Assembly: GCA_964057225.1 (NCBI GenBank)
Contig: OZ059896.1
Span: forward strand, 9,424,001 to 9,488,000
Length of the DNA: 64,000 nt
Direction: 5' to 3'
DNA from: Auanema rhodensis
Taxonomy: Eukaryota > Animalia > Nematoda
Notes under the pieces: generated by a model
Database searches by the model: none
What the model was told of the DNA's origin: nothing
Seen by the model: only the letters and a program-made list of their open reading frames with translations
Shown here: positions 1 to 64,000 of the stretch, piece by piece
How positions within the stretch are numbered: position 1 is the stretch's first letter
Layout: each line of letters begins with the position of its first letter
Program-made: the position numbers and the translations under genes

Positions 1-110
1 TTACAGTACCGTGTCACTGTATGTTTTATCGATAAACTTCATTTTTCCTATTGACCACTAGTTTGTTGGAGTCCAATTCATCTGGCGCCATGTATGCTAG
101 CACATCATAA

Positions 111-183
111 GGTCTTGTGGTGTAGTGGTTATCACGTCTGCTTTACACGCAGAAGGTCGTCGGTTCGAACCCGGCCAAGACCT
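111..183 (+). tRNA. tRNA-Val(TAC), first complete copy (representative)
   Basis: GGTCTTGTGGTGTAGTGGTTATCACGTCTGCTTTACACGCAGAAGGTCGTCGGTTCGAACCCGGCCAAGACCT. Anticodon TAC at 144-146; U50.G64 wobble pair in the T-stem. Confidence 0.97.
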
Positions 184-187
184 GTTC

Positions 188-191
188 TTTT
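188..191 (+). terminator. Pol III terminator (TTCTTTT; T4 tract), repeated in nearly every unit
   Basis: T4 run starts 5 nt after the discriminator base. Further T4-T5 runs in the spacer (GATTTT, GTTTT, CTTTT/ATTTTT) could act as back-ups. Confidence 0.7.
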
Positions 192-2027
192 GAAGGATTT
201 TAATCCAAAATCATCAGAGTACCGTGTCACTGTATGTTTTATCGATAAACTTCATTTTTCCTATTGACCACTAGTTTGTTGGAGTCCAATTCATCTGGCG
301 CCATGTATGCTAGCACATCATAAGGTCTTGTGGTGTAGTGGTTATCACGTCTGCTTTACACGCAGAAGGTCGTCGGTTCGAACCCGGCCAAGACCTGTTC
401 TTTTGAAGGATTTTAATCCAAAATCATTAGAGTACCGTGTCACTGTATGTTTTATCGATAAACTTCATTTTTCCTATTGACCACTAGTTTGTTGGAGCCC
501 AATTGATCTGGCGCCATGTATGCTAGCACATCATAAGGTCTTTTGGTGTAGTGGTTATCACGTCTGCTTTACACGCAGAAGGTCGTCGGTTCGAACCCGG
601 CCAAGACCTGTGCTTTTGAAGGATTTTAGTCCAAAATCATTAGAGTACCGTGTCACTGTATGTTTTATCGATAAACTACACTTTTCCTATTGACCACTAG
701 TTTGTTGGAGTCCAATTCATCTGGCGCCATGTATGCTAGCACATCATAAGGTCTTGTGGTGTAGTGGTTATCACGTCTGCTTTACACGCAGAAGGTCGTC
801 GGTTCGAACCCGGCCAAGACCTGTGCTTTTGAAGGATTTTAGTCCAAAATCATAAGAGTACCGTCTCACTGTATGTTTTATCGATAAACTACATTTTTCC
901 TATTGTACACTAGTTTGTTGGAGCCCAATTGATCTGGCGCCATGTATGCTAGCACATCATAAGGTCTTGTGGTGTAGTGGTTATCACGTCTGCTTTACAC
1001 GCAGAAGGTCGTCGGTTCGAACCCGGCCAAGACCTGTTCTTTTGAAGGATTTTAATCCAAAATCATCAGAGTACCGTGTCACTGTATGTTTTATCGATAA
1101 ACTACATTTTTCCTATTGACCACTAGTTTGTTGGAGCCCAATTGATCCGGCGCCATGTATGCTAGCACATCATAAGGTCTTGTGGTGTAGTGGTTATCAC
1201 GTCTGCTTTACACGCAGAAGGTCGTCGGTTCGAACCCGGCCAAGACCTGTTCTTTTGAAGGATTTTAATCCAAAATCATCACAGTACCGTGTCACTGTAT
1301 GTTTTATCGATAAACTACACTTTTCCTATTGACCACTAGTTTGTTGGAGCCCAATTGATCTGGCGCCATGTATGCTACCACATCATAAGGTCTTGTGGTG
1401 TAGTGGTTATCACGTCTGCTTTACACGCAGAAGGTCGTCGGTTCGAACCCGGCCAAGACCTGTTCTTTTGAAGGAATTTAATCCAAAATCATTAGAATAC
1501 CGTGTCACTGTATGTTTTATCGATAAACTACATTTTTCCTATTGACCACTAGTTTGTTGGAGCCCAATTGATCCGGCGCCATGTATGCTAGCACATCATA
1601 AGGTCTTGTGGTGTAGTGGTTATCACGTCTGCTTTACACGCAGAAGGTCGTCGGTTCGAACCCGGCCAAGACCTGTTCTTTTGAAGGATTTTAATCCAAA
1701 ATCATCAGAGTACCGTGTCACTGTATGTTTTATCGATAAACTACATTTTTCCTATTGACCACTAGTTTGTTGGAGCCCAATTGATCTGGCGCCATGTATG
1801 CTAGGAGATCATAAGGTCTTGTGGTGTAGTGGTTATCACGTCTGCTTTACACGCAGAAGGTCGTCGGTTCGAACCCGGCCAAGACCTGTTCTTTTGAAGG
1901 ATTTTAATCCAAAATCATAAGAGTACCGTCTCACTGTATGTTTTATCGATAAACTACACTTTTCCTATTGACCACTAGTTTGTTGGAGTCCAATTCATCT
2001 GACGCCACGTTTGCTAGCACATCATAA

Positions 2028-2100
2028 GGTCTTGTGGTGTAGTGGTTATCACGTCTGCTTCACACGCAGAAGGTCGCCGGTTCGAACCCGGCCAAGACCT
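2028..2100 (+). tRNA. tRNA-Val(CAC), first copy of the second isoacceptor (representative)
   Basis: Same body as the TAC copies, but anticodon CAC at 2061-2063 and T-stem GCCGG/CCGGC (C50-G64). Confidence 0.96.
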
Positions 2101-5100
2101 GTGCTTTTGAAGGATTTTAGTCCAAAATCATTAGAGTACCGTGTCACTGTATGTTTTATCGATAAACTACACTTTTCCTATTGACCACTAGTTTGTTGGA
2201 GTCCAATTCATCTGGCGCCACGTTTGCTAGCACATCATAAGGTCTTGTGGTGTAGTGGTTATCACGTCTGCTTTACACGCAGAAGGTCGTCGGTTCGAAC
2301 CCGGCCAAGACCTGTTCTTTTGAAGGATTTTAATCCAAAATCATCACAGTACCGTGTCACTGTATGTTTTATCGATAAATTACACTTTTCCTATTGACCA
2401 CTAGTTTGTTGGAGCCCAATTGATCTGGCGCCATGTATGCTACCACATCATAAGGTCTTGTGGTGTAGTGGTTATCACGTCTGCTTCACACGCAGAAGGT
2501 CGCCGGTTCGAACCCGGCCAAGACCTGTTCTTTTGAAAGATTTTAATCCAAAATCATTACAGTACCGTGTCAATGTATGTTTTATCGATAAACTACATTT
2601 TTCCTATTGACCACTAGTTTGTTGGAGCCCAATTGATCTGGCGCCATGTATGCTAGCACATCATAAGGTCTTGTGGTGTAGTGGTTATCACGTCTGCTTT
2701 ACACGCAGAAGGTCGTCGGTTCGAACCCGGCCAAGACCTGTTCTTTTGAAGGATTTTAATCCAAAATCATTAGAGTACCGTGTCACTGTATGTTTTATCG
2801 ATAAACTACATTTTTCCTATTGACCACTAGTTTGTTGGAGCCCAATTGATCTGGCGCCATGTATGCTAGCACATCATAAGGTCTTGTGGTGTAGTGGTTA
2901 TCACGTCTGCTTTACACGCAGAAGGTCGTCGGTTCGAACCCGGCCAAGACCTGTTCTTTTGAAGGATTTTAATACAAAATCATCAGAGTACCGTGTCACT
3001 GTATGTTTTATCGATAAACTACACTTTTCCTATTGACCACTAGTTTGTTGGAGCCCAATTGATCTGGCGCCATGTATGCTACCACATCATAAGGTCTTGT
3101 GGTGTAGTGGTTATCACGTCTGCTTTACACGCAGAAGGTCGTCGGTTCGAACCCGGCCAAGACCTGTTCTTTTGAAGGATTTTAATCCAAAATCATCAGA
3201 GTACCGTGTCACTGTATGTTTTATCGATAAACTACACTTTTCCTATTGACCACTAGTTTGTTGGAGCCCAATTGATCTGGCGCCATGTATGCTAGCACAT
3301 CATAAGGTCTTGTGGTGTAGTGGTTATCACGTCTGCTTCACACGCAGAAGGTCGCCGGTTCGAACCCGGCCAAGACCTGTTCTTTTGAAGGATTTTAATC
3401 CATAATCATCACAGTACCGTGTCACTGTATGTTTTATCGATAAACTACATTTTTCCTATTGACCACTAGTTTGTTGGAGTCCAATTCATCTGACGCCATG
3501 TATGCTAGGAGATCATAAGGTCTTGTGGTGTAGTGGTTATCACGTCTGCTTTACACGCAGAAGGTCGTCGGTTCGAACCCGGCCAAGACCTGTTCTTTTG
3601 AAGGATTTTAATCCAAAATCAAAAGAGTACCGTCTCACTGTATGTTTTATCGATAAACTACACTTTTCCTATTGACCACTAGTTTGTTGGAGTCCAATTC
3701 ATCTGACGCCACGTTTGCTAGCACATCATAAGGTCTTGTGGTGTAGTGGTTATCACGTCTGCTTCACACGCAGAAGGTCGCCGGTTCGAACCCGGCCAAG
3801 ACCTGTGCTTTTGAAGGATTTTAGTCCAAAATCATTAGAGTACCGTGTCACTGTATGTTTTATCGATAAACTACACTTTTCCTATTGACCACTAGTTTGT
3901 TGGAGTCCAATTCATCTGGCGCCACGTTTGCTAGCACATCATAAGGTCTTGTGGTGTAGTGGTTATCACGTCTGCTTCACACGCAGAAGGTCGCCGGTTC
4001 GAACCCGGCCAAGACCTGTGCTTTTGAAGGATTTTAGTCCAAAATCATAAGAGTACCGTCTCACTGTATGTTTTATCGATAAACTAAATTTTTCCTATTG
4101 TACACTAGTTTGTTGGAGCCCAATTGATCTGGCGCCATGTATGCTACCACATTATAAGGTCTTGTGGTGTAGTGGTTATCACGTCTGCTTTACACGCAGA
4201 AGGTCGTCGGTTCGAACCCGGCCAAGACCTGTTCTTTTGAAGGATTTTAATCCAAAATCATAAGAGTACCGTCTCACTGTATGTTTTATCGATAAACTAC
4301 ATTTTTCCTATTGAACACTAGTTTGTTGGAGCCCAATTGATCTGGCGCCATGTATGCTAGGACATCATAAGGTCTTGTGGTGTAGTGGTTATCACGTCTG
4401 CTTTACACGCAGAAGGTCGTCGGTTCGAACCCGGCCAAGACCTGTTCTTTTGAAGGATTTTAATCCAAAATCATCAGAGTACCGTGTCACTGTATGTTTT
4501 ATCGATAAACTACATTTTTCCTATTGAACACTAGTTTGTTGGAGCCCAATTGATCTGGCGCCATGTATGCTAGCACGTCATAAGGTCTTGTGGTGTAGTG
4601 GTTATCACATCTGCTTTACACGCAGAAGGTCGTCGGTTCGAACCCGGCCAAGACCTGTTCTTTTGAAGGATTTTAATCCAAAATCATCACAGTACCGTGT
4701 CACTGTATGTTTTATCGATAAACTACACTTTTCCTATTGACCACTAGTTTGTTGGAGCCCAATTGATCTGGCGCCATGTATGCTACTACATCATAAGGTC
4801 TTGTGGTGTAGTGGTTATCACGTCTGCTTCACACGCAGAAGGTCGCCGGTTCGAACCCGGCCAAGACCTGTTCTTTTGAAAGATTTTAATCCAAAATCAT
4901 TACAGTACCGTGTCAATGTATGTTTTATCGATAAACTACATTTTTCCTATTGACCACTAGTTTGTTGGAGCCCAATTGATCTGGCGCCATGTATGCTAGC
5001 ACATCATAAGGTCTTGTGGTGTAGTGGTTATCACGTCTGCTTTACACGCAGAAGGTCGTCGGTTCGAACCCGGCCAAGACCTGTTCTTTTGAAGGATTTT

Positions 5101-8100
5101 AATCCAAAATCATTAGAGTACCGTGTCACTGTATGTTTTATCGATAAACTACATTTTTCCTATTGACCACTAGTTTGTTGGAGCCCAATTGATCTGGCGC
5201 CATGTATGCTACCACATCATAAGGTCTTGTGGTGTAGTGGTTATCACGTCTGCTTTACACGCAGAAGGTCGTCGGTTCGAACCCGGCCAAGACCTGTTCT
5301 TTTGAAGGATTTTAATCCAAAATCATTACAGTACCGTGTCACTGTATGTTTTATCGATAAACTACACTTTTCCTATTGACCACTAGTTTGTTGGAGCCCA
5401 ATTGATCTGGCGTCATGTTTGCCAGCTTATCATAAGGTCTTGTGGTGTAGTGGTTATCACGTCTGCTTTACACGCAGAAGGTCGTCGGTTCGAACCCGGC
5501 CAAGACCTGTTCTTTTGAAGGATTTTAGTCCAAAATCATTAGAGTACCTTGTCACTGTATGTTTTATCGATAAACTACATTTTTCCTATTGACCACTAGT
5601 TTGTTGGAGCCCAATTGATCTGGCGCCATGTATGCTAGCACATCATAAGGTCTTGTGGTGTAGTGGTTATCACGTCTGCTTTACACGCAGAAGGTCGTCG
5701 GTTCGAACCCGGCCAAGACCTGTTCTTTTGAAGGATTTTAATCCAAAATCATCACAGTACCGTGTCACTGTATGTTTTATCAATAAACTACACTTTTCCT
5801 ATTGACCACTAGTATGTTGGAGCCCAATTGATCTGGCGCCATGTATGCTACCTCATCATAAGGTCTTGTGGTGTAGTGGTTATCACGTCTGCTTTACACG
5901 CAGAAGGTCGTCGGTTCGAACCCGGCCAAGACCTGTTCTTTTGAAGGATTTTAATCCAAAATCATCAGAGTACCGTGTAACTGTATGTTTCATCGATAAA
6001 CTACATTTTTCCTATTGACCACTAGTTTGTTGGAGTCCAATTCATCTGGCGCCACGTTTGCTAGCACATCATAAGGTCTTGTGGTGTAGTGCTTATCACG
6101 TCTGCTTTACACGCAGAAGGTCGTCGGTTCGAACCCGGCCAAGACCTGTTCTTTTGAAGGATTTTAATCCAAAATCATTACAGTACCGTGTCACTGTATG
6201 TTTTATCGATAAACTACACTTTTCCTATTGACCACTAGTTTGTTGGAGTCCAATTCATCTGCCGCCACGTTTGCCAGCTTATCATAAGGTCTTGTGGTGT
6301 AGTGGTTATCACGTCTGCTTCACACGCAGAAGGTCGCCGGTTCGAACCCGGCCAAGACCTGTTCTTTTGAAGGATTTCAATCCAAAATCATCAGAGTCCC
6401 GTGTCACTGTATGTTTTATCGATAAACTACACTTTTCCTATTGACCACTAGTATGTTGGAGCCCAATTGATCTGGCGCCATGTATGCTACCACATCATAA
6501 GGTCTTGTGGTGTAGTGGTTATCACGTCTGCTTTACACGCAGAAGGTCGTCGGTTCGAACCCGGCCAAGACCTGTTCTTTTGAAGGATTTTAATCCAAAA
6601 TCATCAGAGTACCGTGTCACTATATGTTTTATCGATAAACTACACTTTTCCTATTGACCACTAGTTTGTTGGAGTCCAATTCATCTGCCGCCACGTTTGC
6701 CAGCTTATCATAAGGTCTTGTGGTGTAGTGGTTATCACGTCTGCTTCACACGCAGAAGGTCGCCGGTTCGAACCCGGCCAAGACCTGTTCTTTTGAAGGA
6801 TTTCAATCCAAAATCATCAGAGTCCCGTGTCACTGTATGTTTTATCGATAAACTACACTTTTCCTATTGACCACTAGTATGTTGGAGCCCAATTGATCTG
6901 GCGCCATGTATGCTACCACATCATAAGGTCTTGTGGTGTAGTGGTTATCACGTCTGCTTTACACGCAGAAGGTCGTCGGTTCGAACCCGGCCAAGACCTG
7001 TTCTTTTGAAGGATTTTAATCCAAAATCATCAGAGTACCGTGTCACTATATGTTTTATCGATAAACTACATTTTTCCTATTGACCACTAGTTTGTTGGAG
7101 CCCAATTGATCTGGCGCCATGTATGCTAGGACATCATAAGGTCTTGTGGTGTAGTGGTTATCACGTCTGCTTTACACGCAGAAGGTCGTCGGTTCGAACC
7201 CGGCCAAGACCTGTTCTTTTGAAGGATTTTAATCCAAAATCATCAGAGTACCGTGTCACTGTATGTTTTATCGATAAACTACATTTTTCCTATTGACCAC
7301 TAGTTTGTTGGAGCCCAATTGATCTGGCGCCATGTATGCTAGGACATCATAAGGTCTTGTGGTGTAGTGGTTATCACGTCTGCTTTACACGCAGAAGGTC
7401 GTCGGTTCGAACCCGGCCAAGACCTGTTCTTTTGAAAGATTTTAATCCAAAATCATCAGAGTACCGTGTCACTGTATGTTTTATCGATAAACTACATTTT
7501 TCCTATTGACCACTAGTTTGTTGGAGTCCAATTCATCTGACGCCACGTTTGCTAGCACATCATAAGGTCTTGTGGTGTAGTGGTTATCACGTCTGCTTCA
7601 CACGCAGAAGGTCGCCGGTTCGAACCCGGCCAAGACCTGTTCTTTTGAAGGATTTTAATACATAATCATCACAGTACCGTGTCACTGTATGTTTTATCGA
7701 TAAACTACACTTTTCCTATTGACCACTAGTTTGTTGGAGCCCAATTGATCTGACGCCACGTTTGCTAGCACATCATAAGGTCTTGTGGTGTAGTGGTTAT
7801 CACGTCTGCTTTACACGCAGAAGGTCGTCGGTTCGAACCCGGCCAAGACCTGTTCTTTTGAAGGATTTTAATCCAAAATCATCAGACTACCGTGTCACTG
7901 TATGTTTTATCGATAAACTACACTTTTCCTATTAACCACTAGTATGTTGGAGCCCAATTGATCTGGCGCCATGTATGCCACCACATCATAAGGTCTTGTG
8001 GTGTAGTGGTTATCACGTCTGCTTTACACGCAGAAGGTCGTCGGTTCGAACCCGGCCAAGACCTGTTCTTTTAAAGGATTTTAATCCAAAATCATTACAG

Positions 8101-11100
8101 TACCGTGTCACTGTATGTTTTATCGATAAACTACACTTTTCCTATTGACCACTAGTTTGTTGGAGTCCAATTCATCTGGCGCCACGTTTGCTAGCACATC
8201 ATAAGGTCTTGTGGTGTAGTGGTTATCACGTCTGCTTCACACGCAGAAGGTCGCCGGTTCGAACCCGGCCAAGACCTGTTCTTTTGAAGGATTTTAATCC
8301 AAAATCATCACAGTACCGTGTCACTGTATGTTTTATCGATAAACTACACTTTTCCTATTGACCACTAGTTTGTTGGAGCCCAATTGATCTGACGCCACGT
8401 TTGCTAGCACATCATAAGGTCTTGTGGTGTAGTGGTTATCACGTCTGCTTTACACGCAGAAGGTCGTCGGTTCGAACCCGGCCAAGACCTGTTCTTTTGA
8501 AGGATTTTAATCCAAAATCATCAGACTACCGTGTCACTGTATGTTTTATCGATAAACTACACTTTTCCTATTGACCACTAGTATGTTGGAGCCCAATTGA
8601 TCTGGCGCCATGTATGCCACCACATCATAAGGTCTTGTGGTGTAGTGGTTATCACGTCTGCTTTACACGCAGAAGGTCGTCGGTTCGAACCCGGCCAAGA
8701 CCTGTTCTTTTAAAGGATTTTAATCCAAAATCATCAGAGTACCGTGTCACTGTATGTTTTATCGATAAACTACACTTTTCCTATTGACCACTAGTTTGTT
8801 GGAGTCCAATTCATCTGGCGCCACGTTTGCTAGCACATCATAAGGTCTTGTGGTGTAGTGGTTATCACGTCTGCTTTACACGCAGAAGGTCGTCGGTTCG
8901 AACCCGGCCAAGACCTGTTCTTTTGAAGGATTTTAATCCAAAATCATCAGAGTACCGTGTCACTGTATGTTTTATCGATAAACTACATTTTTCCTATTGA
9001 ACACTAGTTTGTTGGAGCCCAATTGATCTGGCGCCATGTATGCTAGCACGTCATAAGGTCTTGTGGTGTAGTGGTTATCACATCTGCTTTACACGCAGAA
9101 GGTCGTCGGTTCGAACCCGGCCAAGACCTGTTCTTTTGAAGGATTTTAGTCCAAAATCATTAGAGTACCTTGTCACTGTATGTTTTATCGATAAACTACA
9201 TTTTTCCTATTGACCACTAGTTTGTTGGAGCCCAATTGATCTGGCGCCATGTATGCTAGCACATCATAAGGTCTTGTGGTGTAGTGGTTATCACGTCTGC
9301 TTTACACGCAGAAGGTCGTCGGTTCGAACCCGGCCAAGACCTGTTCTTTTGAAGGATTTTAATCCAAAATCATTACAGTACCGTGTCACTGTATGTTTTA
9401 TCGATAAACTACACTTTTCCTATTGACCACTAGTTTGTTGGAGCCCAATTGATCTGGCGTCATGTTTGCCAGCTTATCATAAGGTCTTGTGGTGTAGTGG
9501 TTATCACGTCTGCTTTACACGCAGAAGGTCGTCGGTTCGAACCCGGCCAAGACCTGTTCTTTTGAAGGATTTTAGTCCAAAATCATTAGAGTACCTTGTC
9601 ACTGTATTTTTTATCGATAAACTACATTTTTCCTATTGACCACTAGTTTGTTGGAGCCCAATTGATCTGGCGCCATGTATGCTAGCACATCATAAGGTCT
9701 TGTGGTGTAGTGGTTATCACGTCTGCTTTACACGCAGAAGGTCGTCGGTTCGAACCCGGCCAAGACCTGTTCTTTTGAAGGATTTTAATCCAAAATCATC
9801 ACAGTACCGTGTCACTGTATGTTTTATCAATAAACTACACTTTTCCTATTGACCACTAGTATGTTGGAGCCCAATTGATCTGGCGCCATGTATGCTACCA
9901 CATCATAAGGTCTTGTGGTGTAGTGGTTATCACGTCTGCTTTACACGCAGAAGGTCGTCGGTTCGAACCCGGCCAAGACCTGTTCTTTTGAAGGATTTTA
10001 ATCCAAAATCATCAGAGTCCCGTGTCACTGTATGTTTTATCGATAAACTACACTTTTCCTATTGACCACTAGTATGTTGGAGCCCAATTGATCTGGCGCC
10101 ATGTATGCTACCACATCATAAGGTCTTGTGGTGTAGTGGTTATCACGTCTGCTTTACACGCAGAAGGTCGTCGGTTCGAACCCGGCCAAGACCTGTTCTT
10201 TTGAAGGATTTTAATCCAAAATCATCAGAGTACCGTGTCACTGTATGTTTCATCGATAAACTACATTTTTCCTATTGACCACTAGTTTGTTGGAGTCCAA
10301 TTCATCTGGCGCCACGTTTGCTAGCACATCATAAGGTCTTGTGGTGTAGTGCTTATCACGTCTGCTTTACACGCAGAAGGTCGTCGGTTCGAACCCGGCC
10401 AAGACCTGTTCTTTTGAAGGATTTTAATCCAAAATCATTACAGTACCGTGTCACTGTATGTTTTATCGATAAACTACACTTTTCCTATTGACCACTAGTT
10501 TGTTGGAGTCCAATTCATCTGCCGCCACGTTTGCCAGCTTATCATAAGGTCTTGTGGTGTAGTGGTTATCACGTCTGCTTCACACGCAGAAGGTCGCCGG
10601 TTCGAACCCGGCCAAGACCTGTTCTTTTGAAGGATTTTAATCCAAAATCATCAGAGTACCGTGTCACTGTATGTTTTATCGATAAAATACATTTTTCCTA
10701 TTGACCACTAGTTTGTTGGAGCCCAATTGATCTGGCGCCATGTATGCTACCACATCATAAGGTCTTGTGGTGTAGTGGTTATCACGTCTGCTTTACACGC
10801 AGAAGGTCGTCGGTTCGAACCCGGCCAAGACCTGTTCTTTTGAAGGATTTTAATCCAAAATCATCAGACTACCGTGTCACTGTATGTTTTATCGATAAAC
10901 TACACTTTTCCTATTGACCACTAGTATGTTGGAGCCCAATTGATCTGGCGCCATGTATGCTACCACATCATAAGGTCTTGTGGTGTAGTGGTTATCACGT
11001 CTGCTTTACACGCAGAAGGTCGTCGGTTCGAACCCAGCCAAGACCTGTTCTTTTGAAGGATTTTAATCCAAAATCATCAGAGTACCGTGTCACTGTATGT

Positions 11101-12149
11101 TTTATCGATAAACTACACTTTTCCTATTGACCACTAGTATGTTGGAGCCCAATTGATCTGGCGCCATGTATGCTACCACATCATAAGGTCTTGTGGTGTA
11201 GTGGTTATCACGTCTGCTTTACACGCAGAAGGTCGTCGGTTCGAACCCGGCCAAGACCTGTTCTTTTGAAGGATTTTAATCCAAAATCATCAGAGTACCG
11301 TGTCACTGTATGTTTTATCGATAAACTACATTTTTCCTACTGACCACTAGTTTGTTGGAGTCCAATTCATCTGACGCCACGTTTGTTAGCAAATCATAAG
11401 GTCTTGTGGTGTAGTGGTTATCACGTCTGCTTCACACGCAGAAGGTCGCCAGTTCGAACCCGGCCAAGACCTGTTCTTTTGAAGGATTTTAATACATAAT
11501 CATCACAGTACCGTGTCACTGTATGTTTTATCGATAAACTACACTTTTCCTATTGACCACTAGTTTGTTGGAGCCCAATTGATCTGGCGCCATGTATGCT
11601 ACCACATCATAAGGTCTTGTGGTGTAGTGGTTATCACGTCTGCTTTACACGCAGAAGGTCGTCGGTTCGAACCCGGCCAAGACCTGTTCTTTTGAAGGAT
11701 TTTAATCCAAAATCATCAGAGTACCGTGTCACTGTATGTTTTATCGATAAACTACATTTTTCCTATTGACCACTAGTTTGTTGGAGCCCAATTGATCTGG
11801 CGCCATGTATGCTAGGACATCATAAGGTCTTGTGGTGTAGTGGTTATCACGTCTGCTTTACACGCAGAAGGTCGTCGGTTCGAACCCGGCCAAGACCTGT
11901 TCTTTTGAAGGATTTTAATCCAAAATCATCAGAGTACCGTGTCACTGTATGTTTTATCGATAAACTACATTTTTCCTATTGACCACTAGTTTGTTGTAGT
12001 CCAATTCATCTGACGCCACGTTTGCTAGCACATCATAAGGTCTTGTGGTGTAGTGGTTATCACGTCTGCTTCACACGCAGAAGGTCGCCGGTTCGAACCC
12101 GGCCAAGACCTGTTCTTTTGAAGGATTTTAATACATAATCATCACAGTA

Positions 12150-15100
12150 CCGTGTCACTGTATGTTTTATCGATAAACTACACTTTTCCTATTGACCACT
12201 AGTTTGTTGGAGCCCAATTGATCTGACGCCACGTTTGCTAGCACATCATAAGGTCTTGTGGTGTAGTGGTTATCACGTCTGCTTTACACGCAGAAGGTCG
12301 TCGGTTCGAACCCGGCCAAGACCTGTTCTTTTGAAGGATTTTAATCCAAAATCATCAGACTACCGTGTCACTGTATGTTTTATCGATAAACTACACTTTT
12401 CCTATTGACCACTAGTATGTTGGAGCCCAATTGATCTGGCGCCATGTATGCTACCACATCATAAGGTCTTGTGGTGTAGTGGTTATCACGTCTGCTTTAC
12501 ACGCAGAAGGTCGTCGGTTCGAACCCGGCCAAGACCTGTTCTTTTGAAGGATTTTAATCCAAAATCATCAGAGTACCGTGTCACTATATGTTTTATCGAT
12601 AAACTACATTTTTTCTATTGACCACTAGTTTGTTGGAGCCCAATTGATCTGGCGCCATGTATGCTAGGACATCATAAGGTCTTGTGGTGTAGTGGTTATC
12701 ACGTCTGCTTTACACGCAGAAGGTCGTCGGTTCGAACCCGGCCAAGACCTGTTCTTTTGAAGGATTTTAATCCAAAATCATCAGAGTACCGTGTCACTAT
12801 ATGTTTTATCGATAAACTACATTTTTCCTATTGACCACTAGTTTGTTGGAGCCCAATTGATCTGGCGCCATGTAAGCTAGGACATCATAAGGTCTTGTGG
12901 TGTAGTGGTTATCACGTCTGCTTCACACGCAGAAGGTCGCCGGTTCGAACCCGGCCAAGACCTGTTCTTTTGAAGGATTTTAATCCATAATCATCACAGT
13001 ACCGTGTCACTGTATGTTTTATCAATAAACTACACTTTTCCTATTGACCACTAGTATGTTGGAGCCCAATTGATCTGGCGCCATGTATGCTACCACATCA
13101 TAAGGTCTTGTGGTGTAGTGGTTATCACGTCTGCTTTACACGCAGAAGGTCGTCGGTTCGAACCCAGCCAAGACCTGTTCTTTTGAAGGATTTTAATCCA
13201 AAATCATCAGAGTACCGTGTCACTGTATGTTTTATCGATAAACTACACTTTTCCTATTGACCACTAGTATGTTGGAGCCCAATTGATCTGGCGCCATGTA
13301 TGCTACCACATCATAAGGTCTTGTGGTGTAGTGGTTATCACGTCTGCTTTACACGCAGAAGGTCGTCGGTTCGAACCCGGCCAAGACCTGTTCTTTTAAA
13401 GGATTTTAATCCAAAATCATCAGAGTACCGTGTCACTGTATGTTTTATCGATAAACTACATTTTTCCTATTGACCACTAGTTTGTTGGAGCCCAATTGAT
13501 CTGGCGCCATGTATGCTAGGACATCATAAGGTCTTGTGGTGTAGTGGTTATCACGTCTGCTTTACACGCAGAAGGTCGTCGGTTCGAACCCGGCCAAGAC
13601 CTGTTCTTTTGAAGGATTTTAATCCAAAATCATCAGAGTACCGTGTCACTGTATGTTTTATCGATAAACTACATTTTTCCTATTGACCACTAGTTTGTTG
13701 GAGCCCAATTGATCTGGCGCCATGTATGCTAGGACATCATAAGGTCTTGTGGTGTAGTGGTTATCACGTCTGCTTTACACGCAGAAGGTCGTCGGTTCGA
13801 ACCCGGCCAAGACCTGTTCTTTTGAAGGATTTTAATCCAAAATCATCAGAGTACCGTGTCACTATATGTTTTATCGATAAACTACACTTTTCCTATTGAC
13901 CACTAGTATGTTGGAGCCCAATTGATCTGGCGCCATGTATGCTACCACATCATAAGGTCTTGTGGTGTAGTGGTTATCACGTCTGCTTTACACGCAGAAG
14001 GTCGTCGGTTCGAACCCGGCCAAGACCTGTTCTTTTGAAGGATTTTGATCCAAAATCATCAGACTACCGTGTCACTGTATGTTTTATCGATAAACTACAC
14101 TTTTCCTATTGACCACTAGTATGTTGGAGCCCAATTGATCTGGCGCCATGTATGCTACCACATCATAAGGTCTTGTGGTGTAGTGGTTATCACGTATGCT
14201 TTACACGCAGAAGGTCGTCGGTTCGAACCCGGCCAAGACCTGTTCTTTTGAAGGATTTTAATCCAAAATCATCAGAGTACCGTGTCACTATATGTTTTAT
14301 CGATAAACTACATTTTTCCTATTGACCACTAGTTTGTTGGAGCCCAATTGATCTGGCGCCATGTATGCTAGGACATCATAAGGTCTTGTGGTGTAGTGGT
14401 TATCACGTCTGCTTTACACGCAGAAGGTCGTCGGTTCGAACCCGGCCAAGACCTATTCTTTTGAAGGATTTTGATCCAAAATCATCAGAGTACCGTGTCA
14501 CTATATGTTTTATCGATAAACTACATTTTTCCTATTGACCACTAGTTTGTTGGAGCCCAATTGATCTGGCGCCATGTAAGCTAGGACATCATAAGGTCTT
14601 GTGGTGTAGTGGTTATCACGTCTGCTTTACACGCAGAAGGTCGTCGGTTCGAACCCGGCCAAGACCTGTTCTTTTGAAGGATTTTAATCCAAAATCATTA
14701 CAGTACCGTGTCACTGTATGTTTTATCGATAAACTACACTTTTCCTATTGACCACTAGTTTGTTGGAGCCCAATTGATCTGACGCCACGTTTGCTAGCAC
14801 ATCATAAGGTCTTGTGGTGTAGTGGTTATCACGTCTGCTTTACACGCAGAAGGTCGTCGGTTCGAACCCGGCCAAGACCTGTTCTTTTGAAGGATTTTAA
14901 TCCAAAATCATCAGACTACCGTGTCACTGTATGTTTTATCGATAAACTACACTTTTCCTATTGACCACTAGTATGTTGGAGCCCAATTGATCTGGCGCCA
15001 TGTATGCTACCACATCATAAGGTCTTGTGGTGTAGTGGTTATCACGTCTGCTTTACACGCAGAAGGTCGTCGGTTCGAACCCGGCCAAGACCTGTTCTTT

Positions 15101-17260
15101 TGAAGGATTTTAATCCAAAATCATCAGAGTACCGTGTCACTATATGTTTTATCGATAAACTACATTTTTTCTATTGACCACTAGTTTGTTGGAGCCCAAT
15201 TGATCTGGCGCCATGTATGCTAGGACATCATAAGGTCTTGTGGTGTAGTGGTTATCACGTCTGCTTTACACGCAGAAGGTCGTCGGTTCGAACCCGGCCA
15301 AGACCTGTTCTTTTGAAGGATTTTAATCCAAAATCATCAGAGTACCGTGTCACTATATGTTTTATCGATAAACTACATTTTTCCTATTGACCACTAGTTT
15401 GTTGGAGCCCAATTGATCTGGCGCCATGTAAGCTAGGACATCATAAGGTCTTGTGGTGTAGTGGTTATCACGTCTGCTTCACACGCAGAAGGTCGCCGGT
15501 TCGAACCCGGCCAAGACCTGTTCTTTTGAAGGATTTTAATCCATAATCATCACAGTACCGTGTCACTGTATGTTTTATCAATAAACTACACTTTTCCTAT
15601 TGACCACTAGTATGTTGGAGCCCAATTGATCTGGCGCCATGTATGCTACCACATCATAAGGTCTTGTGGTGTAGTGGTTATCACGTCTGCTTTACACGCA
15701 GAAGGTCGTCGGTTCGAACCCAGCCAAGACCTGTTCTTTTGAAGGATTTTAATCCAAAATCATCAGAGTACCGTGTCACTGTATGTTTTATCGATAAACT
15801 ACACTTTTCCTATTGACCACTAGTATGTTGGAGCCCAATTGATCTGGCGCCATGTATGCTACCACATCATAAGGTCTTGTGGTGTAGTGGTTATCACGTC
15901 TGCTTTACACGCAGAAGGTCGTCGGTTCGAACCCGGCCAAGACCTGTTCTTTTAAAGGATTTTAATCCAAAATCATCAGAGTACCGTGTCACTGTATGTT
16001 TTATCGATAAACTACATTTTTCCTATTGACCACTAGTTTGTTGGAGCCCAATTGATCTGGCGCCATGTATGCTAGGACATCATAAGGTCTTGTGGTGTAG
16101 TGGTTATCACGTCTGCTTTACACGCAGAAGGTCGTCGGTTCGAACCCGGCCAAGACCTGTTCTTTTGAAGGATTTTAATCCAAAATCATCAGAGTACCGT
16201 GTCACTGTATGTTTTATCGATAAACTACATTTTTCCTATTGACCACTAGTTTGTTGGAGCCCAATTGATCTGGCGCCATGTATGCTAGGACATCATAAGG
16301 TCTTGTGGTGTAGTGGTTATCACGTCTGCTTTACACGCAGAAGGTCGTCGGTTCGAACCCGGCCAAGACCTGTTCTTTTGAAGGATTTTAATCCAAAATC
16401 ATCAGAGTACCGTGTCACTATATGTTTTATCGATAAACTACACTTTTCCTATTGACCACTAGTATGTTGGAGCCCAATTGATCTGGCGCCATGTATGCTA
16501 CCACATCATAAGGTCTTGTGGTGTAGTGGTTATCACGTCTGCTTTACACGCAGAAGGTCGTCGGTTCGAACCCGGCCAAGACCTGTTCTTTTGAAGGATT
16601 TTGATCCAAAATCATCAGACTACCGTGTCACTGTATGTTTTATCGATAAACTACACTTTTCCTATTGACCACTAGTATGTTGGAGCCCAATTGATCTGGC
16701 GCCATGTATGCTACCACATCATAAGGTCTTGTGGTGTAGTGGTTATCACGTATGCTTTACACGCAGAAGGTCGTCGGTTCGAACCCGGCCAAGACCTGTT
16801 CTTTTGAAGGATTTTAATCCAAAATCATCAGAGTACCGTGTCACTATATGTTTTATCGATAAACTACATTTTTCCTATTGACCACTAGTTTGTTGGAGCC
16901 CAATTGATCTGGCGCCATGTATGCTAGGACATCATAAGGTCTTGTGGTGTAGTGGTTATCACGTCTGCTTTACACGCAGAAGGTCGTCGGTTCGAACCCG
17001 GCCAAGACCTATTCTTTTGAAGGATTTTGATCCAAAATCATCAGAGTACCGTGTCACTATATGTTTTATCGATAAACTACATTTTTCCTATTGACCACTA
17101 GTTTGTTGGAGCCCAATTGATCTGGCGCCATGTAAGCTAGGACATCATAAGGTCTTGTGGTGTAGTGGTTATCACGTCTGCTTTACACGCAGAAGGTCGT
17201 CGGTTCGAACCCGGCCAAGACCTGTTCTTTTGAAGGATTTTAATCCAAAATCATTACAGT
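12150..17260 (+). repeat. Higher-order tandem duplication of 12 units (period 2556 bp); boundaries approximate
   Basis: Rare variants recur exactly 2556 bp apart: 13166/15722, 14196/16752, 14455/17011. Confidence 0.85.
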
Positions 17261-20200
17261 ACCGTGTCACTGTATGTTTTATCGATAAACTACACTTTTC
17301 CTATTGACCACTAGTTTGTTGGAGCCCAATTGATCTGGCGCCATGTATGCTACCACATCATAAGGTCTTGTGGTGTAGTGGTTATCACGTCTGCTTTACA
17401 CGCAGAAGGTCGTCGGTTCGAACCCGGCCAAGACCTGTTGTTTTGAAGGATTTTAATCCAAAATCATTACAGTACCGTGTCACTGTATGTTTTATCGATA
17501 AACTACACATTTCCTATTGACCACTAGTTTGTTGGAGTCCAATTCATCTGGCGCCACGTTTGCTAGCACATCATAAGGTCTTGTGGTGTAGTGGTCATCA
17601 CGTCTGCTTTACACGCAGAAGGTCGTCGGTTCGAACCCGGCCAAGACCTGTTCTTTTGAAGGAATTTAATCCAAAATCATTACAGTACCGTGTCACTGTA
17701 TGTTTTATCGATAAACTACACTTTTCCTATTGACCACTAGTTTGTTGGAGTCGAATTCATCTGGCGCCATGTATGCTAGCACATCATAAGGTCTTGTGGT
17801 GTAGTGGTTATCACGTCTGCTTTACACGCAGAAGGTCGTCGGTTCGAACCCGGCCAAGACCTGTTCTTTTGAAGGATTTTAATCCAAAATCATTACAGTA
17901 CCGTGTCACTGTATGTTTTATCGATAAACTACACTTTTCCTAGTGACCACTAGATTGTTGGAGCCCAATTGATCTGGCGCCATGTATGCTAGCACATCAT
18001 AAGGTCTTGTGGTGTAGTGGTTATCACGTCTGCTTTACACGCAGAAGGTCGTCGGTTCGAACCCGGCCAAGACCTGTTCTTTTGAAGGATTTTAGTCCAA
18101 AATCATTAGAGTACCGTGTCACTGTATGTTTTATCGATAAACTACACTTTTCCTATTGAGCACTAGTTTGTTGGAGCCCAATTGATCTGGCGCCATGTAT
18201 GCTAGCACATCATAAGGTCTTGTGGTGTAGTGGTTATCACGTCTGCTTTACACGCAGAAGGTCGTCGGTTCGAACCCGGCCAAGACCTGTTCTTTTGAAG
18301 GATTTTAGTCCAAAATCATTAGAGTACCGTGTCACTGTATGTTTTATCGATAAACTACATTTTTCCTATTGACCACTAGTTTGTTGGAGCCCAATTGATC
18401 TGGCGCCATGTATGCTAGCACATCATAAGGTCTTGTGGTGTAGTGGTTATCACGTCTGCTTCACACGCAGAAGGTCGCCGGTTCGAACCCGGCCAAGACC
18501 TGTTCTTTTGAAGGATTTTAATCCAAAATCATTAGAGTACCGTGTCACTGTATGTTTTATCGATAAACTACACTTTTCCTATTGACCACTAGATTGTTGG
18601 AGCCCAATTGATCTGGCGCCATGTATGCTAGCACATCATAAGGTCTTGTGGTGTAGTGGTTATCACGTCTGCTTTACACGCAGAAGGTCGTCGGTTCGAA
18701 CCCGGCCAAGACCTGTTCTTTTGAAGGATTTTAGTCCAAAATCATTAGAGTACCGTGTCACTGTATGTTTTATCGATAAACTACATTTTTCCTATTGACC
18801 ACTAGTTTGTTGGAGCCCAATTGATCTGGCGCCATGTATGCTAGCACATCATAAGGTCTTGTGGTGTAGTGGTTATCACGTCTGCTTTACACGCAGAAGG
18901 TCGTCGGTTCGAACCCGGCCAAGACCTGTTCTTTTGAAGGATTTTAGTCCAAAATCATTAGAGTACCGTGTCACTGTATGTTTTATCGATAAACTACACA
19001 TTTCCTATTGACCACTAGTTTGTTGGAGTCCAATTCATCTGGCGCCACGTTTGCTAGCACATCATAAGGTCTTGTGGTGTAGTGGTTATCACGTCTGCTT
19101 TACACGCAGAAGGTCGTCGGTTCGAACCCGGCCAAGACCTGTTCTTTTGAAGGATTTTAATCCAAAATCATCAGAGTACCGTGTCACTGTATGTTTTATC
19201 GATAAACTACACTTTTCCTATTGAGCACTAGTTTGTTGGAGCCCAATTGATCTGGCGCCATGTATGCTAGCACATCATAAGGTCTTGTGGTGTAGTGGTT
19301 ATCACGTCTGCTTTACACGCAGAAGGTCGTCGGTTCGAACCCGGCCAAGACCTGTTCTTTTGAAGGATTTTAGTCCAAAATCATTAGAGTACCGTGTCAC
19401 TGTATGTTTTATCGATAAACTACATTTTTCCTATTGACCACTAGTTTGTTGGAGCCCAATTGATCTGGCGCCATGTATGCTAGCACATCATAAGGTCTTG
19501 TGGTGTAGTGGTTATCACGTCTGCTTCACACGCAGAAGGTCGCCGGTTCGAACCCGGCCAAGACCTGTTCTTTTGAAGGATTTTAATCCAAAATCATTAG
19601 AGTACCGTGTCACTGTATGTTTTATCGATAAACTACACTTTTCCTATTGACCACTAGATTGTTGGAGCCCAATTGATCTGGCGCCATGTATGCTAGCACA
19701 TCATAAGGTCTTGTGGTGTAGTGGTTATCACGTCTGCTTTACACGCAGAAGGTCGTCGGTTCGAACCCGGCCAAGACCTGTTCTTTTGAAGGATTTTAGT
19801 CCAAAATCATTAGAGTACCGTGTCACTGTATGTTTTATCGATAAACTACATTTTTCCTATTGACCACTAGTTTGTTGGAGCCCAATTGATCTGGCGCCAT
19901 GTATGCTAGCACATCATAAGGTCTTGTGGTGTAGTGGTTATCACGTCTGCTTTACACGCAGAAGGTCGTCGGTTCGAACCCGGCCAAGACCTGTTCTTTT
20001 GAAGGATTTTAGTCCAAAATCATTAGAGTACCGTGTCACTGTATGTTTTATCGATAAACTACACATTTCCTATTGACCACTAGTTTGTTGGAGTCCAATT
20101 CATCTGGCGCCACGTTTGCTAGCACATCATAAGGTCTTGTGGTGTAGTGGTCATCACGTCTGCTTTACACGCAGAAGGTCGTCGGTTCGAACCCGGCCAA

Positions 20201-23200
20201 GACCTGTTCTTTTGAAGGATTTTAGTCCAAAATCATTAGAGTACCGTGTCACTGTATGTTTTATCGATAAACTACATTTTTCCTATTGACCACTAGTTTG
20301 TTGGAGCCCAATTGATCTGGCGCCATGTATGCTAGCACATCATAAGGTCTTGTGGTGTAGTGGTTATCACGTCTGCTTTACACGCAGAAGGTCGTCGGTT
20401 CGAACCCGGCCAAGACCTGTTCTTTTGAAGGATTTTAGTCCAAAATCATTAGAGTACCGTGTCACTGTATGTTTTATCGATAAACTACACATTTCCTATT
20501 GACCACTAGTTTGTTGGAGTCCAATTCATCTGGCGCCACGTTTGCTAGCACATCATAAGGTCTTGTGGTGTAGTGGTCATCACGTCTGCTTTACACGCAG
20601 AAGGTCGTCGGTTCGAACCCGGCCAAGACCTGTTCTTTTGAAGGATTTTAGTCCAAAATCATTAGAGTACCGTGTCACTGTATGTTTTATCGATAAACTA
20701 CATTTTTCCTATTGACCACTAGTTTGTTGGAGCCCAATTGATCTGGCGCCATGTATGCTAGCACATCATAAGGTCTTGTGGTGTAGTGGTTATCACGTCT
20801 GCTTCACACGCAGAAGGTCGCCGGTTCGAACCCGGCCAAGACCTGTTCTTTTGAAGGATTTTAATCCAAAATCATTAGAGTACCGTGTCACTGTATGTTT
20901 TATCGATAAACTACACTTTTCCTATTGACCACTAGATTGTTGGAGCCCAATTGATCTGGCGCCATGTATGCTAGCACATCATAAGGTCTTGTGGTGTAGT
21001 GGTTATCACGTCTGCTTTACACGCAGAAGGTCGTCGGTTCGAACCCGGCCAAGACCTGTTCTTTTGAAGGATTTTAGTCCAAAATCATTAGAGTACCGTG
21101 TCACTGTATGTTTTATCGATAAACTACACTTTTCCTATTGAGCACTAGTTTGTTGGAGCCCAATTGATCTGGCGCCATTTATGCTAGCACATCATAAGGT
21201 CTTGTGGTGTAGTGGTTATCACGTCTGCTTTACACGCAGAAGGTCGTCGGTTCGAACCCGGCCAAGACCTGTTCTTTTGAAGGATTTTAGTCCAAAATCA
21301 TTAGAGTACCGTGTCACTGTATGTTTTATCGATAAACTACACTTTTTCTATTGACCACTAGTTTGTTGGATCCCAATTGATCTGGCGCCATGTTTGCCAG
21401 TTTATCATAAGGTCTTGTGGTGTAGTGGTTTTCACGTCTGCTTCACACGCAGAAGGTCGCCGGTTCGAACCCGGCCAAGACCTGTTCTTTTGAAGGATTT
21501 TAGTCCAAAATCATTAGAGTACCGTGTCACTGTATGTTTTATCGATAAACTACATTTTTCCTATTGACCACTAGTTTGTTGGAGCCCAATTGATCTGGCG
21601 CCATGTATGCTAGCACATCATAAGGTCTTGTGGTGTAGTGGTTATCACGTCTGCTTCACACGCAGAAGGTCGCCGGTTCGAACCCGGCCAAGACCTGTTC
21701 TTTTGAAGGATTTTAATCCAAAATCATTAGAGTACCGTGTCACTATATGTTTTATCGATAAACTACACTTTTCCTATTGACCACTAGTTTGTTGGAGTCC
21801 AATTCATCTGGCGCCACGTTTGCTAGCACATCATAAGGTCTTGTGGTGTAGTGGTTATCACGTCTGCTTTACACGCAGAATGTCGTCGGTTCGAACCCGG
21901 CCAAGACCTGTTCTTTTGAAGGATTTTAATCCAAAATCATCAGAGTACCGTGTCACTGTATGTTTTATCGATAAACTACACTTTTTCTATTGACCACTAG
22001 TTTGTTGGAGCCCAATTGATCTGGCGCCATGTATGCTAGCACATCGTAAGGTCTTGTGGTGTAGTGGTCATCACGTCTGCTTTACACGCAGAAGGTCGTC
22101 GGTTCGAACCCGGCCAAGACCTGTTCTTTTGAAGGATTTTAGTCCAAAATCATTAGAGTACCGTGTCACTGTATGTTTTATCGATAAACTACACTTTTCC
22201 TATTGAGCACTAGTTTGTTGGAGCCCAATTGATCTGGCTCCATGTATGCTAGCACATCATAAGGTCTTGTGGTGTAGTGGTTATCACGTCTGCTTTACAC
22301 GCAGAAGGTCGTCGGTTCGAACCCGGCCAAGACCTGTTCTTTTGAAGGATTTTAGTCCAAAATCATTAGAGTACCGTGTCACTGTATGTTTTATCGATAA
22401 ACTACATTTTTCCTATTGACCACTAGTTTGTTGGAGCCCAATTGATCTGGCGCCATGTATGCTAGCACATCGTAAGGTCTTGTGGTGTAGTGGTCATCAC
22501 GTCTGCTTTACACGCAGAAGGTCGTCGGTTCGAACCCGGCCAAGACCTGTTCTTTTGAAGGATTTTAATCCAAAATCATTACAGTACCGTGTCACTGTAT
22601 GTTTTATCGATAAACTACATTTTTCCTATTGACCACTAGTTTGTTGGAGCCCAATTGATCTGGCGCCATGTATGCTAGCACATCGTAAGGTCTTGTGGTG
22701 TAGTGGTCATCACGTCTGCTTTACACGCAGAAGGTCGTCGGTTCGAACCCGGCCAAGACCTGTTCTTTTGAAGGATTTTAATCCAAAATCATTACAGTAC
22801 CGTGTCACTGTATGTTTTATCGATAAACTACACTTTTCCTATTGAGCACTAGTTTGTTGGAGCCCAATTGATCTGGCTCCATGTATGCTAGCACATCATA
22901 AGGTCTTGTGGTGTAGTGGTTATCACGTCTGCTTTACACGCAGAAGGTCGTCGGTTCGAACCCGGCCAAGACCTGTTCTTTTGAAGGATTTTAATCCAAA
23001 ATCATTAGAGTACCGTGTCACTGTATGTTTTATCGATAAACTACATTTTTCCTATTGACCACTAGTTTGTTGGAGCCCAATTGATCTGGCGCCATGTATG
23101 CTAGCACATCATAATGTCTTGTGGTGTAGTGGTTATCACGTCTGCTTCACACGCAGAAGGTCGCCGGTTCGAACCCGGCCAAGACCTGTTCTTTTGAAGG

Positions 23201-26149
23201 ATTTTAATCCAAAATCATTAGAGTACCGTGTCACTGTATGTTTTATCGATAAACTACACTTTTCCTATTGAGCACTAGTTTGTTGGAGCCCAATTGATCT
23301 GGCGCCATTTATGCTAGCACATCATAAGGTCTTGTGGTGTAGTGGTTATCACGTCTGCTTTACACGCAGAAGGTCGTCGGTTCGAACCCGGCCAAGACCT
23401 GTTCTTTTGAAGGATTTTAGTCCAAAATCATTAGAGTACCGTGTCACTGTATGTTTTATCGATAAACTACACTTTTCCTATTGAGCACTAGTTTGTTGGA
23501 GCCCAATTGATCTGGCGCCATTTATGCTAGCACATCATAAGGTCTTGTGGTGTAGTGGTTATCACGTCTGCTTTACACGCAGAAGGTCGTCGGTTCGAAC
23601 CCGGCCAAGACCTGTTCTTTTGAAGGATTTTAGTCCAAAATCATTAGAGTACCGTGTCACTGTATGTTTTATCGATAAACTACACTTTTCCTATTGAGCA
23701 CTAGTTTGTTGGAGCCCAATTGATCTGGCGCCATTTATGCTAGCACATCATAAGGTCTTGTGGTGTAGTGGTTATCACGTCTGCTTTACACGCAGAAGGT
23801 CGTCGGTTCGAACCCGGCCAAGACCTGTTCTTTTGAAGGATTTTAGTCCAAAATCATTAGAGTACCGTGTCACTGTATGTTTTATCGATAAACTACACTT
23901 TTTCTATTGACCACTAGTTTGTTGGATCCCAATTGATCTGGCGCCATGTTTGCCAGTTTATCATAAGGTCTTGTGGTGTAGTGGTTATCACGTCTGCTTC
24001 ACACGCAGAAGGTCGCCGGTTCGAACCCGGCCAAGACCTGTTCTTTTGAAGGATTTTAATCCAAAATCATTACAGTACCGTGTCACTGTATGTTTTATCG
24101 ATAAACTACACTTTTTCTATTGACCACTAGTTTGTTGGATCCCAATTGATCTGGCGCGATGTTTGCCAGTTTATCATAAGGTCTTGTGGTGTAGTGGTTA
24201 TCACGTCTGCTTTACACGCAGAAGGTCGTCGGTTCGAACCCGGCCAAGACCTGTTCTTTTGAAGGATTTTAGTCCAAAATCATTAGAGTACCGTGTCACT
24301 GTATGTTTTATCGATAAACTACACTTTTTCTATTGACCACTAGTTTGTTGGAGCCCAATTGATCTGGCGCCATGTATGCTAGCACATCATAAGGTCTTGT
24401 GGTGTAGTGGTCATCACGTCTGCTTTACACGCAGAAGGTCGTCGGTTCGAACCCGGCCAAGACCTGTTCTTTTGAAGGATTTTAATCCAAAATCATTACA
24501 GTACCGTGTCACTGTATGTTTTATCGATAAACTACACTTTTCCTATTGAGCACTAGTTTGTTGGAGCCCAATTGATCTGGCGCCATGTATGCTAGCACAT
24601 CATAAGGTCTTGTGGTGTAGTGGTTATCAAATCTGCTTCACACGCAGAAGGTCGCCGGTTCGAACCCGGCCAAGACCTGTTCTTTTGAAGGATTTTAGTC
24701 CAAAATCATTAGAGTACCGTGTCACTGTATGTTTTATCGATAAACTACATTTTTCCTATTGACCACTAGTTTGTTGGAGCCCAATTGATCTGGCGCCATG
24801 TATGCTAGCACATCATAAGGTCTTGTGGTGTAGTGGTTATCACGTCTGCTTCACACGCAGAAGGTCGCCGGTTCGAACCCGGCCAAGACCTGTTCTTTTG
24901 AAGGATTTTAATCCAAAATCATTAGAGTACCGTGTCACTGTATGTTTTATCGATAAACTACATTTTTCCTATTGACCACTAGTTTGTTGGAGCCCAATTG
25001 ATCTGGCGCCATGTATGCTAGCACATCATAAGGTCTTGTGGTGTAGTGGTTATCACGTCTGCTTCACACGCAGAAGGTCGCCGGTTCGAACCCGGCCAAG
25101 ACCTGTTCTTTTGAAGGATTTTAATCCAAAATCATTAGAGTACCGTGTCACTGTATGTTTTATCGATAAACTACACTTTTCCTATTGAGCACTAGTTTGT
25201 TGGAGCCCAATTGATCTGGCGCCATTTATGCTAGCACATCATAAGGTCTTGTGGTGTAGTGGTTATCACGTCTGCTTTACACGCAGAAGGTCGTCGGTTC
25301 GAACCCGGCCAAGACCTGTTCTTTTGAAGGATTTTAGTCCAAAATCATTAGAGTACCGTGTCACTGTATGTTTTATCGATAAACTACACTTTTCCTATTG
25401 AGCACTAGTTTGTTGGAGCCCAATTGATCTGGCGCCATTTATGCTAGCACATCATAAGGTCTTGTGGTGTAGTGGTTATCACGTCTGCTTTACACGCAGA
25501 AGGTCGTCGGTTCGAACCCGGCCAAGACCTTTTTTTTTGAAGGATTTTAGTCCAAAATCATTAGAGTACCGTGTCACTGTATGTTTTATCGATAAACTAC
25601 ACTTTTTCTATTGACCACTAGTTTGTTGGATCCCAATTGATCTGGCGCCATGTTTGCCAGTTTATCATAAGGTCTTGTGGTGTAGTGGTTATCACGTCTG
25701 CTTCACACGCAGAAGGTCGCCGGTTCGAACCCGGCCAAGACCTGTTCTTTTGAAGGATTTTAATCCAAAATCATTACAGTACCGTGTCACTGTATGTTTT
25801 ATCGATAAACTACACTTTTTCTATTGACCACTAGTTTGTTGGATCCCAATTGATCTGGCGCCATGTTTGCCAGTTTATCATAAGGTCTTGTGGTGTAGTG
25901 GTTATCACGTCTGCTTTACACGCAGAAGGTCGTCGGTTCGAACCCGGCCAAGACCTGTTCTTTTGAAGGATTTTAGTCCAAAATCATTAGAGTACCGTGT
26001 CACTGTATGTTTTATCGATAAACTACACTTTTTCTATTGACCACTAGTTTGTTGGAGCCCAATTGATCTGGCGCCATGTATGCTAGCACATCATAAGGTC
26101 TTGTGGTGTAGTGGTCATCACGTCTGCTTTACACGCAGAAGGTCGTCGG

Positions 26150-29100
26150 TTCGAACCCGGCCAAGACCTGTTCTTTTGAAGGATTTTAATCCAAAATCAT
26201 TACAGTACCGTGTCACTGTATGTTTTATCGATAAACTACACTTTTCCTATTGAGCACTAGTTTGTTGGAGCCCAATTGATCTGGCGCCATGTATGCTAGC
26301 ACATCATAAGGTCTTGTGGTGTAGTGGTTATCAAATCTGCTTCACACGCAGAAGGTCGCCGGTTCGAACCCGGCCAAGACCTGTTCTTTTGAAGGATTTT
26401 AGTCCAAAATCATTAGAGTACCGTGTCACTGTATGTTTTATCGATAAACTACATTTTTCCTATTGACCACTAGTTTGTTGGAGCCCAATTGATCTGGCGC
26501 CATGTATGCTAGCACATCATAAGGTCTTGTGGTGTAGTGGTTATCACGTCTGCTTCACACGCAGAAGGTCGCCGGTTCGAACCCGGCCAAGACCTGTTCT
26601 TTTGAAGGATTTTAATCCAAAATCATTAGAGTACCGTGTCACTGTATGTTTTATCGATAAACTACATTTTTCCTATTGACCACTAGTTTGTTGGAGCCCA
26701 ATTGATCTGGCGCCATGTATGCTAGCACATCATAAGGTCTTGTGGTGTAGTGGTTATCAAATCTGCTTCACACGCAGAAGGTCGCCGGTTCGAACCCGGC
26801 CAAGACCTGTTCTTTTGAAGGATTTTAGTCCAAAATCATTAGAGTACCGTGTCACTGTATGTTTTATCGATAAACTACATTTTTCCTATTGACCACTAGT
26901 TTGTTGGAGCCCAATTGATCTGGCGCCATGTATGCTAGCACATCATAAGGTCTTGTGGTGTAGTGGTTATCACGTCTGCTTCACACGCAGAAGGTCGCCG
27001 GTTCGAACCCGGCCAAGACCTGTTCTTTTGAAGGATTTTAATACAAAATCATTAGAGTACCGTGTCACTGTATGTTTTATCGATAAACTACATTTTTCCT
27101 ATTGACCACTAGTTTGTTGGAGCCCAATTGATCTGGCGCCATGTATGCTAGCACATCATAAGGTCTTGTGGTGTAGTGGTTATCACGTCTGCTTCACACG
27201 CAGAAGGTCGCCGGTTCGAACCCGGCCAAGACCTGTTCTTTTGAAGGATTTTAATCCAAAATCATTAGAGTACCGTGTCACTGTATGTTTTATCGATAAA
27301 CTACACTTTTCCTATTGAGCACTAGTTTGTTGGAGCCCAATTGATCTGGCGCCATTTATGCTAGCACATCATAAGGTCTTGTGGTGTAGTGGTTATCACG
27401 TCTGCTTTACACGCAGAAGGTCGTCGGTTCGAACCCGGCCAAGACCTGTTCTTTTGAAGGATTTTAGTCCAAAATCATTAGAGTACCGTGTCACTGTATG
27501 TTTTATCGATAAACTACACTTTTCCTATTGAGCACTAGTTTGTTGGAGCCCAATTGATCTGGCGCCATTTATGCTAGCACATCATAAGGTCTTGTGGTGT
27601 AGTGGTTATCACGTCTGCTTTACACGCAGAAGGTCGTCGGTTCGAACCCGGCCAAGACCTGTTCTTTTGAAGGATTTTAGTCCAAAATCATTAGAGTACC
27701 GTGTCACTGTATGTTTTATCGATAAACTACACTTTTCCTATTGAGCACTAGTTTGTTGGAGCCCAATTGATCTGGCGCCATTTATGCTAGCACATCATAA
27801 GGTCTTGTGGTGTAGTGGTTATCACGTCTGCTTTACACGCAGAAGGTCGTCGGTTCGAACCCGGCCAAGACCTGTTCTTTTGAAGGATTTTAGTCCAAAA
27901 TCATTAGAGTACCGTGTCACTGTATGTTTTATCGATAAACTACATTTTTCCTATTGACCACTAGTTTGTTGGAGCCCAATTGATCTGGCGCCATGTATGC
28001 TAGCACATCATAAGGTCTTGTGGTGTAGTGGTTATCAAATCTGCTTCACACGCAGAAGGTCGCCGGTTCGAACCCGGCCAAGACCTGTTCTTTTGAAGGA
28101 TTTTAGTCCAAAATCATTAGAGTACCGTGTCACTGTATGTTTTATCGATAAACTACATTTTTCCTATTGACCACTAGTTTGTTGGAGCCCAATTGATCTG
28201 GCGCCATGTATGCTAGCACATCATAAGGTCTTGTGGTGTAGTGGTTATCACGTCTGCTTCACACGCAGAAGGTCGCCGGTTCGAACCCGGCCAAGACCTG
28301 TTCTTTTGAAGGATTTTAATCCAAAATCATTAGAGTACCGTGTCACTGTATGTTTTATCGATAAACTACACTTTTCCTATTGAGCACTAGTTTGTTGGAG
28401 CCCAATTGATCTGGCGCCATTTATGCTAGCACATCATAAGGTCTTGTGGTGTAGTGGTTATCACGTCTGCTTTACACGCAGAAGGTCGTCGGTTCGAACC
28501 CGGCCAAGACCTGTTCTTTTGAAGGATTTTAGTCCAAAATCATTAGAGTACCGTGTCACTGTATGTTTTATCGATAAACTACACTTTTCCTATTGAGCAC
28601 TAGTTTGTTGGAGCCCAATTGATCTGGCGCCATTTATGCTAGCACATCATAAGGTCTTGTGGTGTAGTGGTTATCACGTCTGCTTTACACGCAGAAGGTC
28701 GTCGGTTCGAACCCGGCCAAGACCTGTTCTTTTGAAGGATTTTAGTCCAAAATCATTAGAGTACCGTGTCACTGTATGTTTTATCGATAAACTACACTTT
28801 TCCTATTGAGCACTAGTTTGTTGGAGCCCAATTGATCTGGCGCCATTTATGCTAGCACATCATAAGGTCTTGTGGTGTAGTGGTTATCACGTCTGCTTTA
28901 CACGCAGAAGGTCGTCGGTTCGAACCCGGCCAAGACCTGTTCTTTTGAAGGATTTTAGTCCAAAATCATTAGAGTACCGTGTCACTGTATGTTTTATCGA
29001 TAAACTACATTTTTCCTATTGACCACTAGTTTGTTGGAGCCCAATTGATCTGGCGCCATGTATGCTAGCACATCATAAGGTCTTGTGGTGTAGTGGTTAT

Positions 29101-32100
29101 CAAATCTGCTTCACACGCAGAAGGTCGCCGGTTCGAACCCGGCCAAGACCTGTTCTTTTGAAGGATTTTAGTCCAAAATCATTAGAGTACCGTGTCACTG
29201 TATGTTTTATCGATAAACTACATTTTTCCTATTGACCACTAGTTTGTTGGAGCCCAATTGATCTGGCGCCATGTATGCTAGCACATCATAAGGTCTTGTG
29301 GTGTAGTGGTTATCACGTCTGCTTCACACGCAGAAGGTCGCCGGTTCGAACCCGGCCAAGACCTGTTCTTTTGAAGGATTTTAGTCCAAAATCATTAGAG
29401 TACCGTGTCACTGTATGTTTTATCGATAAACTACACTTTTTCTATTGACCACTAGTTTGTTGGAGCCCAATTGATCTGGCGCCATGTATGCTAGCACATC
29501 ATAAGGTCTTGTGGTGTAGTGGTCATCACGTCTGCTTTACACGCAGAAGGTCGTCGGTTCGAACCCGGCCAAGACCTGTTCTTTTGAAGGATTTTAATCC
29601 AAAATCATTACAGTACCGTGTCACTCTATGTTTTATCGATAAACTACACTTTTCCTATTGAGCACTAGTTTGTTGGAGCCCAATTGATCTGGCGCCATGT
29701 ATGCTAGCACATCATAAGGTCTTGTGGTGTAGTGGTTATCAAATCTGCTTCACACGCAGAAGGTCGCCGGTTCGAACCCGGCCAAGACCTGTTCTTTTGA
29801 AGGATTTTAGTCCAAAATCATTAGAGTACCGTGTCACTGTATGTTTTATCGATAAACTACATTTTTCCTATTGACCACTAGTTTGTTGGAGCCCAATTGA
29901 TCTGGCGCCATGTATGCTAGCACATCATAAGGTCTTGTGGTGTAGTGGTTATCACGTCTGCTTCACACGCAGAAGGTCGCCGGTTCGAACCCGGCCAAGA
30001 CCTGTTCTTTTGAAGGATTTTAATCCAAAATCATTAGAGTACCGTGTCACTGTATGTTTTATCGATAAACTACACTTTTCCTATTGACCACTAGTTTGTT
30101 GGATCCCAATTGATCTGGCGCCATGTATGCTAGCACATCATAAGGTCTTGTGGTGTAGTGGTTATCACGTCTGCTTTACACGCAGAAGGTCGTCGGTTCG
30201 AACCCGGCCAAGACCTGTTCTTTTGAAGGATTTTAATCCAAAATCATTACAGTACCGTGTCACTGTATGTTTTATCGATAAACTACACTTTTCCTATTGA
30301 GCACTAGTTTGTTGGAGCCCAATTGATCTGGCGCCATGTATGCTAGCACATCATAAGGTCTTGTGGTGTAGTGGTTATCACGTCTGCTTTACACGCAGAA
30401 GGTCGTCGGTTCGAACCCGGCCAAGACCTGTTCTTTTGAAGGATTTTAGTCCAAAATCATTAGAGTACCGTGTCACTGTATGTTTTATCGATAAACTACA
30501 CTTTTTCTATTGATCACTAGTTTGTTGGATCCCAATTGATCTGGCGCCATGTTTGCCAGTTTATCATAAGGTCTTGTGGTGTAGTGGTTATCACGTCTGC
30601 TTCACACGCAGAAGGTCGCCGGTTCGAACCCGGCCAAGACCTGTTCTTTTGAAGGATTTTAATCCAAAATCATTACAGTACCGTGTCACTGTATGTTTTA
30701 TCGATAAACTACACTTTTCCTATTGACCACTAGATTGTTGGAGCCCAATTGATCTGGCGCCATGTATGCTAGCACATCATAAGGTCTTGTGGTGTAGTGG
30801 TTATCACGTCTGCTTTACACGCAGAAGGTCGTCGGTTCGAACCCGGCCAAGACCTGTTCTTTTGAAGGATTTTAATCCAAAATCATTACAGTACCGTGTC
30901 ACTGTATGTTTTATCGATAAACTACACTTTTCCTATTGAGCACTAGTTTGTTGGAGCCCAATTGATCTGGCGCCATGTATGCTAGCACATCATAAGGTCT
31001 TGTGGTGTAGTGGTTATCAAATCTGCTTCACACGCAGAAGGTCGCCGGTTCGAACCCGGCCAAGACCTGTTCTTTTGAAGGATTTTAGTCCAAAATCATT
31101 AGAGTACCGTGTCACTGTATGTTTTATCGATAAACTACATTTTTCCTATTGACCACTAGTTTGTTGGAGCCCAATTGATCTGGCGCCATGTATGCTAGCA
31201 CATCATAAGGTCTTGTGGTGTAGTGGTTATCACGTCTGCTTCACACGCAGAAGGTCGCCGGTTCGAACCCGGCCAAGACCTGTTCTTTTGAAGGATTTTA
31301 ATCCAAAATCATTAGAGTACCGTGTCACTGTATGTTTTATCGATAAACTACATTTTTCCTATTGACCACTAGTTTGTTGGAGCCCAATTGATCTGGCGCC
31401 ATGTATGCTAGCACATCATAAGGTCTTGTGGTGTAGTGGTTATCAAATCTGCTTCACACGCAGAAGGTCGCCGGTTCGAACCCGGCCAAGACCTGTTCTT
31501 TTGAAGGATTTTAGTCCAAAATCATTAGAGTACCGTGTCACTGTATGTTTTATCGATAAACTACATTTTTCCTATTGACCACTAGTTTGTTGGAGCCCAA
31601 TTGATCTGGCGCCATGTATGCTAGCACATCATAAGGTCTTGTGGTGTAGTGGTTATCACGTCTGCTTCACACGCAGAAGGTCGCCGGTTCGAACCCGGCC
31701 AAGACCTGTTCTTTTGAAGGATTTTAATACAAAATCATTAGAGTACCGTGTCACTGTATGTTTTATCGATAAACTACATTTTTCCTATTGACCACTAGTT
31801 TGTTGGAGCCCAATTGATCTGGCGCCATGTATGCTAGCACATCATAAGGTCTTGTGGTGTAGTGGTTATCACGTCTGCTTCACACGCAGAAGGTCGCCGG
31901 TTCGAACCCGGCCAAGACCTGTTCTTTTGAAGGATTTTAATCCAAAATCATTAGAGTACCGTGTCACTGTATGTTTTATCGATAAACTACACTTTTCCTA
32001 TTGAGCACTAGTTTGTTGGAGCCCAATTGATCTGGCGCCATTTATGCTAGCACATCATAAGGTCTTGTGGTGTAGTGGTTATCACGTCTGCTTTACACGC

Positions 32101-35100
32101 AGAAGGTCGTCGGTTCGAACCCGGCCAAGACCTGTTCTTTTGAAGGATTTTAGTCCAAAATCATTAGAGTACCGTGTCACTGTATGTTTTATCGATAAAC
32201 TACACTTTTCCTATTGAGCACTAGTTTGTTGGAGCCCAATTGATCTGGCGCCATTTATGCTAGCACATCATAAGGTCTTGTGGTGTAGTGGTTATCACGT
32301 CTGCTTTACACGCAGAAGGTCGTCGGTTCGAACCCGGCCAAGACCTGTTCTTTTGAAGGATTTTAGTCCAAAATCATTAGAGTACCGTGTCACTGTATGT
32401 TTTATCGATAAACTACACTTTTCCTATTGAGCACTAGTTTGTTGGAGCCCAATTGATCTGGCGCCATTTATGCTAGCACATCATAAGGTCTTGTGGTGTA
32501 GTGGTTATCACGTCTGCTTTACACGCAGAAGGTCGTCGGTTCGAACCCGGCCAAGACCTGTTCTTTTGAAGGATTTTAGTCCAAAATCATTAGAGTACCG
32601 TGTCACTGTATGTTTTATCGATAAACTACATTTTTCCTATTGACCACTAGTTTGTTGGAGCCCAATTGATCTGGCGCCATGTATGCTAGCACATCATAAG
32701 GTCTTGTGGTGTAGTGGTTATCAAATCTGCTTCACACGCAGAAGGTCGCCGGTTCGAACCCGGCCAAGACCTGTTCTTTTGAAGGATTTTAGTCCAAAAT
32801 CATTAGAGTACCGTGTCACTGTATGTTTTATCGATAAACTACATTTTTCCTATTGACCACTAGTTTGTTGGAGCCCAATTGATCTGGCGCCATGTATGCT
32901 AGCACATCATAAGGTCTTGTGGTGTAGTGGTTATCACGTCTGCTTCACACGCAGAAGGTCGCCGGTTCGAACCCGGCCAAGACCTGTTCTTTTGAAGGAT
33001 TTTAATCCAAAATCATTAGAGTACCGTGTCACTGTATGTTTTATCGATAAACTACACTTTTCCTATTGAGCACTAGTTTGTTGGAGCCCAATTGATCTGG
33101 CGCCATTTATGCTAGCACATCATAAGGTCTTGTGGTGTAGTGGTTATCACGTCTGCTTTACACGCAGAAGGTCGTCGGTTCGAACCCGGCCAAGACCTGT
33201 TCTTTTGAAGGATTTTAGTCCAAAATCATTAGAGTACCGTGTCACTGTATGTTTTATCGATAAACTACACTTTTCCTATTGAGCACTAGTTTGTTGGAGC
33301 CCAATTGATCTGGCGCCATTTATGCTAGCACATCATAAGGTCTTGTGGTGTAGTGGTTATCACGTCTGCTTTACACGCAGAAGGTCGTCGGTTCGAACCC
33401 GGCCAAGACCTGTTCTTTTGAAGGATTTTAGTCCAAAATCATTAGAGTACCGTGTCACTGTATGTTTTATCGATAAACTACACTTTTCCTATTGAGCACT
33501 AGTTTGTTGGAGCCCAATTGATCTGGCGCCATTTATGCTAGCACATCATAAGGTCTTGTGGTGTAGTGGTTATCACGTCTGCTTTACACGCAGAAGGTCG
33601 TCGGTTCGAACCCGGCCAAGACCTGTTCTTTTGAAGGATTTTAGTCCAAAATCATTAGAGTACCGTGTCACTGTATGTTTTATCGATAAACTACATTTTT
33701 CCTATTGACCACTAGTTTGTTGGAGCCCAATTGATCTGGCGCCATGTATGCTAGCACATCATAAGGTCTTGTGGTGTAGTGGTTATCAAATCTGCTTCAC
33801 ACGCAGAAGGTCGCCGGTTCGAACCCGGCCAAGACCTGTTCTTTTGAAGGATTTTAGTCCAAAATCATTAGAGTACCGTGTCACTGTATGTTTTATCGAT
33901 AAACTACATTTTTCCTATTGACCACTAGTTTGTTGGAGCCCAATTGATCTGGCGCCATGTATGCTAGCACATCATAAGGTCTTGTGGTGTAGTGGTTATC
34001 ACGTCTGCTTCACACGCAGAAGGTCGCCGGTTCGAACCCGGCCAAGACCTGTTCTTTTGAAGGATTTTAGTCCAAAATCATTAGAGTACCGTGTCACTGT
34101 ATGTTTTATCGATAAACTACACTTTTTCTATTGACCACTAGTTTGTTGGAGCCCAATTGATCTGGCGCCATGTATGCTAGCACATCATAAGGTCTTGTGG
34201 TGTAGTGGTCATCACGTCTGCTTTACACGCAGAAGGTCGTCGGTTCGAACCCGGCCAAGACCTGTTCTTTTGAAGGATTTTAATCCAAAATCATTACAGT
34301 ACCGTGTCACTCTATGTTTTATCGATAAACTACACTTTTCCTATTGAGCACTAGTTTGTTGGAGCCCAATTGATCTGGCGCCATGTATGCTAGCACATCA
34401 TAAGGTCTTGTGGTGTAGTGGTTATCAAATCTGCTTCACACGCAGAAGGTCGCCGGTTCGAACCCGGCCAAGACCTGTTCTTTTGAAGGATTTTAGTCCA
34501 AAATCATTAGAGTACCGTGTCACTGTATGTTTTATCGATAAACTACATTTTTCCTATTGACCACTAGTTTGTTGGAGCCCAATTGATCTGGCGCCATGTA
34601 TGCTAGCACATCATAAGGTCTTGTGGTGTAGTGGTTATCACGTCTGCTTCACACGCAGAAGGTCGCCGGTTCGAACCCGGCCAAGACCTGTTCTTTTGAA
34701 GGATTTTAATCCAAAATCATTAGAGTACCGTGTCACTGTATGTTTTATCGATAAACTACACTTTTCCTATTGACCACTAGTTTGTTGGATCCCAATTGAT
34801 CTGGCGCCATGTATGCTAGCACATCATAAGGTCTTGTGGTGTAGTGGTTATCACGTCTGCTTTACACGCAGAAGGTCGTCGGTTCGAACCCGGCCAAGAC
34901 CTGTTCTTTTGAAGGATTTTAATCCAAAATCATTACAGTACCGTGTCACTGTATGTTTTATCGATAAACTACACTTTTCCTATTGAGCACTAGTTTGTTG
35001 GAGCCCAATTGATCTGGCGCCATGTATGCTAGCACATCATAAGGTCTTGTGGTGTAGTGGTTATCACGTCTGCTTTACACGCAGAAGGTCGTCGGTTCGA

Positions 35101-35520
35101 ACCCGGCCAAGACCTGTTCTTTTGAAGGATTTTAGTCCAAAATCATTAGAGTACCGTGTCACTGTATGTTTTATCGATAAACTACACTTTTTCTATTGAT
35201 CACTAGTTTGTTGGATCCCAATTGATCTGGCGCCATGTTTGCCAGTTTATCATAAGGTCTTGTGGTGTAGTGGTTATCACGTCTGCTTCACACGCAGAAG
35301 GTCGCCGGTTCGAACCCGGCCAAGACCTGTTCTTTTGAAGGATTTTAATCCAAAATCATTACAGTACCGTGTCACTGTATGTTTTATCGATAAACTACAC
35401 TTTTCCTATTGACCACTAGATTGTTGGAGCCCAATTGATCTGGCGCCATGTATGCTAGCACATCATAAGGTCTTGTGGTGTAGTGGTTATCACGTCTGCT
35501 TTACACGCAGAAGGTCGTCG
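26150..35520 (+). repeat. Higher-order tandem duplication of 22 units (period 4686 bp); boundaries approximate
   Basis: Rare variants recur 4686 bp apart: ATACAAAA 27041/31727, TCACTCTATG 29626/34312, TGATCAC 30511/35197. Confidence 0.85.
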
Positions 35521-37169
35521 GTTCGAACCCGGCCAAGACCTGTTCTTTTGAAGGATTTTAGTCCAAAATCATTAGAGTACCGTGTCACTGTATGTTTTAT
35601 CGATAAACTACATTTTTCCTATTGACCACTAGTTTGTTGGAGCCCAATTGATCTGGCGCCATGTATGCTAGCACATCATAAGGTCTTGTGGTGTAGTGGT
35701 TATCACGTCTGCTTCACACGCAGAAGGTCGCCGGTTCGAACCCGGCCAAGACCTGTTCTTTTGAAGGATTTTAATCCAAAATCATTACAGTACCGTGTCA
35801 CTGTATGTTTTATCGATAAACTACACTTTTCCTATTGACCACTAGATTGTTGGAGCCCAATTGATCTGGCGCCATGTATGCTAGCACATCATAAGGTCTT
35901 GTGGTGTAGTGGTTATCACGTCTGCTTCACACGCAGAAGGTCGCCGGTTCGAACCCGGCCAAGACCTGTTCTTTTGAAGGATTTTAGTCCAAAATCATTA
36001 GAGTACCGTGTCACTGTATGTTTTATCGATAAACTACATTTTTCCTATTGACCACTAGTTTGTTGGAGCCCAATTGATCTGGCGCCATGTATGCTAGCAC
36101 ATCATAAGGTCTTGTGGTGTAGTGGTTATCACGTCTGCTTTACACGCAGAAGGTCGTCGGTTCGAACCCGGCCAAGACCTGTTCTTTTGAAGGATTTTAG
36201 TCCAAAATCATTAGAGTACCGTGTCACTGTATGTTTTATCGATAAACTACATTTTTCCTATTGACCACTAGTTTGTTGGAGCCCAATTGATCTGGCGCCA
36301 TGTATGCTAGCACATCATAAGGTCTTGTGGTGTAGTGGTTATCACGTCTGCTTCACACGCAGAAGGTCGCCGGTTCGAACCCGGCCAAGACCTGTTCTTT
36401 TGAAGGATTTTAATCCAAAATCATTAGAGTACCGTGTCACTGTATGTTTTATCGATAAACTACACTTTTCCTATTGACCACTAGATTGTTGGAGCCCAAT
36501 TGATCTGGCGCCATGTATGCTAGCACATCATAAGGTCTTGTGGTGTAGTGGTTATCACGTCTGCTTTACACGCAGAAGGTCGTCGGTTCGAACCCGGCCA
36601 AGACCTGTTCTTTTGAAGGATTTTAGTCCAAAATCATTAGAGTACCGTGTCACTGTATGTTTTATCGATAAACTACATTTTTCCTATTGACCACTAGTTT
36701 GTTGGAGCCCAATTGATCTGGCGCCATGTATGCTAGCACATCATAAGGTCTTGTGGTGTAGTGGTTATCACGTCTGCTTCACACGCAGAAGGTCGCCGGT
36801 TCGAACCCGGCCAAGACCTGTTCTTTTGAAGGATTTTAATCCAAAATCATTAGAGTACCGTGTCACTGTATGTTTTATCGATAAACTACACTTTTCCTAT
36901 TGACCACTAGATTGTTGGAGCCCAATTGATCTGGCGCCATGTATGCTAGCACATCATAAGGTCTTGTGGTGTAGTGGTTATCACGTCTGCTTTACACGCA
37001 GAAGGTCGTCGGTTCGAACCCGGCCAAGACCTGTTCTTTTGAAGGATTTTAGTCCAAAATCATTAGAGTACCGTGTCACTGTATGTTTTATCGATAAACT
37101 ACACTTTTCCTATTGAGCACTAGTTTGTTGGAGCCCAATTGATCTGGCGCCATGTATGCTAGCACATCA

Positions 37170-40100
37170 TAAGGTCTTGTGGTGTAGTGGTTATCACGTC
37201 TGCTTTACACGCAGAAGGTCGCCGGTTCGAACCCGGCCAAGACCTGTTCTTTTGAAGGATTTTAGTCCAAAATCATTAGAGTACCGTGTCACTGTATGTT
37301 TTATCGATAAACTACATTTTTCCTATTGACCACTAGTTTGTTGGAGCCCAATTGATCTGGCGCCATGTATGCTAGCACATCATAAGGTCTTGTGGTGTAG
37401 TGGTTATCACGTCTGCTTCACACGCAGAAGGTCGCCGGTTCGAACCCGGCCAAGACCTGTTCTTTTGAAGGATTTTAATCCAAAATCATTAGAGTACCGT
37501 GTCACTGTATGTTTTATCGATAAACTACACTTTTCCTATTGACCACTAGATTGCTGGAGCCCAATTGATCTGGCGCCATGTATGCTAGCACATCATAAGG
37601 TCTTGTGGTGTAGTGGTTATCACGTCTGCTTTACACGCAGAAGGTCGTCGGTTCGAACCCGGCCAAGACCTGTTCTTTTGAAGGATTTTAGTCCAAAATC
37701 ATTAGAGTACCGTGTCACTGTATGTTTTATCGATAAACTACACTTTTCCTATTGACCACTAGTTTGTTGGAGCCCAATTGATCTGGCGCCATGTATGCTA
37801 GCACATCATAAGGTCTTGTGGTGTAGTGGTTATCACGTCTTCTTTACACGCAGAAGGTCGTCGGTTCGAACCCGGCCAAGACCTGTTCTTTTGAAGGATT
37901 TTAGTCCAAAATCATTAGAGTACCGTGTCACTGTATGTTTTATCGATAAACTACACTTTTTCTATTGACCACTAGTTTGTTGGATCCCAATTGATCTGGC
38001 GCCATGTTTGCCAGTTTATCATAAGGTCTTGTGGTGTAGTGGTTATCACGTCTGCTTCACACGCAGAAGGTCGCCGGTTCGAACCCGGCCAAGACCTGTT
38101 CTTTTGAAGGATTTTAATCCAAAATCATTACAGTACCGTGTCACTGTATGTTTTATCGATAAACTACACTTTTCCTATTGACCACTAGATTGTTGGAGCC
38201 CAATTGATCTGGCGCCATGTATGCTAGCACATCATAAGGTCTTGTGGTGTAGTGGTTATCACGTCTGCTTCACACGCAGAAGGTCGCCGGTTCGAACCCG
38301 GCCAAGACCTGTTCTTTTGAAGGATTTTAGTCCAAAATCATTAGAGTACCGTGTCACTGTATGTTTTATCGATAAACTACACTTTTTCTATTGACCACTA
38401 GTTTGTTGGATCCCAATTGATCTGGCGCCATGTTAGCCAGTTTATCATAAGGTCTTGTGGTGTAGTGGTTATCACGTCTGCTTCACACGCAGAAGGTCGC
38501 CGGTTCGAACCCGGCCAAGACCTGTTCTTTTGAAGGATTTTAGTCCAAAATCATTAGAGTACCGTGTCACTGTATGTTTTATCGATAAACTACATTTTTC
38601 CTATTGACCACTAGTTTGCTGGAGCCCAATTGATCTGGCGCCATGTATGCTAGCACATCATAAGGTCTTGTGGTGTAGTGGTTATCACGTCTGCTTCACA
38701 CGCAGAAGGTCGCCGGTTCGAACCCGGCCAAGACCTGTTCTTTTGAAGGATTTTAATCCAAAATCATTAGAGTACCGTGTCACTGTATGTTTTATCGATA
38801 AACTACACTTTTCCTATTGACCACTAGTTTGTTGGATCCCAATTGATCTGGCGCCATGTATGCTAGCACATCATAAGGTCTTGTGGTGTAGTGGTTATCA
38901 CGTCTGCTTTACACGCAGAAGGTCGCCGGTTCGAACCCGGCCAAGACCTGTTCTTTTGAAGGATTTTAGTCCAAAATCATTAGAGTACCGTGTCACTGTA
39001 TGTTTTATCGATAAACTACATTTTTCCTATTGACCACTAGTTTGTTGGAGCCCAATTGATCTGGCGCCATGTATGCTAGCACATCATAAGGTCTTGTGGT
39101 GTAGTGGTTATCACGTCTGCTTCACACGCAGAAGGTCGTCGGTTCGAACCCGGCCAAGACCTGTTCTTTTGAAGGATTTTAGTCCAAAATCATTAGAGTA
39201 CCGTGTCACTGTATGTTTTATCGATAAACTACACTTTTCCTATTGACCACTAGTTTGTTGGATCCCAATTGATCTGGCGCCATGTTAGCCAGTTTATCAT
39301 AAGGTCTTGTGGTGTAGTGGTTATCACGTCTGCTTTACACGCAGAAGGTCGCCGGTTCGAACCCGGCCAAGACCTGTTCTTTTGAAGGATTTTAGTCCAA
39401 AATCATTAGAGTACCGTGTCACTGTATGTTTTATCGATAAACTACATTTTTCCTATTGACCACTAGTTTGTTGGAGCCCAATTGATCTGGCGCCATGTAT
39501 GCTAGCACATCATAAGGTCTTGTGGTGTAGTGGTTATCACGTCTGCTTCACACGCAGAAGGTCGCCGGTTCGAACCCGGCCAAGACCTGTTCTTTTGAAG
39601 GATTTTAATCCAAAATCATTAGAGTACCGTGTCACTGTATGTTTTATCGATAAACTACACTTTTCCTATTGACCACTAGATTGCTGGAGCCCAATTGATC
39701 TGGCGCCATGTATGCTAGCACATCATAAGGTCTTGTGGTGTAGTGGTTATCACGTCTGCTTTACACGCAGAAGGTCGTCGGTTCGAACCCGGCCAAGACC
39801 TGTTCTTTTGAAGGATTTTAGTCCAAAATCATTAGAGTACCGTGTCACTGTATGTTTTATCGATAAACTACACTTTTCCTATTGACCACTAGTTTGTTGG
39901 AGCCCAATTGATCTGGCGCCATGTATGCTAGCACATCATAAGGTCTTGTGGTGTAGTGGTTATCACGTCTTCTTTACACGCAGAAGGTCGTCGGTTCGAA
40001 CCCGGCCAAGACCTGTTCTTTTGAAGGATTTTAGTCCAAAATCATTAGAGTACCGTGTCACTGTATGTTTTATCGATAAACTACACTTTTTCTATTGACC

Positions 40101-41030
40101 ACTAGTTTGTTGGATCCCAATTGATCTGGCGCCATGTTTGCCAGTTTATCATAAGGTCTTGTGGTGTAGTGGTTATCACGTCTGCTTCACACGCAGAAGG
40201 TCGCCGGTTCGAACCCGGCCAAGACCTGTTCTTTTGAAGGATTTTAATCCAAAATCATTACAGTACCGTGTCACTGTATGTTTTATCGATAAACTACACT
40301 TTTCCTATTGACCACTAGATTGTTGGAGCCCAATTGATCTGGCGCCATGTATGCTAGCACATCATAAGGTCTTGTGGTGTAGTGGTTATCACGTCTGCTT
40401 CACACGCAGAAGGTCGCCGGTTCGAACCCGGCCAAGACCTGTTCTTTTGAAGGATTTTAGTCCAAAATCATTAGAGTACCGTGTCACTGTATGTTTTATC
40501 GATAAACTACACTTTTTCTATTGACCACTAGTTTGTTGGATCCCAATTGATCTGGCGCCATGTTAGCCAGTTTATCATAAGGTCTTGTGGTGTAGTGGTT
40601 ATCACGTCTGCTTCACACGCAGAAGGTCGCCGGTTCGAACCCGGCCAAGACCTGTTCTTTTGAAGGATTTTAGTCCAAAATCATTAGAGTACCGTGTCAC
40701 TGTATGTTTTATCGATAAACTACATTTTTCCTATTGACCACTAGTTTGCTGGAGCCCAATTGATCTGGCGCCATGTATGCTAGCACATCATAAGGTCTTG
40801 TGGTGTAGTGGTTATCACGTCTGCTTCACACGCAGAAGGTCGCCGGTTCGAACCCGGCCAAGACCTGTTCTTTTGAAGGATTTTAATCCAAAATCATTAG
40901 AGTACCGTGTCACTGTATGTTTTATCGATAAACTACACTTTTCCTATTGACCACTAGTTTGTTGGATCCCAATTGATCTGGCGCCATGTATGCTAGCACA
41001 TCATAAGGTCTTGTGGTGTAGTGGTTATCA
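37170..41030 (+). repeat. Higher-order duplication with a 10-unit period (2130 bp); boundaries approximate
   Basis: Rare variants recur 2130 bp apart: 37551/39681, 37841/39971, 38431/40561, 38611/40741. Confidence 0.85.
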
Positions 41031-44000
41031 CGTCTGCTTTACACGCAGAAGGTCGTCGGTTCGAACCCGGCCAAGACCTGTTCTTTTGAAGGATTTTAGT
41101 CCAAAATCATTAGAGTACCGTGTCACTGTATGTTTTATCGATAAACTACACTTTTCCTATTGAGCACTAGTTTGTTGGAGCCCAATTGATCTGGCGCCAT
41201 GTATGCTAGCACATCATAAGGTCTTGTGGTGTAGTGGTTATCACGTCTGCTTTACACGCAGAAGGTCGTCGGTTCGAACCCGGCCAAGACCTGTTCTTTT
41301 GAAGGATTTTAGTCCAAAATCATTAGAGTACCGTGTCACTGTATGTTTTATCGATAAACTACATTTTTCCTATTGACCACTAGTTTGTTGGAGCCCAATT
41401 GATCTGGCGCCATGTATGCTAGCACATCATAAGGTCTTGTGGTGTAGTGGTTATCACGTCTGCTTCACACGCAGAAGGTCGCCGGTTCGAACCCGGCCAA
41501 GACCTGTTCTTTTGAAGGATTTTAATCCAAAATCATTAGAGTACCGTGTCACTGTATGTTTTATCGATAAACTACACTTTTCCTATTGACCACTAGATTG
41601 TTGGATCCCAATTGATCTGGCGCCATGTATGCTAGCACGTCATAAGGTCTTGTGGTGTAGTGGTTATCACGTCTGCTTTACACGCAGAAGGTCGTCGGTT
41701 CGAACCCGGCCAAGACCTGTTCTTTTGAAGGATTTTAGTCCAAAATCATTAGAGTACCGTGTCACTGTATGTTTTATCGATAAACTACACTTTTCCTATT
41801 GAGCACTAGTTTGTTGGAGCCCAATTGATCTGGCGCCATGTATGCTAGCACATCATAAGGTCTTGTGGTGTAGTGGTTATCACGTCTGCTTTACACGCAG
41901 AAGGTCGTCGGTTCGAACCCGGCCAAGACCTGTTCTTTTGAAGGATTTTAGTCCAAAATCATTAGAGTACCGTGTCACTGTATGTTTTATCGATAAACTA
42001 CATTTTTCCTATTGACCACTAGTTTGTTGGAGCCCAATTGATCTGGCGCCATGTATGCTAGCACATCATAAGGTCTTGTGGTGTAGTGGTTATCACGTCT
42101 GCTTCACACGCAGAAGGTCGCCGGTTCGAACCCGGCCAAGACCTGTTCTTTTGAAGGATTTTAATCCAAAATCATTAGAGTACCGTGTCACTGTATGTTT
42201 TATCGATAAACTACACTTTTCCTATTGACCACTAGATTGTTGGATCCCAATTGATCTGGCGCCATGTATGCTAGCACATCACAAGGTCTTGTGGTGTAGT
42301 GGTTATCACGTCTGCTTTACACGCAGAAGGTCGTCGGTTCGAACCCGGCCAAGACCTGTTCTTTTGAAGGATTTTAGTCCAAAATCATTAGAGTACCGTG
42401 TCACTGTATGTTTTATCGATAAACTACACTTTTCCTATTCAGCACTAGTTTGTTGGAGCCCAATTGATCTGGCGCCATGTATGCTAGCACATCATAAGGT
42501 CTTGTGGTGTAGTGGTTATCACGTCTGCTTTACACGCAGAAGGTCGTCGGTTCGAACCCGGCCAAGACCTGTTCTTTTGAAGGATTTTAGTCCAAAATCA
42601 TTAGAGTACCGTGTCACTGTATGTTTTATCGATAAACTACACTTTTCCTATTGACCACTAGATTGTTGGAGCCCAATTGATCTGGCGCCATGTATGCTAG
42701 CACATCATAAGGTCTTGTGGTGTAGTGGTTATCACGTCTGCTTTACACGCAGAAGGTCGTCGGTTCGAACCCGGCCAAGACCTGTTCTTTTGAAGGATTT
42801 TAGTCCAAAATCATTAGAGTACCGTGTCACTGTATGTTTTATCGATAAACTACATTTTTCCTATTGACCACTAGTTTGTTGGAGCCCAATTGATCTGGCG
42901 CCATGTATGCTAGCACATCGTAAGGTCTTGTGGTGTAGTGGTTATCACGTCTGCTTCACACGCAGAAGGTCGCCGGTTCGAACCCGGCCAAGACCTGTTC
43001 TTTTGAAGGATTTTAATCCAAAATCATTAGAGTACCGTGTCACTGTATGTTTTATCGATAAACTACACTTTTCCTATTGACCACTAGATTGTTGGAGCCC
43101 AATTGATCTGGCGCCATGTATGCTAGCACATCATAAGGTCTTGTGGTGTAATGGTTATCACGTCTGCTTCACACGCAGAAGGTCGCCGGTTCGAACCCGG
43201 CCAAGACCTGTTCTTTTGAAGGATTTTAATCCAAAATCATTAGAGTACCGTGTCACTGTATGTTTTATCGATAAACTACACTTTTCCTATTGACCACTAG
43301 TTTGTTGGATCCCAATTGATCTGGCGCCATGTATGCTAGCACATCATAAGGTCTTGTGGTGTAGTGGTTATCACGTTTGCTTTACACGCAGAAGGTCGTC
43401 GGTTCGAACCCGGCCAAGACCTGTTCTTTTGAAGGATTTTAGTCCAAAATCATTAGAGTACCGTGTCACTGTATGTTTTATCGATAAACTACACTTTTCC
43501 TATTGAGCACTAGTTTGTTGGAGCCCAATTGATCTGGCGCCATGTATGCTAGCACATCATAAGGTCTTGTGGTGTAGTGGTTATCACGTCTGCTTTACAC
43601 GCAGAAGGTCGTCGGTTCGAACCCGGCCAAGACCTGTTCTTTTGAAGGATTTTAGTCCAAAATCATTAGAGTACCGTGTCACTGTATGTTTTATCGATAA
43701 ACTACACTTTTTCTATTGACCACTAGTTTGTTGGATCCCAATTGATCTGGCGCCATGTTTGCCAGTTTATCATAAGGTCTTGTGGTGTAGTGGTTATCAC
43801 GTCTGCTTCACACGCAGAAGGTCGCCGGTTCGAACCCGGCCAAGATCTGTTCTTTTGAAGGATTTTAATCCAAAATCATTACAGTACCGTGTCACTGTAT
43901 GTTTTATCGATAAACTACACTTTTCCTATTGACCACTAGATTGTTGGAGCCCAATTGATCTGGCGCCATGTATGCTAGCACATCATAAGGTCTTGTGGTG

Positions 44001-47000
44001 TAGTGGTTATCACGTCTGCTTTACACGCAGAAGGTCGTCGGTTCGAACCCGGCCAAGACCTGTTCTTTTGAAGGATTTTAGTCCAAAATCATTAGAGTAC
44101 CGTGTCACTGTATGTTTTATCGATAAACTACATTTTTCCTATTGACCACTAGTTTGTTGGAGCCCAATTGATCTGGCGCCATGTATGCTAGCACATCATA
44201 AGGTCTTGTGGTGTAGTGGTTATCACGTCTGCTTCACACGCAGAAGGTCGCCGGTTCGAACCCGGCCAAGACCTGTTCTTTTGAAGGATTTTAATCCAAA
44301 ATCATTAGAGTACCGTGTCACTGTATGTTTTATCGATAAACTACACTTTTCCTATTGACCACTAGATTGTTGGATCCCAATTGATCTGGCGCCATGTATG
44401 CTAGCACATCATAAGGTCTTGTGGTGTAGTGGTTATCACGTCTGCTTTACACGCAGAAGGTCGTCGGTTCGAACCCGGCCAAGACCTGTTCTTTTGAAGG
44501 ATTTTAGTCCAAAATCATTAGAGTACCGTGTCACTGTATGTTTTATCGATAAACTACACTTTTCCTATTGAGCACTAGTTTGTTGGAGCCCAATTGATCT
44601 GGCGCCATGTATGCTAGCACATCATAAGGTCTTGTGGTGTAGTGGTTATCACGTCTGCTTTACACGCAGAAGGTCGTCGGTTCGAACCCGGCCAAGACCT
44701 GTTCTTTTGAAGGATTTTAATCCAAAATCATTAGAGTACCGTGTCACTGTATGTTTTATCGATAAACTACACTTTTCCTATTGACCACTAGATTGTTGGA
44801 TCCCAATTGATCTGGCGCCATGTATGCTAGCACATCATAAGGTCTTGTGGTGTAGTGGTTATCACGTCTGCTTTACACGCAGAAGGTCGTCGGTTCGAAC
44901 CCGGCCAAGACCTGTTCTTTTGAAGGATTTTAATCCAAAATCATTAGAGTACCGTGTCACTGTATGTTTTATCGATAAACTACACTTTTCCTATTGACCA
45001 CTAGATTGTTGGATCCCAATTGATCTGGCGCCATGTATGCTAGCACATCACAAGGTCTTGTGGTGTAGTGGTTATCACGTCTGCTTTACACGCAGAAGGT
45101 CGTCGGTTCGAACCCGGCCAAGACCTGTTCTTTTGAAGGATTTTAGTCCAAAATCATTAGAGTACCGTGTCACTGTATGTTTTATCGATAAACTACACTT
45201 TTCCTATTGAGCACTAGTTTGTTGGAGCCCAATTGATCTGGCGCCATGTATGCTAGCACATCATAAGGTCTTGTGGTGTAGTGGTTATCACGTCTGCTTT
45301 ACACGCAGAAGGTCGTCGATTCGAACCCGGCCAAGACCTGTTCTTTTGAAGGATTTTAGTCCAAAATCATTAGAGTACCGTGTCACTGTATGTTTTATCG
45401 ATAAACTACACTTTTCCTATTGACCACTAGATTGTTGGAGCCCAATTGATCTGGCGCCATGTATGCTAGCACATCATAAGGTCTTGTGGTGTAGTGGTTA
45501 TCACGTCTGCTTTACACGCAGAAGGTCGTCGGTTCGAACCCGGCCAAGACCTGTTCTTTTGAAGGATTTTAGTCCAAAATCATTAGAGTACCGTGTCACT
45601 GTATGTTTTATCGATAAACTACATTTTTCCTATTGACCACTAGTTTGTTGGAGCCCAATTGATCTGGCGCCATGTATGCTAGCACATCATAAGGTCTTGT
45701 GGTGTAGTGGTTATCACGTCTGCTTCACACGCAGAAGGTCGCCGGTTCGAACCCGGCCAAGACCTGTTCTTTTGAAGGATTTTAATCCAAAATCATTACA
45801 GTACCGTGTCACTGTATGTTTTATCGATAAACTACACTTTTCCTATTGACCACTAGATTGTTGGAGCCCAATTGATCTGGCGCCATGTATGCTAGCACAT
45901 CATAAGGTCTTGTGGTGTAGTGGTTATCACGTCTGCTTTACACGCAGAAGGTCGTCGGTTCGAACCCGGCCAAGACCTGTTCTTTTGAAGGATTTTAGTC
46001 CAAAATCATTAGAGTACCGTGTCACTGTATGTATTATCGATAAACTACACTTTTCCTATTGAGCACTAGTTTGTTGGAGCCCAATTGATCTGGCGCCATG
46101 TATGCTAGCACATCATAAGGTCTTGTGGTGTAGTGGTTATCACGTCTGCTTTACACGCAGAAGGTCGTCGGTTCGAACCCGGCCAAGACCTGTTCTTTTG
46201 AAGGATTTTAGTCCAAAATCATTAGAGTACCGTGTCACTGTATGTTTTATCGATAAACTACACTTTTTCTATTGACCACTAGTTTGTTGGATCCCAATTG
46301 ATCTAGCGCCATGTTTGCCAGTTTATCATAAGGTCTTGTGGTGTAGTGGTTATCACGTCTGCTTCACACGCAGAAGGTCGCCGGTTCGAACCCGGCCAAG
46401 ACCTGTTCTTTTGAAGGATTTTAGTCCAAAATCATTAGAGTACCGTGTCACTGTATGTTTTATCGATAAACTACATTTTTCCTATTGACCACTAGTTTGT
46501 TGGAGCCCAATTGATCTGGCGCCATGTATGCTAGCACATCATAAGGTCTTGTGGTGTAGTGGTTATCACGTCTGCTTCACACGCAGAAGGTCGCCGGTTC
46601 GAACCCGGCCAAGACCTGTTCTTTTGAAGGATTTTAATCCAAAATCATTAGAGTACCGTGTCACTGTATGTTTTATCGATAAACTACACTTTTCCTATTG
46701 ACCACTAGTTTGTTGGATCCCAATTGATCTGGCGCCATGTATGCTAGCACATCATAAGGTCTTGTGGTGTAGTGGTTATCACGTCTGCTTTACACGCAGA
46801 AGGTCGTCGGTTCGAACCCGGCCAAGACCTGTTCTTTTGAAGGATTTTAGTCCAAAATCATTAGAGTACCGTGTCACTGTATGTTTTATCGATAAACTAC
46901 ACTTTTCCTATTGAGCACTAGTTTGTTGGAGCCCAATTGATCTGGCGCCATGTATGCTAGCACATCATAAGGTCTTGTGGTGTAGTGGTTATCACGTCTG

Positions 47001-48674
47001 CTTTACACGCAGAAGGTCGTCGGTTCGAACCCGGCCAAGACCTGTTCTTTTGAAGGATTTTAGTCCAAAATCATTAGAGTACCGTGTCACTGTATGTTTT
47101 ATCGATAAACTACACTTTTTCTATTGACCACTAGTTTGTTGGATCCCAATTGATCTGGCGCCATGTTTGCCAGTTTATCATAAGGTCTTGTGGTGTAGTG
47201 GTTATCACGTCTGCTTCACACGCAGAAGGTCGCCGGTTCGAACCCGGCCAAGACCTGTTCTTTTGAAGGATTTTAATCCAAAATCATTAGAGTACCGTGT
47301 CACTGTATGTTTTATCGATAAACTACACTTTTCCTATTGACCACTAGATTGTTGGAGCCCAATTGATCTGGCGCCATGTATGCTAGCACATCATAAGGTC
47401 TTGTGGTGTAGTGGTTATCACGTCTGCTTTACACGCAGAAGGTCGTCGGTTCGAACCCGGCCAAGACCTGTTCTTTTGAAGGATTTTAGTCCAAAATCAT
47501 TAGAGTACCGTGTCACTGTATGTTTTATCGATAAACTACATTTTTCCTATTGACCACTAGTTTGTTGGAGCCCAATTGATCTGGCGCCATGTATGCTAGC
47601 ACATCATAAGGTCTTGTGGTGTAGTGGTTATCACGTCTGCTTCACACGCAGAAGGTCGCCGGTTCGAACCCGGCCAAGACCTGTTCTTTTGAAGGATTTT
47701 AATCCAAAATCATTAGAGTACCGTGTCACTGTATGTTTTATCGATAAACTACACTTTTCCTATTGACCACTAGATTGTTGGAGCCCAATTGATCTGGCGC
47801 CATGTATGCTAGCACATCATAAGGTCTTGTGGTGTAGTGGTTATCACGTCTGCTTTACACGCAGAAGGTCGTCGGTTCGAACCCGGCCAAGACCTGTTCT
47901 TTTGAAGGATTTTAGTCCAAAATCATTAGAGTACCGTGTCACTGTATGTTTTATCGATAAACTACACTTTTCCTATTGACCACTAGATTGTTGGAGCCCA
48001 ATTGATCTGGCGCCATGTATGCCAGTTTATCATAAGGTCTTGTGGTGTAGTGGTTATCACGTCTGCTTCACACGCAGAAGGTCGCCGGTTCGAACCCGGC
48101 CAAGACCTGTTCTTTTGAAGGATTTTAGTCCAAAATCATTAGAGTACCGTGTCACTGTATGTTTTATCGATAAACTACATTTTTCCTATTGACCACTAGT
48201 TTGTTGGAGCCCAATTGATCTGGCGCCATGTATGCTAGCACATCATAAGGTCTTGTGGTGTAGTGGTTATCACGTCTGCTTTACACGCAGAAGGTCGTCG
48301 GTTCGAACCCGGCCAAGACCTGTTCTTTTGAAGGATTTTAGTCCAAAATCATTAGAGTACCGTGTCACTGTATGTTTTATCGATAAACTACACTTTTCCT
48401 ATTGAGCACTAGTTTGTTGGAGCCCAATTGATCTGGCGCCATGTATGCTAGCACATCATAAGGTCTTGTGGTGTAGTGGTTATCACGTCTGCTTTACACG
48501 CAGAAGGTCGTCGGTTCGAACCCGGCCAAGACCTGTTCTTTTGAAGGATTTTAATCCAAAATCATTAGAGTACCGTGTCACTGTATGTTTTATCGATAAA
48601 CTACACTTTTTCTATTGACCACTAGTTTGTTGGATCCCAATTGATCTGGCGCCATGTTTGCCAGTTTATCATAA

Positions 48675-48747
48675 GGTCTTGTGGTGTAGTGGTTATCACG
48701 TCTGCTTCACACGCAGAAGGTCGCCGGTTCGAACCCGGCCAAGACCT
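48675..48747 (+). tRNA. tRNA-Val(CAC), terminal intact copy of the array
   Basis: Full cloverleaf, anticodon CAC, followed by a diverged spacer. Confidence 0.95.
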
Positions 48748-48748
48748 G

Positions 48749-48755
48749 TTTTTTT
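48749..48755 (+). terminator. T7 Pol III terminator of the last tRNA copy
   Basis: GTTTTTTTAAAG replaces the internal GTTCTTTTGAAG. Confidence 0.75.
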
Positions 48756-48902
48756 AAAGAATTTTCATTTAAAAACCAGGGGGTACAATAGTACAGTAAG
48801 TTTTTGTTCAAACCCGGATAAGACCTGTCTTTTTAAAATAATTCAATCCAAAAAATCGTGAAAGATACTATAGCAATAGATTTTGATAACCTACTCCGTT
48901 TT
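48756..48902 (+). pseudogene. Degenerate array-edge relic: diverged spacer, then a 3'-half tRNA fragment (48806-48826) and a second diverged spacer
   Basis: GTTCAAACCCGGATAAGACCTGTCTTTTTAAAATAATTCAATCCAAAAAATC..GATAACCTAC aligns by eye to GTTCGAACCCGGCCAAGACCTGTTCTTTTGAAGGATTTTAATCCAAAATC..GATAAACTAC. Confidence 0.85.
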
Positions 48903-48958
48903 AGTATTCTAGTTATTATTTTGTTATTTATTGTTTCGGGAGGAAAAAGTAGTCGTAC

Positions 48959-51900
48959 CTGTAACATTCATCTGTTGTATTGGTATTCCATTTTCCACAT
49001 GAGTATCCCATACTAAATTTCTTTATTTTGTATTTTCAAATATACTATATTCTTACTTTCGTCGCCACAAGTGTCAATTTCGGGAGCGTATACTTCTCCG
49101 TAAAGCATAAAATAGGGTTTGTAAAAAATATTTCTAAGAAGAATCCAGTGCCAGTCCTCATATGGAAATGTAATAGATTGTCGTATAACTCCAAAAGCCA
49201 GCAATGCAACAGAAAGCATACATAGTATAGGTAACATCCTGGGAATCTGTAGTTTTTTGAAAGTATGAATTCTATCTGTGGGAACTTTTACCATTTCTGA
49301 TGCCATCGTTACGTAAGGTCCTAATTGTCGATGAACACTGAGATAATCTACCAATTTTAAGCACCAGAGTACCCAATTCGATGCTAACATGACACGTCCT
49401 ATTGCTCTAAATCCCGTTCTTAAACATTAGCTGTGAATATATCTTACCTTGTTCCAGGATTCAATCGAATTATGAAACCTATGACATAAATGCTTAAAGC
49501 CACAGCCAAAATTCCATTACGGTAGTTAAAAAAAAATATGCTAAGTTTACGAAATATAGGCTTCTTAGTATCAACCATAACAATGAGTAACATCTAAATG
49601 TTCTTTGAATGAAAGCTATACTAACCCATTTTTAAACAGTTTATACCTTACGAAAGACTTCAATACTCCATACAACTGCGTATAAAAACAAATACCATTC
49701 GACCCAAGAAGGCATTCTATATAATTATGAATTTATATATTATATAATAGTATATCTTTACCTAGGGGTTTCTACTAGAAGAACATATGTGAGACCAATA
49801 AGAAATATAAAATAACTAACAGACCAGAGCCAAAACGTAGTAATCGGGGCTGTATAAAATTCGCGCAGTTTTCTTCTCCAGTTTAACGAGTTCTAAATTC
49901 CTTTTCCTTGTCATATTTTAATATGCATAAATACCTGTTTTGTTTGTCGTTCCTCTTCTTTGTCTTTTTTACTTTCTACAACATATGCGCCACCATCATT
50001 ACTGTTAGCAAAAACAACCACATGCTTCTGTGTTGAACGTCTCTTAACTTTATCTGAAAAATAGTCTACTTTTGTTTTTCTCTAAATATTTGTCTTACTC
50101 TGGTTGCAATCATCAGCTACATCAGTCATAGTTTCGAGATCTTTACGCATTAATCGCTTGCGAACTTTGGAAGTTGAAATTGTTCGAGATCGCCCAGGCT
50201 TGGCTATAATTTCACTTTTATACTAACTATTTTTAACAGTCTACTAACTTGAAACATCACCATTTACAGTTGGAGGTGAGTTAGATGATGCTGGGGCTAC
50301 TGTATCTCTACGAAAGAGCACTTTGTCCATCATTAACTTTTAAAAAAATTGTAGATAATCAAAGTCAATACATGTGCACATACCTGATGAAAACTCAGAG
50401 GTTGCTCAGAACCACTACGAGTTCTCGTGTTAGCACTGGCTTCATCCTGAAACAAACATATTATACAAAAGGCTATATCATAAACTCAACACCTCATCAG
50501 TGTCAGTGCTAGCAATATCAGAAAAATCATCAGAGCTATCTGTCATACTTCCATCGCTTTCCCAGTTTTCTTCATGATGTTCCGCCGCTGTATGTGGTTG
50601 TAACTTCAATTCTTCTTTCGATTTAAATTCCAACAGGAATATAGCAGGAGGTACCAAAAGACAAGACAAAACCTAAAACAACGTATTTGTAAAACAACGT
50701 TTACATTTGACATATTTTATACTTTTATATTTGAGCTATTTCTTATATGAAGAGCACCATGCCATAAATCGGAAAGTAGTAATTGACAGCTATAAATGGA
50801 AAATTTCATTTTAAAGCTTTCTGAATGGAGTAGATTTTACCATGGATGTGCTAGAAATTTCCTATTTTGATCCAATGCCGCCAATGATAAACATGTTTCA
50901 TTTCCCCAATTTGTTAATTCATAAGTTAATAATTGTAGAGTGGAATCAACATTTTGAGAAGAACAATATTGTAAAACTTCAATAGATAAATGACGAAATT
51001 CTCTGAAAGGATTAATCATGCATGTTTTAATATTTGAATATGCTTACTCGCTGTTTTTGCTTAGCTCCTCACATATTTCTAGTTCTAAATAATTAGTAGA
51101 AGCATCTGAGGCTAAAGAAGAGTACAGGCGACATGCAATAAGAGCCTATAATGAACAACAATGTGAGCAATTTTCAGAAAAGTGTAACTAGCCTTGGCCA
51201 TAGCTTCTTCTCCATGTCTCCACATAAGCATAGCCATATCTTGCCGTTTCGTCAGAACAGACCAGATAAGAAGTTCGGAATATGGATATTTAAAAGTAAA
51301 ATCTAATGATTCATCCTCAGTCAAGGAGCGATCGTCTGAAATCGGCGAATTTTTGAGTGATGGTTGAAGGGGTGTGGAACAAGGACAATCCAAACCTAAA
51401 CACAAGAAGCTATACAAGACGAAGACCAACAAAGTAACATATATAGTAACAAACAATTAAAGTCTATAGTGATTTAAAACATGATACATAGTATCAACAT
51501 ATATTCTACCGTCTTGGTCTAAATTTCTTTCCCGACTACCACCCTGGAAAATCGAAATAATAGAATGGCGAGCTGTTTTCAATAAATCCAATCGTAATGT
51601 TTCTTCCTTCAAATTTTCCGATCGTTGTCTAACTTTGGAATTTTCTGATTTGTGCTGATAGTTCAGCTAAATTATTAAAATATAAAATATAAAATTGAAT
51701 AATATAAACCTGTTTGCGATTACTAAACACAAAATATTTAGCTTTAAAATCTTCTTTGGTATAATTAGATTTATATGCATTTCCCATTAGATTCTCCATG
51801 ACATGTCCAACCTAAAAATTATAGTACACTGTAGAATTATAAAACTAGAATACTTCTGTGAGCTTCAGCTGATGCTTCTTGGAACCTGCTCCTAACAAGC

Positions 51901-54790
51901 TTTTGAGTGTGTGTGTTGGGCCATGCTCCTATAAAATATTAGCGATAAGTTGAAATAAAATGAAAAATACTGTATTATAAAGCATCTCTAAGCGACCATA
52001 TGTCAGAAATCTGTGCATGCTCACACCATTCTCCAGTAATAATTGAACGAAGTCTGTACGATCATGACACAAAGCATCCATCATAGCATTGTGGAGATCA
52101 GATGTGGACCATTCCTGTAATTAATCGATATAATATATTTTATTGTAATATGATTTAAAAAATATAAAATTAGAATAACAGAAGCTACATATAAAGGTAT
52201 TTCGTATATTTTCGTGAAAAAATTAGAATATTACGGTATCTAACTGTTATTGTGGTTTTAAACTTTACAACCGTTTCGGAATTTGTTATGAAATACTCAA
52301 TATGCACCATTAGTTGACAGAAACTGTGTTTATCACTCTAATGAAAACTTACACGGCCTAAAGTAAAAATTTCTGATCGTGCAATATCAGCCCTATTCCA
52401 TGCTAAAGCTAATCGTAATTGCTCAGGTGGTGTTAAATTTTTGCCCTTAAGTAGAGCTTTAAGAATTGCATGATCTACATCTTGTCGTTGTGAATCTCCC
52501 AGACGGAATATAGTTAACTAAATAGATATAACTTTAGTTCAGAAGAGCTAGGATAGCATTTTACCAGATTCTTCTGTTTAATACAATCGATTAACTGTTT
52601 AAAAATTCTGAAAGTATTTTTCTTATCATAGTTGAAAACTTTCTCAAGTTGAAAAACTAGTTGATTTCGAGCTGAATCAGACAATTTTCTGAATAATAAG
52701 CATAAAGAGGCATCATCAAATAGTTTCTCACCCATCCTCTGAGCAATTTTGATGAGCAAATGATAACAAATCAGCAGCGCGTCCACTACCGTCACAAATG
52801 ACTACAGGAATACGTGGTATTCTAAAATAATAAAATCAAAAAAATAATGATGGAAAAATAACTTACGAAGTAACATAATCATGAACAACTTTAATAGTAA
52901 ATGCTCCTCCTTCAAGCACAACGCAAACGACTGGTACAGAGTTTGCACCATGTTGCATAGCAGCTTTCTTAGCCAAATAAGTTTCAAAACGTTTTCGTAA
53001 TATTATTTCGGCGCCATATCTTAACTTTTCCAATCTTTTATTATATCATATAATGAACCAGGTCATCCATTTGATAAATTAAAAATGAAAAAAGCTGCAT
53101 TGAAATCAATCGATTGAAATTATTGAAATCATTTTTAAGATCATTATTCAACAACGAAATAATCGATAAAAATTATTAAAATCGTTGTTAAGATCATTAA
53201 TCAATTTGTAATAAAATTGGTAAATTACTATCGAGGCTCAGGTTTGATATAAGGTTCACAATAGATTTTTTCTTGAACATACCTTCCTGTAGTTCCGTTG
53301 TCAGAAAAAATAAAATATGAATGACGATCGTTTAGCTCAGCAAAACGAGATTTGTTGAATTGATTAGTAGAATAGTTAACAGTAATATCCTTACAAAAAG
53401 TATTTTAGAAAAAAAACAAAATGTGAAAAATACTTTTCCTTCAAAACGTTGACGTCTCTTCAGCATGCCCCACGGAGCAATTCCAATAGCCAAAACGCGA
53501 GAGCGTGAACGTGAAGAACCAAGATCTTGTAATGCAGAAGCTACATGACGAATAACCCCATTATTCAATCCACTTGTTATAATCCAAGCATCAGTTGATT
53601 TTGCTGCTTTAAGAATTCCTTTTCGAAATAGTCGAGCAAGTTTTGGTTGTAACCTATTGAATACCCAATTTAATATCATAGAAATATAACAAATTATTAC
53701 TCAAAGTTGGTCAAGCCACCATGTATAGTGATGACAAGTTTAGGAGGGGGCAATTTCCAAATTTTATCCATCAGGAAAGATAGAGTTTCAGGTTCGGTAT
53801 CAAAACTACATCTTACAAAATTAGCTTTAGCCTGATGAGAAGAGCCTAAACAAAATAAATTAAAGCTTTATTTTATGAAAAAAATACCTTCAAAAGCAAT
53901 TGTTCCATAGCAATCAGTTGGAAATACATCTGTATGTCTGCTGATGGTCCATTTTTTTGGGCGTCTTGGCTGCAAAAGGACTCTTATCTTAGTGGATATT
54001 TACCATTTAAATTCGAACCAGAGAACTATTATTAGTTAAACCTCCATCAGTCGTGAATTCATCATCTGGATGTCTCGATTCCAAAACATCAGAGTTGTGA
54101 TGACGATGACGAAGTTGATTTCTATGAGGCCTATCAGAATGATCAGAACGTTGTTGTACATTCTCGTCATGTTGATCAAAAGGTAGCCCACAGCCACATC
54201 TTAAAATAAGTAAAAATAAATAATAAAAACAACTGTTTGACGGTATCTTATTACCTGTCAACATATTTCTGAGAAGGAACAAAATGAGAGCATACTCGTT
54301 TCTTCAACTTATGTTCAATCCAATTTCCTCCTCTCTAAACATTTTAATTATATACATTCATGTATAAGCAGTGAAATAATGAAAAAAGGATAATCTTACA
54401 AGTGACGACATGGTTCGCATACGAGTATCTCGAGCAACAGACGATTGTCGCTAAAAAATAATAAAATATAATACTTGTATGAATTGATCCAATAGTGCTT
54501 TTTAAGTTTTCATGATATAAGCAATATTTTCTGAAGGACAGCAAACCTTTTTCGAGTTTGGATTAGTGATGTTAATCATATCTTTCCAATCTCCTCCGTG
54601 AACATGTTTTGGAGCACGGAATGGCTCGTCAACTGTAAACATGAAATGTTTTTTTTCCCAATAATAGTCAGTTACCGCTGTTTCTACGAGTACGACCTCT
54701 ACGACGAGAACCATGATTGGTATCTTCATCATCATCATCATGCATCCTAATAGAAACTTGATTAGTACGTTCCTTAGCAGGTACAGCCAT
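48959..54790 (-). CDS. gtl-2: TRPM cation channel, nematode GTL-2/GON-2/GTL-1 family (closest to gtl-2 from recalled sequence); about 33 exons; 3'-incomplete, ending at a splice donor in the pore loop
   Basis: Hand-spliced continuous frame. Exons: 54790-54676, 54632-54547, 54450-54400, 54334-54255, 54199-54019, 53969-53888, 53845-53701, 53653-53434, 53389-53283, 53019-52867, 52821-52732, 52688-52565, 52517-52353, 52114-51971, 51928-51854, 51811-51710, 51666-51634, 51543-51510, 51395-51193, 51145-51048, 51002-50841, 50789-50723, 50672-50493, 50446-50384, 50336-50249, 50203-50099, 50053-49935, 49892-49762, 49716-49647, 49593-49448, 49406-49292, 49246-49057, 49012-48959. TRPM motifs: [123 protein letters not shown]. 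Family is certain; the orthologue name is from memory. Confidence 0.9.
53108..53204. repeat. Imperfect direct repeat (two ~44-bp copies, period 53 bp) inside a 263-bp TRPM intron
   Basis: AATCGATTGAAATTATTGAAATCATTTTTAAGATCATTATTCAA (53108-53151) vs AATCGATAAAAATTATTAAAATCGTTGTTAAGATCATTAATCAA (53161-53204). Confidence 0.75.
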
Positions 54791-54796
54791 TGTTTT

Positions 54797-54802
54797 CTGA
54801 AA
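54797..54802 (-). promoter_or_regulatory. TTTCAG splice / trans-splice acceptor 6 nt upstream of the TRPM ATG
   Basis: Minus strand reads GTTTCAG|AAAACA ATG GCT. Confidence 0.6.
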
Positions 54803-55675
54803 CAAAAGACTTATAACAAAGAAAGTTCTATATGTTTGACTCAATTTTTATTTAATTGTTTATAACATTTTCATTTGATGATAACAAAATGAAAATATTT
54901 GATCTTTTCAGACAAAATCAAGTTATATGTATGATGTCGGTATTGTTATAGTGCTTATCAGTAATGTATTGGTCTTTTGATAATGCTGATCTTTTCTTTC
55001 AACTTTAATCGGTTTTTTTAAAATAAAAATGAATTCAATGCTTGTTCGCAATAAAACAAATATAATGAGAGAATATTTAATTTCAGCAATTTTCTAGCAA
55101 AATATTGGTTTTATATTTTCAAATTGATCACATTTTGATTTAAGGTTGCCATGATTGTCTGTTTAATCTTATATTTGATCAAAGGATTAGACATGATCAT
55201 CAGGTCGACAGAGTATCTTTTGATAGTTCTGCATTCAGAAAGAAAATTTAATTAGGTTTAGTAGCAGATAGATGTTGACCATTTTTATTTGGATAATGGT
55301 TTATAAGGCACGATTGTCGTATTAGTCATCAAGGTTTTTCATTATTAATGAGTCTTGTAAAGTCTACAAAGTTGAAAGTTCTGTTCAGAAGAGCATACGT
55401 TTTGTTGTAAGAATGGTAACAGCATGTGTAACCAAGTTTTTTTTTCAGAGTTTCTACACATGACGAAGCAGATGTTCCAGAAACTATTTCTACAGTTGCT
55501 AATCTTTTCATAAGTACAAACTAAGGACTTTTAAAAGTCTTATCGACAGAGAATAATATATAGTAGCCGTGATAACAACCACAATGCCTATTATGCTTCT
55601 CGGGATACTATTAAAAAAATAGTCAAAAAGTAAATCAAAGAATTATTGAATATTAAAGATATTATATCCTCAGTC

Positions 55676-55683
<8 letters not shown>

Positions 55684-55708
<25 letters not shown>
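55684..55708. repeat. (AT)n microsatellite
   Basis: About 12 AT dinucleotides. Confidence 0.9.
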
Positions 55709-55750
55709 ATTTTATTTAAACTTCAAATTAAATGAAAGTATAAATCCTAC

Positions 55751-55789
55751 CGGAAATGGGCTTGTCTTTCTTATATCATTGTTATCCAT
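55751..55789 (-). CDS. Possible additional first coding exon of the TRPM gene (MDNNDIRKTSPFP)
   Basis: ATG at 55789, 13 codons, CCG|gtagga donor in phase 0; splices in frame to the acceptor at 54797 (AAA ACA ATG). No homology support. Confidence 0.3.
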
Positions 55790-58068
55790 CTCTCATTCCA
55801 GAGCAAATGCAACAAATATATGCAAGATTGAAGCTTGAAACTACTTCAAAACAAAAAAATCAGTTTTAGTTTTCAAAATACAGAGAGAAAGAGAAACATT
55901 GAGATTATGATAGCTATTTTATTTTTGAAGAATAGATATGATCAAACGAATTCAGGAAATCTAGTAAGGAACTCTAGATGTAATCGGCGTAATATAGTTA
56001 AATATGAAAATAATTGATAAATAACTTAATATAAATATGTGAGTATGAAAATGTTAAAACAATAATATTATTAAAATCGGAAAAAATATGAAAATTTGGA
56101 TGATTATTTAGCAAATTTTTTACTAATACTATAAAAAAATATCACTAAAAATTATACTCATTTTATATACAGAATAACAGATCATAAATAATGTCAAAAC
56201 TCATTAAAATTGACGGTTGTCGATAAATGGAAAATGAAGATGATATGCTAGGCATGGTATGAAGAAGAAATCAGACACAACTAAAAGATGATTCTTGATA
56301 AGGTGATAACGATGCATACAGAAGCTGCCAAACGTTCCAAATATAAGCTTGACATTGGACCTTTCTTGCCTATCTTTATGGCTTAGAAAAGAAATATAGA
56401 TATGATGCATAAAGTATGAGACATCGCTTATTATATAAATGTTTCAAAGTTTTTGTTTAAAAATAATCATTATATTAACTTGATTACTGAATAATAAAAC
56501 TAATATTCAACAAAGAAATTAACTAAAATAAGAATAATTAGAATCAGTTCGTTATAGTTTTCTGATAAATATGTGATGTTAAACAATTAAATAGTTGATT
56601 ATTGCATCGTTAACATCATGGTCTAAGAAAAATGAATATAAAAGATTTGCAAAGCAATGTGTTATCGAACAGTTCTATTATAGTGCGCAAGGAAGCTCAG
56701 ATAATGATACGGTTTTCATGGAAAGAGTATTCGTTCAAAAGCTCTAATCCTCAATTGCTCACGTCATTATCAGCAAGTCCCAATAAATGACCAAGCGATA
56801 CAATAAAATTATCAGTCGACTACTGTCAAAATATTATAGTTTAGACGTTATTGAATAAAATATTTTACACGACTAAGAATAATCACAGAAAATATATATG
56901 TTATAGTTAGTAATAAAACTTTTTTTATAAATAAAACATTCAAATATGAATAACTATGTAGATAGCAGGTATGAATCTTCGTAAATGTCTAGAATAGATC
57001 TTTTTGTTTTAGTCCTTCTTCAAATAGACGGCTGTGTCGCTTTAACGATAGCTACAGTATACTTGGCAAAAATTAAACTTATAGAAACAAGAAATACAGA
57101 AGTCAAGAATTAATGACTGCTTAATATTATATTGATAATTCGTTTCCACTAATAATTGTAAAAAGATGCAATAAATAAATGATTCATATTTATTTTACTT
57201 CATTGTCAGTATCTGATTCATTGAGTCTCTGATATATTCATGTGCATATGAAAAGTTTTAATTTATACAGTAATCTTATTATATTTGATTAAGATTAAAT
57301 GCTTATTTCTTTTAGATGATAATTAACTAAATAACATGATTAAATTTGTTTTAATATATCATTCCAAAATTACAAAGTATTCTTTCGTTTTGACATTTGT
57401 TTTGCTTGTTTATCTTTTTTAATTAATTTTTTTAATTATTTGAGAATGTAAAGAAACCTCATAGTTAATGCCTGATATTTAATGAAAGCCATATACGCTT
57501 ATTTTAACTACAGTAACCACATAAGCATATGTGGCGTCTTATTAAAAATGTTCCATCATAAAGCCGTTGTGTAATATATTGCTTAAGCTTTCATTTTGCT
57601 ACGGTCTCAACTTAATAGAAATCTTCTTCTAGTGGAAGAATCTGAATTTTTTCAACTCAGAACGAACTAAAGAGACAAGATGTTTATGTTGTGGAAAATA
57701 TTTGAGTTTATTACTATTCAAGTATTTTATTTGAAAAGAAATTATTTTACTTAATATGCAACATTGCTTAAGAATATTGAGTTCGACGTTTTCTCTTCCT
57801 TTTTATATTCATTAATATTTCTATTAATCAAATAATGTTTTGAAATCAAGGTTCTGTCAAAAAAACTATTTTCATATCATACTTTTCAGGAAAAATTTTT
57901 CGTTTCTTCAAGAGCGTGTTCTGGTTTTCCTACAATTTCTTTTTTTCCTTATTTCATGGTTTACCTTTGCCAGTGCTGTCAAATTCAAATCAAGAGAATA
58001 GATTAAGAAAAGTTAGCAAGCTACTACATTTGACCGTTTTATATATTTTTTAGAGTATCAGAAACTAT

Positions 58069-59627
58069 ATGGTTTTTGAATTTTTTACTGGCGATAACCC
58101 CGATGTAGAAGAATATGACTACAGCTGTAAGAGTCAATAAATTTCGAAGATTCAAAAAAAATTATAGACAAAGGTCCAACAGCTCGTAGTGGGCATCGAA
58201 TTGTTATAACTGATGACTATATATATGCTATTGGAGGTTTCAACGTGGTTGATGGGGTGGGCAGAATTTACAAAGAAGTAAGCTGTCAAATGAATTGCAA
58301 TAGCAGTTTTTTTTATAGGTATGGAGACTGAATCTCCTTACTCGTGAATGGGCTTTACTTTCTGTTCCTCCAAATTTCCCTTCACATTTAGCATCATTCG
58401 GAGGTATGTACCAAAAAAATATGAAAATTTCAACTTTCATAACTTTTAGTAGCCCAAATGGAACCATATTCCGCTACTATTCTTTTATTTGGTGGTACAG
58501 CTTTTCCCTTTGGAGAAACACTTTGTAACGATACATATGTTATTCAACTAAATTCTAATGAAGACGAAATCAAAAGTCAAATTCTAGACACAAATGGATC
58601 GTATGTGCCGCACGTTTATGGACATGTAATTAAACTATTTTTCAAAATTTTCTATCTTCAATTTTTAGTCTTTTGCAAGATGTATAGATTTTGACAATTC
58701 GACTGCTTTTTACTCTATTGGGGGTACCACTGGAATAGAGTATAACCTCGATGTTTATTTTTTAAAATTAACTGAAAATGGTTGGATGTGGAACTTGGAG
58801 GCTCATCCGGTTTGATTCGGAAATTTTGATTTTTAAATAGTTTTTCTTATTTCAGCCTATAGGAATAAATGGTATGTATAGATTCGAAGCTGTGCAGGAT
58901 GGTAATCAACTAATTTTCTTTGGAGGGGGAACCATTGTTAGTGTTGAAGGCTTTTCGCAGGTTCTTAGATAGTTTTGTAAGCAATATAATGTTTTTTTTA
59001 AGCTATATACTTTTGATATAAGTAATAGAACATACGGTGGTATATCTACGTTACCTGATCCCGTTTTTGGTTATCCCCAACCTCGAAAGTGTCATACAGT
59101 GTCTGAATACAAACGAAGTGTTATAATTACCGGAGGTTGTGGAGCACCCAGAACACCTACTGAGGAGGTACATTTTGAATTATCCCACCAAAACAAACAG
59201 TTTTGTCTAGCCACCTATTTATGATGATGTTTGGGTTCTTAACCTAGATACATATAGATGGAAAAAATTGCCAATAAGCTTGATGTTAGCTGTATATTTC
59301 CATGATGCTGTTGTAACGAAGGTTTGAAAATATATTTCTGAAATACGCTAGATAACAACTTTTTGCAGCATGGATGTATATACATTTTTGGAGGAGTATG
59401 TGGTTTACCTACTCGAACAAATTTATGTCAACGATTTTGGCTTGAACCTCCTCCTTTAAAAGTATTAGTTAAGGAAAACTTAATGAAATTAATGAAGGTA
59501 TTCTAAATATTTGTTTATAAAATGTATCTCTTATCTTGTTTAGGATTGCAAAATCTTGTCATCATTTAATATTTGCCACAGTAATTTTACAAATAAGCTG
59601 GAAAACGTGTTGTTGAAATGTAGTTAA
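58069..59627 (+). CDS. KLHDC10: Kelch domain-containing protein, KLHDC10 / Drosophila slim-like (Cullin-2 substrate receptor family); about 10 exons
   Basis: Spliced translation gives GPTARSGHRIVITDDYIYAIGG, LLFGGTAFPFGE, IGGTTGIEYNLDV, PQPRKCHTV, DDVWVLNL, AVYFHDAVVTKHGCIYIFGG and a C-terminal WLEPPPLK BC-box-like motif; stop TAA 59625-59627. Start codon less certain. Confidence 0.82.
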
Positions 59628-59722
59628 TGTTGTTAATATTTTTTTAGAAGATGTATTCTAAAACTAATAAGTTTTATAGCAGCACTTAGTGTTCTTATGA
59701 AGCTATAATTAGTATTTAAATT

Positions 59723-59831
59723 TATAAAAAAATTTTTCATCATTGTTTGTCTTTTTAAAATGGTTTCAGCCTAGCTTGTTACATTTCTTACTGTACTAAT
59801 ATATGTTATATGCATTCTTTTGAAGTTTTAG
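59723..59831 (+). promoter_or_regulatory. Putative operon intercistronic region 1: variant poly(A) signal TATAAA, T-rich tract, TTTTAG trans-splice acceptor
   Basis: TATAAA at 59723-59728; acceptor at 59826-59831, about 100 nt downstream; next ATG at 59848. Confidence 0.5.
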
Positions 59832-59847
59832 CTGCGGGTTCTGGCAA

Positions 59848-62064
59848 ATGTCACTTTCTCTTCTTTCTGTTAACTCATGTGCTTATGCTAGTTGTGGTCT
59901 TCATTTTCAAAGTTTGTATGATCTAATTGCTCATATAGAACTTACCCATATTCGTTAGTTTACTTTTCTAAATTTTCTTTATGCAAACATGTTTTTAGCC
60001 GCTTTCGAAGAAGAACGCCAAAAATGCTCAAACACTGCAGAAGATGGTAGGCATAATATAGCACCTAATTTACCACTGAGTGCTTTTCAAAGGTTGGATA
60101 TTTTTAATTGGTAAACTAATCCTCAGCTGTTCAGGGTTTTTCCTACTCCTTATCGGCCTCAACCATGTAAACCAGAAACTATTAAAGTGTCATTCAATCA
60201 CCATAGGAAACGAGCTGCTCCTGGTAATTTTTATTTAAAAAAATTGTAGAACTATATTTTTTTGTTGCAGGAATGCCCCCAATAGGTACCAATGCAATTC
60301 AGCCTGCTGCGTTATCTGCTCGTAAAGGTGAGGTTTTTCTGTTTATATCATATCTATCTATATAATGTTTAAGATGAAGATGCAAATAGCGAAACTGGTA
60401 ATGACGATTTTGACGAATGCTGTGCGTCGTAAGTCATCATTTTTACGATACCAAAATATGTTTTAAATGTTTTTTAGTGATCCTGAAATGCGGTTCAGAT
60501 GTCATTATGTAGATTGTGGTAAACGATACAAAAACAAACCTGCTTTAAAGTAAGTTGGTTGATTTGTTTCTCAATTATTATTATGTTAATAGGCTCCATA
60601 TGCGCGCTGTTCATAGTCTTTCTTCTAATGATGATAATTCGTCTTCGACAACAGCCGAGAGCATAGTTCCACCTCTCACAACATCGGCTAATTCTAGCCC
60701 TACTAAATACGCTGCGTAAGTTCTATTTTGTTGTTTCATTCACTTTTTGTTTCTAGTACTAGACCTCATAAATGTCAACAATGTTCTAAGAGATACAAAA
60801 CTATTCAAGGGTTACAAAACCATGTAGCACAGGCTCACCAGAAACCTAATGGTGAGTGTTTTCAATTGCAATTCAATCTTAATTTTGCCTTTCAGGTGGT
60901 TCTGCTAACAGTGAAAGCGTTAATCCTTCTCCAGCAGTTGTTGCGCAGTTAATTACTCAAGCTCGAGCTCATGGTCAACAAGCAGCTCAACAAGCAGCGC
61001 AACAACAAACGCAACAGCTTGCCGTACAAGCTCAAGCTGCTGCTGAGGTTTTATTGAAACACTTATAAACATTCAAGTATATTTTAAGCGTGCTCTACTA
61101 GGCAACCAGCATAATAATAATTCTCCATCAGCTTCTCCATCGAGAGGACCACCTCTACCAGTATCTGTGGCTCCACAGAATTCGCAGCATTTCTTTCCTC
61201 AAAATGTTGGCAATGGTGTTTGTATTTTATAACTTGTTCTCTTATTTCAGGCGCCGCTTCCTGTTCGTTCTATTCAAGTTCAGTCTGGTCGTGTTAATTC
61301 ACAACCTTCTTCACCTGTAAGTTCGAGCAAAAGTTTAAAGTTTCATTTTTTTATTCTAGTATCCACCTGGACAAACTACTGGTCAAATGCTGCAGCAACA
61401 ATTACATCAACAGAGACGTCAACAACAGCAACAACTACAACAACAACAACAGCAGCAGCAGCAGCAACAATATATACAACAGTCTCAAACGCAATCTCAA
61501 ACGCAATCTCATACTCCACATTATCAAGACCAAAACCAGCAGAATCAGTTTGCTTCACAACCACCTAGTCAATTGCAACAGCAATTGCAACAACCTTCTC
61601 AGAACTATGTGAATAGTTCGCATCATGCTCAGAAATCAGATCATATAACATCACAACAGTCTGGTCAACTTCAGCAAAGCCACTCTGCACCAAATATGCA
61701 ACTTTCTACTCAACATCAGTCCATTCAATATCAACAGAAAAACCAACAGGTGAATCTCATTTTCTCTAAAATCGTTTTACATTCCTTTTCTTAAAGTCTT
61801 ATGAGTATGAACATAGCCAACAATCTCCTCAGGTGTCTTCAAGTTCTAATTATTCTGGTAATTATCAAGCTTCTTTAACTGTTGAATAATTTTATTTATT
61901 TAGGACCCAATTCGAAGCAATACGCTAAATCTCCTAGTACGCTGGAAGGACGTCATTCTCAGCAAAGCAATATCACAACGGTAAATTGAACAATCTCAGT
62001 AGACCTATTACATTATAAAATTTAGGCTGTGCCGATAAAAGATGCTACTTCAACTTTGGATTAA
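59848..62064 (+). CDS. JAZF1: JAZF1-like C2H2 zinc-finger protein with long Q/S/P-rich C-terminal extension; multi-exon
   Basis: Three fingers matching the JAZF1 pattern: NSCAYASCGLHFQSLYDLIAHIELTHI, FRCHYVDCGKRYKNKPALKLHMRAVH, RPHKCQQCSKRYKTIQGLQNHVAQAH. Frame followed through the polyQ exon to TAA at 62062-62064. Confidence 0.8.
61393..61511 (+). repeat. Coding CAA/CAG polyglutamine tract plus 12-bp tandem repeat (TCTCAAACGCAA)
   Basis: Encodes QQQLHQQRRQQQQQLQQQQQQQQQQQYIQQSQTQSQTQS. Confidence 0.85.
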
Positions 62065-62397
62065 GTTCCAAGTAGTTGGTGGCAAATTCACGTTTTATAT
62101 GTATTTATTCACATTTGTATATGTATTTAATAATAATAATCTTACTCTGACTACGTCAGGAACGTTGGCTTGTATTTATTCCTTTCTTCTTTGTAAAGTT
62201 GTATTTGTATCCCATTTTATCAAACTATGAGCTATTGGACTCCTAAGCGAGAGATAATCAAAAGAAATCTCTGTTAATATTATGCATTCCAGTCATACTC
62301 ATCGCAAATTTTATTTAGTGTGCTTTTAATATATAATTCATTTAACATATCGTTTTGCATTTTATCCCAATTATTAATGTCCATGTTTGAGTATATG

Positions 62398-62504
62398 AAT
62401 AAAGCTTTCTTTTTAATTTTAATTCTTTGTGAATGTTTTTTTCATTTATTATTTCAAAAACATAAAACAAGAGCCACATACAAGAGTAATTAAAATGATT
62501 TCAG
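62398..62504 (+). promoter_or_regulatory. Putative operon intercistronic region 2: AATAAA, T-rich tract, TTTCAG trans-splice acceptor
   Basis: AATAAA at 62398-62403; T-rich 62405-62455; TTTCAG at 62499-62504; ATG at 62506. Confidence 0.7.
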
Positions 62505-62505
62505 A

Positions 62506-64000
62506 ATGTCTGACGAGCCTGGTGGTGATAACTCTGACATACTTTGCTTCACTCCTTTGTGGGTAGTCTTGTATTCTGTTTCTTACTGAAATTATTTTTA
62601 AGGGGGTCTGGACAAGAGGTAGGACGGTCATGCCATCTTTTGCAGTTTAAGGGAAAGAATGTTCTGGTTTGTGAATTAAATTGATAAAACCTATGATAAT
62701 TTCTCTTTAGTTGGATTGCGGAGTGCATCCTGGAATGCATGGTGTTGATGCTCTTCCGTTTGTCGATTTCATAGATGTAGAAAAAGTAGATTTATTGCTT
62801 GTAAGGAAATTCAGGAAGATACTCTTATGTTTAAAAACCTTTTTAGATTACCCATTTTCACTTGGATCATGCAGGAGCACTTCCGTGGTTGCTCGAGAAA
62901 ACTGCTTTCAGGTACGTTTTACTCGACTGACTAAATGTTTCAAATAATTTTCAGTGGTAAATGCTTCATGACACATGCTACTAAATCAATCTATAGAATG
63001 CTTCTTGGAGACTATGTTAAAGTATTATACAGTATAATCTTCATAAGTATATTATTTTTTATTAGGTTGCCAAGTTTGGAGGTGGAAGTGATCGTCATAT
63101 GCTATATTCTGAAGAAGATTTAGATAGAAGTATGGAAAAAATTGAGGTTTTTTGCTCTTTTATTATCAGTACACATATTGCATCAGGTTATTGACTTCCA
63201 CGAGCAGAAGGAAGTAAACGGTATTAGGTTCTGGCCATATGTAGCTGGTCATGTTTTGGGCGCTTGCATGTTCATGATTGAAATAGCAGGTTACTTCGTA
63301 TACAAATACATTTTGTTAATATTAGGTGTTAAGGTGTTCGAACTTTATATACAGGAGATTTTTCTTGTCTGGAAGACAGGCATTTATGCGCCGCTGAAAT
63401 TCCTACAATTGCTCCTGATGTTTTAATTTCAGTACGAAATAATTTCTAGGACATTTAATAGTTATTTTTAGGAATCTACTTACGGAACACAAATTCATGA
63501 AGATCGAGATGAAAGAGAAAAACGGTCAGTATATACTTTTTTGTATACTTGCTCTCTAATAGGTGGTTTTTATTTAGATTCACTCAGATGGTTCATGAAA
63601 TAGTTGGAAGAGGAGGACGGTGTTTGATTCCTGCTTTTGCTCTGGGACGTGCACAAGAACTACTTCTGATTCTTGATGAATATTGGGAAGCACATCCTGA
63701 TCTTCATGATATACCTGTTTATTGTTTGTTATGCTACACTATCTGGTTGTTTTAGTTTTACTTTAGATGCGTCTAGTCTCGCTAAGAAGTGCATGGCTGT
63801 ATATCAAACTTTCATCAGTGGTATGAATCAACGAATTCAAAAGCAAATTGCTGTGAATAATCCCTTTGTTTTTAAACATGTTAGTAATTTGAAAGTAAGT
63901 ATTAGTTCTGTAATCTTCTTTAATTATCGTGCATTTTTAAGGGAATGGAACATTTCGAAGATTCTGGTCCATGTGTTGTCCTCGCATCACCTGGTATGCT
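62506..64000 (+). CDS. cpsf-3: Cleavage and polyadenylation specificity factor subunit 3 (CPSF73, metallo-beta-lactamase/beta-CASP endonuclease); truncated by the window end
   Basis: [37 protein letters not shown] (HxHxDH), [69 protein letters not shown]. Confidence 0.96.

What the first reader, a model, noticed from the sequence alone, without database searches (positions are those of the whole stretch)
1..49012. A >=48.9-kb antisense tRNA-Val array appears to fill one giant intron in the pore region of a TRPM channel gene
Seen: the minus-strand TRPM frame is intact over about 33 exons with mostly 41-50 bp introns. Its last visible exon (49012-48959, [19 protein letters not shown]) ends at G|gtacga, a donor type also used in cpsf-3 in this window. 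Read-through hits TAA after 11 codons. The next ~200 bp are mostly degenerate array, followed by 229 tRNA genes on the opposite strand. Known: every TRPM needs the remaining pore Cys, the S6 helix, TRP box and coiled coil, and none of these is in the window. Inference: those exons lie beyond the array, making the intron about 1000x the local norm and made of Pol III genes. Pol II would have to cross hundreds of head-on tRNA genes and would produce a long antisense-tRNA repeat RNA. That could impose a transcription delay, couple channel expression to Pol III state or copy number, and feed dsRNA/siRNA pathways. It resembles the satellite-filled giant introns of Drosophila Y fertility genes, but is built from intact tRNA genes. 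I do not know of a described equivalent.
Basis: partly seen in the sequence, partly recalled or inferred. Interest (0 to 1): 0.93.

Follow-up and report, generated by a model that had tools for sequence, protein, structure and literature searches.

The report
Giant intron built of tRNA genes
In a nematode (most likely Auanema rhodense), an ion-channel gene intron that is about 45-50 bases long in related worms has been swollen to about 50,000 bases by roughly 250 head-to-tail, opposite-strand copies of an intact-looking valine tRNA gene, and RNA data show that the channel message is still correctly spliced across it.

Summary
Window 1-48774 is a 213-bp tandem array of 229 tRNA-Val genes on the + strand. 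They score 67-68 bits in Rfam and carry anticodons TAC or CAC. The array abuts the last visible exon (49012-48959, minus strand) of a GTL-1-type TRPM gene.

The exon ends at a phase-1 intron position shared with Auanema sp. JU1783 (45 nt) and C. elegans gtl-1 (50 nt). Neither relative has a tRNA in or near its gene.

Spliced RNA contigs from three runs of one study match the window exons exactly. All three leave the genome at 48958 and continue with sequence coding GDTCVPGYFVV, identical to the next exon of the JU1783 orthologue. They run on for 981 nt. That sequence is absent from the window.

An independent DNA contig confirms the exon-to-array junction.

The scan found similar intronic tRNA arrays before on other DNA of this genome, and a 2026 preprint reports 19,554 tRNA loci. 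Effects on transcription or small RNAs are untested.

The parts
1..48774 (+). Tandem array of 229 tRNA-Val genes. The unit is 213 bp: a 73-nt tRNA plus a 140-bp spacer with a T-run terminator. By anticodon, 151 of the 228 aligned copies are TAC and 77 are CAC. The array runs off the left end of the window.
   Evidence: ARAGORN; TRF; Rfam tRNA 67-68 bits; unit statistics
26117..35560 (+). Exact internal duplication within the array: 26117-30874 equals 30803-35560, 4,758 bp at an offset of 22 units. It marks either recent unequal exchange or an assembly artefact.
   Evidence: unit labels; exact comparison
48806..48925 (+). Degenerate, truncated edge unit: the 3' part of the tRNA (GTTCAAACCCGGATAAGACCTG) plus diverged spacer.
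   Evidence: Local alignment to the unit consensus scores 36 against a shuffle maximum of 18
48926..48958 (-). Donor-proximal 33 nt of the giant intron that are not array-like. The GT donor is at 48958-48957.
   Evidence: Sequence; RNA contigs leave the genome at 48958
48959..49012 (-). Last TRPM exon in the window (pore loop; ...[17 protein letters not shown], ends in phase 1). It equals P0158 residues 1267-1285.
   Evidence: tblastn; RNA joint 49012/49057 and loose end at 48958; translation
48959..54741 (-). 5' part of the GTL-1-type TRPM gene (SLOG domain, TRPM2 domain, S1-S5 and pore loop), about 32 exons. The start codon at 54741 is provisional. Exons below 51510 are fixed by listed RNA joints.
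   Evidence: RNA contigs with 31 joints and 0 other letters; model; Pfam; homology
51146..51192 (-). 47-nt GC..AG intron of the TRPM gene.
   Evidence: RNA joint 51142-51190 with 5 ambiguous letters resolved on the sequence; it keeps the frame

Best explanation
A single, formerly about 45-50-nt phase-1 intron in the pore region of the gtl-1-type TRPM gene acquired a tRNA-Val gene in antisense orientation. That gene, with its spacer, was then amplified in place by unequal exchange or replication slippage. The result is a homogenised 213-bp array: 229 copies in the window and about 249 in all if the neighbouring note is right. This turned the intron into one of at least 48.96 kb, probably about 53 kb.

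It is one local case of the genome-wide amplification of tRNA genes in what is most likely Auanema rhodense.

The host gene is not broken. Pol II transcripts are spliced from the donor at 48959|48958 to the S6-coding exon beyond the array, giving a normal full-length TRPM mRNA of about 4.9 kb.

- Shown: the array, the junction, the conserved intron site, use of the donor, and the identity of the joined exon.
- Inferred: that the joined exon lies at the far edge of the same array, that splicing is in cis after transcription through the whole array, how the array was amplified, and that the tRNA copies are functional.
For: - Array anatomy.
- Concerted evolution: older, degenerate units sit at the edge and exact multi-unit duplications lie inside.
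- Intron homology: JU1783 has ACA G|gt...45 nt...ag|GAGACACATGTGTGCCCGG. C. elegans has an intron of 50 nt at the same position and phase. Neither locus has a tRNA.
- RNA: contigs of 4899, 4907 and 4659 nt match the window exons with 0 other letters. Each has a loose end at 48958 whose reverse complement reads in frame as GDTCVPGYFVV, equal to P0158 residues 1285-1295, and continues for 981 nt (about 327 codons, the size of the missing C-terminus).
- The 30-nt loose-end sequence shown by read laying, which begins that next exon, does not occur in the window at up to 3 mismatches.
- DNA contig X8, from another study, runs unbroken from 48721 to 50141, crossing from the exon through the relic unit into the last tRNA. 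It shows no joint that skips the array.
- Synteny (cpsf-3 / zf-C2H2 / kelch / TRPM) is the same as in JU1783.
- The antisense strand of the array has 0 TTTCAG, 0 GTAAGT and 1 AATAAA, so it offers few decoy splice or poly(A) signals.
- Rare variants are 3.2 times sparser in the tRNA than in the spacer (18 against 110, Fisher p 3e-7), which fits selection on the tRNA.
- Genome context: 19,554 tRNA loci are reported for A. rhodense. Earlier notes of this scan describe other intronic tRNA arrays in this genome.
Against: - I could not read the DNA left of the window. That the S6 exon sits at the far edge of this array rests on an unchecked first-reader note (s1-391330).
- All RNA evidence comes from one study and from assembled contigs, not raw reads. 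It cannot show transcription through the array or tell cis-splicing from trans-splicing.
- The copy number depends on the assembly. Exact 4.76-kb internal duplicates could be assembly artefacts.
- Expression of the tRNA copies was not tested. They carry U73 where tRNA-Val usually has A73 (my own knowledge).
- The species is inferred, not proven. Run organisms are coded, and the closest protein in the database is from another Auanema species, at 64.5% tblastn identity (77% by blastp on a rough model).
Confidence: 0.8

Rival explanations
1. Assembly artefact. A few tRNA-Val units really sit in the intron, but a 49-53-kb array from elsewhere was collapsed or placed here, so the true intron is much shorter.
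For: Copy number is supported only by the assembly itself. The periodicity is perfect with 0% indels, and there are exact duplicates of 4,758 bp and 2,343 bp. Short-read contigs end inside the first repeat.
Against: An independent DNA contig confirms the exon-to-array junction and shows no alternative path at 48958. The edge units are degenerate, as expected of a native array border. Many comparable arrays are reported in this genome.
Confidence: 0.07
2. Two transcription units joined by exon-exon trans-splicing. The 5' half is transcribed up to the array and the 3' half from a promoter beyond it, so Pol II never has to cross the roughly 250 head-on tRNA genes.
For: Nothing direct. RNA contigs only show the joined product. 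Nematodes have very active trans-splicing machinery (my own knowledge).
Against: The intron is an ordinary conserved cis-intron in relatives. Exon-exon trans-splicing is rare. Contig depth is uniform across the junction, although contig depth is a weak measure.
Confidence: 0.06
3. The window copy is a truncated pseudogene, and the spliced mRNA comes from another, array-free copy or allele. That could include a somatic version from which the array has been removed.
For: A. rhodense eliminates about two thirds of its germline DNA, including some tRNA arrays. RNA cannot tell identical exons of two copies apart.
Against: RNA contigs match the window with 0 differences over about 3.9 kb. The DNA contig crosses 48958 without a branch, and no DNA joint skips the array. 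Reported elimination works by breakage and telomere addition at 28 motif-marked sites, not by precise excision. The window carries conserved syntenic genes such as cpsf-3, typical of retained DNA.
Confidence: 0.04

Closest known systems
Nested intronic tRNA genes of Caenorhabditis (Wang & Ruvinsky 2012, PMC3342880; Sagi et al. 2016, PMC4999229)
   Same: [quoted passage not shown] About 44% are on the opposite strand. Gains and losses usually leave the host gene intact.
   Different: In C. elegans there is usually one tRNA per intron. Here about 250 tandem copies enlarge the intron about 1000-fold. The orthologous intron in C. elegans and Auanema JU1783 has no tRNA.
Tandem tRNA-gene arrays
   Same: Head-to-tail amplification of an intact tRNA gene with its spacer. 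The tRNA part is better conserved than the spacer. The array shows higher-order duplications.
   Different: The preprint does not mention introns or host genes. This array lies wholly inside a spliced intron of an expressed channel gene and mixes two anticodons.
Gigantic satellite-filled introns of Drosophila Y-linked fertility genes (e.g. PMC11207136)
   Same: An intron more than 1000 times the typical size, filled by tandem repeats, is still transcribed and spliced to give a normal mRNA.
   Different: The repeat here is a Pol III gene in head-on orientation, not a simple satellite. The size is tens of kb, not Mb. The host is an autosomal-type channel gene in a genome whose introns are about 45 nt. 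No dedicated factors are known.
GTL-1 / GON-2 / GTL-2 TRPM channels of C. elegans
   Same: Orthogroup of GTL-1 (P0154): SLOG and TRPM2 domains, conserved pore-loop sequence, and the same intron position.
   Different: Only the gene architecture differs. The protein looks ordinary.

Membership tests
TRPM channel, GTL-1 orthogroup | N-terminal SLOG (LSDAT_euk) and TRPM2-like homology domains | tested here: met
   Pfam LSDAT_euk 97.2 bits on 53335-53700(-); TRPM2 40.9 bits on 50840-51043(-)
TRPM channel, GTL-1 orthogroup | Best full-length relatives are GTL-1 orthologues, with conserved gene neighbourhood | tested here: met
   P0158 (Auanema sp. JU1783) is the top hit, followed by the GTL-1 cluster P0004/P0154. 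The cpsf-3 / zf / kelch / TRPM order is the same as in L001.
TRPM channel, GTL-1 orthogroup | Complete pore module: S5, pore loop, S6, then TRP box and C-terminal region | tested here: inconclusive
   S5 and the pore loop are in the window (phmmer E 9e-46). Pfam Ion_trans was not detected on that fragment. Only the first 11 residues after the junction (GDTCVPGYFVV) were seen in RNA. A further roughly 950 nt exist in the contigs but could not be read.
Functional Pol III tRNA gene | Cloverleaf that scores as tRNA | tested here: met
   Rfam RF00005 67-68 bits against a gathering score of 29, full length 1-71. ARAGORN calls all 229 copies tRNA-Val.
Functional Pol III tRNA gene | Internal A and B boxes and a downstream T-run terminator | tested here: met
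   Read from the consensus unit: TGGTGTAGTGG (A box), GGTTCGAACC (B box), and TTCTTTT starting 2 nt after the tRNA. The consensus motifs are from my own knowledge.
Functional Pol III tRNA gene | Expression and aminoacylation; the usual Val identity element A73 | not tested
   No small-RNA data were laid. The copies carry U73. The lower rare-variant density in the tRNA than in the spacer is indirect support only.
Giant repeat-filled intron (Drosophila Y-loop type) | One intron orders of magnitude longer than the gene's other introns and than its orthologous intron | tested here: met
   At least 48,958 nt, against 41-53 nt for 14 of the 15 listed introns and 45-50 nt for the orthologous intron.
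Giant repeat-filled intron (Drosophila Y-loop type) | The mature mRNA joins the flanking exons | tested here: met
   Three RNA contigs join 48959 to the S6 exon sequence. The genomic position of that exon was not seen here.
Giant repeat-filled intron (Drosophila Y-loop type) | Continuous transcription through the repeats | not testable with these tools

The most novel reading that the evidence does not exclude
The roughly 250 intronic tRNA-Val genes are active Pol III units. Pol II must run head-on through all of them to make the channel mRNA. TRPM output would then depend on Pol III activity, chromatin state or array copy number. The long antisense-tRNA intron RNA would pair with pre-tRNAs and feed nematode small-RNA pathways. 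This would be a natural, copy-number-variable Pol II/Pol III conflict device inside an essential-type ion-channel gene.
Probability: 0.15. Interest if true: 0.85.

Novelty: new variant of a known kind. Interest (0 to 1): 0.6.

Why it matters
The finding shows that a compact, short-intron nematode gene can tolerate a 1000-fold expansion of one intron by hundreds of opposite-strand Pol III genes and still produce a correctly spliced mRNA. That gives a natural substrate for asking several questions:

- How does Pol II cope with massed head-on tRNA genes, or how are those genes silenced?
- How does the nematode spliceosome pair sites 50 kb apart?
- How do the tRNA arrays of Auanema rhodense arise and turn over?

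It also matters for annotation. Gene finders with a maximum intron length will split such genes in two. I found no full-length or N-terminal model of this gene in the protein databases.

Tried and rejected
- De novo splice-graph models without RNA guidance gave wrong long introns. I replaced them with RNA-joint-constrained and homologue-guided mapping. The part above 51510 is still rough.
- I searched two protein databases for this species' own TRPM model, which would have shown how annotators treat the array. None was present.
- I looked for tRNA genes in the orthologous loci of Auanema JU1783 and C. elegans, as a possible ancestral seed. There were none.
- A by-sequence look-up of earlier notes for the far-side exons returned nothing.
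- I considered programmed DNA elimination as a way to remove the array in the soma. I rejected it as unlikely because the reported mechanism is breakage with telomere healing at 28 motif sites, and the DNA contig shows no deletion joint.
- I considered the absence of TTTCAG on the antisense strand as evidence of selection. I rejected that, because a 213-bp unit lacks any given hexamer about 95% of the time. It is mechanistically relevant but not statistically unusual.
Full report
**The array.** ARAGORN finds 229 tRNA-Val genes on the + strand from 110 to 48748, each exactly 213 bp from the next. TRF reports a single array at 1-48765 with period 213, 228.9 copies, 96% matches and no indels. G+C is 0.43 in the array against 0.26-0.38 in the flank. 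Rfam scores the copies it scanned at 67-68 bits over the full tRNA model, as 73-nt tRNAs.

The consensus unit carries an A box, a B box and a TTCTTTT run 2 nt after the tRNA (the motif consensus is my own knowledge). There are 121 distinct units but only 22 distinct tRNA sequences. Two isoacceptors dominate. Val(TAC) accounts for 151 of the 228 aligned copies and Val(CAC) for 77. The anticodon base is linked to T or C at tRNA position 50, which gives U50-G64 or C50-G64.

Rare variants are 3.2 times sparser in the tRNA than in the spacer (18 against 110, Fisher p 3e-7). The array contains exact multi-unit duplications. For example, 26117-30874 equals 30803-35560, which is 4,758 bp at an offset of 22 units. 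This is the signature of recent unequal exchange, unless it is an assembly artefact.

**The host gene.** On the minus strand from about 54741 to 48959 lies the 5' part of a TRPM gene. Pfam finds LSDAT_euk at 97 bits and the TRPM2 domain at 41 bits. A HMMER search with the S5-pore piece returns nematode TRPMs.

The closest full-length protein is P0158 of Auanema sp. JU1783, at 64.5% tblastn identity over 17 HSPs (77% by blastp against a rough model). It belongs to the group of C. elegans GTL-1, P0154. The window covers P0158 from about residue 51 to 1285. Nothing in the window matches residues 1288-1612, which hold S6, the TRP box and the C-terminus.

Gene order (cpsf-3, zf-C2H2, kelch, TRPM) is the same as in the JU1783 contig.

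**The junction.** The last exon, 49012-48959, encodes ...[17 protein letters not shown] and ends in phase 1 before gtacga. Read-through stops after 11 codons.

Downstream, 33 nt of unique sequence are followed by a degenerate, truncated array unit at 48806-48925 (score 36 against a shuffle maximum of 18). A partial spacer and the first intact tRNA, at 48675-48747, come next. The array therefore reaches almost to the splice donor.

**The intron is ancient and normally tiny.** In JU1783 the orthologous exon ends ACA G|gt. After 45 nt the next exon starts ag|GAGACACATGTGTGCCCGG. In C. elegans gtl-1 the same phase-1 intron is 50 nt. Neither locus contains a tRNA gene.

**RNA evidence.** Fifteen public runs hold the gene. 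Four of them, from one 2019 study, hold only 46-47% of its words, as spliced cDNA would. I laid three of these plus one DNA run from another study on 48766-54760.

Each RNA run gives one long contig (4899, 4907 and 4659 nt). Each contig has 31 joints, all on the minus strand, and no differing letters. The 15 listed introns are 41-53 nt, with one of 174 nt. One intron is GC..AG, at 51192-51146.

All three contigs have a loose end at 48958. The reverse complement of the loose letters, read in frame after ...AATGTTACAGG, gives GDTCVPGYFVV. This is identical to P0158 residues 1285-1295, the start of the next exon. The contigs continue for 981 nt beyond the junction, about the size of the missing C-terminus. 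The 30-nt sequence is absent from the whole window even with 3 mismatches.

So the donor is used. It is joined to the S6 exon, and that exon is not within the 48.9 kb downstream.

**DNA evidence.** A DNA contig of run X8 runs unbroken from 48721 to 50141. It crosses from the exon over the relic unit into the last tRNA, and no DNA joint skips the array. This argues against a mis-join at the boundary and against a common array-free allele.

**The far side.** I could not read DNA left of the window. An earlier first-reader note (s1-391330) on the overlapping previous window reports at least 29 tRNA-Val genes nested antisense in an apparent TRPM intron, over 6,268 letters ending at my position 2000. 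Nine of those genes are in my window.

This is unchecked, but it fits the RNA result.

**Genome context.** Earlier follow-ups in this scan identified the genome as probably Auanema rhodense. They describe many tRNA arrays, including intronic ones: tRNA-Ala in a nicotinic receptor gene and tRNA-Arg in papilin. So the scan has found this kind of thing before on other DNA.

I checked the cited preprint. It reports 19,554 tRNA loci, only 215 of them pseudogenes. [quoted passage not shown] It says nothing about introns or host genes.

The 2019 short-read assembly of the species had 32.2% G+C and only about 500 tRNA loci. That fits the window's composition and suggests the arrays were collapsed in that assembly.

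In C. elegans, 43% of tRNA genes are nested in introns, usually one per intron. About 44% are antisense to the host, and host promoters influence them.

**Interpretation.** The most likely history is a lineage-specific landing of one antisense tRNA-Val gene in a 45-50-nt intron, followed by in-place tandem amplification and homogenisation. The edges are degenerate and the interior is near-identical with higher-order duplicates.

The host gene remains functional and is spliced across the array. The antisense strand of the array has no TTTCAG, no GTAAGT and a single AATAAA. It therefore offers few decoy signals. This may help correct splicing but is not statistically unusual for a 213-bp unit.

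The following remain open:
- whether the tRNA copies are active;
- whether Pol II really traverses them in cis;
- whether this delays or tunes channel expression;
- whether it produces small RNAs.

Rival readings are an inflated assembly, trans-splicing of two units, or another array-free copy. Each has evidence against it, and none is fully excluded.

**Verdict.** This is a new variant of known kinds: nested nematode tRNA genes, tandem tRNA arrays and repeat-filled giant introns. It is one striking member of a genome-wide pattern, not a unique device.

Noticed in passing
window 51146-51192 (-): A GC..AG intron (47 nt) in the TRPM gene, used in all three RNA contigs. A GT two bases downstream would break the frame.
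   Followed up: yes
window 26117-35560 and 12355-17253 (+): Exact multi-unit duplications inside the array: 4,758 bp at an offset of 22 units, and 11 identical units at an offset of 12. They reflect very recent unequal exchange or an assembly artefact.
   Followed up: partly
every array unit, e.g. window 48675-48747 (+): The tRNA-Val copies have U at the discriminator position 73. ARAGORN instead draws an 8-bp acceptor stem with G as discriminator. tRNA-Val normally has A73 (my own knowledge), so charging identity may be unusual.
   Followed up: no
array unit positions 144 and 160 (tRNA positions 34 and 50): Anticodon TAC or CAC is linked to T or C at T-stem position 50. Three copies are recombinant. 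CAC copies are rarer in the left half (25 of the first 120) than in the right (53 of the last 109).
   Followed up: partly
window 58400-64000 (+): Kelch-type, Q-rich C2H2 zinc-finger and cpsf-3 (CPSF73-like) genes lie in the same order as next to the TRPM orthologue of Auanema sp. JU1783. About 3.6 kb of very AT-rich DNA (G+C 0.26-0.30) at 54800-58400 separates the diverging TRPM and kelch genes.
   Followed up: partly
array antisense strand, window 1-48958 (-): ATTAAA occurs in about half of the units (125 times) on the strand transcribed with the TRPM gene, while AATAAA occurs once. Whether these act as premature poly(A) sites is unknown.
   Followed up: no
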